From IMG/VR virus record IMGVR_UViG_3300029258_001212, positions 64,001-128,000 of that record: 64,000 nt of DNA, one strand, 5' to 3'. The notes under the pieces were generated by a model, which worked only from the letters and a program-made list of their open reading frames with translations, was not told the origin of the DNA and did no database searches. Of this stretch, positions 1 to 64,000 are shown piece by piece. The DNA comes from a virus. Made by a program: the position numbers and the translations under genes. The stretch's first letter is position 1; the number at the start of each line of letters is the position of its first letter.

Positions 1-1
1 T

Positions 2-493
2 TCCTTCAAGTCCATTACCGCTCCCGAGGTTACTCTCGAGGTGGAGGAGCTTGCAGAGGGCACGCACCCGTTCAAGCGGCACCTGATCTCAGGTGGATCT
101 GTGAGCTCCATCACGCTGACCCGCGGGGCCAGCTTCTACGATTCGGAGTTCTGGCGGTGGATCGTGGCCACGGCCAAGGGCAACCCCGGGGGGCCGTTTG
201 GATCCATGAGCGGCAAGCGGCGCAACCTCCTCTTGATCCAGTTCACCGGCTACAGCGCCACGGCCATCGGGGAAGCTGGTGCCGAGCTCCAGGCGGTGGC
301 CCAGGTGGCCCGGGGGTTCCTCCCGGACGTTGGGGGCATCCTTCGGGTTCCAGCCCGGGCATGGCTCCTGATGGATTGCCTACCAATTCGGTATAAGTCT
401 GGGAGTGACTTCGATGCGAGCTCCAGTGAGATCTCGCTGATGGAGCTCGAGCTACATCCGGACCGGATCGAGGAGTTCTCCATCACGGGGTGA
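2..493 (+). CDS. Tail tube protein, T4 gp19-like (5'-partial)
   Basis: Frame is open from the window start (SFKSITAPEVTLEVEELAEG...ITLTRG...FWRW...AWLLMDCLPIRYKSGSDFDASSSEISLMELEL), typical gp19/CIS tube motifs. Confidence 0.85.
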   Translation, partial: SFKSITAPEVTLEVEELAEGTHPFKRHLISGGSVSSITLTRGASFYDSEFWRWIVATAKGNPGGPFGSMSGKRRNLLLIQFTGYSATAIGEAGAELQAVAQVARGFLPDVGGILRVPARAWLLMDCLPIRYKSGSDFDASSSEISLMELELHPDRIEEFSITG

Positions 494-738
494 CCATGAA
501 CCTATCCAGAGCGCAGCGTGAGGCCCTGTGGGCGTATCTCGAGGGCCAGACGACCCAGGAGGCCACCACGGCCAGCATGGTGTTCCCAGCGGCCATCCTG
601 GGGCCAGCGGTGAGTCCCCCGACCATCGTGCGCCGGCCGTGGCCAGCCCCGGTCACCGGAGAGCGCAAGCGCAAGCGCAAGGCCCGCACGCGCGTGCGGG
701 AAGAGACCCTGTTTCCTCACTCCACGGCCGCCAAGTAG
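490..738 (+). CDS. Hypothetical small basic protein
   Basis: 82-aa ORF coupled to the tube gene stop. Confidence 0.45.
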   Translation: MTMNLSRAQREALWAYLEGQTTQEATTASMVFPAAILGPAVSPPTIVRRPWPAPVTGERKRKRKARTRVREETLFPHSTAAK

Positions 739-773
739 TACACTCGGATTCGAATCAGATCCCGCCAGTCCCA

Positions 774-803
774 TTGACATGGGATCTACAACACCTGTAT
801 AAC
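774..803 (+). promoter_or_regulatory. Sigma70-type promoter with overlapping inverted repeats
   Basis: TTGACA (774-779), 18 bp, TATAAC (798-803); IRs TCCCAT-TGAC-ATGGGA over the -35 and GGATCTAC (782-789)/GTAGATCC (810-817). Confidence 0.65.
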
Positions 804-817
804 TCTTGAGTAGATCC

Positions 818-1036
818 ATGGCAGGACGCGGCTACAAATTCCCAGATCCAGAGGACAAGCACACGTTCAACTTCTGGATGAAAAAGTCCCACTACGTGGA
901 GCTCCAGGAGCTCGCCGGATTCGAAAGCCGAAGCGTGGCGGACATTGTGCGGGAGCTGATAGCAGAGCACCTACGTGACAAGTCAGAGGCGGACAAGGCC
1001 AGGCGCCGCCGGACCACCAGGAGGAAAGCCAGATGA
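818..1036 (+). CDS. Ribbon-helix-helix (CopG/Arc-like) DNA-binding protein
   Basis: HTFNFWM beta-strand, helix, then RSVADIVRELIAEHL helix. Confidence 0.7.
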   Translation: MAGRGYKFPDPEDKHTFNFWMKKSHYVELQELAGFESRSVADIVRELIAEHLRDKSEADKARRRRTTRRKAR

Positions 1037-2034
1037 GCACCGATGAGAGCAAGCCCACCGATTCCCGGCCGATGCCCGAAGGCGTCAACTTCGCCCCGCT
1101 CAAGCCGGCCGGCGAGCGCCACCAGGGGCCACCCAAGTCGGACGGTCCGCCCCCTGGCATCCCCGGCGGCCCGGCCCCGGGCGCATCCCTGGGCACGGAC
1201 TTCAAGGGAGCTCACCAGGGAGGCGTCCTGGACGCCCCCAAGCCCCAGGCACCGGCGCCCTATGACATGGACAACGCGGTCCACAGTGGAGGCGAGGTGA
1301 AGCTCCTGGGGGGCGCCATCGAAGAGAACGGTGCGGAGCCCAGGCGCCTGTACCGGGTACTGCTACGTGAGATGACCGGTGTGGAGGAGGACATTCTCAC
1401 CAACGGTCGGATCGAAGCGGCCACCCGGTTCTCCCGGGTGATCTCCGGCTGCATGGAGCGCGTGGGTGGCGATGAGGGTGACTGGATCACGGATCCGCGC
1501 AAGATGCCCGGTCTCTTCGAGGAGTTCACCATCGCGGACCGCACGCTTCTCCTGTTGCACCTTCGGATCATCAGTGTGGACGACGGGGAGTGGTTCAAGT
1601 TCGTCGCACGCTGTCCCCAGTGCGGCGCGGAGAACCGGCTCCGGGTCAACCTCACCGAGCTCGAGCGCCAGCCGATGCTGGATCCGATGGAGCGTGCCTA
1701 CGATGTGACCCTTCCGAGCTCTGGCCACGTGGCGCGGTGCCGGATCATGCTCGGGAAACATGAGGGCATCGTGGCCAAGGCCCAGGAGGCGCGTCGGGAT
1801 CTCCTGTCCGCCGCTCTCCTGGCGCGCGTGGTGGAGATCAACGGGCGCCCAGTGCGGATCCAGGACCTGAAGCAGCTCTCCCTCAAGGACCGCAACTTCC
1901 TCCGCGGTGAATTCGAGAAGCGCGAGGGCGGGATCGACACCAGTGTGGACAACACGTGTGGATCCTGCGGAGCCGGATTCGAAGCCGATCTGGACATCAC
2001 CCAAAAGGATTTTTTCTTCCCCTCGGGGACATAA
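1033..2034 (+). CDS. Tail assembly chaperone / T4 gp26-like hub assembly protein
   Basis: LREMTGVEEDIL, DRTLLLLHLRIIS, CPQC and CGSC Zn ribbons, DFFFP end; lies between tube and tape measure. Confidence 0.75.
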   Translation: MSTDESKPTDSRPMPEGVNFAPLKPAGERHQGPPKSDGPPPGIPGGPAPGASLGTDFKGAHQGGVLDAPKPQAPAPYDMDNAVHSGGEVKLLGGAIEENGAEPRRLYRVLLREMTGVEEDILTNGRIEAATRFSRVISGCMERVGGDEGDWITDPRKMPGLFEEFTIADRTLLLLHLRIISVDDGEWFKFVARCPQCGAENRLRVNLTELERQPMLDPMERAYDVTLPSSGHVARCRIMLGKHEGIVAKAQEARRDLLSAALLARVVEINGRPVRIQDLKQLSLKDRNFLRGEFEKREGGIDTSVDNTCGSCGAGFEADLDITQKDFFFPSGT

Positions 2035-2207
2035 AGGAGCTGGAGCACGAGGTTTTCTACCTTATGGAGGAGCTCCAGATCCCATATAATGATGCGATGA
2101 CAATGCCGAGCTCGAGGCGGTTCAGAATGTGTCAACGCAAGGCAGATCTGGAAGATGCGCGGGAAGCGGCAACAAAGGCAGAGCTAAACAAGATCAAGCG
2201 GGTTTAG
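2010..2207 (+). CDS. -1 frameshift extension of the tail chaperone (G/GT-type, gp51-like)
   Basis: In-phase slippery heptamer T TTT TTC at 2010-2016; -1 frame reads LEHEVFYLMEELQIPYNDAMTMPSSRR and ends at 2207. Confidence 0.7.
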   Translation, partial: FFLPLGDIKELEHEVFYLMEELQIPYNDAMTMPSSRRFRMCQRKADLEDAREAATKAELNKIKRV

Positions 2208-2261
2208 CGCCACGATTGTACTGATTAGATCCACTGGACCCGCCAGGTAGGCGAGCAACCC

Positions 2262-5200
2262 ATGGCGGGCTACAACTTCGGCGGCCTCGGATTCACGTTC
2301 TTCGGCAAGGACGTGACACTCGGTGCGACCCTCAACAAGGTCTCCGAGGGCTTCACGACAGTCTGGAACGGGCTCAAGAATCTGGCCGGCAACGCGGCCA
2401 GGATGACGGGCCGAATCACGTCCAGCTTCAAGGGGCTCGCCTCCCGCGGCAAGGGGCTGATGGGGGCCGTCACCGGCGCCCTGGACAACATGGCCAACCG
2501 GGCCATGAACCCCAACATAGACAATGCCCTGAGCTCCACAGCGGCCCAGTTCCGCAAGACGTGGGGCGAGATCACCGTGGGCATGAACATGAACAGCAAG
2601 GTGGCCAGCCGGTGGAAGTCCGCCCTGAGTTCCGCGGCATACTCGCTCAACACCGACTGGGGGGAGGCGGCGAAAAACTGGGCGGCCTTCCGTCGCCAGG
2701 GGCTCAAGCTCGAGGAGGTGCTGGGCACGAAGGGGATGACGGCTACAGCGCGCCAACTCATCCGGGTCACCTCGGTGCTGGGCATCGAAGGGAAGCAGCT
2801 CGCCCTGATCTACTCTGGGCTCACCAAGGGGTTCGGGTTCACCACGAAGCGCGTGCGCGGGCTGATGGACATGGTGTTCTCCCTGGGCAAGCAATTCAAC
2901 TTCGGCAAGGAGGCGGTCCAAGGGATGCCAGGCATCCTGGATGTGCTCAACAAGGAGCTCGCCGGGATGTTCAAGGGGGCCGGCCCCAAGGACATTGAGA
3001 AGTTCACGTTCTCCATCATGAAGCTGGCGGCCGGCTTCAAGGAGGGGCTCGGCGCCAGCGCGGAGGACGCACTCGAGCTCTCGAAAAACCTGTTCACTAC
3101 CCTGGCCAAGGAGCGCAAGGGCCTCGAGCGGATGTTCATCGGGATGGGGGACGGATTTTCAGGCATTGCCAAGGCGCTGTCCGAAAAGGGCGGGGTCCAA
3201 AAAGCCTTCAAGATGATCATGGCGGACCCCGCCAAGTTCATGGAGGCCCTCCGCAAGATGAGCGCAGACGCGGAGAAGCGCGGCGGCAGCATGGGCGCCA
3301 GCTTCCTCCGGCTCAAGACGAGCATCACGAAGGCTCTGGGGGCCAACGTCTCGTTCCTCGCCACTGGGAAGGATTCATGGAGCAAGGCCAGCAAGGCCAT
3401 GGACACCATGAACAAGATGATCGCCAACCAGTCCAAGTACCTGGGGGCGATGGGCAAGGCGGCCAAGAAAAACTACGGCACCGGGCTCACGAAGGGGGAC
3501 GCCTACAAGCGAATGCTGGACCAGTTCAACATCCGGCTCAAAAAGCTCTCCGAGCCAGGGTTGAACAAGTGGATCAAGATGCAGAAAAAGGGATTCGACT
3601 CCCTGATGGATCGGCTCGGTGGAAAGAACGGGCTGGCCAAGAAGTCGGGTCCGATTGGAGCTCTCACCAGGCGCCTCCTCCTCATGCAGCGCGTGGGTCT
3701 CTCCGGTCTGTTTGTCGGGCTTGGAAACCTGGGGCCCATCATCGAAATGGTGGTCACCAAGATGGGCCCGATGCTCACGGCCTTGGCGGCCATGGGTGTC
3801 TCGTTCGCCTTCCTGGGCAAGCTCCTGTTGCCCGGGGGGATAATTCTCGCTGGGCTGATGCTGTTCCACAAGGGCATCCGCGAAAAGGTCCTGAGCGGCC
3901 TGGAGAAGCTCTGGGAGTACGCCAAGGAGTACCTCCCCAAGATGTGGCCCCAGATCAAGGAGGGGCTCTATCTGGCATGGACGAAAGCCGTCGCGGCCAT
4001 GAATTGGCTCATGGAGGTGGTGAGCCCGATGATGCTTCGCCTGGCGGACGCCATCGCCGGGGTGGACTGGGGCGGCCTGACCATGAAGCTCCTGTCCTAC
4101 ATGGGCAAGTTCTTCCGGGGTCTCTTCGAGGCCATCTTCGGCGGCAAGGAGGCCACGAAGGGGGTCACGGCCGGCGTGGACAAGTCCACGGACACGGCGG
4201 CGAGCAAGTTCGCTGCGGCCGGCAAGAAGCTCGCCGGGGCCATCGGCAAGGCCCTCAAGACGGTGGTGGTCACGGTCGGGAGTCAGATCTACAAGTTCTT
4301 CACCGACTGGTCCATGGGCTTCGAGAAAGGGGTGGCCCAAAAGGGCAAGCTGATCGGCGGGATTTTCATCACGATGATGTTCTTCGGGTCCACCAGGCGC
4401 CTCATGCTCCGGGGCCTGATGTGGATCGCTTCCACGATGTATTCCATGCTCGCCGGGATGCTCACCAAGATGTACGTCTGGGCGGCCGGAATGGCCACCC
4501 AGTGGGGCATCGCATTCTGGCCAGTGGTGGCAGCCATCGCAGTGATCGCAGCCCTGGGGGTGGCGTTCTACGCCCTCACGGGCAAGATGGGCAAGACGGC
4601 GAAGCTCATCGCCAAGATCATCCTGCACCCGTTCCTGATGCTGTGGGACCTAATCCAGCCCGTGATCAAGGCGATCAAGGCGCTCTGGAAGGGCGACGTG
4701 CTGGGGTTTTTCAAGTACGCCGGCATTGCCATGCTCAAGGCAATCACGTTCCCATTCCGCTATCTCGGTGGCGTGGTGGAAAACGCGGTCAACCTGGTGA
4801 GCCACCTGTGGGGCAAGCTGCGGGACTCACTCAGCGCCAGAGGCAAGGGAATCCTGGACGCAATCGCCGGACCGTTCAAGGTGATGTGGGGCGTGATCAA
4901 GCCGTTGATCGATGCGGTTAAGAAGCTGGCCGGTGGGGACTTCGTGGGCTTCTTTAAGAGCATGGGGAGCTTCCTCCTCGAGGCGCTCCTGTTCCCCTTC
5001 AAGATGCTGTGGAAGGGCGTCAAGCTGTTCTACACGTTGATCGTGGAAGGGTGGAAGTCTCTGTACGCCTCGCTCGGTTCCACCGGTCGGGGAATCATGG
5101 ACGCCATCACGTGGCCGTTCCGGATGCTGTGGAAGGCAGCGAGCTGGACTGTGGGCGCGGTGCAGACGGCGTTCCAGGGGATGTGGACAGGACTGAAGTG

Positions 5201-7271
5201 GGTGGCCAACGCCATCTGGCAGGTAATCAGTTTCCCATGGCGGATGCTCTACAAGGTGGTGTCCGGTGTCGTGAACGCAGTGCTCGCGGTGTGGCGCTAC
5301 ATGGGCGACAGCTTGACGACGCTGGCAGAGGGTATCTGGGCGATGATCTCCTGGCCGTTCCGCAAGCTGTGGCAGCTCGCCACTGCGGCCTGGAACGGAA
5401 TCAAGGCCGTCTGGGGCGTAGCGAGCCAGGTGTTCTCCGCCATCGGAAGCGCCATCTACAGCGCGGTGGGCTGGGTGTGGGAGAAGCTCAAGGTGGTGGC
5501 AACGGCGGCCTGGTCTGCGATCAAGGCTGTGTGGAGCACCGTGATCGGGTTCTACAAGAAGATCGGCACAGCGATCTACGATGGTGTCACCTGGGCGTTC
5601 CGCAAGATCAAGGAGGTGGCGCTGGCGGTGTTCGGTGCAGTCAAGGACGCAGCGAAAAAGGTGGCCGGGGCCATCACCGGGTTCTTCTCCAAGGCGTGGG
5701 GCGGCCTGAAGTCTATGGCAAGCAAGGCATGGGGAGGGATCAAGTCCGCGGCGAGCGCGGTGGGCGACAAGGTGCGGGGTGGATTCAGTGCCGTGGGCAA
5801 CGGTCTCAAGTCGTTCTTCGGTGGGGCCACCGAGACGATTGGCGTCAACATCTCGAGCATCACGTCCAGCGTGGACAAGATGGTTGCCAAGATGCAGGCG
5901 GACCAGATTGAAGCGTCCAAGAACATCACCAGGGCGACTACGGTGTCCAAGGACAAACAGGTCACCAATCAGAAGCAGATCAAGGAGACGGCGGACTGGC
6001 TCTGGAACGGCATGAAGCAGGCGGGTGGAGCTGCCCTTAACTTCCTGGGCATGAGCTCGGCCCAGGTGACCACGCAGATGGCCGGCCACATGAACGTCAC
6101 TAGCTCCAACGCGGCCACCACCTGGACGAATGTGAGCTCCGCGGCTGCCCAAGGGAACACCAACGTCGCACGCGCGAGCGCGAGTGGTGCGAACCAGTCC
6201 GCTGCGGCCTACTCGAAGATGCGAGGCAAGGTGGGCGGTGAAATGGTGTCCGTGGGCCAGACTGGCGCCAAGATGTACCAGAAGCTCACCAGGGCCGCGA
6301 GTGACGCGGCGGCTATCCAGATCAAGCTCCAGATGGCGCAGCTATCGAAACAGGCAAAGTTCACGAAACAGACGGCCGAGCTCCAGGAGGTGCTGGGCAA
6401 GATCAACACGCTTCGCCAGCAAGCGGACAAGATGGGCCTGAAGGGCGTTGGGGTCTCCACCAGGGATCTCAAGAAGCGCATCGCTGCCCAAACGAAGATT
6501 GAACGCCAGGCCAGGATCAAGTTCTACGATTGGTGGTCCACCAGGATCGGCTCCCGGGCCAGAGCCATCAAAATGGACGTGTTCGGGCAGAACGTCATGC
6601 CCATGGTCAAGGAGTACCTGGACAAGGGCATGTCCATGCAACAGGCACTCAGCAAGGGCATGATGAAGTTCCAGCGGAAGATGGTGCGCGACCGGGCGGA
6701 CCAGCTCACGCAGCTCTACGCGCAGCTCAAGACGGGCGAGAATCTGTACGATCTACCCAGGGAGCAACGCGAGGCATTCCGTGGGATCTTCCGTCGTCTC
6801 CAGGGAGCTCGAGCGCAGCGGATTTTCAAGGGCCTGGACCTGGGTGCCCTCACGGGTAAAAACGTCGAGTTGAGTCCCAAGATCATCGCGGCCCTCAAGA
6901 AGTTCGATCCGCGCCTGAAGGTAGGCGAGGGGTCCACGGTCTCCGGGATTGGCTTCAAGAAGATCGGCACGAAGGGCCTCGGGAAGGCTCCGGCCATGGG
7001 GACCGGTGGAGCTGGCGCTGGAGCTCGGGCGGGTTTCCGAGCAAGGACGCCTGAGCGCCAGGTGAGCGCCGCTATTTCCAAGGACACGAAGGCGGCCATG
7101 GCGGATGTGAGCGTGGCCATCTCGCAGCTCACCCAGGCCATCAGGACGTTCCAGGTGAACGTCTACATCCAAGGTGACATTGGCAACTATCTGGATGCGA
7201 AGTCCAAGCGAGCTCGGGTGATCAGGCAACGTGCGAACGCGAGCAAGGTCCGGAGTGCCGGCTCGCAATAG
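2262..7271 (+). CDS. Tail tape measure protein
   Basis: 1669 aa, helical, hydrophobic segments and periodic W/F repeats (ITWPFRMLW, ISFPWRMLY, ISWPFRKLW); follows the chaperone. Confidence 0.92.
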   Translation: MAGYNFGGLGFTFFGKDVTLGATLNKVSEGFTTVWNGLKNLAGNAARMTGRITSSFKGLASRGKGLMGAVTGALDNMANRAMNPNIDNALSSTAAQFRKTWGEITVGMNMNSKVASRWKSALSSAAYSLNTDWGEAAKNWAAFRRQGLKLEEVLGTKGMTATARQLIRVTSVLGIEGKQLALIYSGLTKGFGFTTKRVRGLMDMVFSLGKQFNFGKEAVQGMPGILDVLNKELAGMFKGAGPKDIEKFTFSIMKLAAGFKEGLGASAEDALELSKNLFTTLAKERKGLERMFIGMGDGFSGIAKALSEKGGVQKAFKMIMADPAKFMEALRKMSADAEKRGGSMGASFLRLKTSITKALGANVSFLATGKDSWSKASKAMDTMNKMIANQSKYLGAMGKAAKKNYGTGLTKGDAYKRMLDQFNIRLKKLSEPGLNKWIKMQKKGFDSLMDRLGGKNGLAKKSGPIGALTRRLLLMQRVGLSGLFVGLGNLGPIIEMVVTKMGPMLTALAAMGVSFAFLGKLLLPGGIILAGLMLFHKGIREKVLSGLEKLWEYAKEYLPKMWPQIKEGLYLAWTKAVAAMNWLMEVVSPMMLRLADAIAGVDWGGLTMKLLSYMGKFFRGLFEAIFGGKEATKGVTAGVDKSTDTAASKFAAAGKKLAGAIGKALKTVVVTVGSQIYKFFTDWSMGFEKGVAQKGKLIGGIFITMMFFGSTRRLMLRGLMWIASTMYSMLAGMLTKMYVWAAGMATQWGIAFWPVVAAIAVIAALGVAFYALTGKMGKTAKLIAKIILHPFLMLWDLIQPVIKAIKALWKGDVLGFFKYAGIAMLKAITFPFRYLGGVVENAVNLVSHLWGKLRDSLSARGKGILDAIAGPFKVMWGVIKPLIDAVKKLAGGDFVGFFKSMGSFLLEALLFPFKMLWKGVKLFYTLIVEGWKSLYASLGSTGRGIMDAITWPFRMLWKAASWTVGAVQTAFQGMWTGLKWVANAIWQVISFPWRMLYKVVSGVVNAVLAVWRYMGDSLTTLAEGIWAMISWPFRKLWQLATAAWNGIKAVWGVASQVFSAIGSAIYSAVGWVWEKLKVVATAAWSAIKAVWSTVIGFYKKIGTAIYDGVTWAFRKIKEVALAVFGAVKDAAKKVAGAITGFFSKAWGGLKSMASKAWGGIKSAASAVGDKVRGGFSAVGNGLKSFFGGATETIGVNISSITSSVDKMVAKMQADQIEASKNITRATTVSKDKQVTNQKQIKETADWLWNGMKQAGGAALNFLGMSSAQVTTQMAGHMNVTSSNAATTWTNVSSAAAQGNTNVARASASGANQSAAAYSKMRGKVGGEMVSVGQTGAKMYQKLTRAASDAAAIQIKLQMAQLSKQAKFTKQTAELQEVLGKINTLRQQADKMGLKGVGVSTRDLKKRIAAQTKIERQARIKFYDWWSTRIGSRARAIKMDVFGQNVMPMVKEYLDKGMSMQQALSKGMMKFQRKMVRDRADQLTQLYAQLKTGENLYDLPREQREAFRGIFRRLQGARAQRIFKGLDLGALTGKNVELSPKIIAALKKFDPRLKVGEGSTVSGIGFKKIGTKGLGKAPAMGTGGAGAGARAGFRARTPERQVSAAISKDTKAAMADVSVAISQLTQAIRTFQVNVYIQGDIGNYLDAKSKRARVIRQRANASKVRSAGSQ

Positions 7272-7278
7272 GTGACCC

Positions 7279-7605
7279 ATGACGATTGAAATTGATCCCT
7301 ACAGCCGGCTCAACTTCGCGCAGCTCATGACGGGTAGCGATGGCACGCGCGAGGTGGAGTGGTGGGATCTGCCTGTCATTCGCAAGATCAGCCCGGCGGA
7401 TTCGGATACGACGCTGCGGGTGGAGAACCATGTTCGCATTGACCGGCTGGCGAACGATTACCTGAACAGCTCCATCCTGTGGGACGTGATCGCGGAGATC
7501 AACGGATTCCGGCTTCTGCCCATGGCGCTGCGGTTCGGAGACATGATTCGCATCCCGAGCCAGATCCGAACGATGGTCAGCATCCGCGCCAAGGAGGACC
7601 AGTAG
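7279..7605 (+). CDS. Baseplate LysM-like protein (P2 gpX / T4 gp53-like)
   Basis: RIDRLANDYLNSSILWDVIAEING...GDMIRIP motif after the tape measure. Confidence 0.75.
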   Translation: MTIEIDPYSRLNFAQLMTGSDGTREVEWWDLPVIRKISPADSDTTLRVENHVRIDRLANDYLNSSILWDVIAEINGFRLLPMALRFGDMIRIPSQIRTMVSIRAKEDQ

Positions 7606-7606
7606 A

Positions 7607-9058
7607 GTGGCCGGCGTGACCCCCACAGAGCCCTATGACTTCCTGGGGCTGATGATGCAGTGCAATGTCTACGCTGCGGACATCGGCAAGTGGGCCAGTT
7701 TCTCTGTGATGCCAGGCCAGGTGAAGCCGGCTGTCCACCTTCCGTGGTTCTCTTCGATGCAGCAAAAGGAGACCATGAGCGGCTTCGGGGAGGTGACGAT
7801 TAACCTCACTCCGCCCACCTACGAGGAAGCGTTACAGCTCCTCGGGTCTCACTGGCTCACCATCGGCAACACGATGGCGGTGCGCTGGGGCTACACGCGA
7901 CACGCCAGCCACCTTGGGCCGCTCAAATACTACATGATGCTCAAGCCGGACGTGAGCTTCGGGGACGAGTTCACCGTTTCGCTTCGAGGCACCAGCTTCG
8001 GGTGGCTCACGACGCAGCTCCAGAACCAGGATGCGCTGATCTGGAACCATACGTTCGCTGACAGCCAGGGCGGCAAGAAGCGAAAGAACCGGGCCACCTA
8101 TCGCCAGGTGATTGAGCTTGTCGCCAAGCGATACGGGTTCACCATCGACTGGAACGGTGACAAGAAGTATGACTCCAAGCGGTTCTCCCAGGACGCGCGA
8201 ACCATCCTGGACTCGGACAAGGAGCAGATCTGCCAGGGCGGACTGAACGATTGGCAGTTCCTGAAGCACCTGGCGGCGAGGTGCTGTTGCCGAGCCGTGA
8301 TCGTGGGGGGCAACGTGCTCCGGATCAGCGACGTGCGTGAGCCGAAGCAGGCAGACTGGACGTTCCGGTTCCGCGGCCAGCTCGACCTGGCCAACAACGT
8401 GATCCCGATGGACTCGTTCGATTCCGAGTCCACTGCGATGTTCCTGCCCGTGCGCGCGGCCGTGACCAGGTTCCTGGGGCCGGACGACAAGCGGGTGAAG
8501 CTCCACCCGACAGAGAAGACGGACATGGCCACCAGCAAGGCCAAGTCCTACAGCGGGAAGGATGCTCCGGCGGCGCCATCGGACCAGCCCGCCCAGCGCA
8601 GCCAGAGCGGCCAGAATCTACCGCACGATGCCAAGGGAAGTCAGAACGTGCCCATCCCCGGGCGTGAGCAGTTCATCGGGAGCAAGCTCAAGAACCTGTT
8701 TGACTACAACGCGGAGGCGCACGGGGCTAAGGCCAAGATTTCGAGCATCGGGGTGCCGTCTCTGCTACCTGACGACCTGGTGCGCGCCGAAGGGGTGGGG
8801 GACTACTTCACCGGGATGTACCGGGTGTTCGAAATCAACTGGTCCCTCGGTGAAAGCGTGGCGAAGCAGGACGTGGACCTGATGCCCAGGGGATTCCCCA
8901 GCGCCAGCATCGCCAACTGGATGAGCCAGCGCGCGAGCTCTCCCTACGTGGAAAAGGCGGCGAAGAAAGCTCTACAGAAGCGAGCGGCGGTAAGCACGGA
9001 CGCGAATTTCAACTGGACCCGGGAGCTGTACGGCCCCGGCGGGTGGTTTAGGGACTGA
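7607..9058 (+). CDS. Baseplate hub protein (gpD/gp27/VgrG-N-like)
   Basis: Q-x3-NDWQFLKHLA motif; C-terminal IGVPSLLPDDLVRAEGVGDYFTGMYRV. Confidence 0.8.
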   Translation: MAGVTPTEPYDFLGLMMQCNVYAADIGKWASFSVMPGQVKPAVHLPWFSSMQQKETMSGFGEVTINLTPPTYEEALQLLGSHWLTIGNTMAVRWGYTRHASHLGPLKYYMMLKPDVSFGDEFTVSLRGTSFGWLTTQLQNQDALIWNHTFADSQGGKKRKNRATYRQVIELVAKRYGFTIDWNGDKKYDSKRFSQDARTILDSDKEQICQGGLNDWQFLKHLAARCCCRAVIVGGNVLRISDVREPKQADWTFRFRGQLDLANNVIPMDSFDSESTAMFLPVRAAVTRFLGPDDKRVKLHPTEKTDMATSKAKSYSGKDAPAAPSDQPAQRSQSGQNLPHDAKGSQNVPIPGREQFIGSKLKNLFDYNAEAHGAKAKISSIGVPSLLPDDLVRAEGVGDYFTGMYRVFEINWSLGESVAKQDVDLMPRGFPSASIANWMSQRASSPYVEKAAKKALQKRAAVSTDANFNWTRELYGPGGWFRD

Positions 9059-9999
9059 TGGACGCCATCGACGCATTCCTGGGGTTCATTCAGAACCTCC
9101 GCATGTACGGCCTCGAGCACTATGACCGCTGGTATGGCCTCTACCGCGGCGTGTGCGAGGACAATGAGGACCCGGACATGAAGGGACGAATCATCGTGAG
9201 CTGCCAGGCGGTGGCCGGGGATGAGCTCCTGGCGGACTGGGCGTGGCCGGTGGCCCTCGGGGCCGGGGCCCAGGCGGGTATCTTCCATGTGCCAGCCGTA
9301 GGTGACCCCGTGATGATCGCCTTCGAGAACGGCGACTCCAGGTTTCCGATGTACGTGGGCGGATGGTGGGGTAAGCCGGACGGCGTGCTGGACACCCCGA
9401 GCTCCTGTCAGAAGAACCCCCCGCACGTGCGTGCGTGGACGACGCCCAACGGGCACGCCATCGAATTCTCGGATGACCCTGGCAAGGAGTCCGTCACGAT
9501 CAAGTGGCACCAGTCCAAGGACAACAGCCCGGACGGCGAGGACCGCTACAGCTTCATCAGCGTGGACAAGGACGGCTCGGTGCAGGTGCAGGACCACACG
9601 GGCACCAGCATCCTGTTGAACGCGGCAGATGGCAAGGAGGGGCTTACCCTTCGGGACTCCAACGGCAACATCGTGTCCACCGACAAGGATGGGATCAAGC
9701 TGGTCCAGTCGGACGGCGTGTTCATCGAAGCGAAGAAAGACTTGATCCAACTCGCGGGCAAATCAGTGACCGTGGCAGCGGAGGCGTTTGGGGTCACCGG
9801 GGGGAGCACCCTCGGGGACGGGGGCACCGAGCCCCTGGTGCTCGGCAACAAGCTCCTGGCGCTGTGGGGCAAGGCGGTGGCCATCTTCGCCAGCCACACG
9901 CACCCAACCTCATCGCCGGGGGCCCCAACTGGTCCCCCGGCCGGGGCGTGGCCGACGTACACGCCAGACGTGAACAGCACCACCAACAAGGGGAAGTGA
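9058..9999 (+). CDS. Baseplate central spike (gpV/gp5 OB-fold)
   Basis: YRGVCEDNEDPDMKGRI, PAVGDPVMIAFENGDSRFP, beta-helix repeats, terminal HTH metal-binding tip motif. Confidence 0.88.
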   Translation: MDAIDAFLGFIQNLRMYGLEHYDRWYGLYRGVCEDNEDPDMKGRIIVSCQAVAGDELLADWAWPVALGAGAQAGIFHVPAVGDPVMIAFENGDSRFPMYVGGWWGKPDGVLDTPSSCQKNPPHVRAWTTPNGHAIEFSDDPGKESVTIKWHQSKDNSPDGEDRYSFISVDKDGSVQVQDHTGTSILLNAADGKEGLTLRDSNGNIVSTDKDGIKLVQSDGVFIEAKKDLIQLAGKSVTVAAEAFGVTGGSTLGDGGTEPLVLGNKLLALWGKAVAIFASHTHPTSSPGAPTGPPAGAWPTYTPDVNSTTNKGK

Positions 10000-10006
10000 A
10001 CCGGAG

Positions 10007-10074
10007 ACCCTCAAGACTCTTCTCTTCTAAGAGGGGAGATAAGGTTAATTAAGCAGAAGCAACAGGCGTGCCAA
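10007..10074. repeat. Dispersed 68-bp element, copy 1 (minus-strand sigma54 site)
   Basis: ACCCTCAAGACTCTTCTCTTCTAAGAGGGGAGATAAGGTTAATTAAGCAGAAGCAACAGGCGTGCCAA; minus strand begins TTGGCACGCCTGTTGCT. Confidence 0.9.
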
Positions 10075-10077
10075 CTC

Positions 10078-10494
10078 ATGGTAGACATCGGAACAGCGAC
10101 TCAAGCGGCCTCGAAATGAGGGACGTGCCCACTGCCCGTGCCGGCAGTACCAGCGCCCCCGGCCATCCCCCCGGCCCCGACTCCGCCGGCTGTGCCAGAG
10201 CTCCCGGAGCCACCTGGTGCCCCGGCCTCGGTGCCCGTGGCGGCGGTGCCCCCGACGCCTACGCCGGCCATCCCGACTCCGCCGGCTATCCCGCCGTTGC
10301 CCACCCCGCCGTCTATCCCGGAGCTACCGGAGCCCCCAGCGGCCCCTGGGAGCATTCCGGTGGACGCGGCACCCCCAGTACCCCCGACACCTGTTCCGGC
10401 CATTCCAGCGCCCCCTGTGGTGCCCCCAGCGCCAGCTCTGCCCGAGGTGCCAGAGGTGCCGGAGCTGCCAGGGTGCCCACTGGACGAGGAGTAG
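10078..10494 (+). CDS. Proline-rich protein bounded by CPL motifs; start uncertain (in-frame TGA at 10117)
   Basis: Frame reads MVDIGTATQAASK*GTCPLPVPAVPAPP...ELPGCPLDEE; open part is 10120-10494. Confidence 0.55.
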
Positions 10495-10498
10495 CACC

Positions 10499-10900
10499 AT
10501 GACTGAACCTGCATACATCAACGGCACTGGCGCGACGGGTATCGCGTGGCCGTGGAGTTCCACAGGCCCCCAGGCGGTCACGGGCACTGACCTGGTGGAA
10601 GCCAAGATCAGCTTGGTGATTTTCACCTTCGTGGGCGTCCACAAGATGGAGCCGACGTTCGGATCCACAGTGCTTTCCCTGGTTTTCGAGAACATCGGGC
10701 CGATCATGCGAACGGCGGCAAGTATCGAGATCCGCAACGCATTGGCCACCTGGGTTCCGGACGTGGAAGTGGACGGGGTTCGGATCCTTGACGATGAGGA
10801 CGTTGAAGGGGGCGTTATCATTGAGGTAGACTACATCTACCTTGGGCAACCCAACACCTGGAGCCAGCCGGTGACCCCGCCGGCCGGTGGAGGCGCATAG
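10499..10900 (+). CDS. Baseplate wedge gp25/GPW family protein
   Basis: HKMEPTFGS, IRNALATWVPDVEV motifs; precedes the J-like gene. Confidence 0.85.
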   Translation: MTEPAYINGTGATGIAWPWSSTGPQAVTGTDLVEAKISLVIFTFVGVHKMEPTFGSTVLSLVFENIGPIMRTAASIEIRNALATWVPDVEVDGVRILDDEDVEGGVIIEVDYIYLGQPNTWSQPVTPPAGGGA

Positions 10901-10901
10901 C

Positions 10902-13820
10902 ATGGCCGTCCTGGCGATCCCAGAATTCGATGACTATCCACTGGATCCGGAGCAGTGGTATCGCTTCTACCACACGGCCCTGGACCGGGTGTACGAGCAG
11001 ATCCTTCAGGCGGGATCCCAAGATCCGTCCACCATCGTGACGGCCACCGGAGCGGACCGCACCTCGGGCCTGGTAACCCTCACCACCACTACGGCCCACG
11101 GCCTGGCGGTGGGCGACACCATCACCGTGGCTGGGGTAACGGATCCGACCTTCGATGGCGAGTTCGTGGTGGCCAGCGTGCCCAGCACCACCAGCATCAC
11201 CTATGACCAGAGCGGCGCGGACGCCACCAGTGGATCTGGAACCATCACCCCGGCCTACCCCCGGTGGCAGGAGGTGACCACCGGCCGCGAGCTCCGCGCG
11301 GACGTGCGCGTGACCGACACCCTGGTCCGCTCCAAGTACGCCGGCCGCGACTACCAGACGTTCCTGGACGAGGGCCTGAGCTGGCTGGCCGAGAAGTACG
11401 GGGACCAGTTCACGGACTTCGTTGATTCCGATTTCGGAATCATGTTCGTGAAGTACGTGAGTTCCGCCCTGGACACCCTGAGCTGGTACATGGATAAGGA
11501 GGTGTCCGAGTGGTACTACTCGCTGATGCGCCTCCGGTCCCGGGCGGAGGAGCTCGCCCGGATGAGCGCCTACAAGCCCAGGAGCGCCACGGCCTGCACG
11601 GCGGACCTGACTCTGACCCTGGACGATGGGCCCTACGCTTTCGACATTACGGTGCCTGAGCGATTCCAGTTCCAGGGCCCGAACAGCCTGATCTTCGAGA
11701 TCACTCAGGACGTGACGTTCGCCGCGGGCGAGACCACCAAGACGGGCGTGCCGGCCACCCAGGGCCAGACCCTTCGGGACAGCGTGATCTCGGATGCGGC
11801 CCCTAACTTCCAGCTTCCGCTCACCAGCATCCTCGAGGACACCCAGGTGGCCCAGGATTCGGTGGAGGTGTACGTGGACGGGCAGCCATGGGAAGAGGTG
11901 GACTTCCTTCCGTTTGCCAAGGAGGACAAGGTGGAGGTGCTCTACGGGGCGGATCCTCCCTTCGTTCTCTTCGGTGACGGCGTGAGCGGCAACATCCCGG
12001 ATGCGGGCCTCACGTGCCTGGCGATCTACCGGGTGACCTACGGCAAGGCGGGCCTCGCGGCCACGGCCGGCACCATCGAACAGCCAGTGATCCCCCTGGT
12101 GGCCAACTCGCAGAGCATCGCCATCACGGCGAACAACCCCTCGGGGGCGCGCGGGGGCGTGGACCTGGAAACCCTCGAGGAGATCGTCAAGACGGCGCCA
12201 GCCTACTTCAAGACGGCGGACCGCGGCACCACCACGCAGGACATGACCACCCTGGCGGACTCCTACTCGAGCGGCACCTACGGCACCGTGGCCAAGGGGA
12301 AGGCGCACATCGTTCGGGGGATCTCGGATGACCTACAGCTCCAGGCCCTCCTGGCGTCCATTGACGGGCACGCCACGGACCTGGAGACGGCCATGACGGC
12401 CATCTCCACCTCGGTGGACGCTATCGCCACGGCGCGCGGCCTGGCGGCCACGCAGCTCGCGGCCATCACTACGGCCCAGGGCAACATCGACACCAACGTG
12501 ACGGCGATCAAGGGTGGTGTCACGCTTGCCACCGAGCACCTCGAGACGGCCAAGGAGGGGCTCGAGAACATCCCCTATCAACAGGTGTTCGCCCAGGCGG
12601 ATGGCGCCACGAAGGTCTGGAACAACGTCCAGCTCCAGAAAGGGGACATTTACCCCGGGACGGTGTTCCTGTGGGTGGACGACCTGAACGAAGAAACGAG
12701 CGTCAACGATGGCAACTGTGATGTGCAGCCCGGGCGAGTGCGCGTGGGATCTGCCATCTTCGAGGCCACGGATGTGGGGCGCCAGATCAAGATCGGTGAC
12801 CAGTTCCGAACCATCACGAAGTACACCAACACCACCGAGGTGACCTACTCCGGCTCGCTGATCTCCGGAACCAACCTCGAGGTGATCCTGTATGAGCAGA
12901 GCGTGTACGCGCGAGACGATGGCGCTGGCAACCTGTCCGGGCCTGGCGTCGTGTCCGGCGCTATCACCTACTCCACTGGCCTGGTGGACAGCCTCGAGCT
13001 CGCCGTGGAGCCCCCCGGAACCGGCCAGTATGGATCGAACATCTTGATCCAGTTCGGGGCCACCCAGACCGTGGCCACCCAGCCCATCGACAACGCGATC
13101 ACCGAGCTCGACGCCATCGACACCACGGCGGACTCCATCTCGGACGAGACGGGGGACATTTCCGACGCGGTAACCGAGGCCACCACGCAGCTCGTGGCCA
13201 TCGCCACCCAGGAAACGACCATCGACACGGCCATGGACACGGTGCTCGCCATCCCGGCCAGCATCGAAGACGACGTGGAGGAGCTCGAGGCGTACCTAGA
13301 CGCCAACCTGAGCGCGGACTGCAAGGCGAACATCGTGATGGTCCAGGTGCTGGTGGTGGACGAAAACGGCTTCTACGCCGCGCCCAGCCAGACCCTCCTC
13401 ACGGCTGTCCAGGAGTACCTGGACGAGCGCAATGTGCTCCCCACCACCGTGACAGCCGTGAACGGCTACTACAACCTGGTGGCCGTGAACATGCTGGTCC
13501 AGGTGAGCATCCTGAAGCCGTACCTCTACTCCAAACAGCTCCCCTCAATCCAGGCGGCCATCGACGCGGAGCTCAAGGGACGCGACTACGGTGTGAACCT
13601 GAACCGAAGCGACTACTACAACCGGGTGGTGCCGGACAAGACGACTGGCATTGGTGGAGTGGAAGGCGTTGACTACGCCAACATCACGATCACAGCCACC
13701 AGCTACCCGGATCCGGCCAACACCGGAACGCCACCGAGCGTGGACGCAAACGGAAACCTGGTGATCCCGGACACGCTGATCATCACCAGGGGAACCATCA
13801 CGTATGAGGAGATCGTCTAA
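10902..13820 (+). CDS. Baseplate wedge J/gp6-like protein with large insertions
   Basis: RDYQTF, DFVDSDFG, YKPRSATA, FGDGVSGNIP, GGVDLETLEEI, DRGTTTQD, GVEGVDYANI motifs. Confidence 0.88.
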   Translation: MAVLAIPEFDDYPLDPEQWYRFYHTALDRVYEQILQAGSQDPSTIVTATGADRTSGLVTLTTTTAHGLAVGDTITVAGVTDPTFDGEFVVASVPSTTSITYDQSGADATSGSGTITPAYPRWQEVTTGRELRADVRVTDTLVRSKYAGRDYQTFLDEGLSWLAEKYGDQFTDFVDSDFGIMFVKYVSSALDTLSWYMDKEVSEWYYSLMRLRSRAEELARMSAYKPRSATACTADLTLTLDDGPYAFDITVPERFQFQGPNSLIFEITQDVTFAAGETTKTGVPATQGQTLRDSVISDAAPNFQLPLTSILEDTQVAQDSVEVYVDGQPWEEVDFLPFAKEDKVEVLYGADPPFVLFGDGVSGNIPDAGLTCLAIYRVTYGKAGLAATAGTIEQPVIPLVANSQSIAITANNPSGARGGVDLETLEEIVKTAPAYFKTADRGTTTQDMTTLADSYSSGTYGTVAKGKAHIVRGISDDLQLQALLASIDGHATDLETAMTAISTSVDAIATARGLAATQLAAITTAQGNIDTNVTAIKGGVTLATEHLETAKEGLENIPYQQVFAQADGATKVWNNVQLQKGDIYPGTVFLWVDDLNEETSVNDGNCDVQPGRVRVGSAIFEATDVGRQIKIGDQFRTITKYTNTTEVTYSGSLISGTNLEVILYEQSVYARDDGAGNLSGPGVVSGAITYSTGLVDSLELAVEPPGTGQYGSNILIQFGATQTVATQPIDNAITELDAIDTTADSISDETGDISDAVTEATTQLVAIATQETTIDTAMDTVLAIPASIEDDVEELEAYLDANLSADCKANIVMVQVLVVDENGFYAAPSQTLLTAVQEYLDERNVLPTTVTAVNGYYNLVAVNMLVQVSILKPYLYSKQLPSIQAAIDAELKGRDYGVNLNRSDYYNRVVPDKTTGIGGVEGVDYANITITATSYPDPANTGTPPSVDANGNLVIPDTLIITRGTITYEEIV

Positions 13821-14606
13821 ATGCCCACCACCAGCCGCACCAGCCTGAAGTACCCGGCGCGCGGCCAGGAGCCGTGGTTCGATCTGTTTGAAGCGATGCT
13901 CAACCAGCTCGACGCCATGCTGTACGCCCATCGTGAGGACCGCAATATCCTCATCGTGGGGGGCGGAACGCTCTCCTGGGATGCCACCTCCAACACCCTG
14001 AGCTGGAACGCGCCCATCGTGCTCAATAGCCCCCAAAAGGGCTTCCAGGAAAGCGTGGCGGCGGGGAGCATCGAAATCGCGGAGAGCCAGGTGCTCTACG
14101 TGGACGTGTCGCGCAACCCGGGGAGCAACATCGCTCTCACAGCCAGGCGCGCCGCCACGGTGCCCAACACCGATGACGGTCTCCTCTTGTGCTACCGCTA
14201 CGGCACCTCGCTGTGGTGGCGCAATGGGCTCCGCATGGAGGACACCTACTCGGGGCCCCTGTACCCGGCTGGTGGAGGCGGCGGTGGCGGGATCTCCGGA
14301 TTCGACCGACAGACCGTGGCCGTGGCGACAACCGGTGATGCGTGGGTTGGTGGCGGAGGTGGCACAGATACGGCTAATGCCCAGGGAAGCCTGGCTGGGC
14401 CAATCCAAGGCCCTGGCGCCACGGCGCCGCTATATCCACCCGATGGCGTGGACGTTCACCTGAACAACATCCTGGTGCGGTGGGCTGCGGCCCCGTCTGG
14501 GATCAACGAATGGACCTGGGTGACCACCGGTTCGCCGGCCCCAGTGATCCAATTCGGCGCCGGCCTTACGGCCGGAGACGTAGTGGAAGTCAAGTTCCCC
14601 TACTAG
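13821..14606 (+). CDS. Virion/baseplate structural protein
   Basis: LKYPARGQEPW N-terminus typical of fibre-anchor proteins; Gly linker; structural operon. Confidence 0.6.
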   Translation: MPTTSRTSLKYPARGQEPWFDLFEAMLNQLDAMLYAHREDRNILIVGGGTLSWDATSNTLSWNAPIVLNSPQKGFQESVAAGSIEIAESQVLYVDVSRNPGSNIALTARRAATVPNTDDGLLLCYRYGTSLWWRNGLRMEDTYSGPLYPAGGGGGGGISGFDRQTVAVATTGDAWVGGGGGTDTANAQGSLAGPIQGPGATAPLYPPDGVDVHLNNILVRWAAAPSGINEWTWVTTGSPAPVIQFGAGLTAGDVVEVKFPY

Positions 14607-14615
14607 GAGCAGACC

Positions 14616-17321
14616 ATGAGCGACGGACTCCCCAGAGCGGCACAATTCAGCCAGACGGAACCCATCGCCAACTTGGCGGGCGATCTGTCCGGGGACAACA
14701 CGGCGGCCGTGGTGGCAAAGCTCCGCGGCTATGCCATTGGCACCGGTGCGCCGAGCTCGGACGGCGATGTGCTCCAGTGGAACAGCTCGGCCAGCGAGTA
14801 CCAGCCTGGGCAGCTCGACCCAGCGGTAGGCGGAGACCTAAGCGGCACCATTGCGTCTGCAACGGTGGTGGCCATTCGCGGCGGCGGTGTGACCACTGAT
14901 GCCCGTGCAGACGGCAACCTCATGGAGTGGGATGACGGTGGCTCCGAGTGGGGCTACGTGAGCCCTGGCGGAGATCTGAGCGGCAAGATTGGCGCGGCCA
15001 CGGTGACTGGGCTACAAGGGCGAGACGTGGCCAACACGGCGCCCACGGACGGCCAGGCGCTAGTCTGGTCCGCGGGCAACTCGAGGTGGCAGCCCGGAGC
15101 CGGCGGCGGTGGGGCCTCGAGCTGGAATGCGCTGTACGCTGCCAGCAAGACGATGACTATCGACGGGGCGGTGCTCCAGTGGGAACAGGACATTGCTACC
15201 GGCTCTGGCTTCCGGGTGTTCCGAGACCAGGCCACCAGCGATGCTCCGCTCATGGTGGTGGAAGCTGTCAATGCGGCAGACGCGCAAGCGGCACTGAAGG
15301 TATCCGGCTTGCTCGCCCTGAATGCTGTTGGCAAGGTCACCCAGAGCATGACGGACAGCGGTACGGCTACGTTCGATGCCTACAAACTGTCCTACCAGCC
15401 AGGGGCTCTGGCGGCGGCCACCTGGGCCTACGGCATGGCAGTGGAGGCAGATGGATCGAATCTCACCGAGGCGGACTCTGCCGTGTTCGGGTACAGGGCC
15501 ACGGCTACTTCGCTCGGGTCTGGTGTTGGCGTGGGCTACTACGCGGACGACACGTGGACCCTGGGCATGTATCTCAAGTCCGCACTGAACATCGAATCGT
15601 CTGCGAGCAATCCCGCATTCCAGGCGAGTCACACCGGTGACGTGAAAGCCGGCGTGTTTTCGTCTGGCGGTCTGGCAACGGGAACACAGCCCGTTCTTTC
15701 TGTTTCCGGACAGAACACCGTGGCAACCCATACCGGCAAGACATTCGAGATCCTCACAGTGTCTGCCGAGGGCCAAGCCAACGGTGGCGCCAACGATGAC
15801 TATGACTTCATCGGTGTCAACTTCGGGTACACCGAAGCTGGTTCGGTCACGGCTCTCACGAAGGCGATGTACGTGCAGAATTCGTGGGACTGGTCTCTGT
15901 GGGCCTACGCGCCGTCATTCTGGTCGCTGACTGGAACGACGCCTTTTGCCGAGTACGCAGGGAATCCGCAAGCTGGGTCCGGGGGGAACATCAGCACAGA
16001 TAACGGCGCCACGGCGGACATGCTTCGCGTGGTGGTGGGTGGTAGCACCAGGTGGATTCCGGCATACAGCGCCACGGCGCTCGCTGGCTCCATCTCGAGC
16101 TGGGATGGGATGTACGCCGCAGACCCGAACAGCAATGTGCTCACGGTGTCTGGGGCAAGTGACCCATTCGAGATTAACCAGACTTCCAACAGTGGCAACG
16201 CATTCTACGTTCACAGAAGCAAGGCGAGTGGAAGCGAGACGGCTCCGATTGCCTGGTTCAAGCAACTCAACAACGGGACCCACACCGAGTACGTGGTGAA
16301 GGTCGAGGCGGATGACGGGTTCAATGAGATCCCGCTTTTCCAGTGCAAGGGCCAGTACGGCAACGGCTACCTCCAGGTGAGCACGCATGGCAAGGTGGAG
16401 ATCCAGCAAGCCAGCGGGCGCTACTTGGACCTGACTGGTTACAGCCGACTTCGTTGCGCCCAGATCGATTACAACAGCGCGGCCGGGCATTCGGTCAAGA
16501 TCCAAGGCAACGGCCAGGCGCTCGAGGTGGGCGCCGACACGGCGGCTTCCACGAAGATCACCGGTACGCTCCTGGACGTGAACGTGCGAACCGACATTAC
16601 CGCGTCCACCAGCGGTGGAACCCCGGCACTGTACGTGCGCCAGGACAGCACCGGCGACATTTTGCAGCTTATGGACGGCACCACCGAGCGGTGGGCGTGC
16701 GCGCCTGATGGCGCGGTGGACATGAGCGCGAATTCAGCTAACCCCGGCCTGACCGCTGACCAGGAGGGGGCTGGTGACATTTTCGACGCGCGCCTGAGCG
16801 GCACGTCCAAGTTCGCCGTCAAGAACAACGGGCGCATCACGCAACAGGTCACAGGGATCACCACCACCACCGAGGTGCTCCGGACCGAAGGCCAGTCCGG
16901 CAACCTGGGCAGCGGGCAGGGCCTGGTCGGACACAAGGTGTCGTTGGCCGGGGCCACGGACGATGCGACTTCTCAGATCTACGGTGTGTTCGTGGAGCTC
17001 ACCGGTGGAAGTGCAGCCACCACCAAGCGCGGGTTCTACGCGGACTCGAGCTGGGAGTACGGCCTTTACACCCTGAGCCCCGGCTATGTGAAGCAGAGTA
17101 GCGCCACTGGCGCCGTGGTGGCCCTCACCGTGGACCAGGCGGACAACGATGTATCCTTCATGGACTTCATCGGCTCCACGGCTGCGGACAAGACAAACAA
17201 CATCTCGAGTGGCGTAGGAACCCCGGACGGCAACGCGCCGGCCAGTGGGACCTGGACGCTGTGGCGGATGCTCAAGATCGACTTGGGCGGCACGGCCGGA
17301 TGGCTGGCCGTGTGGCAGTAG
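14616..17321 (+). CDS. Tail fibre protein
   Basis: 901 aa, GDLSG shaft repeats, APTDGQALVW motif, duplicated distal module. Confidence 0.8.
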   Translation: MSDGLPRAAQFSQTEPIANLAGDLSGDNTAAVVAKLRGYAIGTGAPSSDGDVLQWNSSASEYQPGQLDPAVGGDLSGTIASATVVAIRGGGVTTDARADGNLMEWDDGGSEWGYVSPGGDLSGKIGAATVTGLQGRDVANTAPTDGQALVWSAGNSRWQPGAGGGGASSWNALYAASKTMTIDGAVLQWEQDIATGSGFRVFRDQATSDAPLMVVEAVNAADAQAALKVSGLLALNAVGKVTQSMTDSGTATFDAYKLSYQPGALAAATWAYGMAVEADGSNLTEADSAVFGYRATATSLGSGVGVGYYADDTWTLGMYLKSALNIESSASNPAFQASHTGDVKAGVFSSGGLATGTQPVLSVSGQNTVATHTGKTFEILTVSAEGQANGGANDDYDFIGVNFGYTEAGSVTALTKAMYVQNSWDWSLWAYAPSFWSLTGTTPFAEYAGNPQAGSGGNISTDNGATADMLRVVVGGSTRWIPAYSATALAGSISSWDGMYAADPNSNVLTVSGASDPFEINQTSNSGNAFYVHRSKASGSETAPIAWFKQLNNGTHTEYVVKVEADDGFNEIPLFQCKGQYGNGYLQVSTHGKVEIQQASGRYLDLTGYSRLRCAQIDYNSAAGHSVKIQGNGQALEVGADTAASTKITGTLLDVNVRTDITASTSGGTPALYVRQDSTGDILQLMDGTTERWACAPDGAVDMSANSANPGLTADQEGAGDIFDARLSGTSKFAVKNNGRITQQVTGITTTTEVLRTEGQSGNLGSGQGLVGHKVSLAGATDDATSQIYGVFVELTGGSAATTKRGFYADSSWEYGLYTLSPGYVKQSSATGAVVALTVDQADNDVSFMDFIGSTAADKTNNISSGVGTPDGNAPASGTWTLWRMLKIDLGGTAGWLAVWQ

Positions 17322-17348
17322 GCCAACGATTGAACAAGGAGGATTGGA

Positions 17349-17843
17349 ATGGCCCGGGACAGCAAGAAGACTAGAGCGAAGCGGACGGCGAAGCGCGCCG
17401 GGAAAGCGAAGTCCAAGGACGACTTGAAGCGAGAGGCGGTGCTCGCCCAGGTGCGGGAGCGCAAGTACCGCGTGAGCGAGGTGGAGCTCCTCAAGCTCCA
17501 GAAGCTCAAGTACCAAGGTGAGGCCATCGGCACGAAGCTCCAGGCGGCCCAGGAGAAGCTGGCCGAGCTCCAGGTCAAGGCCCAGACGGCCAGCGCCCGG
17601 TTCCAGGCAGAGGTGAGCCGTGTGTTCAAGGCCCACGGCTTCGAGGAGTGGTTCAGTATCGATCTGTCGGACGAGGAGAGCGCCGGACTGGTCACCGAGA
17701 ACATGCAGCTCAAGAAGCAGCTCGAGGCGGCCCAGGACGCGGCAAGCAAGGAGAGCGAGCCCGAGGGAGACAAGGACACCAAGGCGCCCGAGGAACCCCA
17801 GGAGGAACCGGCTCCGGCTGCGGAGGAGGCATCGGGCGATTGA
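17349..17843 (+). CDS. Coiled-coil protein, possible fibre assembly chaperone
   Basis: Follows the fibre gene; good RBS; helical, acidic tail. Confidence 0.5.
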   Translation: MARDSKKTRAKRTAKRAGKAKSKDDLKREAVLAQVRERKYRVSEVELLKLQKLKYQGEAIGTKLQAAQEKLAELQVKAQTASARFQAEVSRVFKAHGFEEWFSIDLSDEESAGLVTENMQLKKQLEAAQDAASKESEPEGDKDTKAPEEPQEEPAPAAEEASGD

Positions 17844-17845
17844 GG

Positions 17846-17913
17846 ACCCTCAAGACTCTTATCTCCATAAGGGGGAGATAAGGTTAATTAAGCAGAAGCA
17901 AAGGACGTGCCAA
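17846..17913. repeat. Dispersed element, copy 2
   Basis: ACCCTCAAGACTCTTATCTCCATAAGGGGGAGATAAGGTTAATTAAGCAGAAGCAAAGGACGTGCCAA. Confidence 0.9.
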
Positions 17914-17917
17914 CATC

Positions 17918-18910
17918 ATGGCTCGGTATGGATTCGGAAATCGTGCGTTCGGGACGACCCCCTTCGGGGAGAGCGACTGGTGCAAGATCGTCCTGTACGA
18001 TGAGCTCCCGGGTGATGTGCGTCAGCAGGATGTGGATGCCGGGGGCCCGTACCTGAAGTTCGTGGAGGCAATGTGCCCCAGCTTCACCTGGCTCAAGCGG
18101 CACCTGGACCGGTTCAAGTACATCACCAATCCGAGGGAGATCCGTGAGGATCTCCTCCTGTACCTCGGGGAGAATTTCGGGATCACCGTGGACTTGGCCG
18201 AACCCCTCGGTTACCAGCGGATGCGAGTGGGCCTCGCTGCCAGGTGGAACATCATCAAAGGCACCCTCGAGTCCTACGTGGTGCTGTGCAGGGTTCACGG
18301 CTTCGAGGTGGACGTTCATCCGCTCTGGTGGGATGGGATCAAGTACCTTACGACGCCTCCGGTGGTGGGCGGGGAAAGTCCGACCTACCAGCGCACGGTG
18401 TCCGTCGATACCCAGTACAAGATCTGGCTCCAGTGCGCGCCAGCGGAGCCGAGTTCGGTGGTGATCACCATCGCTGGCAACACGATCACCGATGACGGTG
18501 ACGGCAAGCTCCTGGTGGGAGTCACCGAGGTGGGCACGATTGACTACGGCTGGGGCTACGCGGACCTGACGCTGACTGGGGTGGTCACCGGAGCCCCGAA
18601 GGCCACCTATCAGAGCGTGGTGGGCGGGTGCGTGGAGACGTGCCGGAAGTGCAAGACGCACAGGATCAGACTCGACATTACCACCGGGACCATCGGTGGC
18701 CAGAGCGAGCTCACCATTGCGGATGCCTTCAAGCGCATGTGGCGGAAGATCGGGCTGGACACTGGCGATGGCGTGGTGCCGATCCATGTGGAGCTCGAGT
18801 ACATCGTGGCGGAGGACACGGCCGTGGCCAGCATCGGGCATCGCTATGACATTCTGGCGGACAGCGAGGTGTCCGCTGATTCCGGTTTCCGGGCAGAGGT
18901 GGTTTCCTGA
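17918..18910 (+). CDS. Baseplate wedge protein, P2 gpI-like
   Basis: LLLYLGENFG, IKGTLESY motifs; DDGDG module; Cys cluster. Confidence 0.7.
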   Translation: MARYGFGNRAFGTTPFGESDWCKIVLYDELPGDVRQQDVDAGGPYLKFVEAMCPSFTWLKRHLDRFKYITNPREIREDLLLYLGENFGITVDLAEPLGYQRMRVGLAARWNIIKGTLESYVVLCRVHGFEVDVHPLWWDGIKYLTTPPVVGGESPTYQRTVSVDTQYKIWLQCAPAEPSSVVITIAGNTITDDGDGKLLVGVTEVGTIDYGWGYADLTLTGVVTGAPKATYQSVVGGCVETCRKCKTHRIRLDITTGTIGGQSELTIADAFKRMWRKIGLDTGDGVVPIHVELEYIVAEDTAVASIGHRYDILADSEVSADSGFRAEVVS

Positions 18911-19872
18911 TGGATCTGACTGCGGTGAGCTGCAACGGCGGAGACGACGAATTCGTCCAGTACATCTTCCGGTTGCTTTCGGATGCGGACATTGCCTACT
19001 TCAAGCTGGGCGAGGGTGGCTTCGATCTGTCCGCGGTCCGCACCGAGATCGCCGGGTACGGCTCTGGGGCTACCACCTACAGCGGCACCCTCGAGCGGCT
19101 CCCTGTGGGTCGCAATGCCGTCACCATCACTGCGGATCCGCTTGGTTCCGCACAGGTGGTCACAGACGATGGTGCGGGGAACCTGTCCGGCGCTGGCGGA
19201 AGCGGGACGATCAATTACAAGACGGGCGAGTGGGAGGTGACGTTCAACGTCGCGGTGAGCGCTGGGGACCCTATCCAGGCGGACTACCAGTACCACGGCA
19301 CCTTGAGCTCCGAGCAGTCCAGCGACTTCGGGCTGGGCGACGGCACCAAAGGACCCTACTACCATGACCTGGAGAACCTCCCCGTGGCGGAGGGCACGCT
19401 CACAGTGAACGAGGAGGGGGGCCTGAGCCTCACTGATGACGGCAACGGCAACCTGGTGGGAGATGGCAGCGGCACGGTCAACTATGAGACTGGTGAAGTG
19501 TTCGCCTTGTTCTCTGGGGTGGTGGCGCTCCACAGCCGAATCACGGCCACCTACAAGTACGATGGAGCCCCGAAGGCACCAGACCCGACCCTCACGGATC
19601 TGGAATCCGAGGGAGACCCGAACCTCTACACGTTCCAGCGCGATTTCGAGGAAGGCGAAATCACGTTCGTGGAGACCACACGGGGGCGGATCCGCTGCAC
19701 CATCTACCTGGACCTGTGGGAAGGGATCGATGATGGGAACGGCTACACGCCGTACCTGTTTGAAGGAGGACTATTCAGCTCCAACGATGAGATGGCCGTC
19801 TACTTCACCTACGCGAAGATCAGGAAGACCGGCTCCACGCGCATCGACTTCGATGTGGACACGGTGCTGTAG
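18910..19872 (+). CDS. Baseplate/tail collar protein (paralog A)
   Basis: YFKLGEGG N-terminus and EGGLFSSNDEMAVYFTY C-terminus (fibre-collar-like); two DDGxG modules. Confidence 0.65.
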   Translation: MDLTAVSCNGGDDEFVQYIFRLLSDADIAYFKLGEGGFDLSAVRTEIAGYGSGATTYSGTLERLPVGRNAVTITADPLGSAQVVTDDGAGNLSGAGGSGTINYKTGEWEVTFNVAVSAGDPIQADYQYHGTLSSEQSSDFGLGDGTKGPYYHDLENLPVAEGTLTVNEEGGLSLTDDGNGNLVGDGSGTVNYETGEVFALFSGVVALHSRITATYKYDGAPKAPDPTLTDLESEGDPNLYTFQRDFEEGEITFVETTRGRIRCTIYLDLWEGIDDGNGYTPYLFEGGLFSSNDEMAVYFTYAKIRKTGSTRIDFDVDTVL

Positions 19873-19881
19873 GGGTTCGCC

Positions 19882-20826
19882 ATGGATAAAACTTGGACCA
19901 TGTACCGGAATCAGCTTTTTACTCCCAACTTCTGGTTCTACGATTGGATGGCGTTCCTGATCCCGATCTTGGAGTCCAACGGCTGGACGCTGATCGGCTG
20001 GGGCGAGGGCGGGTTCAGTGGTGGGGGCGCCTACTACTGGGATCGCAGCGGGGTCACAACGCCGTTCTCTACCAGCCAGACGAATTGCTGGGCATGTCTC
20101 CAGGCGCCGGACAACGGTGACGGCAAGACGCGCCCTGAGATCGTGTGGCAGGAGCCGTGGTCCACCAACGATCTGCGGATGTGGGTGCGGCACGAAGGCG
20201 GCTATACCAATGCTGGGATCGATTCGCACATCCGTCCTACGGCCGGGGACGGCGGCGAGATGGGGCGCACGTCCACCGATCTGGAATCCAACTCCGGAAC
20301 CGCTGCGAGTAGGTGGACGTTCTGCGTGGCAAGCGACGGGTCCTACATCGCCTACAGCTCCACCAGGAACAACGCATCCGCCATGTCTGCCTTCGTGCGT
20401 TGCATGGACGTGGAGGAGCTCGACCTGTATCCCTACGCTTGCTTCCACCGGAGTTCCTACAACTACCAGATGATCGATATTTGGCAGTTTTCCTACCAGA
20501 ACGGCAACGCGAGCATCATGGCGTACCACCCGACAGCGGGGGACATTTGGGGCAACAACGGGGCCAGTGCGGACGGGTACGGGATCGCCAAGCTCTACTG
20601 CGGAGGTGGCGATATTCGGCCTGGCATAGATCCAGTGACCGGTGAGCCGACGATGTACGGAATGCACGTCATGAGCTGGGGATCTTATGGTCACGTGAAA
20701 GGGCGCCTTCCGGATATGTTCTACTCTGGGATGGCCAACAACGACCGGGTGAACAGCGGCGAGTATATCCAGTGCGGCCACCTGATGCTGCCATGGGGTT
20801 CTGATTCGGAGGTTGTGGTCCCATGA
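19882..20826 (+). CDS. Virion structural protein (paralog B)
   Basis: LESNGWTLIG; C-terminal DPVTGEP...HVKGRLPD, shared with the next gene. Confidence 0.6.
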   Translation: MDKTWTMYRNQLFTPNFWFYDWMAFLIPILESNGWTLIGWGEGGFSGGGAYYWDRSGVTTPFSTSQTNCWACLQAPDNGDGKTRPEIVWQEPWSTNDLRMWVRHEGGYTNAGIDSHIRPTAGDGGEMGRTSTDLESNSGTAASRWTFCVASDGSYIAYSSTRNNASAMSAFVRCMDVEELDLYPYACFHRSSYNYQMIDIWQFSYQNGNASIMAYHPTAGDIWGNNGASADGYGIAKLYCGGGDIRPGIDPVTGEPTMYGMHVMSWGSYGHVKGRLPDMFYSGMANNDRVNSGEYIQCGHLMLPWGSDSEVVVP

Positions 20827-21737
20827 CCGTTTGGAACATCTACCGGAACGACATTCCGTACACCGGCGGCAGCTACGATCCACGCGGGCGAAACGCCTGG
20901 TATCAGATCAAGGAGCGCCTGGTAGAAAACGGGTGGACTATTCTCGGCACCGGGAATGGCAGCTCGAGCTTCGATGTGTCCGGAGGAGATCTCTGGACTT
21001 CGGCTGGCGCCATGTCCGGAGGGTGCTGGCTTTGGATCAAGAACATCGAAGATGTGGAGTGCGTGCTCTGGTATCAGGACATTTACAACTGGTGGCTGTG
21101 GGCCAGCTTTGACGGATTCAACACCACTGGTGTGAGCGCCTCTAGCCCGCCCGGCAATTCGAGTCCACCGGCAGACCTGTGCAACCCCGGTGCAGACGGA
21201 AACAATGATCTCGCGCCTTACGTGGATTGCTACGCTACCCTCCTGGTGAACGAGACTTCGTTCCTGACGTTTGGGCGCACGGGCAACAACTATCGCGGTG
21301 TGCCGTCCATGTGCTTCGTGAAGCTGGACGTGCGAGACCAGACGGATCCATATCCGTATTGGTTTCGCGTGTGGGGGTACAACAGCTACAGCTCGAGCAA
21401 CAAGGCTTGGCTGTCAGTGCGGATGGAGGACACGCGAGGTAACAACAGGGGGCGACACCCTGGCGGGAACGTGTACCAATACAGTGCGGCAAAGTACCAA
21501 ACCCCGCGGAGCGCCATGATGGACACGATGCCAGATGATCCGGTTACCGGTGACCCTGTGCTCCACAACGTGTGGATCTGTTGTTTCGACAATCAGCACG
21601 TGCGCGGGAAGATCCCAGACGTGTATCGCGTGAGCGAGCTCAAGGCAGACGGGACGCATCTGCACGATGATGCGTTTGTAGTGTGCTCGGACTACTGTTT
21701 TCCGTGGGAGTCCACGGACACCCTGTGGGGGACATAG
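20823..21737 (+). CDS. Virion structural protein (paralog B')
   Basis: LVENGWTILG; DPVTGDP...HVRGKIPD. Confidence 0.6.
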   Translation: MTVWNIYRNDIPYTGGSYDPRGRNAWYQIKERLVENGWTILGTGNGSSSFDVSGGDLWTSAGAMSGGCWLWIKNIEDVECVLWYQDIYNWWLWASFDGFNTTGVSASSPPGNSSPPADLCNPGADGNNDLAPYVDCYATLLVNETSFLTFGRTGNNYRGVPSMCFVKLDVRDQTDPYPYWFRVWGYNSYSSSNKAWLSVRMEDTRGNNRGRHPGGNVYQYSAAKYQTPRSAMMDTMPDDPVTGDPVLHNVWICCFDNQHVRGKIPDVYRVSELKADGTHLHDDAFVVCSDYCFPWESTDTLWGT

Positions 21738-21740
21738 GAT

Positions 21741-22775
21741 ATGGCCGATTACACTGCTACGCCGTTCGCCCCAGGGTTCTACGATCCGTTCATCCCCCCG
21801 GACCCGATTCCGGACCCGACCGTGATCAATGTGGTGGTCTGCGATGTGGGCCGGGACGAGCTAATCAAGCTCCGCGGTGGCCTCGGTGGATCCCAAGTGG
21901 GCTACTTCAAGTTTGGCTGTGGTGGCTGGGCTCCAGGCGCAGAGCTCGCTGAGCAAGCTGGCATCAGCACGGGGAGCGCCACGGTGCTCGGCCAGACCAC
22001 CAAGTACGTTGTGGCCCCTGGAACAGTGTCCGTGACGGTGGACGGCCAGACCGTAACTGATGATGGAGCTGGGAACCTGGTGGGGACCGGCGCCAGTGGC
22101 ACGATCAACTACCTGAGCGGTGCCTTCACCATCACGTTCACTACGCCCCCGGCGGGGGCCCAGCCGGTGATGGCCACCTACCGGACCGGGGGCACCGAAT
22201 CGGACTACCTGATGCAAGACGGTGCCATCGGCAACGGGGGCACCGGGCCGTACACTGGGACCCTGATCGGTGTGCCCGTGGTGCCCGGCTCCGCGGTGTT
22301 CTGGGATTGCTTCTCCCAGTACCTGATGGACAATGGCTCTGGCGTCCTGGTGGACCCGTCTGGCGGTGGGGGCTCCGGCACCATCGACTACGAGACCGGC
22401 GACTTCTCGGTGACGTTTGGATCCATCGTGGAGAACCTGTGCCCGATCCGCGTCACCCATCGCTACTGGCGGCGCCCATGGCAGCCGAACGCCGGCCAGA
22501 CAGATCTGGACGCGGTGGACAAGGGGCTGTTCACGATCCGCAAGGACTTGGAGCTCACGGACACGGTGTACCAGGGCGCTGGGACGCGCACCGTGCGTGT
22601 TACATGCGAGCTCGAGGCGGCCGAAGGGAACGATGACGGATCTGGAGCCGCTCCGGTGTACTATGAAGGTGGGATCTACACGTCCGACGACGTGCTGGTG
22701 ATGTACTTCACCTGGCCCGGAATCAAAAAGACCAGCGCGGCGGCCCTGACCCGCGTGATTGACTTGGTGGTGTGA
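21741..22775 (+). CDS. Baseplate/tail collar protein (paralog A')
   Basis: YFKFGCGG, EGGIYTSDDVLVMYFTW; paralogous to 18910-19872. Confidence 0.65.
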   Translation: MADYTATPFAPGFYDPFIPPDPIPDPTVINVVVCDVGRDELIKLRGGLGGSQVGYFKFGCGGWAPGAELAEQAGISTGSATVLGQTTKYVVAPGTVSVTVDGQTVTDDGAGNLVGTGASGTINYLSGAFTITFTTPPAGAQPVMATYRTGGTESDYLMQDGAIGNGGTGPYTGTLIGVPVVPGSAVFWDCFSQYLMDNGSGVLVDPSGGGGSGTIDYETGDFSVTFGSIVENLCPIRVTHRYWRRPWQPNAGQTDLDAVDKGLFTIRKDLELTDTVYQGAGTRTVRVTCELEAAEGNDDGSGAAPVYYEGGIYTSDDVLVMYFTWPGIKKTSAAALTRVIDLVV

Positions 22776-22777
22776 CC

Positions 22778-25700
22778 ATGGCGTTTCCGCAGTCCCTGAG
22801 CATCGTAGCAGACAACCTCAAGGCCCGATTCGAGGAGCCCTATGTGAGCGCGGCGATCAACCGCATGGGCTCCGGGCTTCCTCGAGGGATCTACCGCGGG
22901 TTCACCGTGGAGCAGATGGACACCCCCGGGGCCGGGGTGAAGATCTCTCCTGCGAGCGGCCGGGACAGCTTCGCGCTGCACGAAGATCTGGCCAACGGAT
23001 ACAAGCTGGCGATCCGATTCGATGCAGCCTTCGATTTCGAGTTTGAATTCGATGCCAGTGCGGCCTCCTTGGACCTGTACCTTTGGCTGGACGCCACCTA
23101 CCAGGTGAGCTCCACGGTCACGGGCTACGTGCGCGTGGGCGAGATCGGGGACCTTGGGGCCAACTCCATCCCGTTCGCCAAGCTCGAGATCCCCCTGGGG
23201 GCCACCACCATCCTGACCAGCTACGTGAGCCAGCTTGACAGCATGGCCAACACGCTCGAGCCCGTGCCGAGCACCACCTACCAGAACCCCTACGGGTTCA
23301 TGAATCAGGATGCGTGGGACCGGCTTCCGGACCAGGACCAGAAAGACGCAATGGACGCGGCGAGCTCCCCGAGCTCGAGCAATCCGTTCGCCACCATCAG
23401 CGCCACCGAAGCCCGGGTGTTCGCCAAGAAGACCACCCAGGTGGTGACCGTGACCCCTCCGGTGGCCAGCTTCCAGCTCCTGGGCACCTGGTACATCGGG
23501 AAGGGCGCGGTCGGTACGGCCAAGAAGTGGTTTGAGCTGTTTCGTGCCAGTGGCGGCGAGGCGCTCGAGGAGGGGCTCCGCGACTACTACACGTGGGAGC
23601 AGATTCAGATCTCCGGGATCTATGACAGCACCAACACATCACAGCTCATCCCGAGCTCGGACGCGGACGCGGATGGATTCTACGAAAACCCATTCATTCG
23701 CATGAGCCCCACCGTTGAGGTGTGGACTGAGGTGGCAGTCAAGGCCGGTGCCAAGTCTACCTTCGGTTCGTTGGACGTGCAGGAGTACACCAAGGGAGTC
23801 CTGGGTGTACGCGAGGGGATGAGCGCCGTCACCAGCGAGTTCATCAGGGAGCACGCTCCAAGCGTGCTGGTGGTGAGCGAAGTGAGCGGACAGCGCACGG
23901 ATTTCTCCGGCTCATCTTCCCTAGCGAGCGCCATTTCGTGGCTCGAGAGCGAGAATATCAATGGCACGATCTACGTGCGTGACCCTGGAAGCATCGCCTC
24001 TACTGGCCAGTGGTTTTCCGGCACCATTGCGATTACCCAGAAGATCAAGATCGTTTTCGAGGAGGGGGCAACGTGTCGGGTCTTCTCTCCGCTATCCACC
24101 CCCATCTTCCAGCTCGCCGGAAGCTACGCGAGCCTGGAGCTGGTGAACGCCAGCGTCACCAGTACCACCAGTGGGTACGTGTTCATCGACTCCAAAACGA
24201 ATGGCGGTGACGTGCGCTTGGTGAATACCCGGATGGGTGAGGCGTGCGAGTTCGGTGATGGCATGGTGGAGTTCCTGGACTGCGTGTTCCTGGACGATGC
24301 CCATGTGGAGTTCGTTGGCTCATACGGCCGCGTGGTGAACACCCGTTTCGCCGGCCAGGTGATTTGTGACGATGTGGGGAGGGCGCTGGTTCAGGGGAGC
24401 GGATACGCGGACCGCCTGATGTTCCAGACGTGCAGCTTCATCCCGAATGCGGTTGCCGGGCTCACGGACGAGTACGCCTTGGTGATTACTGGGAGCACCG
24501 AGAACCATGCCTATGTGGTGTTTCGGGACTGCGAGATCGATCCGGCTGTCACCAACTCCGGGGAAGGGGGAGGCGTCTGGATCGATGAGGATGCAGAGAC
24601 CGGGGACATTTTGTTTGAGGATTGCAGGATTGCCCAAAAAGACAGTGGATCCATCTTCCCGTCGTGCCTCTACGTGGAGACCAACCTGGCGGAGGGGATC
24701 ACCCTGACGCTGGACAAGGTGTCCTTTGTCCACCGTGGGATCAACTACGGTGTGTTCATCGGCCAGCGCGGAAGTGGTGGCGGCTACGGCCGGCTCACGG
24801 TACGAGACTGCAAGCTCAAGTACGATCACCCTGTCAACACCAACATCGGGGTGGCCCTGTTCGCCATTACTGGCGCTGGCCAGAAGATGCTGGTGGACGT
24901 TCACGGCCTCGAGATCGACATGGGCGAGGGCGAGCCCAACTTCGTTGCGGGGAGCGATGCTCTGCGAGGGGTATTTTGCCTGGACTGCACGGCCGGTTCT
25001 CAGGAGCACGTCCTGGAGGACATTGTGTTCAAGAATGTCGGCTACGGCCGTACCTTCGATCACGATGACAACTGCCTGTTGAACGTGAGCGACGTGAGCG
25101 GCGCGGAGGCCAGCGTCAAGATCGTCCGGCCGGCCATCGTTAATTACAGCTCCACGGTGGGGGGCACCGCGTTCGGACTCACAGCCATTCGGCTGCGGAA
25201 CGTGGAACAGCGCGGCCAGGTGGACATTGTGGCGGCGAACCTTCCCGGCCCAGACCCGCAAGTGGCCACCGAGTCCTATAAGGGGGTCTACATCACCAAC
25301 AGTGCCACCTACGGCTCGGTGAACATCATCGGCGGCTCCATCAAAAACTGGCAGACGAATGACGTTCACTGCGATGCGTTCTGCCGCTTGGTGATCGATG
25401 GGATGCACCATGTCAGCGTGGGGTCTGACCGGCACAAGTCTGGCCAACTGAATGCGCGGATCCGGGTGGACGACATTCTGAGCCTGGTGGTGGCCAACTG
25501 CGTTTACGAGGATCAGATGGGGAGCTCGAGTGCAGACCAGCGGGTGTGGCTCGGGATCGATTACCTGAGCGACTATCCCAACGGCGGCCCCTACGGGGTG
25601 AGCGTGACTGGGAATTCGGTGGCCATGGTTGGAACATCGCCCAACTTCGGCCGGGCGCTCTGGGTCAACACAATGGTGGTGAGCTTCCCGGATGCTTGTG

Positions 25701-25837
25701 TCATGAGCAACTCCGGCCAGGGACGAGCTCGGTATCCGGGCGGAGGGAGCACGAATCGGATCGTGGGCCTGAGTGGAAACAATCTCACCAGGAGCACTAC
25801 CTTCAACTTCAACACTTGGGACCTGGAGGAGGTGTAG
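22778..25837 (+). CDS. Tailspike / receptor-binding protein with probable beta-helix
   Basis: About 1020 aa; N-terminal anchor, then SSLASAISW..GTIYV and repeated short beta-strand pattern (VFRDCEI, LFEDCRI, TVRDCKL). Confidence 0.7.
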   Translation: MAFPQSLSIVADNLKARFEEPYVSAAINRMGSGLPRGIYRGFTVEQMDTPGAGVKISPASGRDSFALHEDLANGYKLAIRFDAAFDFEFEFDASAASLDLYLWLDATYQVSSTVTGYVRVGEIGDLGANSIPFAKLEIPLGATTILTSYVSQLDSMANTLEPVPSTTYQNPYGFMNQDAWDRLPDQDQKDAMDAASSPSSSNPFATISATEARVFAKKTTQVVTVTPPVASFQLLGTWYIGKGAVGTAKKWFELFRASGGEALEEGLRDYYTWEQIQISGIYDSTNTSQLIPSSDADADGFYENPFIRMSPTVEVWTEVAVKAGAKSTFGSLDVQEYTKGVLGVREGMSAVTSEFIREHAPSVLVVSEVSGQRTDFSGSSSLASAISWLESENINGTIYVRDPGSIASTGQWFSGTIAITQKIKIVFEEGATCRVFSPLSTPIFQLAGSYASLELVNASVTSTTSGYVFIDSKTNGGDVRLVNTRMGEACEFGDGMVEFLDCVFLDDAHVEFVGSYGRVVNTRFAGQVICDDVGRALVQGSGYADRLMFQTCSFIPNAVAGLTDEYALVITGSTENHAYVVFRDCEIDPAVTNSGEGGGVWIDEDAETGDILFEDCRIAQKDSGSIFPSCLYVETNLAEGITLTLDKVSFVHRGINYGVFIGQRGSGGGYGRLTVRDCKLKYDHPVNTNIGVALFAITGAGQKMLVDVHGLEIDMGEGEPNFVAGSDALRGVFCLDCTAGSQEHVLEDIVFKNVGYGRTFDHDDNCLLNVSDVSGAEASVKIVRPAIVNYSSTVGGTAFGLTAIRLRNVEQRGQVDIVAANLPGPDPQVATESYKGVYITNSATYGSVNIIGGSIKNWQTNDVHCDAFCRLVIDGMHHVSVGSDRHKSGQLNARIRVDDILSLVVANCVYEDQMGSSSADQRVWLGIDYLSDYPNGGPYGVSVTGNSVAMVGTSPNFGRALWVNTMVVSFPDACVMSNSGQGRARYPGGGSTNRIVGLSGNNLTRSTTFNFNTWDLEEV

Positions 25838-25840
25838 GCC

Positions 25841-26509
25841 ATGGCCGGTCTGCTTTCGCTGGTGGGGAGCTGGATGGGGGGGCAAAAAACAGGGTTCATA
25901 CAGAGCTCCGGGGCGAACGTCTATCTATTGCCGTGTACCCCCGAGGGGAACATCGACACCACGTGGCTCCGTGCGTTCCAGTTCTGGCCCCCGTCGATTG
26001 CGGACAACTACTCCCCCAATTGGAGCAACAAGACGATCCCGGGTGGCTCGGTGCCCCTGTACCAGTTCATCGCCATGGGGGAGCACACCATCAGCTTCAC
26101 AGCTACATTCGCCCGAGACCTGGCGGGGGAGTTCGGGCCGGCCCCCGGGCAACTCACCGAGAACAAGCACGACGTGGACATTGAAGCGGCTATCGCCTAC
26201 CTGCGAAGCCTGAGCACCCCGACCTATGACACCAAGAAGCAGTTTGTCCTGCCCCCGCCGCTGATCTACCTGACCATCCCCTACAACGCCATCGCTCCGA
26301 GCGAGGGGATCGCAGACGAGATGCTCTGCATCATGACCCAGTGCGACGTGGAGCGGAAGCGGTGGTTCCCTGATGGGACCACCCGGCTGGCGGAGGCGAC
26401 CCTGCAATTCAATGAGGTGGCCCAGAGGCCGAAGGCCACCCAGTGGTACGGCCGGACCCAGTGGCAAAAGGTGGCCAAGAATTACAAGTGGCAGGGCCAG
26501 AAGCCGTGA
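25841..26509 (+). CDS. Tail tube initiator (CIS tube protein / gp48-gp54-like)
   Basis: FQFWPPSIAD, IPGGSVPLYQF, PPPLIYL, WFPDGTTRLAEATLQFNEV. Confidence 0.75.
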   Translation: MAGLLSLVGSWMGGQKTGFIQSSGANVYLLPCTPEGNIDTTWLRAFQFWPPSIADNYSPNWSNKTIPGGSVPLYQFIAMGEHTISFTATFARDLAGEFGPAPGQLTENKHDVDIEAAIAYLRSLSTPTYDTKKQFVLPPPLIYLTIPYNAIAPSEGIADEMLCIMTQCDVERKRWFPDGTTRLAEATLQFNEVAQRPKATQWYGRTQWQKVAKNYKWQGQKP

Positions 26510-26522
26510 CCTGCCATCGGAG

Positions 26523-26591
26523 ACCCTCAAGACTCTTCTCTTCTAAGAGGGGAGATAGGGTATAGAGAAACAGAAGCAACAGGTGTGCCAA
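26523..26591. repeat. Dispersed element, copy 3 (divergent centre)
   Basis: ACCCTCAAGACTCTTCTCTTCTAAGAGGGGAGATAGGGTATAGAGAAACAGAAGCAACAGGTGTGCCAA. Confidence 0.88.
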
Positions 26592-26592
26592 G

Positions 26593-26808
26593 ATGAGAAG
26601 CCAACCAGATGATGATGCGAGCGCAGTCCCCGTGGAGACCGTCCAGGGCGAGGACAATTTCGTTCTGGTGACAACTCCTGTAAGATATAGGCAGCTCTCC
26701 GATGCAGCGGTTCGCCTCGGGATGAGTGTTCAGGACTTTGTGGGACACACGCTCGAGAGCGCAGTACAGGCCGTAGCCGAAGGGCGGCGGCCATGGGAAA
26801 GGACGTGA
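26593..26808 (+). CDS. Small RHH-like DNA-binding protein
   Basis: NFVLVT strand, YRQLSDAAVRLG helix, MSVQDFVGHTLE helix. Confidence 0.5.
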   Translation: MRSQPDDDASAVPVETVQGEDNFVLVTTPVRYRQLSDAAVRLGMSVQDFVGHTLESAVQAVAEGRRPWERT

Positions 26809-26812
26809 GACA

Positions 26813-27577
26813 ATGCGACGATCCATGATGACCCTGGCCTTCCTGGCCCTCCTCCTGGTGGGCGCCACCCCCTCGAGCTCCCAGCCGGCCGCCCGGCCGG
26901 CGCCCCGCGCCACGGCTCCGGCTCCGGCTCCGGCAATGACGGTTGCTCCCGCTGCCATGACCGTGCCCGTGCCCGCGATGGCAGCCATGGCGCCCAAGGT
27001 GGCCCCCGTGGCTCCAGCGGCGGCAGCTCCGTCCGCCGGCGCCCCTGTGATGGCCCCAGCGTCCACGAGCGCCCCTGTGGCAGCCATGGGGGCACCCATG
27101 GCCACCGAGGCCCCTGTGATGGCTCCAGCGCCAGTCAGTGCCCAACCAGCGGCCATGGCGGCCCAGGACAAGCCCAAGGTGAGCGGATGGGACAAGGCGG
27201 ACAAGTGGATCGGGCTGATCGTCAAGATTCTGATCGGGCTCCTGAGCATCATCGGGGCCATCCTGGGCGTCGTGAAAGGCCAGGACTGGCGTGCCAAGCT
27301 CAAGACGGAACGCTGGCAGAAGATCCTCGGGTACGTGGACCAGGCATTCCCCGTGGTGGAGTCGCTGGCCAAGGGCACCTCCTGGAAGGGCGACGACAAG
27401 CTGGTGGAGCTCCTGAAGCGCGTGAACGATTGGCTCAAGGGCGAGGGCGCCCAGGGGCTCTCCGCAGAGGAGATGGCCCTGGTGAAGCGGGAAGCGGCCG
27501 ACAAGGCGGCGAAGCTCAAGACGGACAACGGCGCCGCGGACAAGGTGGACGCCAAGGCCGTGACCCGGAACGGGTAA
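26813..27577 (+). CDS. Holin-like membrane protein with signal peptide and Ala/Pro/Met-rich linker
   Basis: N-terminal signal, low-complexity linker, TM segment, then VDQAFPVVE..KGDDKL (LL-H-holin-like by eye). Confidence 0.5.
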   Translation: MRRSMMTLAFLALLLVGATPSSSQPAARPAPRATAPAPAPAMTVAPAAMTVPVPAMAAMAPKVAPVAPAAAAPSAGAPVMAPASTSAPVAAMGAPMATEAPVMAPAPVSAQPAAMAAQDKPKVSGWDKADKWIGLIVKILIGLLSIIGAILGVVKGQDWRAKLKTERWQKILGYVDQAFPVVESLAKGTSWKGDDKLVELLKRVNDWLKGEGAQGLSAEEMALVKREAADKAAKLKTDNGAADKVDAKAVTRNG

Positions 27578-27581
27578 CACC

Positions 27582-27884
27582 ATGGCCCGCTTCAAAGCGT
27601 GGATCCGAAAGTGGTGGTGGGTCCTGGTGCTGGTGCTGGTGACAGTGGGCGGACTTGTCCTGTATTTACTCTTACGAAAAAGCCCCAAACCGGCTCCGGC
27701 CGAGACCTTCACAGTGAAAGCTCGCAAGGAGATCCTGAAAGCCGAAACAGACGCCACCATCGAACGCGCCAAAGTGGAAGCCAGGAGCTCCGTGGAGCGA
27801 GCCAAGCTCGAAGAGATCGGGAAGGTCGAGGACGATTTTGCTCGCCGCAAACGGCTGGCCGATTACCTGGACGAGGTGCTGTAG
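27582..27884 (+). CDS. Membrane-anchored coiled-coil protein (lysis-associated?)
   Basis: N-terminal TM (WWWVLVLVLVTVGGLVLYLLL) and helical tail. Confidence 0.55.
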   Translation: MARFKAWIRKWWWVLVLVLVTVGGLVLYLLLRKSPKPAPAETFTVKARKEILKAETDATIERAKVEARSSVERAKLEEIGKVEDDFARRKRLADYLDEVL

Positions 27885-27915
27885 CGAGGGGACGCGATGG
27901 CAAACGGTAAGCGTC

Positions 27916-28383
27916 ATGAACCAGTGGATCGGTCCGATAGTGACAGCCGGAGGAGCTCTGCTTTCCGCTATCTTCGCTCTCATCGCCTGGGTAGCTCTGA
28001 GGGAGATCCGCCGAAAGGACAAGGAGATAGAGGATCTCCAGACGGACATGGAGGAGCTCCTCAAAATAGTCGTGATACTGGAGAACTTAGAAAAATCCTG
28101 CGAGCGCGAACGGAACGAGAGGAGAACGGTGGAGGAGCAGCTCTGGAGCAAGATCAACAGGCTGGTGGCGCAGATCTCGGCCCAGGCTACTACCATCTCG
28201 GAGCATCAGAGATCGTGTCGGAGCGTCTACATGACCCAGACAGAACACGACCGCCTGGAAGCTCTCCGGGACAAGGTGGAGGACGCGAAAGCGATCACGG
28301 ATGCCCGGCTGGATGCCAAGGTGGAGAATGTGATTCAGACCCTGAATTTCCTCCTCCAGCGGAATGGGATGAGCAGGAGATAA
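27916..28383 (+). CDS. TM plus coiled-coil protein (holin/antiholin-like)
   Basis: One N-terminal TM followed by coiled coil. Confidence 0.5.
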   Translation: MNQWIGPIVTAGGALLSAIFALIAWVALREIRRKDKEIEDLQTDMEELLKIVVILENLEKSCERERNERRTVEEQLWSKINRLVAQISAQATTISEHQRSCRSVYMTQTEHDRLEALRDKVEDAKAITDARLDAKVENVIQTLNFLLQRNGMSRR

Positions 28384-28388
28384 CCGGC

Positions 28389-28526
28389 GTGATCGATCTG
28401 GCCGAGTCAGTCTCACCGGTGGTGGCAAAGCAGATTCGTCAAGACCGCGAGACCACCAAGCGGCGCCAGGCGTTCGTGGAGCGCATGGACACGCTCCTGG
28501 CGAAACTCCACGCACTCACGGTATGA
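28389..28526 (+). CDS. Small hypothetical protein
   Basis: AGGAGA RBS, GTG start, 45 aa. Confidence 0.45.
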   Translation: MIDLAESVSPVVAKQIRQDRETTKRRQAFVERMDTLLAKLHALTV

Positions 28527-28535
28527 TGCGGCCCG

Positions 28536-28952
28536 ATGCGCCAACGAAACACCGTAGCGTCAACGGCCGGCTCCATCGTCCGCGGCTCCTGCACCGCGGC
28601 GGAATCGGTCGGGGATCCGGTCTACCTCACAGGTGACCCCTCCGGCTACGTGTACCCGGTCGAAAAGGCAGAAGCGTGGGACGAGGACAAGATGCCAGCG
28701 TTTGGCATCGTGATCCGAAAGCTGTCCGATACCGTCTGCTTGGTGCAAACCGATGGAATCCTTCCTCACGGGATCCTGTCCGGCCTTCAGAGGGGCCACG
28801 GCTACATGGTGGGGGGCACCGGGGGCCTCGAGGCGGCCCCGCCAGTGGTTGGCCCCAACGGCTACTCCTGGATCCAATTCATGGGCCGGTCCCTGGGTGA
28901 CGACCGGTTCCAGGTGCGCCCGGACACCCTTATCACCATCAGACGTTCCTGA
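28536..28952 (+). CDS. Capsid decoration/cement-like protein (DUF2190-like)
   Basis: VGDPVYL..KAEA..PAFGIV..VQTDG..GLQRGHGYMVG pattern. Confidence 0.6.
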   Translation: MRQRNTVASTAGSIVRGSCTAAESVGDPVYLTGDPSGYVYPVEKAEAWDEDKMPAFGIVIRKLSDTVCLVQTDGILPHGILSGLQRGHGYMVGGTGGLEAAPPVVGPNGYSWIQFMGRSLGDDRFQVRPDTLITIRRS

Positions 28953-28957
28953 TAGTG

Positions 28958-28986
28958 TTGTTTCGGTCATGGGTTACGGGTACAAT
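28958..28986 (+). promoter_or_regulatory. Sigma70-type promoter
   Basis: TTGTTT, 17 bp, TACAAT; palindrome GATTCGAATC at 29008-29017. Confidence 0.5.
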
Positions 28987-29048
28987 GATGCCCGAGATCC
29001 AAATCAAGATTCGAATCCCAGCAAAGGGAAACCCGATTGGAGGCGAAG

Positions 29049-29615
29049 ATGACGACGAAAGCATCGAAATCCACCCGTTCCAAAAAGGCTCCGGCCAAGA
29101 AGCGCACCACGAAGCGCAAGGCAGCGGCCAAGAAAAAGGCCGCCAAGGCCAAGGTGAAGCCCGCGCCCGAGCCCGCGGACAAGGATGAGCCCCATCCGCT
29201 CGCTGAGATCACACTCGAGGAGCGTGACTGGCTCATGAGCAAGTTCATGGTGGAGCGAGTCAGCGGCACCCAGGCGAAGCTCACGGCGGCCAAGCAGCAG
29301 CTCGAGATCCTCATGAGGGATCACATCGCTCAAAAGGCTGCCCAGAAAGCCCAGATCAACACCGCGGAGGCGGAGGTTCGCCAGGCGGACAACGAGATGA
29401 AGGTGTTTTTGGGGGAACTCGAGCACAAGCTCGGGATCAACCTTCAGAATTACACCTGGCAGTCGGACGGCAAGATCATCTACATGGGTGACCTGGAAGA
29501 GATCGGCAATCAACAGCCGTCTCAACAGGCCAGCCAGCCCAAGAAAACCGAATCACCCGAACCTGGATCTGAGGATGAGGCGGAAGCTGAATTCCTGAAC
29601 AGTCGGGTGGTCTAA
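29049..29615 (+). CDS. Hypothetical protein, Lys-rich N-terminus and coiled coil
   Basis: GGAGG RBS; histone-like K/A N-terminus; same layout as 17349-17843. Confidence 0.6.
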   Translation: MTTKASKSTRSKKAPAKKRTTKRKAAAKKKAAKAKVKPAPEPADKDEPHPLAEITLEERDWLMSKFMVERVSGTQAKLTAAKQQLEILMRDHIAQKAAQKAQINTAEAEVRQADNEMKVFLGELEHKLGINLQNYTWQSDGKIIYMGDLEEIGNQQPSQQASQPKKTESPEPGSEDEAEAEFLNSRVV

Positions 29616-29642
29616 CCATCTTCTGGACAGGAGCACCGAGAC

Positions 29643-31043
29643 ATGGCCCAAGTCAGATTTTTCAAGCTGGATCCGAGCAACGGATTCCACGATCAGCACG
29701 ACCCCACGGCGGACGAGCTCACCCTCGCCGGCATTGTGATGAATGGCGACATTGCCATGGGATCGAACGAGGTGACCGGCCTACCGGGGACGCCCAGCGG
29801 CGACACGGCGGCGGCCTCGAAAGCCTACGTGGACAGCGTGGCGGCGGGGCTGGCGTGGAAGGAACCGGCGGCGGTGCTCAAGATCAAGGATGACTCCGAC
29901 CAGAGCGGAGTGGATCCGACCGCTGGTGCGACCGGCGAGGCGTGGCTGGTGAACAACTGGTCCACCCAGACGGATGGCGACATTGTGGAGTGGGACGGCT
30001 CCCAGTGGAACGTGGTGGTGGCCAACTCCGGCGGCGAGCCCCCGGACGGCACCCGGGTGGTGGTGATCGACACCGGCGCGGCTGGATCGTTCACCGGCGA
30101 AGAGAACAACATCGGCACCTACGATGCTACCGGGAACACCTGGAGCTTCGATACTGCCACGGACGGCTGGGCGGTGCTGATCAACGGTGAGCTGTCCGTC
30201 TACGAGAACAAGGCGTTCGTCTACGATACCAACGCCTGGATCCAGTTCTCCGGCGGCAACTTCACGGCCGGCACCGGCCTGGACCTGACCGGCAACGTGC
30301 TGTCCGTCAACTTCGGTGACGGTATCACCGAGCTCCCCACGGACAGCGTGGGCATCGACCTGGCCACCACGCCGGGCCTCGAGCTCACCGGCGTCTCGCC
30401 GGACAAGCAGCTCCGCGTCCTGGTGGACGGTGCCCACGGCCTGGTGCTCGGTGCCAGCGGCGTGGAGCTCGAGCTGGACGACACCCCGGACACCCTGGAC
30501 GTGGACGGCGACGGGCTCAAGGTGGTCGGTCTGCCGAGCCTGTTCAAGATCAACGATGTGGCCGTGTCGGCCAACGTGACGGCGGCCAACCTGAACACCC
30601 TCACGGCGGGCCCCACCTCCAACGCGGACTCGCTGCACACGCACACCATCTCCGCCGTGGCCAGCGCCAAAAAGGTGCTCGACACCCACCTCAACAACGC
30701 AGCCGTCACCAGCGGCCGAGCAGTCCGCTGGAGTGCGGTCAACAACGAGATCCAGCACGCGGACAACGCGCCCATCGCCACCCCGGCCAATTCCCGGGCC
30801 ATCGGCGTGGCCCAGACGGGTGGCGCAGCCAACCCCGGCACCAGCGACGTGGTGAAGCATGGGATCTGCACCGGGTGCTTGAGCGGCGCCACGGTCAACA
30901 CGCCCTACTTCCTGGGCACGGCCGGCGCCCTGGTGACCTTCGGCAGCATCCCCACCCCGGGCCGCGTGGTCCGCATGGGCTTCGCTGCCAACGGGTCCGA
31001 CCTGGACGTGCAGGTGACGGACCTGGGCACCAAGCGCGTATAG
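29643..31043 (+). CDS. Head/neck fibre protein
   Basis: AASKAYVD, AGTGL shaft repeats, HTH motif, C-terminal cement-like domain. Confidence 0.65.
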   Translation: MAQVRFFKLDPSNGFHDQHDPTADELTLAGIVMNGDIAMGSNEVTGLPGTPSGDTAAASKAYVDSVAAGLAWKEPAAVLKIKDDSDQSGVDPTAGATGEAWLVNNWSTQTDGDIVEWDGSQWNVVVANSGGEPPDGTRVVVIDTGAAGSFTGEENNIGTYDATGNTWSFDTATDGWAVLINGELSVYENKAFVYDTNAWIQFSGGNFTAGTGLDLTGNVLSVNFGDGITELPTDSVGIDLATTPGLELTGVSPDKQLRVLVDGAHGLVLGASGVELELDDTPDTLDVDGDGLKVVGLPSLFKINDVAVSANVTAANLNTLTAGPTSNADSLHTHTISAVASAKKVLDTHLNNAAVTSGRAVRWSAVNNEIQHADNAPIATPANSRAIGVAQTGGAANPGTSDVVKHGICTGCLSGATVNTPYFLGTAGALVTFGSIPTPGRVVRMGFAANGSDLDVQVTDLGTKRV

Positions 31044-31054
31044 CGCAACCTGGA

Positions 31055-31080
31055 GCCGGGCAGCGATAGGGCTGCCCGGC
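31055..31080. other. Intergenic hairpin (no U-tract)
   Basis: GCCGGGCAGC-GATAGG-GCTGCCCGGC, perfect 10-bp stem. Confidence 0.55.
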
Positions 31081-31101
31081 CCTCCAGATTGGAGGCCGCA
31101 G

Positions 31102-31656
31102 ATGGGCACTGATGGCGATGCGGTACTCCCTGTAAAGTGGGAAAGTCCTAGCAGCGGAGGCACCGAGACCGACTACACCCCCGGGGAGGTGAACCCCTGG
31201 GAAGATGTGCTCGCTGCCCGCGGAATCTATCCCCAGCGACCATCCCCTGATTCCACCATCCGCAAGACGGTCAAGCTATCCCAGGACGGCGCGGACCGGA
31301 TGACCTTCGAGGACGCGGAGAACACTACACCTCTGACTCTCACTGATTTGGCCACAGGTGGGGGTGGACTCACGCCGGCAACGCATCGTGTACTGGATCA
31401 ACTCGTCCACGATGTGGCAGAGGACTACTACCTGGAAAACACGTGGAGCGGTGCCCGGCTCACGAATATGACGTACTGGACGGATGCTACCAAGACGGTC
31501 AGGGTCCGCGAGCACCAATACACGTACACGGGCAGTCGGGTGACCCAAGAGGTGATCATTCAGTATGATGGGAGTGGTGTCGCTGTGGAGACGTTGACGA
31601 TCACGAACACCTGGAGCGGCGGCAAGCTGGCCAGCCAGACGGCGGTGCTTACATGA
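31102..31656 (+). CDS. Virion structural protein
   Basis: GGAGG RBS; C-terminal TW/YTxSG beta-hairpin repeats. Confidence 0.55.
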   Translation: MGTDGDAVLPVKWESPSSGGTETDYTPGEVNPWEDVLAARGIYPQRPSPDSTIRKTVKLSQDGADRMTFEDAENTTPLTLTDLATGGGGLTPATHRVLDQLVHDVAEDYYLENTWSGARLTNMTYWTDATKTVRVREHQYTYTGSRVTQEVIIQYDGSGVAVETLTITNTWSGGKLASQTAVLT

Positions 31657-32732
31657 GCGGAGCAACGATTGTCGTCATTGACGAAAGCAGCCCCCGGAAC
31701 ATCCTGGGGACCTACGAGTGGGACAGGAGCGGCGGCGGAGTGCTGATTGCCCCGGCCGTGAGCGCCCTACCCAGCCCCGCAGAGCCCGGGGAGATCGTCT
31801 GGCTAAAGACCGACAACAAGCTGTACCGTCGAAACGACTTGGACACGGCTTGGGATGCACTGGAGTCGGCTGTCGCATTGCACGGAAGCACCCATGAGGA
31901 AGGGGGTGCCGACGAAATCAACGTGGCCGGGCTCTCCGGTGTCCTGGCCGACGACCAGCCTGCCCAAACTCACGCCCTTGGCGGCTCGAAGCACAGCGCA
32001 GACACCTTGGCCAACCTGAACAGCAAGGTGTCTGACGCCACCCTGGACGACGCAAGTGACCCACGCGACCCGAACGCACATGCGGTAACCCATGAGAACG
32101 GCGGCTCTGATGAAATCAACGTCGCCGGGTTGTCCGGGACACTGGCCGACCCGCAGACACCATCGGGCCACGGCTCGACCCACCAGGATGGCGGCTCGGA
32201 TGAAATCAGCGTGGCCGGCCTGTCCGGTGTGCTCGCAGACGGACAGGACGCAGCACAGATCCAAGGCCGGGATGTGGCAGCCACGGCACCATCGGCAGAC
32301 CAGGTGCTCGCGTGGAGCGGCAGTCAGTGGGAGCCAGCGGACCAGCAGGGCGGCGTGTTCGGCACGGAGTTGGATTACGCCAACGATGACACGGTATCGC
32401 AGACCACCAGCACGTCATGGCAGCAGAAGCTACGGCTGTCGGTGACGGGCCTGCCTGCTGGGACATACCGGATCGCGTTCTACTACAACTGGCAGTACAG
32501 CGTGGCATTCCGTGACTTCCAGGGGCGTGTGCAACTGGACGACACCACGAACTTGTTCCTGCATCAGCAGGAGCCGAAGGATCCGGGCACCGATCAGGTC
32601 TACGTCGAGTCTGGGTTCATCCATGTGGCGCTGAACGGCGACCACGACATTGACATTGACTACCGCGCATCGCAGGCCGGCGATACGGCCTACATCGCGT
32701 TTGCTCGGTTGGAAATCTGGAGAGTCAGCTAA
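31653..32732 (+). CDS. Fibre protein with His-containing repeats
   Basis: HxxTHxxGGxDEIxVAGLSGxLAD three times; APSADQVLAWSG. Confidence 0.65.
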   Translation: MSGATIVVIDESSPRNILGTYEWDRSGGGVLIAPAVSALPSPAEPGEIVWLKTDNKLYRRNDLDTAWDALESAVALHGSTHEEGGADEINVAGLSGVLADDQPAQTHALGGSKHSADTLANLNSKVSDATLDDASDPRDPNAHAVTHENGGSDEINVAGLSGTLADPQTPSGHGSTHQDGGSDEISVAGLSGVLADGQDAAQIQGRDVAATAPSADQVLAWSGSQWEPADQQGGVFGTELDYANDDTVSQTTSTSWQQKLRLSVTGLPAGTYRIAFYYNWQYSVAFRDFQGRVQLDDTTNLFLHQQEPKDPGTDQVYVESGFIHVALNGDHDIDIDYRASQAGDTAYIAFARLEIWRVS

Positions 32733-33757
32733 TGGCGGAGACCAAGTACAGCTACAGCGTCAGCGAAGACTTCCCGAACGGGAAGGTTGCGCCCGACCGG
32801 CTCACCCAGGAGATTCAGGCGAGCACCATCACGGTCGCCTTGGACTGCATCAACGTCAACGGTGACAACTGCGACGTTTGGTTCAAAGCAGAGCTTTCGG
32901 CCGGAGAGCATACGACGCTGGATGGCGTGGTGGCGGCCCACAGCGGTGAGCCGATCCCGAATCCAACGGCGCAACTCGACTCACAGAACCGCACAGTCAC
33001 AGTGAAGGAGCCACAGCACGATGGAGAGGCGCGTCTGATCGTGACGCACCTGTGGACCGACCCATGTACCTGGTATGGGGACAGCGAGCGGGTGGAAGGT
33101 GGAGATCTCACCGACTCCGGCGATGGGCTCACGTTCACCAGTGGCAAGGAGCATTGGATTGACCTGACACACGGGCGCGTGTTCCGTGAGGACCGTGTGA
33201 GCGCACCATATCTGGTCAAGGTCTACGTGGATGGCGTGGAGAAAGCCGAGCGTCCACCGTTCAAGGACGAGGGGGGCGACTACACGATCAACTACGAAGA
33301 CGGCACCGTGACGTTCGCGGAGTCGCAGGCAGGCAAGACGATCACGGCCGACTACAGCTACGAAAACGGTTCTACGTTCTACATGCAGCCGAACGAAGGC
33401 AAGAAGCTATGGATCGAGAAGTCGGAAGCGCAGTTCACCACCGACATTACGATGAACGATACCTTCCAGTACCAGCCGGCCGTGATCGGCGGCCCCACGG
33501 TTGGGCTTGGCCACATCTACAAGAAGTGGTTTGACTTGGTTCAGGAGGCAAACGGGGTGTATCCGATCACGCCAGCACTAGGCGGAGCAAAGCGGGGCCT
33601 GGAGCACGACGTGGTGAACATCCCATTCGACTTTGGCCCGGTGCGGGAGTTGATCGATGGGCAGGGCATCGAGATCCGCATTTGGCTGGAGGAGCACAAC
33701 GCCTTCGATGGTGAGGTGGTATCGGTCACATTCTACTGCATGGAATACGACAAGTGA
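32732..33757 (+). CDS. Virion structural protein
   Basis: N-terminal domain shared with 33808-34413; YTINYEDGTVTF module. Confidence 0.6.
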   Translation: MAETKYSYSVSEDFPNGKVAPDRLTQEIQASTITVALDCINVNGDNCDVWFKAELSAGEHTTLDGVVAAHSGEPIPNPTAQLDSQNRTVTVKEPQHDGEARLIVTHLWTDPCTWYGDSERVEGGDLTDSGDGLTFTSGKEHWIDLTHGRVFREDRVSAPYLVKVYVDGVEKAERPPFKDEGGDYTINYEDGTVTFAESQAGKTITADYSYENGSTFYMQPNEGKKLWIEKSEAQFTTDITMNDTFQYQPAVIGGPTVGLGHIYKKWFDLVQEANGVYPITPALGGAKRGLEHDVVNIPFDFGPVRELIDGQGIEIRIWLEEHNAFDGEVVSVTFYCMEYDK

Positions 33758-33807
33758 TTTTACCCGGGGCAACCGACTGGTTGCTCGACGCTCTATGGAG
33801 GCTTCTC

Positions 33808-34413
33808 ATGAGCACCAGCTACGATTACAGCATCAGCGGCGACTTCCCGAACGGGCAAGTGAACCCGTCCGTTTTGTACGCAGAGATCAACGCCGAATCA
33901 GCTATCACGGTCCCATTGGAGGCGATCAACGTAAACGGCGACGTGTGCAGTGTCGTCTTCGAGGGTCCGTTGTCCCCCACAGAAAAAACCGCACTGGACG
34001 ACCTGGTTGCCAATCACACTGGTGAGGAAACCACGAGCGATGTGCAGTACGCCTATTCGGAAAACGAGCAGGGCACCACCGGGCAGACCTGGATGGAGAA
34101 GCTGGAGCTTCAGTCCGACCCGCTGGGTGGCGGCGAGTACCTGGTGACGTGGTACTGCGAGATCAAGCTCCTAAGCGGCACCCCGAACACGGGTGCCTTT
34201 GCCCAGTTCACCCTGAACGGCACAGAGCGCGGCGCCGACGTGAATGACCTGAATCAGTGGAAGGCGTTCAGTGGTTCGGCCATCGCCCCGTTCCCCGCCG
34301 GTGGTGAGCCGGTGCTGGCCATCAACTGGCGCCGCTTAGGTGGCTCTGATGAGGCCCTCATCAGGCGGGCGCGCTTGTCCATCAGTCCAGTCGAGAAAGG
34401 GAATGGCGAATAG
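33808..34413 (+). CDS. Virion structural protein (chimeric domains)
   Basis: N-domain like 32732, C-domain like 31653. Confidence 0.6.
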   Translation: MSTSYDYSISGDFPNGQVNPSVLYAEINAESAITVPLEAINVNGDVCSVVFEGPLSPTEKTALDDLVANHTGEETTSDVQYAYSENEQGTTGQTWMEKLELQSDPLGGGEYLVTWYCEIKLLSGTPNTGAFAQFTLNGTERGADVNDLNQWKAFSGSAIAPFPAGGEPVLAINWRRLGGSDEALIRRARLSISPVEKGNGE

Positions 34414-34416
34414 GAC

Positions 34417-34485
34417 ACCCTCTTGACTCTTATTCCCCTACAAGGGGAGATAAGGTTAATTAAGAAGAAGCAATGAGCGTGCCAA
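34417..34485. repeat. Dispersed element, copy 4 (overlaps next start codon)
   Basis: ACCCTCTTGACTCTTATTCCCCTACAAGGGGAGATAAGGTTAATTAAGAAGAAGCAATGAGCGTGCCAA. Confidence 0.9.
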
Positions 34486-35012
34486 TCTCGGAAGACCAAC
34501 GGACCTGGGTGATCTTGAGCACCACCGAGACCTTCCTGGGAAGGGCCATCAGGTGGTTCACACGCGCGCCAAGGGGCGCGAGCCATGCCTCGGTGAGCTA
34601 CTACTCCGGCAAGCTGGGCCAGCGCCTGGTACTCGAGGCCAGCGCCTACGGATACCGGGTACTCCCTTGGGCGAAGTGGAAGAACATGGACCCCGGCAAG
34701 CGCGTGTGGGTGTACGCGGAGGCGCGCATCAGTCTCCTGAAGGGGCTCCAGCACGTGGCGGCCGAGCTCGGGCGCCCCTACGATTACAAGCTGATGCTCT
34801 GGCACGCCCTTCGGTTCTGGTTCAAGCGATGGCTCAAGAAGCCGTGGCGCAACCCAAGGCGGTGGGCGTGCCAGGAGGCGACAATCATCATGCTCCAGGC
34901 GTCTGGCGTGGGTGGATCTTTCCGCGTTGACCCCGAGGCCACAACACCTGAGCAGCTCCGCGTGTGGCTGTCCGGCTGCCCGGAGCTCGAGCAGATTGAG
35001 GTGCCCCTGTGA
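34473..35012 (+). CDS. Permuted papain-like amidase (YiiX/YebB-like NlpC/P60)
   Basis: RAIRWFT..SHA, LGRPYDY, RWACQE, TTPEQL; His before Cys (permuted order). Confidence 0.75.
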   Translation: MSVPISEDQRTWVILSTTETFLGRAIRWFTRAPRGASHASVSYYSGKLGQRLVLEASAYGYRVLPWAKWKNMDPGKRVWVYAEARISLLKGLQHVAAELGRPYDYKLMLWHALRFWFKRWLKKPWRNPRRWACQEATIIMLQASGVGGSFRVDPEATTPEQLRVWLSGCPELEQIEVPL

Positions 35013-36016
35013 CTTCCACCGTGATTCTCCTGGCGATGATCGGCACCATGTGGGGCATCATCGCCGGCTACCGCGCCTACTTCAATCGGCGCAAGCGGCG
35101 CCAGGTGGCCACGAACTCTGGCCGAGAGACCCAGGAGCTCCAGGCCATGGTGGACGCCTTCAAGGGTTCTCATGCAGTCTCCAGGGGCTGGATGATGGGC
35201 CTGATGGCAGCCGGCGTAGCTGTGGCAACGGCTCTGGGGGCGCTGTTCATCAGCCTGATGGCTGGTGAGCCGGGTGGCTCCACCAAGACGATGCCACAGC
35301 GTGCTTCTGGGATGAGCGCCGCCATGAACGCCATGCGGCCAGAGGCCATGGACGCCATGCGGCCACCAGAGCGGCGACACCGGCGCCGGATGCAGGTGGT
35401 GATCGTGATCACCGATGACGGGGTGGAACCCATCGACAACCCCATGGACCGCTGTGAGCCAGGCAAGGTGGTTCACGTCACCAAGGACGGCGTGAAGTGC
35501 CTCAAGCTCGGGTCCAAGGAGGCGAGAGCGGTGCTCGAGGAAGGCAACAAGCCGATCACGGACGTTGTGAAGCTCCGCGAGGACGTGATGCGCGTTGCCC
35601 CCATGCGGCCCCAGGTGATGCGCCAAGGTTTCGCGCCAGGCGTTGGGAACGTGGGCAAGGACGTAGCGAAGCGTAAGGGCAAGGGCGTCTGGCAGAAGTA
35701 CGCGGAGATTGTCTATTTCCTCACCACGTTCCTCGGGGTGGTGCTCAGATTCATCTGGGATCACAACCTCGAGCGCCGCCGGTGCCAGGCGGCCGGACTC
35801 GCCACAGAGCGGTTCAACTTCATGAACCTGGTGGTGGGCTTTTTCATCGGCGTGGCCGTTCATCTTCTCATGTCCAAGGCCATGGGCGTGGGCTATGAAA
35901 CGGCCACCTTTCAAAACGTGCTCCTCGCATCGTACAATGGGTTCCTGTGGCCGAGCATTCTCAAGGACGTGAGCGAGTTCCGCGGGTTGCGGAAGTCCGA
36001 TGGCGCGGTGGCATGA
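35009..36016 (+). CDS. Multi-pass membrane protein
   Basis: About 5 hydrophobic segments, Met-rich linker. Confidence 0.55.
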   Translation: MTSTVILLAMIGTMWGIIAGYRAYFNRRKRRQVATNSGRETQELQAMVDAFKGSHAVSRGWMMGLMAAGVAVATALGALFISLMAGEPGGSTKTMPQRASGMSAAMNAMRPEAMDAMRPPERRHRRRMQVVIVITDDGVEPIDNPMDRCEPGKVVHVTKDGVKCLKLGSKEARAVLEEGNKPITDVVKLREDVMRVAPMRPQVMRQGFAPGVGNVGKDVAKRKGKGVWQKYAEIVYFLTTFLGVVLRFIWDHNLERRRCQAAGLATERFNFMNLVVGFFIGVAVHLLMSKAMGVGYETATFQNVLLASYNGFLWPSILKDVSEFRGLRKSDGAVA

Positions 36017-36019
36017 ACC

Positions 36020-36580
36020 ATGAGCAGAGAGCTACCTGTCAACGTAGGAGTCATTGACCAGTTCCCCGTCTGGGAACCGGACGGCTCCGGGCAGAAGCAC
36101 AGCGGGCTCACCATCGGGGACTTCGCCGTCACCATCTTCCACGATGGGGTGGAGCAGACCGGCTACGTCTACGGGATCGCGGAGATCGATAACCTGGGCG
36201 AGTACCGAATCTCCTGGACGCCCAACGCCACCGGCTTCTGGTTGGTGGAGGTGCTCATCGACTACAACCTTCAGGTCTGGTACGAGGAGTACGATGTGGT
36301 GGACGCCTCGCAGAGCGAGATCTACCAGATGGTGGCTCGCGCCCTGGGCCTGGTCCACGAAAACATCTTCATCGACACCACCAGCTACGATGCGGATGGT
36401 CAGCTTGTAGCGGCCCGCGTGCGCCTCTTCGAGTCCAAGGCAGACGTGGAGCTCGCCACCGATGGCGGCCAGCCCCCGCCGGCCGGCACGGACCCAGAGC
36501 ACCTGGCGGAGTACACCATCGGGATCACCTGGGAAGGCACCAACCGGTACAAGGTGTTCAAACAGGTGCTCGAGCCATGA
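36020..36580 (+). CDS. Virion structural protein
   Basis: GEYRISWTPNATGFW Ig-like pattern; RALGLVHEN. Confidence 0.5.
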   Translation: MSRELPVNVGVIDQFPVWEPDGSGQKHSGLTIGDFAVTIFHDGVEQTGYVYGIAEIDNLGEYRISWTPNATGFWLVEVLIDYNLQVWYEEYDVVDASQSEIYQMVARALGLVHENIFIDTTSYDADGQLVAARVRLFESKADVELATDGGQPPPAGTDPEHLAEYTIGITWEGTNRYKVFKQVLEP

Positions 36581-36888
36581 TCGCCTTCATCGCCCAGACC
36601 GGTCTACTCGAGCTCCTCGCCGTGTGCGTGGTAGTCGGGATTTCCCTGTCCACCCTCGGGAAGATTTGGCCCCAGGCGGCCATCACCAGGGAGCAGTTCA
36701 CGGAGCTCGACACGGACGTGGAGGGGGTGAGCGAGCTCCAGGTGGAAATGGTGGAGGTGGAGCCGGAGACCATGCAGGTGCAGCTCGAGGACATTGGCGA
36801 GATCACCGTGGAGGTGGAAGTGCTCGACACCGAGACCGGCGTGGTGGTGAAGGACTCTGGTATTACCGTGAAAATGGAGTGTGACTGA
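36577..36888 (+). CDS. Hypothetical acidic protein
   Basis: Coupled start/stop with both neighbours. Confidence 0.5.
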   Translation: MIAFIAQTGLLELLAVCVVVGISLSTLGKIWPQAAITREQFTELDTDVEGVSELQVEMVEVEPETMQVQLEDIGEITVEVEVLDTETGVVVKDSGITVKMECD

Positions 36889-37301
36889 TGGCTGACTCCC
36901 CGTTCTTCCAGCCCGATTGCGTGTGCTCGGATGTGATCAACCTCTACAAGAACCGGGATCGCACCATCCGGTTCACCATCACCAATGACGATGTGGGTGA
37001 TATTACGGGCGCCTTGATCTGGTTCTCTGTGAAAAAAGAGGTGACCGACACCGACAGCGAGGCGGTGATCACCAAGAAGTCCGCTGGCATCACTGGTGGC
37101 GACGATTCCCAAGCCAAGGTGGTGGACGGCGTGGCCAGGATCATCGAAGTCTACATCCTGCCAGCGGACACCGTGGACCTGGACGCTGGCGGCTACGTGT
37201 CGGACGCAGTGATCCAGCTCCCCACCGGGCGGAAGCTCCAGCTCAAGGACCCCTTCCGGTTCAACGTCCAGCAACCGGCCACCCTCGCGGAGACCCCATG
37301 A
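36888..37301 (+). CDS. BppU-N-like Ig-fold structural protein
   Basis: DITGALIWFSVK, VYILPADTVDLDAGGYVSD. Confidence 0.6.
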   Translation: MADSPFFQPDCVCSDVINLYKNRDRTIRFTITNDDVGDITGALIWFSVKKEVTDTDSEAVITKKSAGITGGDDSQAKVVDGVARIIEVYILPADTVDLDAGGYVSDAVIQLPTGRKLQLKDPFRFNVQQPATLAETP

Positions 37302-37720
37302 GCCAGATCCTCACCGAAGCGGAGCTTGAGCTCGCCCTGGCGGCCCAACAGGCCCAGCTAGAGGCCAAGGTGGCCCTCGCGGACCATGAGGTGGCCTACC
37401 AGGGCACCAAGGCCGAGCTAGTGGACCGGGTGAAGGCTACTACTGAGGCGCGCCAGCACGCCCTGGCGGCCATCCTACAGGCCCGTGGGCTTGACCCCCG
37501 CGAGTGGACGATCAACGTCGCTACGCAGGAGGTGGAGCCCGCTGGGGCGCCGTCCACGGGGCTCCTGGGTGGCCTGGGCGAGGTGCTACTGGAACAGGGC
37601 CAGGATCGGCCCTTTCGACCCCTGAGCTCCGAGGAGGAGCTCGAGCGCGGGCGCGGTGGCGCGGTGGCAGCGGTGCGCCTCACGCGACCTGGAAACGGAG
37701 GCCACGATGACAGGGACTGA
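37298..37720 (+). CDS. Hypothetical coiled-coil protein
   Basis: Coupled ORF. Confidence 0.5.
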   Translation: MSQILTEAELELALAAQQAQLEAKVALADHEVAYQGTKAELVDRVKATTEARQHALAAILQARGLDPREWTINVATQEVEPAGAPSTGLLGGLGEVLLEQGQDRPFRPLSSEEELERGRGGAVAAVRLTRPGNGGHDDRD

Positions 37721-38210
37721 ACGGCGCGGGATCGCCTTGATCCTGGTGACCACGATGCTCACGATGGCCACCTTGGCGTGCGCCCCCCAGGTGCAGACGG
37801 CCAAGCGGGCGCCCATCTTCGAGAAAGCCCAGGAGCTATCCAAGCTCCCGGCCCGGGTGGAGAAGCCGGCCAAAAAGACCGGCACGGTGGTGGCTGTCCG
37901 CAAGGGTGACCAGGTGCCCTTCGATGGCATCCTACTCACCGAGGACCGGGCGAAAAAAGCGGCCCAGCTCCGAATTTCCTACGATGAGCTGTACGATATT
38001 GCGACGATCAACCGGCGCTTCACCGGTGTGGCTCTCCGGGCGGCAGATGAGCAGCTCGCGGCGGCCGACAAGGAGATCGCCAGGCTTCGCAAGGCCCAGG
38101 ACTCCTGGTGGAACCGGCACAAGCTCACTGTGGGCATCGTGATCGGCACCATCCTCACGCTCGGACTCGGGGGCCTCGCGGTGTGGGGCGCCAGCGAGCT
38201 CAAGAAGTAG
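37707..38210 (+). CDS. Lipoprotein with C-terminal TM (unimolecular-spanin topology)
   Basis: Signal ending TLA-C lipobox, coiled coil, C-terminal TM, ends KK. Confidence 0.65.
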   Translation: MTGTERRGIALILVTTMLTMATLACAPQVQTAKRAPIFEKAQELSKLPARVEKPAKKTGTVVAVRKGDQVPFDGILLTEDRAKKAAQLRISYDELYDIATINRRFTGVALRAADEQLAAADKEIARLRKAQDSWWNRHKLTVGIVIGTILTLGLGGLAVWGASELKK

Positions 38211-38447
38211 CAGCCTTTCCCTTACTTTCCCTTATCCCTCTTGTGTCGGGTGCCCTGGTAGGGTAATTGTAGAAGCTCGGGTGGTAGCGGCTGCCCGACA
38301 GCGGACGCGGGGGCGGTTCCTGCGATGCCTCGGTGGTCAGTTCGGTTGCCATGGCCCTCCCCCATCCCCGCGCCCAAGCCGCGAGGTGGCTCGCTCCCCT
38401 GTGATGGCTGCAAGGCTGGGCCGGAGGGCAGCTCGAGAAACCGGCCC

Positions 38448-38475
38448 CGGCGGAGGCATTGAATCCGCCGCTTTT
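38448..38475 (+). terminator. Intrinsic terminator ending the structural region
   Basis: CGGCGGA-N9-TCCGCCG followed by CTTTT. Confidence 0.55.
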
Positions 38476-38494
38476 CGCCCAGGAGGAGACGGTG

Positions 38495-38523
38495 TTGACA
38501 GTCAGATCTGGCCAAAGTACCCT
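38495..38523 (+). promoter_or_regulatory. Sigma70-type promoter
   Basis: TTGACA, 17 bp, TACCCT. Confidence 0.6.
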
Positions 38524-38556
38524 GTCCGCAAAGCTGTGTTTCGTCACGGCTCCCTC

Positions 38557-38605
38557 GGACTGGTCGGGCAGCCCCCCAACACCCCCCCTGGCCAGTCCTT
38601 TTTTT
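38557..38605 (+). terminator. Intrinsic terminator/attenuator in the leader
   Basis: GGACTGGTCGGG...CCTGGCCAGTCC followed by T7. Confidence 0.75.
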
Positions 38606-38632
38606 GTCCAGCGACACGATTGGAGGTACGTG

Positions 38633-39379
38633 ATGGGTCGCTCTGCGATTGAGTGGACGGACTACTCATGGAGCCCTGTGACCGGGTGTTCGATGGTCTC
38701 CACGGGGTGCCGTAACTGCTACGCGAAACGGATGGCCGAGCAGTTCCAGCGGGACGGCAAGGCGCGCTACAGGTACGGGTTCAAGCCGACGATCCACCCG
38801 GATGTGCTCGAGGAGCCGCTGGGGTGGAAAACGAGTCGGCTCATCTTCGTGTGCAGCATGAGCGATCTGTTCCACGAGGACGTTCCTTTCGAGTTCTTGG
38901 AGCGCGTGTTCGCCATCATGCGGCGGACCCCGCGGCACACCTACCAGGTGCTCACGAAGCGAGCGGAGCGGATGCGCGAGCTCGGCAACAAGATCGGCTG
39001 GCCGAGCAACATCTGGGCTGGCGTGACCGTGGAGCATCCCCGGTACGTGAAGCGGCGCATCCCCGAGCTCCTTGACACCGAGGCGCGGCTCCGATTCGTC
39101 TCCTTTGAGCCCCTGGTGGCCGAAATCGGCCCGTTCGATTTCACGGGCATCGACTGGGTGATCGTGGGTGGTGAACGGGGGAGCCGGGTGCGCCCCATGG
39201 ACGAGGCATGGGCCCTGGACCTACTACGCCAGGCCCGCGCGGCCGGCGTGCCGTTCTTTTTCAAGCAACGCGGCGATGCGGCTGGGATCATGGGCTACCG
39301 GGACCAGCTCCTCGGGGGCAAGAAAATCCAGGAGCTCCCCGAGCAAGCTGGCAACCAACCCAGCCTGTTTGACCTGTGA
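38633..39379 (+). CDS. Phage Gp37/Gp68 (DUF5131) radical-SAM-like protein
   Basis: IEWTDYSWSPVTGC..GCRNCYA, SMSDLFH, LTKR, SFEPL, WVIVGGE, PFFFKQ. Confidence 0.9.
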   Translation: MGRSAIEWTDYSWSPVTGCSMVSTGCRNCYAKRMAEQFQRDGKARYRYGFKPTIHPDVLEEPLGWKTSRLIFVCSMSDLFHEDVPFEFLERVFAIMRRTPRHTYQVLTKRAERMRELGNKIGWPSNIWAGVTVEHPRYVKRRIPELLDTEARLRFVSFEPLVAEIGPFDFTGIDWVIVGGERGSRVRPMDEAWALDLLRQARAAGVPFFFKQRGDAAGIMGYRDQLLGGKKIQELPEQAGNQPSLFDL

Positions 39380-39479
39380 GCCCTTTGTCTGCTACGTTGA
39401 CGGGTGCGCGCCTGGAGGGGCGCTGGAAGGCTTGCCAGGCTCTCCGGTCTCCTCTGCGAGAAGCTCCCCGGCCAGGCAT

Positions 39480-39518
39480 GAATCCCCGTCTGCAATAGCA
39501 GCGGGGATTCGACTTTTT
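39480..39518 (+). terminator. Terminator-like hairpin abutting the methylase RBS
   Basis: GAATCCCCG...CGGGGATTC-GAC-TTTTT-GGAGG. Confidence 0.55.
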
Positions 39519-39528
39519 GGAGGCCACG

Positions 39529-40242
39529 ATGATTGAACGATTGGAATCCTCCCCCCTCTGGTGCGCGTGGGACGTGGTGTGCTGTGACGCTGTGACGTTC
39601 CTCCGCCAGCTCCCGGACGCCTCGGTGGACCTGGCGATCACGGACCCGCCCTACGAGTCCCTTGAGAAGCATCGCAAGAAAGGCACCACCACGCGCCTGA
39701 AGGTGTCCAAGGCGAGCTCCAACGCCTGGTTCAAGACGTTCCCCAACGCGCGGTTCCCAGAGCTCCTGGCAGAGCTCAGGCGCGTCCTGAAGCGCGACCG
39801 GCACTGCTACATCTTCGTGGACCAGGAGACCATGTTCGCCTTGCGCCCCGTGGCAGAGGCAGCCGGGTTCAAGTGGTGGAAGGCGCTGGTGTGGGACAAG
39901 GTGGCCATCGGGATGGGCTACCACTACCGGGCCCGCTTCGAGCACATCGCCTTCCTCGAGCTGGGCAGGCGCAAGCTCAACGATCTGGGCGTACCAGACG
40001 TTCTCCAGGTCAAGCGCGTCTGGCGGGGCATCCCCGCGGAGAAGCCCGTGGAGCTGATGGAGGTGCTGGTCCGACAGAGCACCAGGCCCGGTGAGCTGGT
40101 GGTGGACCCCTTCCTGGGCTCCGGGGCCTCGGGTCAGGCAGCCGTGAAGCTCGGGCGCCGGTTCCTTGGATCTGACCTGAATCCAGAATTAGTGCAAGAA
40201 TCCACAGATCGGATTTGCGGCGCTTCTGCCATCCCCATGTAG
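39529..40242 (+). CDS. DNA methyltransferase, N4-C/N6-A (beta class), orphan
   Basis: TDPPY precedes EKPVEL and VVDPFLGSG. Confidence 0.9.
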   Translation: MIERLESSPLWCAWDVVCCDAVTFLRQLPDASVDLAITDPPYESLEKHRKKGTTTRLKVSKASSNAWFKTFPNARFPELLAELRRVLKRDRHCYIFVDQETMFALRPVAEAAGFKWWKALVWDKVAIGMGYHYRARFEHIAFLELGRRKLNDLGVPDVLQVKRVWRGIPAEKPVELMEVLVRQSTRPGELVVDPFLGSGASGQAAVKLGRRFLGSDLNPELVQESTDRICGASAIPM

Positions 40243-40285
40243 TGTGCCTGGCGGACTGAAACCACTACATCTGGTAGTCGGTTTT

Positions 40286-40382
40286 TGACCATCTGGAAGT
40301 TTTCTTCTACATGGTCAGGAAGTTTTCTTCTACATGGTCAGGAAGTTTTCTTCTACATGGTCAGGAAGTTTTCTTCCTGACC
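40286..40382. repeat. 23-bp tandem repeat array (iteron-like, candidate origin)
   Basis: GGAAGTTTTCTTCTACATGGTCA at 40295, 40318, 40341 plus a partial copy at 40364; inverted ends. Confidence 0.85.
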
Positions 40383-40596
40383 TATATGGAAGTATATGCA
40401 GAGAAAAAGATGCAGAGAAGCAGAGCGGGGCTGGGCGCCCCGGCTGCCAGGTGCTCCGATGACAGCTCTCTGACGGCGGCTCACCTGGCACGAAAATTGA
40501 CCACCGAGTTTTGGACTGAAAGAAGTTGACCGGCCGTTTCGCCCCGTGATATGCCTGGACTCCTGGCAAGCCTTTCTGACTCACGAGGAGAACCAA

Positions 40597-42006
40597 ATGG
40601 CGAAGATCGAGCTGACGTTAAAGCGGACATACCGCCCCCACTGGGGGGTTCCGGAGGCAGTCCGGGAGTTCCTTCAAAATTGGTTGGACGGGGGAGACAA
40701 GGGGTTCACGAAGTCCATGCGCCGGGACGGCGACTGGTTGGTGCTCCGCAACGAAGAGGTGGTGCTTCCGCGTGAGGCGCTCCTCCTCGGGTTCACCACG
40801 AAGGCGACGGACGCGGATTCACGCGGCCAGTGGGGCGAGGGGCTCGACATGGGGCTCCTGGTGGCCACCCGGTCCGGGCTGGACGTGGTGGTCTACACGG
40901 GCGCGGAGCGGTGGGCCCCGAAGCTGGTCCAGAGCGCATCGTTCGCAGACGAGGTGCTCGCGGTGTTCACGCGCCAGGTGCGGGACCGCGCCGGCACGGA
41001 AGTCCACCTGCGGATCTCTGAGGAGGAATGGGCCGAGCTCCAGTGGCGCTTCCTCGAGCTCCAGCCGGCGGAGGAGACCACCCCGGGCAGCAGAGGCCAG
41101 ATCATCTTCGATGCGGACAGGCGCGGGTGCGTGTACGTCAAGGGGATCTTCGTGTCCAAGATGGATGACCTACAGCACGGCTATGATTTCGAGCACGCGC
41201 ATGTGGACCTGGATCGGATGCTGGTCAGTGGCTTCGATGTGCGCTGGGAGGCGGCCATGCTGTGGGAGACCGCCATCAGCCGGTCGCCCAGTCGCAACGG
41301 GCGCGCCGCGTGGGAAATGCTCAAGTCCGAGAAGCCGGACGTGGCCGGCCTCGGAAGTCGCCTACAGCGCAACCCCAACCCCCAGGTGGCCAGGGCCGTG
41401 GCGGAGGTGTTTAAGGCGGAGCATGGCGCGGACGCTCTCCCGGCAGCCGACGACCACCAGATGCAGAAGATCGAACATCTAGGTCGCAAGCCCGTGCGGG
41501 TGTCCAGGTCCGCGGCAGATGTGCTCGAGGCCCATTACGGTCAGTTCCACGTGATGCTCAACAAGGTGGCCAAGGCGGAAAAGGTGGCGGTGGCCACGGC
41601 CGAGCTCACCGAGCTCGAGCGCCAGGTGGTGTTCCGAGGGGTGCGCCTGGTGGAGCTCGCCATGGACGGACTCAAGTGGAGCCGGGGCTACCAGGAGCTC
41701 CTCGCCGGGCTGGACGTGGTGGAGTACGCAGACGATCAGATACTGGGTACGTGGGAGCGCGAATCGCGCCGCATTGGTGTGTCGCGCCGTGTGCTCAATG
41801 ATGTGCCAGAGTTCCTGGGGACCTACCTCCACGAGCTGGCCCACGATTTGACCGAAGCTGTGGACGGCACCCGCATTCACATCAGCGTGGCTGAGTACCT
41901 GTGGGTGCGCTGCATGAGGGTGGTGCTGGAACGCTTCGGGATGGAGTGGCTGGATGAGCGTGCAGACGATGGGGCCGAAGTGCGGGATCTGCGACAAGGC
42001 GGTTAG
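40597..42006 (+). CDS. GHKL-type ATPase fused to a HExxH domain (MPN635-like)
   Basis: AVREFLQNWLD, GFTTK, GQWGEGL; C-terminal YLHELAH. Confidence 0.7.
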   Translation: MAKIELTLKRTYRPHWGVPEAVREFLQNWLDGGDKGFTKSMRRDGDWLVLRNEEVVLPREALLLGFTTKATDADSRGQWGEGLDMGLLVATRSGLDVVVYTGAERWAPKLVQSASFADEVLAVFTRQVRDRAGTEVHLRISEEEWAELQWRFLELQPAEETTPGSRGQIIFDADRRGCVYVKGIFVSKMDDLQHGYDFEHAHVDLDRMLVSGFDVRWEAAMLWETAISRSPSRNGRAAWEMLKSEKPDVAGLGSRLQRNPNPQVARAVAEVFKAEHGADALPAADDHQMQKIEHLGRKPVRVSRSAADVLEAHYGQFHVMLNKVAKAEKVAVATAELTELERQVVFRGVRLVELAMDGLKWSRGYQELLAGLDVVEYADDQILGTWERESRRIGVSRRVLNDVPEFLGTYLHELAHDLTEAVDGTRIHISVAEYLWVRCMRVVLERFGMEWLDERADDGAEVRDLRQGG

Positions 42007-42175
42007 CATGGACAACTGCGTGGAGGTGATCGTGATCGCCCACCGTGGCCGGTCCGAGACTCCGCTCGGTTCGATGTACTACCACATGGAATGCTACCTG
42101 GACGAGCAAGATGGCGAAGCAACGCAAGCCCAGAAAGAAGCCCGGGAAGCCCGCGCGAAAAGCGGCCCCAGGTAA
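41954..42175 (+). CDS. Small Zn-finger protein
   Basis: CGIC...HMEC. Confidence 0.5.
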   Translation: MSVQTMGPKCGICDKAVSMDNCVEVIVIAHRGRSETPLGSMYYHMECYLDEQDGEATQAQKEAREARAKSGPR

Positions 42176-43088
42176 CCGGAAGAAAGCCAAGCGGCCGTTT
42201 CGCCTGAAGCGCCGTAGGGCCGGCCCGGTAGACAAGCGGCCCAAGGGGTTCCTGGGGCCCAAGACGGAAGTGCCTCACCAGTGCAACCTGGCCGGGAGGT
42301 GCTGTTGGAACGGTTGGGTGAACCTCACGCCGTTCGATGTGTGGCGGATGGTCTCCGCCCGCAAGAGTCCGCTCCGCAAGTGGGGAGTGCGCTTCACCTG
42401 GGAGCTCTGGGAAAAAGGGCTGGTGACCATGGGGGTGGGCGAGCAGAAGCGGATGCCCCTTTGCATGATCATGCCCCAGCCGTACCGTGGCCAGGAGGGG
42501 GCGGCAGAGCATTGCCCCTTTGTCCAGTGGGATGACGACCAGGTGGGCGAGCCCGAGGCGCAAGCCCTCCTCGCTGGCAAGCTCCCCGGGCCCGGCTTCT
42601 GGACGGTGAACGGAAAGCCCAGGTTCACGTGTGGCCTGGGAGAGGTGGCGCCCATCTTGTGCCAGTTCTTCCCGATGGCGCGGGTGGGCAGCCCAGCCAA
42701 GGAGGGGCAGCCAGCCACGTGGCGATTCTCGTGCCCCCTCGAGACCTGCGAGGAGTGTATGCCGGAGTCGATCAAGCCGGCCGGTTTCACGGTGCAGAAG
42801 TGGCTCCGCAATCACGTGGTGCGCGAGTACCTCCGAGTGAGCCAGGAGCACCAGGAGGTGCTGTACGCGATCAAAGCGTTCCAGCTCCCAAACGTGGTGC
42901 GGAAGCGCCTGGCGGCCACGATGTTCAACTTCGATGGGATGCTCAAGGACGCCGGGGTGCCAGAGGAGGAGATCCTCGCCAAGCGCCCCGAGAAGCCAGA
43001 GTACCTGATCATGGCGGCGAAGATGGCGATCATGGGGATGATGCAGCCCCCGCCAGACGGAGTGGACGGTGGCGCATCGGCTGAGTGA
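42111..43088 (+). CDS. YkgJ-family Cys-cluster (Zn/Fe-S) protein
   Basis: CNLAGRCC, CPF, C...APILCQFFP. Confidence 0.75.
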   Translation: MAKQRKPRKKPGKPARKAAPGNRKKAKRPFRLKRRRAGPVDKRPKGFLGPKTEVPHQCNLAGRCCWNGWVNLTPFDVWRMVSARKSPLRKWGVRFTWELWEKGLVTMGVGEQKRMPLCMIMPQPYRGQEGAAEHCPFVQWDDDQVGEPEAQALLAGKLPGPGFWTVNGKPRFTCGLGEVAPILCQFFPMARVGSPAKEGQPATWRFSCPLETCEECMPESIKPAGFTVQKWLRNHVVREYLRVSQEHQEVLYAIKAFQLPNVVRKRLAATMFNFDGMLKDAGVPEEEILAKRPEKPEYLIMAAKMAIMGMMQPPPDGVDGGASAE

Positions 43089-43089
43089 G

Positions 43090-43428
43090 GTGAACGCCAT
43101 CCTGGGATTCTGGGATGGCTGCTACGCGGATGCGACCCTGGGGACCAGGTGGCCCCCGAATGGGTCTCCGCGCGAGTACAGGTGGATCTGCGGATGCGAG
43201 GGCGTGTCTTTTGACGGGGTGACAGTGCAGATGACTCCGTGCCTTGACCACCAGGACGATTTGTTCCCCGTCCAAACGGATGGGGTTCCAGAAAAGACGC
43301 GCCAGGCAATGCTGGGGGTGCTGGACAGGGCTGCGGCGCGCAAGCGAGGGAGACGTGAGCGAGACAAGGGAACGAGTGGTGCAGCTCCTGATTCGGGACT
43401 GCCCGATAGTGGCAGCGTGGAAGGCTAA
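43090..43428 (+). CDS. Hypothetical protein
   Basis: GAGG RBS-like sequence, CGC...CLDH. Confidence 0.35.
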   Translation: MNAILGFWDGCYADATLGTRWPPNGSPREYRWICGCEGVSFDGVTVQMTPCLDHQDDLFPVQTDGVPEKTRQAMLGVLDRAAARKRGRRERDKGTSGAAPDSGLPDSGSVEG

Positions 43429-43816
43429 GGGGAAGCCGATCCGTTGCATGTACTTCGGCGTGGGGGATAACTGCGGATCGTGTTCCTACCAGTGGCCGGA
43501 GCTCGCCCAGATGATCATGGACGAGGTGGCCACGGACGGACAGGGGATCGAAACCTACCGCAAGCGAGCGCGAAGCGCGCGGGCGCGAGCGAAGCAATTT
43601 GACCACCTGAGCGGACTGATCCTCACCACCATTGGACAAGCCCTCGAGGAGTGGCAACGCCAGTACACCGAGGCCGGTGGAACGATGGAGCTCGAGCATG
43701 ACGGACGCATGGGAGAAGTGGCCGAAAACGAGATCGAAGGTTCTGAGGTTCTCCAAGGGGGAGATGGTTCCGGTGACGGTGGAGGGGCAGACGGTGAGGA
43801 TGGAAGCGCCGGATGA
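43355..43816 (+). CDS. Hypothetical protein
   Basis: GAGGGAG RBS; Cys cluster. Confidence 0.45.
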   Translation: MSETRERVVQLLIRDCPIVAAWKAKGKPIRCMYFGVGDNCGSCSYQWPELAQMIMDEVATDGQGIETYRKRARSARARAKQFDHLSGLILTTIGQALEEWQRQYTEAGGTMELEHDGRMGEVAENEIEGSEVLQGGDGSGDGGGADGEDGSAG

Positions 43817-44180
43817 TGGCTTCCTGATCGATTACCCCCACCGGGGCACCCAGGTGCTAGATCGTGACCTGGCGGACGCGGATTCGCTGTACGCTCCGCG
43901 GCCATCAGTGGAACGCCAGCCAGAGGAGCCAGAGCCCCCCATGCCGCGGCTCCAGGGGCACTACCATTGTGGGTGCCCTGGGATGCGGTACAATCGGGAC
44001 GAGTACCGCCGCTGGCTGAATGGACTCCAAGCCTATCGTGAGGACTTCGAGGCAGCGGAGGGAGAAGCGTATGCGCGGAGCTCGGATGGTGAGCCACGGC
44101 CCCTGGATTGGCCAGGGAGCTGGTCTCACAATCGTTGCTCCGTGTGTGGCCAGGCAATCCAAACGGCGGGGGTGGACTGA
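43698..44180 (+). CDS. Hypothetical Zn-binding protein
   Basis: HCGC...CSVC. Confidence 0.45.
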   Translation: MTDAWEKWPKTRSKVLRFSKGEMVPVTVEGQTVRMEAPDDGFLIDYPHRGTQVLDRDLADADSLYAPRPSVERQPEEPEPPMPRLQGHYHCGCPGMRYNRDEYRRWLNGLQAYREDFEAAEGEAYARSSDGEPRPLDWPGSWSHNRCSVCGQAIQTAGVD

Positions 44181-44204
44181 TGCCCCCCAAGAGAGGAAAG
44201 AACG

Positions 44205-44393
44205 ATGCTCGAGTCCAAGACCGAAACGGTGATCTGTTCCAAGTGCCATCGCCAAAAGACGATCAAGGAGGGTCTCCTGACGGAAGCTCAGAAAGCCAAC
44301 TGGGTGTGCCGGGTGTGCGTGGAGGAGCCGGTGGTGGAGCGCCAGGCGGACGCGCATCAGAGGGACGGCAAGGAGCTGCTACTCGAGGGGTAG
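44205..44393 (+). CDS. Small Zn-ribbon protein
   Basis: GAGG RBS; CSKC...CRVC. Confidence 0.5.
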   Translation: MLESKTETVICSKCHRQKTIKEGLLTEAQKANWVCRVCVEEPVVERQADAHQRDGKELLLEG

Positions 44394-44413
44394 GCTCCAG
44401 CGACAGGGGGAAG

Positions 44414-44773
44414 GTGAAGCAGTATCGCAAGTGCGACACGTGCGGCCACAAGTTCCAGATTCGAGGCGACAAGGAGAGCTGGAAGCATCGGTGCGGCGAG
44501 TGCGCCCAGGCGCTTCGTGGCGCGTCCATCACGTGTGGTCTCTGCGAAACCCAGGTGTCGCTGCGTCGGGCCGAGCTAGTGACGTTCATCGTGAACCCAG
44601 GGAAAAAGGGCTCTAAGAAGTTCCAGGTGCGCTACTGCGTCAGGTGCGCGGTGGCCGTGCGCGCCAAGATTCGGGCGAACGCAGATCGGCAGAACACTGA
44701 ATTCGAGCGGGCCCAGAAGACCCAGAAACAGCTCATGCACGATATGTACGGACGACGGGGGGAAGGCAGATGA
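44414..44773 (+). CDS. Double Zn-ribbon protein
   Basis: CDTC, CGEC, CGLC, CVRC. Confidence 0.55.
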   Translation: MKQYRKCDTCGHKFQIRGDKESWKHRCGECAQALRGASITCGLCETQVSLRRAELVTFIVNPGKKGSKKFQVRYCVRCAVAVRAKIRANADRQNTEFERAQKTQKQLMHDMYGRRGEGR

Positions 44774-45702
44774 CAGATCAGGTGCAATTCGTTGACCAGG
44801 TTGCGGCCCTTGGTTTCGTGCAGCTCCCCGTGGCGGTGCTTCGAGATTCCAGGTTGTCCGATGGTGCGCTCCGCACCTACGCGACCCTGGTGTCCTTTGC
44901 TCGCCAGGAGCAGCGGTGTTGGCCGGGGCTGGACCGGATCGCCAGGGACCGCGGGAAGTCTACACGGAGCATCACGGCTCACCTACAGGAGCTCCGGCTG
45001 GTGGGCCTGGTGAGTACCACCCGGCGCGTTGGCACGAGCCAGGTGTACTGGATCATCCCTATGTGGAACGTGTACGGGCGCGAGGACGAGCCCCACCGGT
45101 TCACCGAGGAGGCCATCGCTGCGTGCAGCCTGGACAGCGACGGTCGCATCCCCAGGCGCAAGGACGTGAAGGTGTCCAAGGAGGTGCCAAGCGAACCACC
45201 ACCACCGGTGGATATGGGCACGGCGGCTCTGACCGTGGCGGCAGCATCGCAACGCACCGAGGAGGCCCGCGCCGCCCGGGGCGCCAAGGAGGCCACGCGC
45301 CAGGCGGCCAAGGCGGACAAGCGCGCGGCCAAGGTGGAGCGAGAGACCGGGCTGACAGGGGAGAAACTCCGGCTCAGATGGATGGAGCTCTATCGCGAGA
45401 AGTGGCCGAATCTGCCCATGCCAACGTGGGGCAAGGCAGAGCGCAGTTTGGCGAAGCGGATCGTGACCAATTACCCCGAGCTGGCCCTCGAGGTGTGCCA
45501 GCGCGTGATCGAATACTGGGAGGACTATGCGCGCCGATGGAGCCTAGACGGCGTGCCAACGATCAAGCTGGTGTGGGGCTACCGAGAGGCCCTGTTTGCG
45601 GAAGCTGCCCAGGGGCTTCCACCGGGAGGCCCAAAGGGTGATGCGTTGCGCGCGGACGAGTACCAGGACGATGGGGGCTCCCTTGGCAAAGTCGGCTGGT
45701 AA
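44770..45702 (+). CDS. Replication initiator with N-terminal wHTH
   Basis: LRDSRLSDGALRTYATL..CWPGLDRIARDRGKSTRSITAHLQEL; directly upstream of loader and helicase. Confidence 0.8.
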   Translation: MTDQVQFVDQVAALGFVQLPVAVLRDSRLSDGALRTYATLVSFARQEQRCWPGLDRIARDRGKSTRSITAHLQELRLVGLVSTTRRVGTSQVYWIIPMWNVYGREDEPHRFTEEAIAACSLDSDGRIPRRKDVKVSKEVPSEPPPPVDMGTAALTVAAASQRTEEARAARGAKEATRQAAKADKRAAKVERETGLTGEKLRLRWMELYREKWPNLPMPTWGKAERSLAKRIVTNYPELALEVCQRVIEYWEDYARRWSLDGVPTIKLVWGYREALFAEAAQGLPPGGPKGDALRADEYQDDGGSLGKVGW

Positions 45703-46348
45703 ACCAGGGCTCACCGAGAAGCAGCTACAGCGGATGAAGCTGCCTAAGCTGTATTGGACGGCCAGCATGGACAAGGTGCTCCCGGCGGACAGTATTCACA
45801 GGCGCCAGGTGCAACGCTACCTGGACGTGCTTCCGGCGATGCTCGCCCGGGGTGGTGGCCTGTACCTGTGGGGTCCCAACCGGTCCGGCAAGACGGCTCT
45901 GGCGGCCATCATTTTGAAGGCAGTGCGGCGGTTTCGTTTCCAGGCGCTTTACATCCGGAGCTCGGACCTGATGGAGCTGGTGAATAACCGTACCCGGTAC
46001 GATGAGTCTACCACGGTGATGCAGCGTGCGAAGCAGGTGGATGCCCTTGGGCTAGATGACCTGGGCAAGGAGCACCGAACCAAGGCCCACGCCTACAATG
46101 AGCGGATCACCGAGAATCTCCTCCGGGCCCGCGCGGAGGACCGATTGATCACCATCGTGACAAGCAACATCAACCCCCACCAGGTGGACGGCAAGCCCAG
46201 CCAGCTCGAGCGCATCTATCCGGAGTCCATGGTGCGCCTCATGCGTGAGGTGCTGGTGCCTGTGCCAGTAGCCGGTCACGATTACGGTGCAGAGCTTGGT
46301 GCCGAGCTCAGGGCCATCCTTGAGGGAGGTGACAATGCCGGTGCTTGA
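45671..46348 (+). CDS. DnaC/IstB-like helicase loader ATPase
   Basis: GPNRSGKT, LGLDDLGKE, TIVTSN. Confidence 0.85.
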   Translation: MGAPLAKSAGKPGLTEKQLQRMKLPKLYWTASMDKVLPADSIHRRQVQRYLDVLPAMLARGGGLYLWGPNRSGKTALAAIILKAVRRFRFQALYIRSSDLMELVNNRTRYDESTTVMQRAKQVDALGLDDLGKEHRTKAHAYNERITENLLRARAEDRLITIVTSNINPHQVDGKPSQLERIYPESMVRLMREVLVPVPVAGHDYGAELGAELRAILEGGDNAGA

Positions 46349-47615
46349 CCTGGATATGGCCCTGGTGTCGTCTCTTCTGATGGGGGGCAGGAGCGCCCTG
46401 AAGGTGGCGCGCGACTCCGGAATCACTGCCGAGCTTCTGAGCGGTTCAAGCGCGAAGCAGGTGTTCGATTTCATCGAAGCTCACACCCGTGAGCACCGGG
46501 AGCTCCCAAGCGAGGAGCTGGTGGTGTCCAAGTTCGGGGTGAGGCTACCCGAGGTGAAGGATTCGCTGCCAGTGCTGGTGAGCGAGATCCGCGACCGTCA
46601 CCTGTGGCAGCTCCAAGGGACCTTCCTGGGGGACTTCGAGAAGCTGGTGAACGGGCGCACCCCTCACGAGGCCCACGCGGCGGTGGAGGAGTACCAGCGC
46701 CAGGTGCGCCAGGCGCAGATGGTGGGCAGCAAGGTGGAGTCCCTTTTCGACTATGCCGAAGGGGTGATCCAAGCCTACCTGGACGCCAAGGACGGCAAGC
46801 TGGGCATCAGAACCTACTGGCCCACCCTGGACGATTCGACTCGCGGGTGGTGGCCGGAGGACTTTGTGGTGATCGCGGCCCGGCCCAAGACGGGCAAGAC
46901 CTGGGTGCTCCTGATGATGGCCCACCAGGCGTGGAAGGATGGCGCCAGCGTCCTGGTGATCTCCACAGAGATGAGCCGGGCACGGCTCCTCCGGCGCTTC
47001 GTGGCCCTCGAGCTCAAGCTCCCCTACAACGATCTGGTCCGCGGTGAGCTGGATATGTACGAGGAGGAGCGGTTCCTCGAGGAGACGCGCAAGCTGATCG
47101 GTCAGCCCGGGCTCGAGGTGATCGGCGCCGGGTGGCACTACACGACGGTGAACGTGGAGGACGCTATCGCCATCACGAAGCCGGATCTGGTGGTGATTGA
47201 CGGTATGTACCTGATCAAGCCTAGCTCTGGTGGAAACAACAGCCGAGAGCGCCTGAGTAATGTGGCGAACGACCTGGTGGAAACAGCGCAGCTCCACGCC
47301 GTCCCGATTGTCGGCACCCACCAGTTCAACCGAGAGGTGGACCCCAACGATCTATCCACCGGGCGCCTGGAGAACCTGGGCGGATCGGACGTGATCGGCT
47401 GGAACGTCTCGGCCGCGTTTGCCCTACTCCAGACCGATGACATGCGTGAGGACCGTCAGATGATCATCCGTCCGATGGCCCTCCGCGAGTCCGGTGCAAT
47501 GGACGATGTGGTGATTGACTGGGACCTGTCCAGGATGAGCTTCGGTGAGCTCGGTGGGGAGGCGGAGCTCGAGGCGGGCGAGCCCGGCGCGGCCGGTCAA
47601 GAGGTGCCGTTCTGA
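46335..47615 (+). CDS. dnaB: Replicative DNA helicase, DnaB family
   Basis: AARPKTGKT, STEMS, VVIDGMYL, HQFNR. Confidence 0.9.
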   Translation: MPVLDLDMALVSSLLMGGRSALKVARDSGITAELLSGSSAKQVFDFIEAHTREHRELPSEELVVSKFGVRLPEVKDSLPVLVSEIRDRHLWQLQGTFLGDFEKLVNGRTPHEAHAAVEEYQRQVRQAQMVGSKVESLFDYAEGVIQAYLDAKDGKLGIRTYWPTLDDSTRGWWPEDFVVIAARPKTGKTWVLLMMAHQAWKDGASVLVISTEMSRARLLRRFVALELKLPYNDLVRGELDMYEEERFLEETRKLIGQPGLEVIGAGWHYTTVNVEDAIAITKPDLVVIDGMYLIKPSSGGNNSRERLSNVANDLVETAQLHAVPIVGTHQFNREVDPNDLSTGRLENLGGSDVIGWNVSAAFALLQTDDMREDRQMIIRPMALRESGAMDDVVIDWDLSRMSFGELGGEAELEAGEPGAAGQEVPF

Positions 47616-48613
47616 TGCGTGAGCTGGACCTGATCTCTGTGCTCGAGCAGTGCGGATGCAGGCGCATCCGGACTTATGGCGAAGAGGTGCGCTCGACGTG
47701 TCCAGACGAGGCCAGCCACAGCCGTGGCATGGATCGGAATCCATCGTTTTCAGCGCGCATCAATCCGGACGGCTACTCCCCCTACTTCTGCCAGGCGTGC
47801 GGGCTCAAGGGGACGGTGGAGTTCCTCGCGCTGGAACATGGGATGCCCCAGTACATGCCCGAGAAAGGGCGCAAGTACGATCCGGAGGATTGGTTCCCTG
47901 CGGAGAACCGAGAGCTGTGGGGTGGCGATGAGGAGACCTGTATCCTGATGCCTCCAGAGGAGCTCCTCCGGCGGTTCCAGGGTGGCATTCCGCGCTACTT
48001 GGTGGAGCGTGGCGTGGAGCTCGAGACGGCGAAGCGGTGGGAGCTCGGATTCGACCGGGAGTTCAAGCGGGCGATGTTCACGATTCGGGATCGCCTTGGG
48101 CGTTTCCGCGGTGTGTGCGGGCGTGCATTGTTCAAGCAACAGAAGCCGAAGTATTGCCACTACTCATGGGACACCAGGGAGGAAAAGCTGGTGCCGTGGG
48201 TGGACTACAACCGGTACAAGGAATTCCTGCGAGTTGAGAAGCGCCTGATCTGCTACGGCGAGCACATGGTGAAAGTGCCAGCGAAGCGGCTCCTGGTCAC
48301 CGAGGGGCACCTGGACGTGGTGCTGAGTGACCAGGCGGGGGTTCCGGCGGTGGGGCTCCAGGGGAGCAAGCCGAGCGATGAGCAAGTGGAGACGATTCTC
48401 GAGCTCCTGGACCGTGATGGCGAGCTGGTGGTGGGGTTGGACCAGGACCAGTACGGCCGGGAAGGCAGGGATGAGCTGATCGCCAAGCTGGACGGACGGG
48501 TCCCCCTGTTTGACCCCAGGTTTCCAGAGGGCAAGGACCCAGCGGACCTGGTGCTCGAGGACCCAGGCGCCTACTGCGAGTTGGTGGCATCGGCGCGGGT
48601 GATTCAATGTTGA
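47615..48613 (+). CDS. dnaG: DNA primase (Zn finger plus TOPRIM)
   Basis: CP..H..CQAC, VTEGHLD, LDQDQYG, GKDPAD. Confidence 0.88.
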   Translation: MRELDLISVLEQCGCRRIRTYGEEVRSTCPDEASHSRGMDRNPSFSARINPDGYSPYFCQACGLKGTVEFLALEHGMPQYMPEKGRKYDPEDWFPAENRELWGGDEETCILMPPEELLRRFQGGIPRYLVERGVELETAKRWELGFDREFKRAMFTIRDRLGRFRGVCGRALFKQQKPKYCHYSWDTREEKLVPWVDYNRYKEFLRVEKRLICYGEHMVKVPAKRLLVTEGHLDVVLSDQAGVPAVGLQGSKPSDEQVETILELLDRDGELVVGLDQDQYGREGRDELIAKLDGRVPLFDPRFPEGKDPADLVLEDPGAYCELVASARVIQC

Positions 48614-48646
48614 CAAAGCTGGTGGACACTGTATTTTGGAGTGTCC
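48610..48646 (+). promoter_or_regulatory. Possible sigma70 promoter with inverted repeat
   Basis: TTGACA, 16 bp, TATTTT; GGACAC/GTGTCC IR. Confidence 0.4.
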
Positions 48647-48692
48647 GTTTTTCGCAATACCTGGATGAAAGAGAACAACAAGGAGAACAACG

Positions 48693-49517
48693 ATGAGCTG
48701 GTACACAACAGGCGAAGACAACCTGGACGAGGACGAGCGCCAAGAAAAGGAAGAGAATCAATCCAAGGGCGCCAAGCGGTTCTTCCTCCGGGAGAACACG
48801 GAACGGGAGATCATCTTCCTTTCCAACGATGCGGTGCGGATCTGGGAGCACAACCCCCTGGTCAACGGCGAGTGGAAGCCGGACAACTGGTACACGTGTC
48901 GCCAGGGAGTGTTCCGCGAGGACCCCACGTGCGCCATGTGCCAGGCGGGCATCTCGCGCTACAAGATGGGCTTCTACACCATCCTGGACACCACGGCGTT
49001 CACCTACAAGGGGCGCGAGTACAAGAACCTCCGGCGGCTTCTCGCGCTGCGGCTCGAGGGACTCAAGAAGATCAAGATCAAAAAGGATCGCGTGGGCGGC
49101 CTGGTCGGGCGCCGATTCCTGTTTGCTCGTACCAGCGCGAAGTCGCCCAACGTCGGAAACGACTGGGAGCCCATGGGCCAGGAGGACACCTTCCGCGCGT
49201 GCCCCGAGTGCCGTATGGAGCTCCAGGACCGCGAGGGCGAGGGCGGCGTCACCGAGCACTTCTGTGGCGGATGCGGCTACACCGGTGATGGCCTGTTCCT
49301 TTTGTCGGACAAGCAATACTGGTGGAAGGACCGGGAGGGAGGAGTCCATCCCCCGATGCCCTATGACCTGAAGAAGATCCTCGCCCCCATGAGCAACGAT
49401 GAGCTCCGGCGTGCCCTGCGTGAAGGTGGACGCCAGACGAGCCAGCCCGAGAGCTCCAAGCAAACCGAGATGCACGACAACAACGGTCCCGGTGCCGATG
49501 AGGAGATTCCGTTCTAA
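48693..49517 (+). CDS. ssDNA-binding protein, gp32-like
   Basis: RFFL, WEH, TC..CAMC Zn site, acidic DEEIPF tail. Confidence 0.7.
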   Translation: MSWYTTGEDNLDEDERQEKEENQSKGAKRFFLRENTEREIIFLSNDAVRIWEHNPLVNGEWKPDNWYTCRQGVFREDPTCAMCQAGISRYKMGFYTILDTTAFTYKGREYKNLRRLLALRLEGLKKIKIKKDRVGGLVGRRFLFARTSAKSPNVGNDWEPMGQEDTFRACPECRMELQDREGEGGVTEHFCGGCGYTGDGLFLLSDKQYWWKDREGGVHPPMPYDLKKILAPMSNDELRRALREGGRQTSQPESSKQTEMHDNNGPGADEEIPF

Positions 49518-50842
49518 TGCTTTCGGTTGGCGGATGGGCGTGGCTCGCGCCGGAAGATTGGACGCCGCGGGGCCTGGATTCGCTCCGGCGCAGCTTGCAC
49601 GTGACCCCCCGAAGGGACGAGCGTGACAAGCGAGGGTCACGACCCATCCGCCTTTACACTGAACGTGACGGTCTCCTGGGAATCCCCAGGGAGCACAAGG
49701 AGATCACCAAGTACGGGGGGCCCATTGACTACCAGGTGTCGGAAGGGAGCCCCATCAACCTCACGTTCAACGGCCGGCTCCGGGACGACCAGCCGGAGGC
49801 CACAGAGGCCGTGGTCAACTACCTCCGCTCTGCCCCGGCCGCCGGTGGAATCATGCAGGCCATCGGTGGCTGGGGCAAGACGGTCTGGGCGGCGAACGTG
49901 ATTGCGACCTTGGGTGTTACCACCCTGGTGATGGTCCACCGGGGCTACCTGGTGAACCAGTGGCGCAAGCGCCTCGAGGCGTTCCTGCCTGGGGTGCGGA
50001 TTGGCATTGTGCAACAGGAGCGGTGCGAGATTCAGGACGTGGACGTGGTGATCGCCATGATCCACAGCCTGGCCGGAGACCGCCAGTACCCCGAGGAACT
50101 CTATACCTGGCCCGGGCTCCTGATCACCGATGAGGTTCACATTCTGGGAGCTGACACCTGGGCCCCGGTGGCCCCCCGCTTCCCCGCCAGGTGGCGGCTC
50201 GGCCTGAGCGCCACACCTCGCCGCAAGGACGGGGCGGACAAGGTGTTCCGTCTGCACATCGGGAAGGTGCTCCACGTCGGCAAGCGTGGGACGATGCAAG
50301 GGGTGGTACGGCGGGTGTGGACCGACTGGGCACCGATCCGTCGCCAGGGCGACAACGGCGAGCTCCCGGACTTCGTGATCATGCGGAAGCTGGTGGCGAG
50401 CTCCTACCGAAACCAGATGGTCCTGGAGCAGCTCCTGAAGGCCGTGGCGGCCGGCCGAAAGGTGATCGTGTTCTCTGCCCAGCGAAAGCACCTGGACACC
50501 CTCCACGCGATGCTCCTCGAGGCCCAGCCGGATGCGGATGCGGACTTCTACGTCGGGGGCAGGAAGCAGGAGGAGCTCGACAAGGCCGAGCTCGCCCAGG
50601 TGATCTTCGCCACCTACAAGATGGCGAAGGAAGCCTTAGACATTCCGGACCTGGACTGCATGTTTGTCGCCAGCCCCATCGGGGACATTGAACAGGCGTA
50701 CTACCGGGTGACTCGCAAGGTTGAGGGCAAGAAGCAGCCGGTGGTGGTGGACTTCATTGACAGCCCGGAGGTGCCCCTCTACCAGCACCTGTGGCGAAGC
50801 CGTGAGCGGTTCTACCGCCGCATGAAGGCGCTACCCTACTGA
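49517..50842 (+). CDS. SF2 helicase (UvsW/XPB-like)
   Basis: GWGKT, DEVH, SATP, EALDIP, QAYYRVTR. Confidence 0.9.
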   Translation: MLSVGGWAWLAPEDWTPRGLDSLRRSLHVTPRRDERDKRGSRPIRLYTERDGLLGIPREHKEITKYGGPIDYQVSEGSPINLTFNGRLRDDQPEATEAVVNYLRSAPAAGGIMQAIGGWGKTVWAANVIATLGVTTLVMVHRGYLVNQWRKRLEAFLPGVRIGIVQQERCEIQDVDVVIAMIHSLAGDRQYPEELYTWPGLLITDEVHILGADTWAPVAPRFPARWRLGLSATPRRKDGADKVFRLHIGKVLHVGKRGTMQGVVRRVWTDWAPIRRQGDNGELPDFVIMRKLVASSYRNQMVLEQLLKAVAAGRKVIVFSAQRKHLDTLHAMLLEAQPDADADFYVGGRKQEELDKAELAQVIFATYKMAKEALDIPDLDCMFVASPIGDIEQAYYRVTRKVEGKKQPVVVDFIDSPEVPLYQHLWRSRERFYRRMKALPY

Positions 50843-51645
50843 TGGGCAACCGGGACGATTACTACGCCCAGTGGTACGCGGAGAACCGGGCGCGGAGGAA
50901 CGCCAGGCGCCGCAAGCGGTGGCGCGAGGACCCAGCATACCGAAGGCGCCAGGTGCGGAAGCGGCCACGAAGGCGCAAGCGGTCAAGGGACCGACAGCAC
51001 TTGGCACCCCTCGAGCTCGAGGCCGGTGGGCGCGTGATCGTGCTGTGGAGCGTGGGCGTGCTGGCGAAGTGGATCGGTCGCACCGTTCGGACCGTGGATT
51101 CGTGGCAGGCCCGCGGCGCCCTTCCCGAGACCCCGTTTCGGCGGGGTGGAGTGCGCTACTACAGCGAGGGCATGATCAAGGCGATTCAAGATGCCCTCAC
51201 TCGGGCAGGCGGGCGCGTGCGAGACGATGATGCCCTTTGGTACTACCGCGTGTTGCTCCAGTGGCTCCAGGGGGACCTGGCGCACCTCGAGGAGCACGTG
51301 GACGTGGAGCCCAAGGAGCTCCGCCGCGTGTACCAGGACGGCGAACTGGTGGCCTACACGGTGCTGGGCGCATCCGAGGAGCTCGGGCGCCAGGTGCAGA
51401 CCGTGGTGGATTGGCAGCGATGTGGGCTGATCCCCAGGACCCCGCTTCGCTATGGCGAGGAGGAAGTATTCACGCCCGGGATGATCCGGGCTCTATCTGC
51501 GGCCGTACAAGCCCGCGGGGGCGTGGTGCCGTGGCAGGACGCCACGTTGCGCCGGGAGCTGCGGGAGGCATGGCGGCCGGAAATCAAGGCGTACAGGCGC
51601 CGCATGAAGGGAGCAACATGGCAGGCAAGGAAAAACACGAGGTAG
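50842..51645 (+). CDS. Protein with two tandem MerR-like HTH domains
   Basis: WSVGVLAKWIGRTVRTVDSWQARGALP and YTVLGASEELGRQVQTVVDWQRCGLIP. Confidence 0.75.
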   Translation: MGNRDDYYAQWYAENRARRNARRRKRWREDPAYRRRQVRKRPRRRKRSRDRQHLAPLELEAGGRVIVLWSVGVLAKWIGRTVRTVDSWQARGALPETPFRRGGVRYYSEGMIKAIQDALTRAGGRVRDDDALWYYRVLLQWLQGDLAHLEEHVDVEPKELRRVYQDGELVAYTVLGASEELGRQVQTVVDWQRCGLIPRTPLRYGEEEVFTPGMIRALSAAVQARGGVVPWQDATLRRELREAWRPEIKAYRRRMKGATWQARKNTR

Positions 51646-51944
51646 CGAGCGAGGTGACAGTGGGCAGCTCGGTGGAAATCCACAAGAACCAGATCTGGGC
51701 CAAGGAGGTGATGGAGCCCGTGGCGATTCACGATTTCATCACCGAGCCGGCCGTGATCAACATCAGCAAGGGCGTCACCATCAGCCCGGCGCGATTCGAG
51801 TTCGTGCGGGTGGACGTGAGCCTCAAGATGCCCTGCTACGCGGAGCACGTGGACGAGACCTTCGAGCAGGCCACCAGGTGGGTGGACGAGCGCCTCGGGG
51901 AAGAGATCGATGCCACGAAGGAAGCTCTAAGCAAGGGGAAGTAA
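51618..51944 (+). CDS. Hypothetical protein
   Basis: GGAG RBS; FEFVRVDVSL motif. Confidence 0.6.
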   Translation: MAGKEKHEVASEVTVGSSVEIHKNQIWAKEVMEPVAIHDFITEPAVINISKGVTISPARFEFVRVDVSLKMPCYAEHVDETFEQATRWVDERLGEEIDATKEALSKGK

Positions 51945-51945
51945 C

Positions 51946-53136
51946 ATGGCCAAGAAGTCGCCACCCAGTGCCCTGGCCACGCTCGCCCAGAGCATCGTTA
52001 AGAACCACGGTGTCGGAACGCTGATGACGGCGGACCGCGTGGCACACGTGTTACTCCCCCGGGTGAGCTCCGGGATCTTCGAGCTGGACAAGGCGCTGGG
52101 CGGCGGCTGGCCGGCCGGGCGCGTGTCCATGGTCTACGGGTGGGAGTCCACCGGGAAGACCAGCCTGTTTGTCCGCGCCGTGGCGAATGCCCAGCGCCTG
52201 TGCGGCACGTGCTTCCAACCGGCGAAGCTGGTGAAGGGGGAGGTGGAGACGATCAACCCCAACACCGGCGAGGTAGAGATCCGGGAGTCTATGATCGTGG
52301 GCGAGTGCGCGTGCGGGAAGCCCAAGTCCATTCGGACGGCCTGGGTGGACCAGGAGGGCACCTGGGACGGGGAGTGGGCCAGGCGCCTCGGGGTATTCGA
52401 GGAGCGGGTGATTCTGTCGCGCCCCCTGTACTCCGAGCAGACGGTGGACGTGATTGACGCCATCATGGAGCTCGGGGCGTCGGACATTATCGTGCTGGAC
52501 AGCATCGGTGCGATGGCCCCCTCCAAGGAGCTCGAGGACAGCGCGGTGGACAGTATCAACAACCCCGGGCTCCAGGCGCGCATCATGAACAGCGCCATCC
52601 GCAAGTGGATCAGCCAGCTCATCGCCAAGATGCGGGACGCCATGCGGGACAACATCGAACCGGCCCAGGTGGTGCCCACCCTGTGGCTGGTGAACCAGCT
52701 CCGCCTGAAGATCGGGGTGGCCTTCGGGAACCCCGAGGTAGTGACCGGCGGGCGCGGTCAGGGATTCGCTACGAGCTGCGAGGTTCGCACCAAGACGGTG
52801 AAGTACACTCAGAACGACAAGGGGGACGAGACCTACAAGGTGCAGCTCGGATTCACCGTCAACAAGAACAAGACGGCCCCGGCCAAGCGCAAGGGCGTCT
52901 ACACCCTCTGCATGAGTCCCCAGGGGCCATTCCAGCTCGGGGACGTGATGGACCAGGGACACGTGCTCAACTGGGGGCTCAAGGTGGGGCTGGTCACCGA
53001 GGTGTCCGCCAAGAAGCTCGGCTACAACGGCGAGGAGTACCTGGGCAAAAAGGGGCTGATCGAACACTGGGCAGCGCATCCGGATGAGTACGAGGAAGCG
53101 AAGCGGATCATCATGGCGCAGATCACTGCCCAGTGA
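51946..53136 (+). CDS. recA: RecA/UvsX recombinase
   Basis: SSGIFELDKALGGGWPAGR, GWESTGKT, IVLDSIGAM, NQLRLKIG, KNKTAP. Confidence 0.92.
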   Translation: MAKKSPPSALATLAQSIVKNHGVGTLMTADRVAHVLLPRVSSGIFELDKALGGGWPAGRVSMVYGWESTGKTSLFVRAVANAQRLCGTCFQPAKLVKGEVETINPNTGEVEIRESMIVGECACGKPKSIRTAWVDQEGTWDGEWARRLGVFEERVILSRPLYSEQTVDVIDAIMELGASDIIVLDSIGAMAPSKELEDSAVDSINNPGLQARIMNSAIRKWISQLIAKMRDAMRDNIEPAQVVPTLWLVNQLRLKIGVAFGNPEVVTGGRGQGFATSCEVRTKTVKYTQNDKGDETYKVQLGFTVNKNKTAPAKRKGVYTLCMSPQGPFQLGDVMDQGHVLNWGLKVGLVTEVSAKKLGYNGEEYLGKKGLIEHWAAHPDEYEEAKRIIMAQITAQ

Positions 53137-53138
53137 AC

Positions 53139-53206
53139 ACCCTCTTGACTCTTACTCCTCAAGAGGGGAGATAAGGTTAATTAAGCAGAAGCAATGAGCG
53201 TGCCAA
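53139..53206. repeat. Dispersed element, copy 5
   Basis: ACCCTCTTGACTCTTACTCCTCAAGAGGGGAGATAAGGTTAATTAAGCAGAAGCAATGAGCGTGCCAA. Confidence 0.9.
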
Positions 53207-53207
53207 C

Positions 53208-53648
53208 TTGAAACCGAAGCGACAGCGCGGTCAGCAGCCCACCCTCAAGCGGCGGTGGCTTGACCAGGAGACCGATGGCCGGAGCACCCCAAGGAGCGTG
53301 AAGCGCCAGGAGCGCCACCTGGGCAAGCTGATGGGCGGGCGGCGCCGCCCAGGGTCCGGGAGCAACAAGCTCGCCCCCGGGGATGCAGTGGGGCGCTTCG
53401 AGCTCGGGGAGGCAAAGCAGACGGCGGCGAAGTCCATCAGCATCAAACGCGCCTGGCTGGCCCAGATCGAAAACGAGGCGGCCGGGGAGGGGCGCGTGCC
53501 GGTGTTCCACCTCGAGTGGATCGGCTTCGAGGGGGACCCGGAGTGCAAGTTCATGACACCCGGCTGGGCGATGGTTCCGGACTGGTATTTGGCGAAGCTC
53601 ATGGAGGCGTACCATGCGGGAGATGGTGACGTGGAAGGCTCTGAATGA
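53208..53648 (+). CDS. PD-(D/E)xK nuclease, Holliday junction resolvase-like
   Basis: QERHLG..GSGS..GDAV..EAKQT. Confidence 0.7.
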   Translation: MKPKRQRGQQPTLKRRWLDQETDGRSTPRSVKRQERHLGKLMGGRRRPGSGSNKLAPGDAVGRFELGEAKQTAAKSISIKRAWLAQIENEAAGEGRVPVFHLEWIGFEGDPECKFMTPGWAMVPDWYLAKLMEAYHAGDGDVEGSE

Positions 53649-54057
53649 CCACCAGCGCCAGCGCGCCACCGAGGAGGCCCAGAAGCTCCTCCGGTGGTGC
53701 GCGAGCTGGGCGGACCAGGTGCGGCCCTGGGGGCACGTGGTGGACGGCCGGCGTGTGCGGGGACTGGTGGAGGAGGAGAACCGGCACCTCACGGATCGGC
53801 TGGACGCGACCGTGGTGCGGGTGCTGTCCGGACTGAAAAAGGACATTGCGCGCCCACTGGTTCCCTTGTACGTGGCTGTGTGGACGGCGGCCATGGAGAT
53901 TGAAGCTGGCGAGATTCCGCCCCAGGTGGAGCTCGCCATCGTGCTGGCGATGGTTCGGGTGCAGAGCACGGCGCGATTCGTCCATCTTTACAACAAGTCA
54001 CCCGGAGATAAGACCCTCGCCGCGGAGATGAAGCGGCGGGGCCTGATTCGGAGGTAG
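53614..54057 (+). CDS. Hypothetical protein
   Basis: GGAGG RBS; coupled ORF. Confidence 0.55.
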   Translation: MREMVTWKALNDHQRQRATEEAQKLLRWCASWADQVRPWGHVVDGRRVRGLVEEENRHLTDRLDATVVRVLSGLKKDIARPLVPLYVAVWTAAMEIEAGEIPPQVELAIVLAMVRVQSTARFVHLYNKSPGDKTLAAEMKRRGLIRR

Positions 54058-54062
54058 CAGCG

Positions 54063-54434
54063 ATGGCGAGAACCTACAGCGTGAACCGGACGTGCGACCG
54101 TTGCGGAGGCACCATGAAATCCGTGCAGCTCGAGATCGGCCAGGTGCCCGAGCCCCAGGAGGACGAGGTGGAGCTCGAGGTGTTCAAGATCTTCCTGGGC
54201 GGCCAGGGGCACGCCTACGCAGATCTGTGCCCCAAGTGCGAGAAGACCCTCACGCGGATCTTCAAGGACGCCGGGCCGATCAAGCGCAGCCACAACAACG
54301 AAACCGAGGTGGACAGCGGTGCCGAGAGCGGCGGTGCCGAGACCACCGAGGAGCCAGAGGGCGGCAACGGCACGAAGGGCCGGACCAGGATGGGGGCACC
54401 GAAGCCCCCGACGCGCCCCGAGGTGCCGAAATGA
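54063..54434 (+). CDS. Zn-binding protein (CDRC...DLCPKC)
   Basis: Common phage motif; GGAGG RBS. Confidence 0.6.
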   Translation: MARTYSVNRTCDRCGGTMKSVQLEIGQVPEPQEDEVELEVFKIFLGGQGHAYADLCPKCEKTLTRIFKDAGPIKRSHNNETEVDSGAESGGAETTEEPEGGNGTKGRTRMGAPKPPTRPEVPK

Positions 54435-55150
54435 CCCCAGATGAGGCGAGACTGAAGCTCCTCGAGGATGTGATCCGGAAGCAGATCCCATCCTTCGAGG
54501 TGCGCTTCAAGGACAAGGGGCCCGGGTCTGGCGGCCAGAAGCTGATCGCCAAGCTGATCTGGCTGTTCAACCGGGAGTACATGACCCGCTACATCAGCAC
54601 GTTCTACCCTCGGGTGTACTGGCCCACCGAGGCAGACTACAGGGACGATCCGCGTGGGGCGTTCAAGACGCTGGCGCACGAAGCCGTCCACCTCATGGAC
54701 GATCACCGGCGCCGTGGCTGGTTTGCGTTCTCTTACCTGTTGCCGGCGGTGCTGGCCCCGTTGGCGCTCGGCGCCCTGGCGGCTATCTGGGCGAGCAACT
54801 GGTTCCTGATGTTCCTGGTGGCCCTGGTGTTCCTCCTGCCCCTGCCGGCCTACTGGCGGATGTGGTGGGAGCTCCGCGGCTACAGCATGAGCATGGCCAT
54901 GTACGCTTGGCGGGACGGGAGCATCCCGGCGGACACGAAGACCTGGATGGCGGAGCGGTTCACCGGGCCTGCTTACTATTTCATGTGGCCTTTCAAGCGC
55001 GGGATCATGCGGCGCCTCGCCGCATCCGAAAAGGCCATTCACAACGGTGACATACTGAAGTGGGGGCCGATCTACGCCCAGGTTCACCGGATCCAGAAGC
55101 TGTCCGACTCCGAGGCGGTGGCACTGGCGTCCCGGGAGGGGGGGAGCTGA
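54431..55150 (+). CDS. Membrane HExxH metallopeptidase-like protein
   Basis: LAHEAVH, two TM segments, WELRGY. Confidence 0.65.
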   Translation: MTPDEARLKLLEDVIRKQIPSFEVRFKDKGPGSGGQKLIAKLIWLFNREYMTRYISTFYPRVYWPTEADYRDDPRGAFKTLAHEAVHLMDDHRRRGWFAFSYLLPAVLAPLALGALAAIWASNWFLMFLVALVFLLPLPAYWRMWWELRGYSMSMAMYAWRDGSIPADTKTWMAERFTGPAYYFMWPFKRGIMRRLAASEKAIHNGDILKWGPIYAQVHRIQKLSDSEAVALASREGGS

Positions 55151-55386
55151 TGGCAGGGACCGGTGACCTGGAGAGCCGGATCGCCAAGCTCGAGACCGGC
55201 ATGAAGCGGGTGGACAAGGCCATCGTCCAGCTCCTTGAGCTGGTCCAGGAGGTGGGCGGATTGACTATCAGCCTGGTTTCTGTTCTGATTTCGGGTTCAA
55301 GGATCCGTGCAGGAGCCAAATCGAAGCTGCGGAGCCGTGCCGATGGGCTGGCCGAGCGGTTCGGCGGAGATGATGATGAAGCATGA
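55150..55386 (+). CDS. Small coiled-coil protein
   Basis: Coupled ORF. Confidence 0.5.
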   Translation: MAGTGDLESRIAKLETGMKRVDKAIVQLLELVQEVGGLTISLVSVLISGSRIRAGAKSKLRSRADGLAERFGGDDDEA

Positions 55387-56812
55387 TTACCAGCGATTGA
55401 GTCTGGTGCAGCTCCGAAAGGGGTGCAAGCGCCCCGAGGTTGGGCTCCTACAGAGCGCCATGGCCCACCTGGGCTACTACAAGGGCGCCATCGACAACTG
55501 GTTTGGGCGGGCCACCCAGGGGCGCCAGGGCTCGGATGGGCGCCCTGTGGACGGCCTGGTGCGGTTCCAGGCAGACCACGGGCTGGACCAGGACGGCGTG
55601 GCCGGGAAGATCACCCAGACGCTGCTACTGCGCCAGGCGGAGGCGGCCGGGTGGAAGCCTGAGCTGCGGCTTCAGATCCAATCCGTGATCACCTACTTCG
55701 AGACCAGCACTACCATGGACGCCTACGGCATGTCCGAATCGGACATTGGCGATGGCGCTGGGGCCAACTACGGGTTCATGCAGTCCAACAGCCTGGGCAG
55801 CGTGGAGCATGTGCTCAAGCTGGCCGGCGCGGAGCACCTGGTGGACGTGTACCGGGGCAGCGGGAAGTCCGAAGAGTGGATCCGCGAGTGGCTGGTGCGT
55901 CCAGGCGTTGCCCAGCGCAGTCCGACGATCCGGAAGATCGCCAATCGGGCGCGCGAGGAGCTCAAGATCGAAGAGGACGACATGCCTGGGATCGAGGAGT
56001 GGGCCGGGCGCCCGGACCTGGCGAAGTATTGGCGGGACGCCATCGAAGACTTCCCCAGGGCCTACCTGGACATTCCAAACCCAACGATCCAGAGCTGGTT
56101 CGGCTCGGTGAAGGGGATCGAAGCTCAGGACGTGTACTTCGATGAGGTGGTGCTCAGGGTGGCCAAGCGCCAGATGAAGGATCTACCGGAGATCTGCGAC
56201 TGGGAAGGTCACCCGAAGCTGCACCGGTACTGGGAGCGGGCGCTGCTACTGTTCTGCGACACCGTGATTCAGAACGGCGGGATGTGGAGCTCCTACGCCA
56301 GACCGTTCTGGAAGGACACCGTGGGCGTGGACTCCTATCCGCCCAGGCACAAGCTGATGGAGCTCTACACCGGCACCTGGTGGGATGGGCTCCTGGGGAA
56401 ATACATTCCCTACAAGGACCTGAAGGAGCTCTGGTGGGCGGAGCTCAAGCGCCAGGAGGCGGCCCACGAGGGCAAGCCCAGAACGGCCAAGCGCGCGGCG
56501 AACCGAGAGCTTTGCCGGCGCATCATGGAGGAGAACATCCCCGAAGACGATCCCGTGTCCAAGCTGGTGCTTCTCGCCCAGTGGCGGGCGCGTACCAGTT
56601 CACCGAAGTGGTGGTACATCGCCGTGGCGTGTCGCCGGATGCTGGACGCAACCGGCCATGGCGTCGTGAACGGTGCGACCATCGACCTGGTGGCGGACTA
56701 TCGCCTTGGTGTCCAGCGTGACCCAGATGAAAAAAGCCCGGGAAGAACAATCCGGGAGACCTATCTCAAGGACCACCACGCGGACATTCTGGAGAAGCTC
56801 GGGATCGGCTGA
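55370..56812 (+). CDS. Peptidoglycan-binding domain plus lysozyme-fold (GH46-like) hydrolase, endolysin candidate
   Basis: LQSAMAHLGY..IDNWFG..FQADHGLDQDGVAG; ITYFETS, DGAGANYGFMQ, DTVIQNG. Confidence 0.75.
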   Translation: MMMKHDYQRLSLVQLRKGCKRPEVGLLQSAMAHLGYYKGAIDNWFGRATQGRQGSDGRPVDGLVRFQADHGLDQDGVAGKITQTLLLRQAEAAGWKPELRLQIQSVITYFETSTTMDAYGMSESDIGDGAGANYGFMQSNSLGSVEHVLKLAGAEHLVDVYRGSGKSEEWIREWLVRPGVAQRSPTIRKIANRAREELKIEEDDMPGIEEWAGRPDLAKYWRDAIEDFPRAYLDIPNPTIQSWFGSVKGIEAQDVYFDEVVLRVAKRQMKDLPEICDWEGHPKLHRYWERALLLFCDTVIQNGGMWSSYARPFWKDTVGVDSYPPRHKLMELYTGTWWDGLLGKYIPYKDLKELWWAELKRQEAAHEGKPRTAKRAANRELCRRIMEENIPEDDPVSKLVLLAQWRARTSSPKWWYIAVACRRMLDATGHGVVNGATIDLVADYRLGVQRDPDEKSPGRTIRETYLKDHHADILEKLGIG

Positions 56813-56835
56813 CGGGTTACGCAAGGAGGATCGGT

Positions 56836-57771
56836 ATGCGTTTCCTAGTTTTCATCATTGCCCTGTTCGCCATCATGCCTGAAGCTGGCGCCCGAGAGCC
56901 AGCTCAGGCCAGCAAGGTGGCGAGCGCCACGAAGGCGGCCATCCCTACCCTGGCCCCTCTTGCCCAGGGGCTCCTGGCTGTCCGTGGTCACCAGCGTCAC
57001 GTGAAGCCGGCCCTGGTGAGGCGTCTCGAGCGTGAGGCCAAGGAGGTGATCGCCATGCCCGGCAACGGATGGATGAAGCCTCACATCCTACTCGGGCTCG
57101 CTGTCACCGAGAGCGATCTTCGCGGCTGGCTCAAGCGCGGCTACGGCACCGTGGCAGACTGCGGGCTCACCCAGGTGAACCTCACTCGCCTCCGCATGAC
57201 CACCTACAAGAAGCGGAAGCTCTGCCGGGCTATCCGTAAGAACACCAAGCTGGCCATGGTGTGGACGATGAAGGAGCTCAATACGGTGAAGGCGCGCTAC
57301 TGCACACCGAAGTGGCTCAAGCGTATCAAGCGATACCAGCGCGGGACCGGGGAATGGCGCGGGCTCAACGATGACCAGCGATTCTGGATGTGTGTCCTGA
57401 ACGTCTACAATCAAGGGCCCAGATTCGTCACGTATAGGTGGAACACGTGCAAGTGGAAGCATCGGTTCCCGGAGGATCCATCTCAGGCGGTGCTCGACAA
57501 GCGCGCCAAGAAGTGCCGGAGCCGGAATCGGTACTGGCTTCGGACCATGTGCTTTGCGACCGGGATCCGCTTGAACAAGACGCCGAAGTACGCGCGGCGC
57601 CGGTGGACGCGGAGCGGCTGGAAGGTGAAGTCCCTTCACCGTGCGTCGTGCAGGCGCGTTTGGACCTGGAAGGGGATGCAGAAGCTATACTCCTGGAAGC
57701 CCCTTCCCGCGCCCCCGCGCCCGCGGCCGACAAACAAACCTGTTCGGGTGTCACAGATTGGAGGTAGCTGA
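56836..57771 (+). CDS. Secreted lytic transglycosylase (SLT-like)
   Basis: Signal peptide; TES, GLTQVN, YNQGP motifs. Confidence 0.7.
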   Translation: MRFLVFIIALFAIMPEAGAREPAQASKVASATKAAIPTLAPLAQGLLAVRGHQRHVKPALVRRLEREAKEVIAMPGNGWMKPHILLGLAVTESDLRGWLKRGYGTVADCGLTQVNLTRLRMTTYKKRKLCRAIRKNTKLAMVWTMKELNTVKARYCTPKWLKRIKRYQRGTGEWRGLNDDQRFWMCVLNVYNQGPRFVTYRWNTCKWKHRFPEDPSQAVLDKRAKKCRSRNRYWLRTMCFATGIRLNKTPKYARRRWTRSGWKVKSLHRASCRRVWTWKGMQKLYSWKPLPAPPRPRPTNKPVRVSQIGGS

Positions 57772-58241
57772 TGGGTGACAACGGGCACCAGGCCCAAGTA
57801 GCAGAGACCGAAGGCTGGTTTACCAAGCGGCTCGAGGAAATCGACCGCGAGGTGGAAAGACTTGGCGGGGAGGCGCGTGCCGTTCTGTCAGGCGAGGCCA
57901 AGCGCGTAGAGGGGTGGTATCAGGAGCAACGCAAGATGCTCGAGCGCGTTCACCGAGAGAGCATCGGGGACGCCAAGCGGGAACACGGAGCTCGCCGCGC
58001 GGAGCTCGACCGAAACCACAAGGCCACACTCGAGAGCCTCGAGGCCCATCATAAGAACAAGCTCGCGGAGCTCCGCCTGGAGAAGACGGCCAAGCTGTCC
58101 CCCCTCGAGGGGGAGCTCGACGCCCAGGTGGACGCAGCGGAGCTGTGGAAGCGTGAGGCACTGGCGGCGGCGGAGGCGGAGCGCAAGGAGAGACTGAAGG
58201 CTATCGCGGACCGGGGGCGGGACGCGGCGGCCAGGGAGTAG
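57771..58241 (+). CDS. Coiled-coil hypothetical protein
   Basis: Charged helical sequence; GGAGG RBS. Confidence 0.55.
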   Translation: MGDNGHQAQVAETEGWFTKRLEEIDREVERLGGEARAVLSGEAKRVEGWYQEQRKMLERVHRESIGDAKREHGARRAELDRNHKATLESLEAHHKNKLAELRLEKTAKLSPLEGELDAQVDAAELWKREALAAAEAERKERLKAIADRGRDAAARE

Positions 58242-58291
58242 ACTGAACACGGGTCACCAGGTGGCCCACCGGCAACGATTGGAGGATTGGA

Positions 58292-59338
58292 ATGTCGGTA
58301 GCAGCGGTATTCGCCAAGAAAAAACCGGAGCTCGAGCAAGCCCGGTCAGCCTACACGAACCAAGGGGTGCCAGAGTGGCTCATGGGCGAGCTCACCTCGG
58401 TGCGGGAGAAGCCTCCGCTCAAGCCGGACTCCTGGGTGACGGCTTCCGGACTGGGGCGCCTGTGCCCTCGGTACGAGACCCTCCGGGCAGTTCACGAGAT
58501 CACGATCCAGGACACCACCACCGGTGTGATGCAGTGGACCTTTGACGTGGGCAACGCCTACCACGATATGTACCGGGAGCACTACATGGGCCCGCGTGGC
58601 GCTTACCTGGGGCGCTGGCGCTGTTTGCGGTGCGGGTGGAACACGGACCAGGGAGTTGAGAAGCCCCTCGACTGGGGAGAGCACGGGATCCCACAGCCGG
58701 CCAAGGCGCCCCTCAAGCCCACCAGCTATATGCCGGAGGGCGACTTCCCGAGCGAGGAGCACATCCTCCTGGCGAAGATGCCCGAGCGGTGTCCGAATTG
58801 CGGCGGCAAGCGCGCGTTTCCCGACTGGACGGCCAGCGGGCGCGAGGTGGACGGCCACCAGCGGGCCATCGTGTACCACGAGTGGCTCCTCACCAATGAG
58901 GAGTACCGGGTACGGGTGATGCCTGACGGATGGCGCCAGTCCTTGAGCACCGAGAAGATCCTATTCCAGGAGCTCAAGTCCATCAGCCCGAACGGCTACA
59001 AGAAGATCAAGTCCAGCGGCGCGGCCAAGCCGGAGCACGTTGTTCAGACCCAGGCGGGCCTCTGGCTCTCCGGTTGGGACATTGGCGAGATCGTCTACTT
59101 CTGCAAGGCGCCGATCTGGCGGTTCCCTGACGGCTGGAAGCCGGAGGACTTCTTTCACCAGGTGGTGGTGCGTTACGATGAGGGCACCCTCGAGGCCACG
59201 GTCTGGGGCCCGGTCACCGAGATGCGCGAAGCTCTCAAGGCCGGCACGGTCACGAAGCGGATCTGCGTCAACACGGAGGTGCCCCGGGCCAAGGACTGTG
59301 ACCTGTGCCAGCTTTGCTTCAAGGAGCCGAATGGATGA
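58292..59338 (+). CDS. Cas4-like PD-(D/E)xK exonuclease
   Basis: ASGLGRLCPR, GNAYH, PDG, ELKS, QTQAG, C-terminal C..C-x2-C-x2-C. Confidence 0.75.
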   Translation: MSVAAVFAKKKPELEQARSAYTNQGVPEWLMGELTSVREKPPLKPDSWVTASGLGRLCPRYETLRAVHEITIQDTTTGVMQWTFDVGNAYHDMYREHYMGPRGAYLGRWRCLRCGWNTDQGVEKPLDWGEHGIPQPAKAPLKPTSYMPEGDFPSEEHILLAKMPERCPNCGGKRAFPDWTASGREVDGHQRAIVYHEWLLTNEEYRVRVMPDGWRQSLSTEKILFQELKSISPNGYKKIKSSGAAKPEHVVQTQAGLWLSGWDIGEIVYFCKAPIWRFPDGWKPEDFFHQVVVRYDEGTLEATVWGPVTEMREALKAGTVTKRICVNTEVPRAKDCDLCQLCFKEPNG

Positions 59339-59700
59339 ACATCCCGAACGTGAGACCACTGCACGGCTACGTGATGCTCAAGTTCTACCCGGATCAGGAG
59401 TTCCCATTGGATCCAAGCTCCGGGCTGTACCTGGCCAGAGCTCCGCACCAGAAAGCCGTCTGGCGCATCGGGAAGGTGATCGCCATTGGCGATGGCATTC
59501 CGGCCAAGAAAGGCGACAAGGTGACGCCACACGAGCTCAAGGTGGGGGACTTCGTGGTTACAGACCACATCTTCGGGGCGGTGGTGTACGATGGGAAGAA
59601 CGTGGAGCACCTGGAGATTCGCGTGCTGTCCGTGGATCAGATTGAAGGCGTCCTGGAGGGCGTCACCGAGGAGGCGGCAAAGGTGCTGGACATAGGATGA
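59335..59700 (+). CDS. groES: Co-chaperonin GroES (Cpn10)
   Basis: RPLHGYVML, SSGLYL, GKVIAIGDG, LKVGDFV, IEGVL. Confidence 0.85.
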   Translation: MNIPNVRPLHGYVMLKFYPDQEFPLDPSSGLYLARAPHQKAVWRIGKVIAIGDGIPAKKGDKVTPHELKVGDFVVTDHIFGAVVYDGKNVEHLEIRVLSVDQIEGVLEGVTEEAAKVLDIG

Positions 59701-60281
59701 TCTCGGTACTCGGTGCAGATCTGGCTCAACGCCACAGCGGCTTCTGTTTCATCCCAGGTGGGTGGGACGGTCGTTTCGAGTCCTTGGTGACGGACTTCTG
59801 TGAGTACGGCGCCAAGGGGCGCATCGAAGATTCCACGGCCATCGAAATCATGCTCACTGCGGCCAGGACGGCCGTGAACCTCGCCAGGCGCACGAAGCCA
59901 GATGAGATTGTGGTGGAGGAGTACGCCTACCGCGCCAAGGGTAACGCCGTACATCGCCAGGCGGAGATCGGTGGAGTAGTCCGGTCCCAGCTCCGCCTGG
60001 CTGTTGGCATTGCGGCCGGACTGGTTCCGATGGGCACGGCCAGATCGTTCCTGATCGGCGGCTCCCTCCGCGGCAAGCGGAAGGCGGACAAGAAGAACGG
60101 CGTGAAGCCCCTCGAGAAGAAAGACCAGATCCTCGCGTTCCTGGCCAATCGTGGATTCTCATTCCCCACGGATGACGTGTCCGATGCCTTCGTGGTGGGG
60201 TACTATCACTATTGCCAGCGGAATGGCCTGGATTGCATGTTCGATCCGATTCTGGAGAGCGAGCAAGTAGTGAAGCTGTGA
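59697..60281 (+). CDS. RuvC-like resolvase
   Basis: VLGADLAQRHSG, IVVEEY, DDVSDAF. Confidence 0.8.
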   Translation: MISVLGADLAQRHSGFCFIPGGWDGRFESLVTDFCEYGAKGRIEDSTAIEIMLTAARTAVNLARRTKPDEIVVEEYAYRAKGNAVHRQAEIGGVVRSQLRLAVGIAAGLVPMGTARSFLIGGSLRGKRKADKKNGVKPLEKKDQILAFLANRGFSFPTDDVSDAFVVGYYHYCQRNGLDCMFDPILESEQVVKL

Positions 60282-60284
60282 ACC

Positions 60285-60623
60285 ATGATGCCCAACCCCG
60301 CCAACACCTGGAACGGTATCGGCCGCGTGGCCCAGGATATTCGCTTCGGTCGGACCGGAGAGGGACAGCGCGTGTGCTCGTTCCAGGTGACTACCACCAG
60401 CCGGGGAGACCGGCTCACCTGGGTGCGGATCAACGTCTACGATCAGGAGCTGGTGAAGTACGTCAAGCGCCGGATCGTGAAGGGGGCGACAGTGCAGGTG
60501 GAGGGCGAGCTGATGAACCGCAACAAGGGCGGACGCAATGGTCCCCAGCTCACCGAGGTGAGGGCCTTTTCAATCGAACCGACAGACGATGAGGGAGCCG
60601 ATGGTAGCCGCAACCGAGAATGA
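60285..60623 (+). CDS. ssb: Single-stranded DNA-binding protein (bacterial SSB OB-fold)
   Basis: GIGRVAQD, TWVRINVY, KGATVQVEGEL. Confidence 0.8.
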   Translation: MMPNPANTWNGIGRVAQDIRFGRTGEGQRVCSFQVTTTSRGDRLTWVRINVYDQELVKYVKRRIVKGATVQVEGELMNRNKGGRNGPQLTEVRAFSIEPTDDEGADGSRNRE

Positions 60624-61371
60624 CCTGCAAGTAGTGGACGGCCAGGCGCCGATCACTGATGACGTGAACGAAATCCGTGAGCACCTACAGGAGCTCAAGG
60701 GGCGCTTCACCCGTACCTACTTCGAGTTCGGGGAGGTGCTCCAGAGGGCTTACGAGCTCGGGGCCCATAAGACATGGGGATTCCCCACTTGGAAGGAGTA
60801 CGTGGAGGAGGAGCTCGGCATGTCCGAGCGCCGTTGCCAGTACCTCCTGTCCATTCACAAGTGGTTCAACAAGGTGCTCAAGGACCACCCGCACGTGCGC
60901 CAGCGCGTGGAGCACCTGGGCTGGTCGAAGGTCCGGCTCCTGGTGGGCGTGGTGGACGAGACCAACGTGGACGAGTGGGTGGCCCGGGCGGAGAAGATGA
61001 CCCTGGCGGCGCTCCAGGAGTTTATCAAGGAGCTCAAGGCCGGCAAGACACCGAGCGATGAAACCGAGAAGCTCACCACGCTTTCGATCAAGCTCTACCC
61101 CGAGCAGGTGGCCAACGTGGAGGACGCCCTGGAGCTCGCCAAGGAGATCGCGGAGAGCGACAAGCGCGGCCACCTGATCGATCTGATCTGCACGACGTTC
61201 AAGGCGGACCACGTGTTCTCTTCGAGCCCAGGCACGAAGATGAGCGAGCTCTACATCGCCAAGATCGAGAAGATCATGGGGGTGCGCCTGGTGGTGGTGG
61301 ACGAGGCATCCCGCAAGGTCAAGTACGGCCTGGATGTGCTCGAGCGACTGGCGGAGGAACCGAAGGAGTAA
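60601..61371 (+). CDS. DUF3102-like helical DNA-binding protein
   Basis: FEFGEVL..WGFPTWKEYVEEELGMSERRCQYL. Confidence 0.6.
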   Translation: MVAATENDLQVVDGQAPITDDVNEIREHLQELKGRFTRTYFEFGEVLQRAYELGAHKTWGFPTWKEYVEEELGMSERRCQYLLSIHKWFNKVLKDHPHVRQRVEHLGWSKVRLLVGVVDETNVDEWVARAEKMTLAALQEFIKELKAGKTPSDETEKLTTLSIKLYPEQVANVEDALELAKEIAESDKRGHLIDLICTTFKADHVFSSSPGTKMSELYIAKIEKIMGVRLVVVDEASRKVKYGLDVLERLAEEPKE

Positions 61372-61422
61372 GAGGAGCCGGTGCCCATCCTGTGCAGCAT
61401 TGGAGCTGCAAAGGAGGCAGAG

Positions 61423-61725
61423 ATGGATAGTCTTAGCGTTGGATGCCAGGTGATCTACACGGATGAACACTTCAAGGACCACCACGCCCTGGTGACGGCC
61501 ATCTGGGCAGCGTCACATGAGCACCTGGTTCAGGGGAGCGACGAGGTGAAACACACCTGCGTGAACCTGGTCTACGTGTCCGGTGACGACACCAAGGACG
61601 ATCCCTACGGACGGCAGATCGAACGGAACACATCGGTGGTCCATTCGAGCGTGCAGCCGGCGGGGGGTGCGTGCTGGAGGTTCCCCAGTGAGCCACGGCC
61701 CAAGATGGGCGTGGTGAGCAAGTAG
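61423..61725 (+). CDS. Hypothetical protein
   Basis: AAGGAGG RBS; SVGCQVIY..ALVTAIW..VNL..WRFP. Confidence 0.6.
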   Translation: MDSLSVGCQVIYTDEHFKDHHALVTAIWAASHEHLVQGSDEVKHTCVNLVYVSGDDTKDDPYGRQIERNTSVVHSSVQPAGGACWRFPSEPRPKMGVVSK

Positions 61726-61794
61726 CCCGGCGGCCGGTGACTGGTGCCGAAGAGGTGCCTGCCCCACTGGTTCCAATGCTGCACAGGATGGGAC

Positions 61795-61863
61795 ACCCTC
61801 TTGACTCTTTTCTCCTAGTAAGGGTAGATAAGGTTAAGTAAGCAGAAGCAACGTCTGTGCCAA
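61795..61863. repeat. Dispersed element, copy 6
   Basis: ACCCTCTTGACTCTTTTCTCCTAGTAAGGGTAGATAAGGTTAAGTAAGCAGAAGCAACGTCTGTGCCAA. Confidence 0.9.
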
Positions 61864-61896
61864 TCTGCGATTTGAACCTCTGGAAGGGAGGCCCTG

Positions 61897-62790
61897 ATGA
61901 GCAAGAACATTCCCCTCAACAAGATCGACACCGAGCGATTCCCGAATCCGCGGGGACAGCTCGACCCGTCCAGCATTGCCAAGCTGGCGGCTTCTATCGA
62001 CAGCCATTCCCAGCTCCAGCCCATCGTGGTGAGCGGAGGGAACACGTCCGATGGGCGCTACTACCTGGTGTGCGGCTTTCGCCGGTACGCGGCCCACAAG
62101 CTCCTGGGTCGCACGACGATCCCCGCCGTGGTGAAGCGCATTCCCGTGGCCCAGGTGCCCGTGGTGCAGCTCATTGAAAACGTGGACCGCGAGCCGCTCC
62201 CCCTCCTGGACGAGTGCGGCGCCCTGGCCAGAATCAGGGATTCAGGAACGCTCGGTGCCAAGGACCTGGCGGAGCTGTACGGTCGCTCCCAGAGCTACAT
62301 CACCCAGCGGATCAGCATTCACCGGCTCCCGGACGAGATCAAGGAAGCCTTCCTGGACGGCAAGATCCAATTCTCGGACCTGCGAGACCTGTCCGGCGTG
62401 AAGGCAGATGAAGGCAAGACCCGCGAGGAGGCCCAGATCGCAGCCTTCCGCAAGGCCCTCGAGGCGGATGCCTCCGCGCCCGAGCCCGCGAGCTCGCGCA
62501 AGAAGCCGAGCAGGTCCAAGCGCAAGGCGGCCACGCGCAAGGCCGTTCGCCAGAGCACACGTCAGGCCAAGAAGCCGGAGCGCCGGGCAGCTTCGGAGCG
62601 GACGGGCGAGAAGCCCGGGCGGAAGGCCATGGAGGGCACCACCGAGGAGCGCCTCGAGGCCCTCACCCAGCGCATCGAAGGCGAGATCGCCAAGGAGATC
62701 GGAGCGAGCAAGCTGTCCCCGAAGGCGTCCGATGCGGTGCAGCGTGCGATCACCAAGCTCCACCAGGAGCGCCTCCTGGTACTGCCCTGA
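61897..62790 (+). CDS. parB: ParB/Spo0J family protein
   Basis: NPR, LAASI..QLQPIVV, GFRRYAA, ENVDRE, HTH LAELYGRSQSYITQ. Confidence 0.88.
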   Translation: MSKNIPLNKIDTERFPNPRGQLDPSSIAKLAASIDSHSQLQPIVVSGGNTSDGRYYLVCGFRRYAAHKLLGRTTIPAVVKRIPVAQVPVVQLIENVDREPLPLLDECGALARIRDSGTLGAKDLAELYGRSQSYITQRISIHRLPDEIKEAFLDGKIQFSDLRDLSGVKADEGKTREEAQIAAFRKALEADASAPEPASSRKKPSRSKRKAATRKAVRQSTRQAKKPERRAASERTGEKPGRKAMEGTTEERLEALTQRIEGEIAKEIGASKLSPKASDAVQRAITKLHQERLLVLP

Positions 62791-63260
62791 TGCCAGGCCC
62801 GAACACATCCAAGCGGTGGAAGGCCGTTCGCAAGCGGTTGGCCAAGGCCAGTGACGCCCAGGGTGTGCTCGAGGCCCTGTCAACCAACGGGGCCGGGGAC
62901 GGGCGCGTGGAGGACCTGTGGCTGGACGCTACGGATGAGCTCTGGGATAAACACATCCTCCCGATGACCCTCCGCGAGCTCGCTGCGGCCGTGGCGCAGT
63001 CCGATGGCGTGAAGGTGCAGCTCGACCGCGGCAAGGTGCGCCAGAAGCGGGCCAGCCGGATGAAGCCAGCGGAGATCGCGGAGGCGTCCGAGAAGATCGT
63101 GGCCGTGGTGAAGGAAAGGCCAGGTTGCGCGTGTTCGGAGATTGCCGAGCGGATCGGCCTGGATCGCACCAGGACAGGCAAGCTCCTGGGCAAGCTCCAC
63201 GATGCTGGCGAGCTTCGCAGAGAGGGTGAGCGCGGGGGCGCAGTGTACTTTCCGGCCTGA
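62790..63260 (+). CDS. Protein with C-terminal winged HTH
   Basis: PGCACSEIAERIGLDRTRTGKLLGKL..GERGGAVYFP. Confidence 0.65.
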   Translation: MPGPNTSKRWKAVRKRLAKASDAQGVLEALSTNGAGDGRVEDLWLDATDELWDKHILPMTLRELAAAVAQSDGVKVQLDRGKVRQKRASRMKPAEIAEASEKIVAVVKERPGCACSEIAERIGLDRTRTGKLLGKLHDAGELRREGERGGAVYFPA

Positions 63261-63277
63261 TGCGGTAGGATCTACGG

Positions 63278-63961
63278 ATGCTGGTGAGCTGGCCAACATT
63301 TGAGCACGATTGCCCAGCGTGCGTGTTCCTGGGCTCGGAGGACCGCGTGGCGCCCAGGTGGCGCGGGTGGGGGTTCTCCACGGCCAGGTGGCGCGACTTC
63401 TACCTCTGCCGAGCTCACGGTGTGCCGGCCTACACGGCCAGGTTCGGCAACAGCCCGGGGGACTACGTGGCGGTGTCCAGCGAATCACTCGAGCGGTGGG
63501 ACTTCCGCGAGTGGGCAGCGATGGCCCGCGAGGAGACCGAAGATCATGCGGTGCCACTGAATGCTCTGTACCGGCTCCACCGGGACGGCGCCCTTGAGCG
63601 AGGATTCACCGTGTACCCTCACTTCGATGCTCCGAACAGGCCCTACATCATGGTGTCCCCGGCGCTGGCACCACAGGAGCATGACGTGTTGCACACGGTG
63701 GTGCTCCACGTGACAAACGGCTATTCCAGGTTCGGCAGCGGTGCGCCGCTGGACGATGATGCGACGGACAAGCTCGCTGGACGGGTGCTGGTCGTGGTGA
63801 GGGAGGTGGCGAACAAGCTGGGAGCGGTCACCAGGTGGAACCGATGGGGCCGTGACGTGGTGAATGCTGAAACAAGGTGTAGTGCTCACGCTGACGGTGT
63901 TGACCATGGCGGCTGCCCTGGCCCCGGTGGTCTGGATCATGATTCAGGACGTTTCTCCTGA
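63278..63961 (+). CDS. Hypothetical protein
   Basis: HDCPACVFLG..DFYLC..ARFG phage motif. Confidence 0.5.
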   Translation: MLVSWPTFEHDCPACVFLGSEDRVAPRWRGWGFSTARWRDFYLCRAHGVPAYTARFGNSPGDYVAVSSESLERWDFREWAAMAREETEDHAVPLNALYRLHRDGALERGFTVYPHFDAPNRPYIMVSPALAPQEHDVLHTVVLHVTNGYSRFGSGAPLDDDATDKLAGRVLVVVREVANKLGAVTRWNRWGRDVVNAETRCSAHADGVDHGGCPGPGGLDHDSGRFS

Positions 63962-64000
63962 TGAAATGGACGATGAGCTGTGAGCCGAATTCTGTGCAAC

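Follow-up and report, generated by a model that had tools for sequence, protein, structure and literature searches.

A phage genome of 153,540 bp carries exactly 12 copies of an AT-rich cassette of about 80 bp that contains a -24/-12 site of the sigma-54 (RpoN) type, and eight of these copies are directed against the genes of the phage itself. The window analysed here, a stretch of 64,000 nucleotides, covers bases 64001-128000 of this virus record and contains six of the backward copies. The sequence-only reading had offered three roles for them: roadblock, decoy for sigma-54, or promoter of antisense RNA. We favour the last, on indirect grounds. On sequence comparison, we give about an even chance to the reading that the elements are mobile sigma-54 promoter cassettes similar to the PeSLs of T4-type phages, and that those facing backward either produce antisense RNA or disturb read-through.

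In this model, the six elements are inverted members of the 12-copy family, a set of mobile regulatory cassettes. Each cassette is laid out like a host sigma-54 promoter, followed by an AT-rich region for melting and start, a hairpin close to the 5' end, and a GAGGG ribosome site. Forward copies would supply the gene that follows with a portable promoter, a leader, and a ribosome site. We infer that the backward copies most likely remain binding sites of host sigma-54 RNA polymerase. Opening of the complex by an activator would then give rise to a short antisense RNA, untranslated and headed by a hairpin, that reaches into the upstream gene at its 3' end. Such firing may weaken read-through in the long one-directional operons, or insulate against it, either by collision or by RNA pairing.

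Copy number, orientation, and motif

An exact search of the 64-kb window for TTGGCAC-N5-TTGCT gave six matches, all on the minus strand. The chance expectation is 0, and none of 100 dinucleotide shuffles yielded a match. The six places and the six N5 spacers are those given by the sequence-only reading. All copies (6/6) fit the RpoN consensus TGGCAC-N5-TTGCW without a mismatch, and in each the GG and GC doublets are separated by exactly 10 bp. The copies can be aligned over about 70-80 bp with invariant boxes. The length had been put at 68-69 bp; nhmmer extends the similarity to about 78-80 bp, starting about 10 bp further left. As described earlier, the elements are AT-rich and lie at gene boundaries: their GC content is 0.44-0.49 vs about 0.63 for the genome, and each occupies the interval from one + strand gene to the next. 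The copies of the window are as follows.

Copy 1, 9997..10075, minus strand: backward; boxes 10058-10074, predicted start ~10047, hairpin ~10017-10038
Copy 2, 17835..17914, minus strand: backward; boxes 17897-17913, predicted start ~17886, hairpin ~17854-17885
Copy 3, 26511..26592, minus strand: backward; boxes 26575-26591, predicted start ~26564
Copy 4, 34406..34486, minus strand: backward; boxes 34469-34485, predicted start ~34458
Copy 5, 53127..53207, minus strand: backward; boxes 53190-53206, predicted start ~53179
Copy 6, 61786..61864, minus strand: backward; boxes 61847-61863, predicted start ~61836

The start near 10047 that had been predicted for copy 1 is arithmetically correct. This copy follows a gpV-like baseplate spike gene (9058-9999, +) and precedes further baseplate genes. 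Copy 2 lies between a 164-aa gene (17349-17843, +) and a P2 gpI-like gene (17918-18910, +). Copy 3 is the most diverged in the window, with the start region TTTCTCTATA in place of TTAATTAA. Copy 4 marks the end of the tail-fibre block, copy 5 adjoins the 3' end of a UvsX-like recombinase gene (51946-53136, +), and copy 6 is upstream of a ParB-like gene (61897-62790, +). In copies 1-5, the upstream stop codon is about 50-60 nt from the predicted start.

A scan was extended to the full genome and to relatives. It returned the 12 copies and found cassettes in a sibling phage, which is about 90% identical, and in a second relative, about 76% identical (aa). All virus genes are on the + strand. The common orientation noted earlier holds inside the window (6/6); genome-wide, eight copies run against the genes and four with them, and all four forward copies are outside the window. 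The consensus is exact in 11 of the 12 copies, and the remaining copy reads TGGCAT.

Cassette architecture

In the four forward copies, a stop codon is followed in turn by the -24/-12 boxes, the AT-rich stretch of the start, a hairpin, the GAGGG ribosome site, and ATG. The cassette thus spans the distance from the upstream stop codon to the start codon, ending in GAGGG-N6/7-ATG. This layout indicates that the family serves mRNAs. The earlier statement that the sites do not serve mRNAs therefore fails for the family, since GAGGG stands 6-7 nt before ATG in all four forward copies. The eight backward copies, including the six in the window, are entire cassettes inverted between abutting genes, with the ribosome-site end, useless in that direction, still attached.

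In agreement with the sequence-only reading, no minus-strand gene follows the six window copies, nor does any terminator. No minus-strand genes or terminators were found behind the backward copies; the lack of a terminator there weighs against the favoured reading. The one candidate region, near genome 28.5-28.9 kb, was rejected, being occupied by + strand ORFs. The + strand of the window has a G>C skew, so that antisense RNAs would be C-rich and G-poor. RNAs of this composition are good Rho substrates, and the antisense RNAs would hence be short.

A hairpin is found in 12/12 copies. The terminator scan detected no intrinsic terminator at the elements, and no U-tract follows the hairpin, whose tail is GGUUAAUUAAG in the present phage and purine-rich in the ~76% relative. 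In the present phage, the hairpin folds better on the anti-sigma-54 strand, which is the gene-sense strand of the backward copies. In a G.U-pair test, this strand bias was equal in forward and backward copies and reversed in the ~76% relative. The strand test therefore gives no verdict.

These features bear on the possibility that the likeness to RpoN sites is coincidental. The block could be recognised by another factor, or the element could function on the + strand, whether as a hairpin that terminates or processes transcripts or as a sigma-70 promoter with a long spacer (MerR-type). We regard this as very unlikely. It would account for positions 17-40, which are as conserved as the boxes and exceed what sigma-54 needs, and for the better folding on the gene-sense strand of backward copies; a host lacking rpoN, which would also weigh against the favoured reading, would fit it as well. 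However, the motif is a 12-base consensus with exact spacing, and its sole variable island is the spacer that is not contacted. The consensus is also kept in the relative in which the rest of the block has diverged. A terminator or processing site accords poorly with the missing U-tract, the purine-rich tail in the relative, and a strand bias that is the same in forward copies and reversed in the relative. An Rfam search of the cassette matched 0 families. A MerR-type or other + strand sigma-70 promoter in the cassette was rejected, as its hexamers are not conserved: only about half of the copies carry the TTGACT "-35", and its presence switches between the phage and its sibling. A search of 8000-27000 found no + strand sigma-70-like site.

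Conservation and mobility among relatives

Between orthologous copies of the phage and the sibling, 3/132 box positions changed, compared with 10/60 in N5 and 4/168 at positions 17-30 (Fisher p = 6e-4 for boxes vs N5). Across the 24 copies of the two genomes, GG and GC never vary, and N5 takes nine forms. The cassette flanks are 86-98% identical to those of the sibling. The ~76% relative shows two perfect boxes, with N5 = GCCCC and GGGCT, both in backward cassettes. There, about half of the -11..+12 positions differ, and the hairpin is kept with a different stem sequence. The start region is AT-rich in the two lineages alike, a feature more in keeping with melting than with binding alone. Invariant boxes around a variable spacer, reported earlier for the window, thus hold between copies and between related phages. 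The sequence-only reading had named loss of GG-N10-GC in related phages as evidence against its proposal; in the ~76% relative, the boxes are perfect.

The cassettes are mobile, being gained and lost between abutting operon genes among relatives. Copy 2 is missing from the 77%, 59%, and 56% relatives, in which the flanking genes abut, separated by 2 to 31 nt. Neither copy 2 nor the forward copy at genome 53362 occurs in 74-77% relatives. One additional backward copy occurs only in the ~76% relative. That copy 2 splits baseplate genes that abut in relatives, with no obvious regulatory need, weighs against the favoured reading. At the two junctions comparable with empty sites, no terminal inverted repeats or target-site duplication were found by eye. 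Furthermore, the hairpin, AA/TT blocks, and some N5 spacers have been exchanged between copies when the sibling and the phage are compared; in the sibling's copy 4, the hairpin and AA/TT block are replaced by the variant of another copy. These block swaps indicate gene conversion.

Mobility gives rise to another reading, not among the three offered earlier, in which the backward copies are neutral passengers. Selected function would reside in the forward copies only, and the backward copies would be the same mobile cassette in the wrong orientation. They would be tolerated because a sigma-54 promoter is silent without its activator, and gene conversion from other copies would keep them looking intact. 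We consider this unlikely. It is consistent with the inversion of entire cassettes including the ribosome-site end, with the gains and losses between abutting genes, and with the exchanged blocks. In two sibling backward copies, GAGGG has become GAGTG, and it is intact in all forward copies. The 8:4 split is not different from chance; its compatibility with random insertion is a point against the favoured reading, as is the capacity of gene conversion to keep backward boxes intact without selection. Nevertheless, the boxes are intact in 16/16 backward copies of the two genomes despite flanks that differ by about 10%, while N5 drifts within the same 17 bp. In the ~76% relative, 3/3 visible copies are backward, and two of them occupy shared sites, homologous to genome 49657 and window copy 1; the latter site also carries a backward copy in the sibling. 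The boxes visible in two of these copies are both perfect despite the diverged interior. The one comparable forward site (genome 53362) is missing from this relative.

The GenBank phage collection gave 0 megablast matches for a 9.7-kb piece and 0 blastn matches for the cassette, and the best protein-search identity of UvsX was about 31%. Pattern scans of IMG/VR and JGI metagenomes returned the sibling contig only, besides unrelated single chance matches. The sole prophage-relative match, a 125-kb contig binned with an Ignavibacteriaceae MAG, is 52-56% identical and contains 0 cassettes.

Polymerase, activator, and host

No gene for a single-subunit RNA polymerase (ssRNAP) or a sigma-70-family factor was detected in the phage, which therefore appears to depend on the host polymerase. 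Neither an RpoN gene nor an RpoN DNA-binding domain was found in the phage. A GAFTGA-type activator had been proposed as something to look for in the rest of the genome; no enhancer-binding protein was found in the phage, and no GAFTGA motif on the coding strand. A weak match to PF00158 was rejected as an activator, its ORF being ComM/Mg-chelatase-like. Within 240 bp upstream, no k-mer was shared beyond random-segment controls, and hence no common enhancer was found. A host activator, or an activator without a DNA-binding domain, may open the cassettes. Lacking an activator or shared enhancer, the favoured reading does not explain how the promoter is opened. A search for endolysin look-alikes hints loosely at a host in Pseudomonadota or Acidobacteriota. 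CcrM (GANTC) was rejected as a clue to the host, since GANTC is not depleted (459 observed vs about 499 expected).

The sigma-54 closed complex is stable. A complex that docks and is never opened could block or insulate gene junctions head-on, or the sites could soak up host sigma-54 as genome copies multiply, a reading that we hold to be quite unlikely. It agrees with the failure to find an activator gene or shared enhancer, with the conservation of all boxes in both orientations, and with the density of perfect sigma-54 sites, one per ~13 kb in the phage vs two in an unrelated 3.8-Mb MAG. In Yersinia, RpoN binding is described in the cited passage as having both "productive and silent effects" (PMC7657599). 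However, about 20 bp would be enough for docking, yet the AT-rich start region and the 5'-proximal hairpin are kept in both lineages, and in the forward copies a ribosome site stands at the proper distance from an ATG; these two features speak for real transcripts. Essential downstream genes would also be starved if a roadblock worked efficiently in the baseplate operon.

If the antisense promoters are active, they would be a novel means by which a phage times or insulates its long one-directional operons through the enhancer-dependent host polymerase, and they would raise the question of what opens them without a recognisable activator. It is doubtful, though conceivable, that the backward sites form a selected and so far undescribed device (a switchable head-on insulator or terminator, or a sponge) whose orientation is itself selected in several large uncultured phage lineages. 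As a short, self-contained unit with universal boxes, the cassette lends itself to assays of binding, firing, and roadblock in standard rpoN+ and rpoN- strains.

Comparison with known systems

Enhancer-dependent sigma-54 (-24/-12) promoters of bacteria include glnAp2 and pspA. The sigma-54 consensus and genome-wide sites have been described (PMC4591121, PMC3844500). The phage cassettes share with bacterial promoters the exact TGGCAC-N5-TTGCW, the fixed GG-N10-GC, variation limited to the spacer, and a predicted start that falls in an AT-rich stretch 12 nt beyond the GC. They differ in that no enhancer or activator was found for them, and in that 12 near-identical copies exist in one phage, two thirds of which face away from any gene.

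The lambda oop RNA is a phage cis-antisense RNA. In PAK_P3, early antisense RNAs cover structural genes (PMC4933390), and LUZ19-like phages have a conserved backward promoter (PMC10914365). As in the present phage, backward phage promoters are proposed to silence or insulate neighbouring genes. Unlike the cassettes, they are not described as sigma-54-driven in the cited passages (PMC4933390, PMC10914365), and none is a repeated cassette. Their transcripts are documented; for the cassettes, antisense transcripts are predicted from a layout that fits.

In E. coli, sigma-54 sites of the antisense and intragenic kinds occur widely (PMC4591121). According to the cited passages, well-conserved RpoN sites of E. 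coli and Yersinia are antisense to a neighbouring gene, as here, and the roles proposed for antisense sites are antisense RNA or transcriptional interference (PMC4591121, PMC7657599). As described there, these chromosomal sites are scattered, unrelated, and of varied quality, in contrast to copies of one mobile cassette.

The statement that no phage system of this layout had been described is qualified by two partial precedents, the sigma-54-dependent phage YuA and the T4-type PeSL cassettes. In the cited passages, phage use of sigma-54 is called rare, with YuA as the sole example (PMC5053324, PMC10914365). Development of this Pseudomonas phage depends on host sigma-54 (Ceyssens 2008, cited in PMC5053324), and its sigma-54-like promoter P015 has been re-mapped (PMC10914365). 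YuA uses host RpoN promoters, as the present phage would. For YuA, these passages name one sigma-54-like promoter region and report no repeated cassette or backward copies (PMC5053324, PMC10914365). In the present phage, a dozen RpoN sites are carried by a mobile cassette; the majority point against the phage's own genes, an orientation that persists in relatives.

PeSLs (promoter-early stem-loop) are mobile regulatory cassettes of T4-type phages (PMC2839356, PMC4122927). As far as the cited passages describe them, both kinds of element are small repeated composites of a host-type promoter and a stem-loop that fill the space from the upstream stop codon to the downstream ribosome site and start, and in both cases the elements are associated with insertions and deletions that distinguish close relatives. 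PeSLs are described as sigma-70 early promoters with terminator-active stem-loops, clustered in hyperplastic regions upstream of the genes they serve (PMC2839356, PMC4122927). The present cassettes, in contrast to that description, are of the sigma-54 type, have a stem-loop without a U-tract, lie in core virion and replication blocks, and are inverted in 8/12 cases.

Twelve predicted sigma-54 cassettes

An exact search of the window for TTGGCAC-N5-TTGCT, the sigma-54 (RpoN) motif with a 5-nt spacer (N5) between its -24 and -12 boxes, gave six matches, all on the minus strand, reproducing the sites and spacers listed in the sequence-only reading. No dinucleotide-shuffled window contained a match (0/100). 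The six regions can be aligned over 70-80 bp with invariant boxes, and their GC content (0.44-0.49 vs ~0.63 for the genome) bears out their description as AT-rich elements in a GC-rich genome. A profile built from the copies found exactly 12 cassettes of ~80 bp each, and no weaker matches, in the whole virus record (IMG/VR; 153,540 bp with a 144-bp terminal repeat; "genome" coordinates below). The window covers bases 64001-128000 of this record. The cassette is a real, non-random and conserved feature. Copies are called forward or backward when the motif faces with or against the + strand genes, respectively.

Cassette copies in the genome (8 backward, 4 forward)
Window 9997-10075, minus strand: copy 1, backward
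Window 17835-17914, minus strand: copy 2, backward
Window 26511-26592, minus strand: copy 3, backward
Window 34406-34486, minus strand: copy 4, backward
Window 53127-53207, minus strand: copy 5, backward
Window 61786-61864, minus strand: copy 6, backward
Genome 28970 and 49657, minus strand: two further backward copies
Genome 1032, 38368, 53362 and 139350, + strand: four forward copies

The single orientation noted earlier therefore holds inside the window (6/6) but not genome-wide (8 minus, 4 plus); it is due to where the window falls in the genome.

Cassette architecture

In the sigma-54 direction, the cassette consists of the boxes TTGGCAC-N5-TTGC, a start region, a hairpin and AGAGTC(AA/TT)GAGGGT(G/C)TCC. 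The start region, TTCT(G/T)CTTAATTAACC, is almost invariant, and the predicted start lies 12 nt beyond the GC, within TTAATTAA. The hairpin has a fixed left arm, CTTATCTC, and a variable loop and right arm. Among the four forward copies, the stop codon of the upstream gene precedes the motif by 2-3 nt in three and by 10 nt in the fourth, at 38368. The cassettes at 1032 and 139350 end in GAGGG-N6/7-ATG, and the one at 53362 is followed by the downstream gene's own GGAGGA ribosome site. The forward cassette thus appears to be a complete unit of promoter, leader and ribosome site, and the earlier proposal that the sites do not serve mRNAs would fail for the family, which is predicted to serve mRNAs elsewhere in the genome.

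The backward copies are this whole unit inverted. Their ribosome-site end abuts the stop codon of the upstream gene, and in four of them only 1-4 nt separate the TTGGCAC end from what appears to be the next start codon on the + strand. A ribosome site at normal spacing is absent from several genes 3' of backward cassettes. A 13-codon mini-ORF (window 10078-10119) begins 3 nt beyond copy 1, with a stop codon that shares bases with the following ATG (ATGA).

We give about even odds to the reading that these are sigma-54 cassettes whose backward copies act via antisense transcription or interference. Silent docking sites, such as a roadblock or decoy, would need only ~20 bp and seem improbable: the start region is AT-rich, the 5'-proximal hairpin has been kept and the forward ribosome site is well spaced, all of which argues for transcription over mere docking. 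For this reason antisense firing is ranked higher.

Genes around the cassettes

Essentially all genes lie on the + strand (GC3-based gene call), as do all long ORFs flanking the window cassettes. Flanking products include a tape-measure protein, a gpV-like spike, a P2 gpI-like protein, helicases, a primase and a UvsX-like recombinase. A ParB-like partition or nuclease gene (window 61897-62790; PHROG E ~2e-24) lies directly downstream of copy 6. No minus-strand gene was found behind any backward copy, as the sequence-only reading had stated; the sole candidate region, at about genome 28.5-28.9 kb, is taken up by + strand ORFs. There is likewise no minus-strand terminator behind the backward copies, no U-tract after the hairpin on either strand and no Rfam match to the cassette. 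The strand bias of the hairpin does not discriminate among the readings. TTGACT was rejected as a -35 element, since about half of the copies lack it and it flips between the phage and its ~90%-identical sibling.

Elsewhere, 3.6 perfect copies of a 23-bp unit stand in tandem (window 40295-40376). They fill part of a low-GC gap immediately 5' of a phrog_6077-like gene and a helicase/primase block, and look like the iterons of a replication origin.

Conservation and mobility

The sibling contig (153,114 bp) carries all 12 cassettes at the same places and in the same orientations, with flanks 86-98% identical. Over the gap-free first 30 positions of orthologous copies, differences number 3/132 in the boxes, 10/60 in the spacer and 4/168 in the start region (boxes vs spacer, Fisher p = 6e-4). 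GG and GC are invariant in all 24 copies of the two phages. In some cases a whole block has been exchanged for the variant of another copy, a sign of gene conversion, and the cassettes evolve in concert within a genome.

A related phage at ~76% amino-acid identity, represented by short-read assemblies in which the repeats interrupt the contigs, shows three copies. All are backward: two at sites homologous to those of window copy 1 and the copy at genome 49657, and one ahead of tail genes, back-to-back with a sigma-70-like promoter (TTGACA-N18-TATAAC), where the phage has no cassette. Both visible boxes are perfect, with GG-N10-GC kept, while roughly half of the 24 positions that follow have changed, and a hairpin with a different stem sequence is kept at the same distance. 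The boxes are thus the part of the cassette that stays fixed. An exact-spacing 12-base consensus, variable only in the non-contacted spacer, outlasts interior divergence here; the sites are for this reason taken as probable sigma-54 sites. A function unrelated to sigma-54 is quite unlikely, as little other than sigma-54 recognition would readily account for such box conservation.

Forward copy 53362 is absent from the ~76% relative (the gap there is 14 nt), and window copy 2 from 77%, 59% and 56% relatives, in which two baseplate genes abut at that point. In the regions covered, the ~52% relatives carry no cassettes. This presence and absence shows the cassettes to be mobile over evolutionary time. 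Backward copies might be neutral insertions: they separate baseplate genes that in relatives lie end to end, chance could account for the 8:4 split, and gene conversion could preserve the boxes. We regard this as unlikely, if less so than the other alternatives, since all three copies seen in the ~76% relative are backward, two of them at common sites.

Activator, host and other regulatory sites

No RpoN DNA-binding domain, single-subunit RNA polymerase or sigma-70-family domain was found in the genome. The suggested search for a GAFTGA-type activator came back empty on the coding strand. The sole PF00158 match is a 303-aa ORF with a RAPHY...LLLDE pattern, which we take to be ComM/Mg-chelatase-like. 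This AAA+ protein (genome ~32608-33519) has the Walker A GQPGSGR, with Arg replacing Lys, and lacks GAFTGA; its match to PF00158 (Sigma54_activat) is weak. K-mers shared among the 240-bp regions upstream of all 12 copies do not exceed those of random segments, so the copies have no common enhancer.

The phage has no tRNA genes. Endolysin look-alikes point loosely to a host in Pseudomonadota or Acidobacteriota. The genome collection holds a single, distant relative, a 52-56% match to the tail module on the 125-kb NCBI contig CAZLJI010000001.1, which is binned with an Ignavibacteriaceae MAG; the strict sigma-54 site occurs 0 times on this contig and twice in the whole 3.8-Mb assembly.

Ordinary sigma-70-like promoters are present elsewhere on the + strand, so the cassettes would be a second promoter class. 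A 10-bp palindrome, GATTCGAATC, possibly the target of a phage regulator, has eight exact occurrences, mostly in apparent intergenic gaps (rough gene call).

Occurrences of the palindrome
Window 747-756 and 29008-29017
Genome 18218, 18265, 20336, 21886, 42803 and 43118

Some adjoin sigma-70-like promoters (e.g., TTGACA-N17-TATAAC, window ~775-805); in the ~76% relative the palindrome is downstream of the same promoter, and in the phage upstream. Two operator-like inverted repeats, GGTGTCC...GGACAC, lie in early-looking intergenic regions (genome 21904-21924 and 29021-29050), one of them ~35 nt past backward cassette 28970 and overlapping a sigma-70-like promoter.

Comparison with known systems

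The earlier observation stands; its interpretation lacked the forward, mRNA-serving copies and the mobility. We found no published description of a repeated sigma-54 cassette, or of backward sigma-54 sites, in phages. Reports call reliance on sigma-54 rare among phages, with YuA as the known case (PMC5053324, PMC10914365). E. coli has RpoN sites in antisense orientation (PMC4591121), PAK_P3 makes antisense RNAs over its structural genes (PMC4933390), and a backward promoter is conserved in LUZ19-like phages (PMC10914365). In architecture, the phage cassette comes closest to the PeSL cassettes of T4-type phages, mobile, indel-linked units of stop codon, host promoter, stem-loop, ribosome site and start; it differs from them in sigma class, terminator activity and orientation (PMC2839356, PMC4122927). 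The cassette would thus combine a sigma-54 promoter with a mobile promoter and stem-loop cassette, each kind being known separately.
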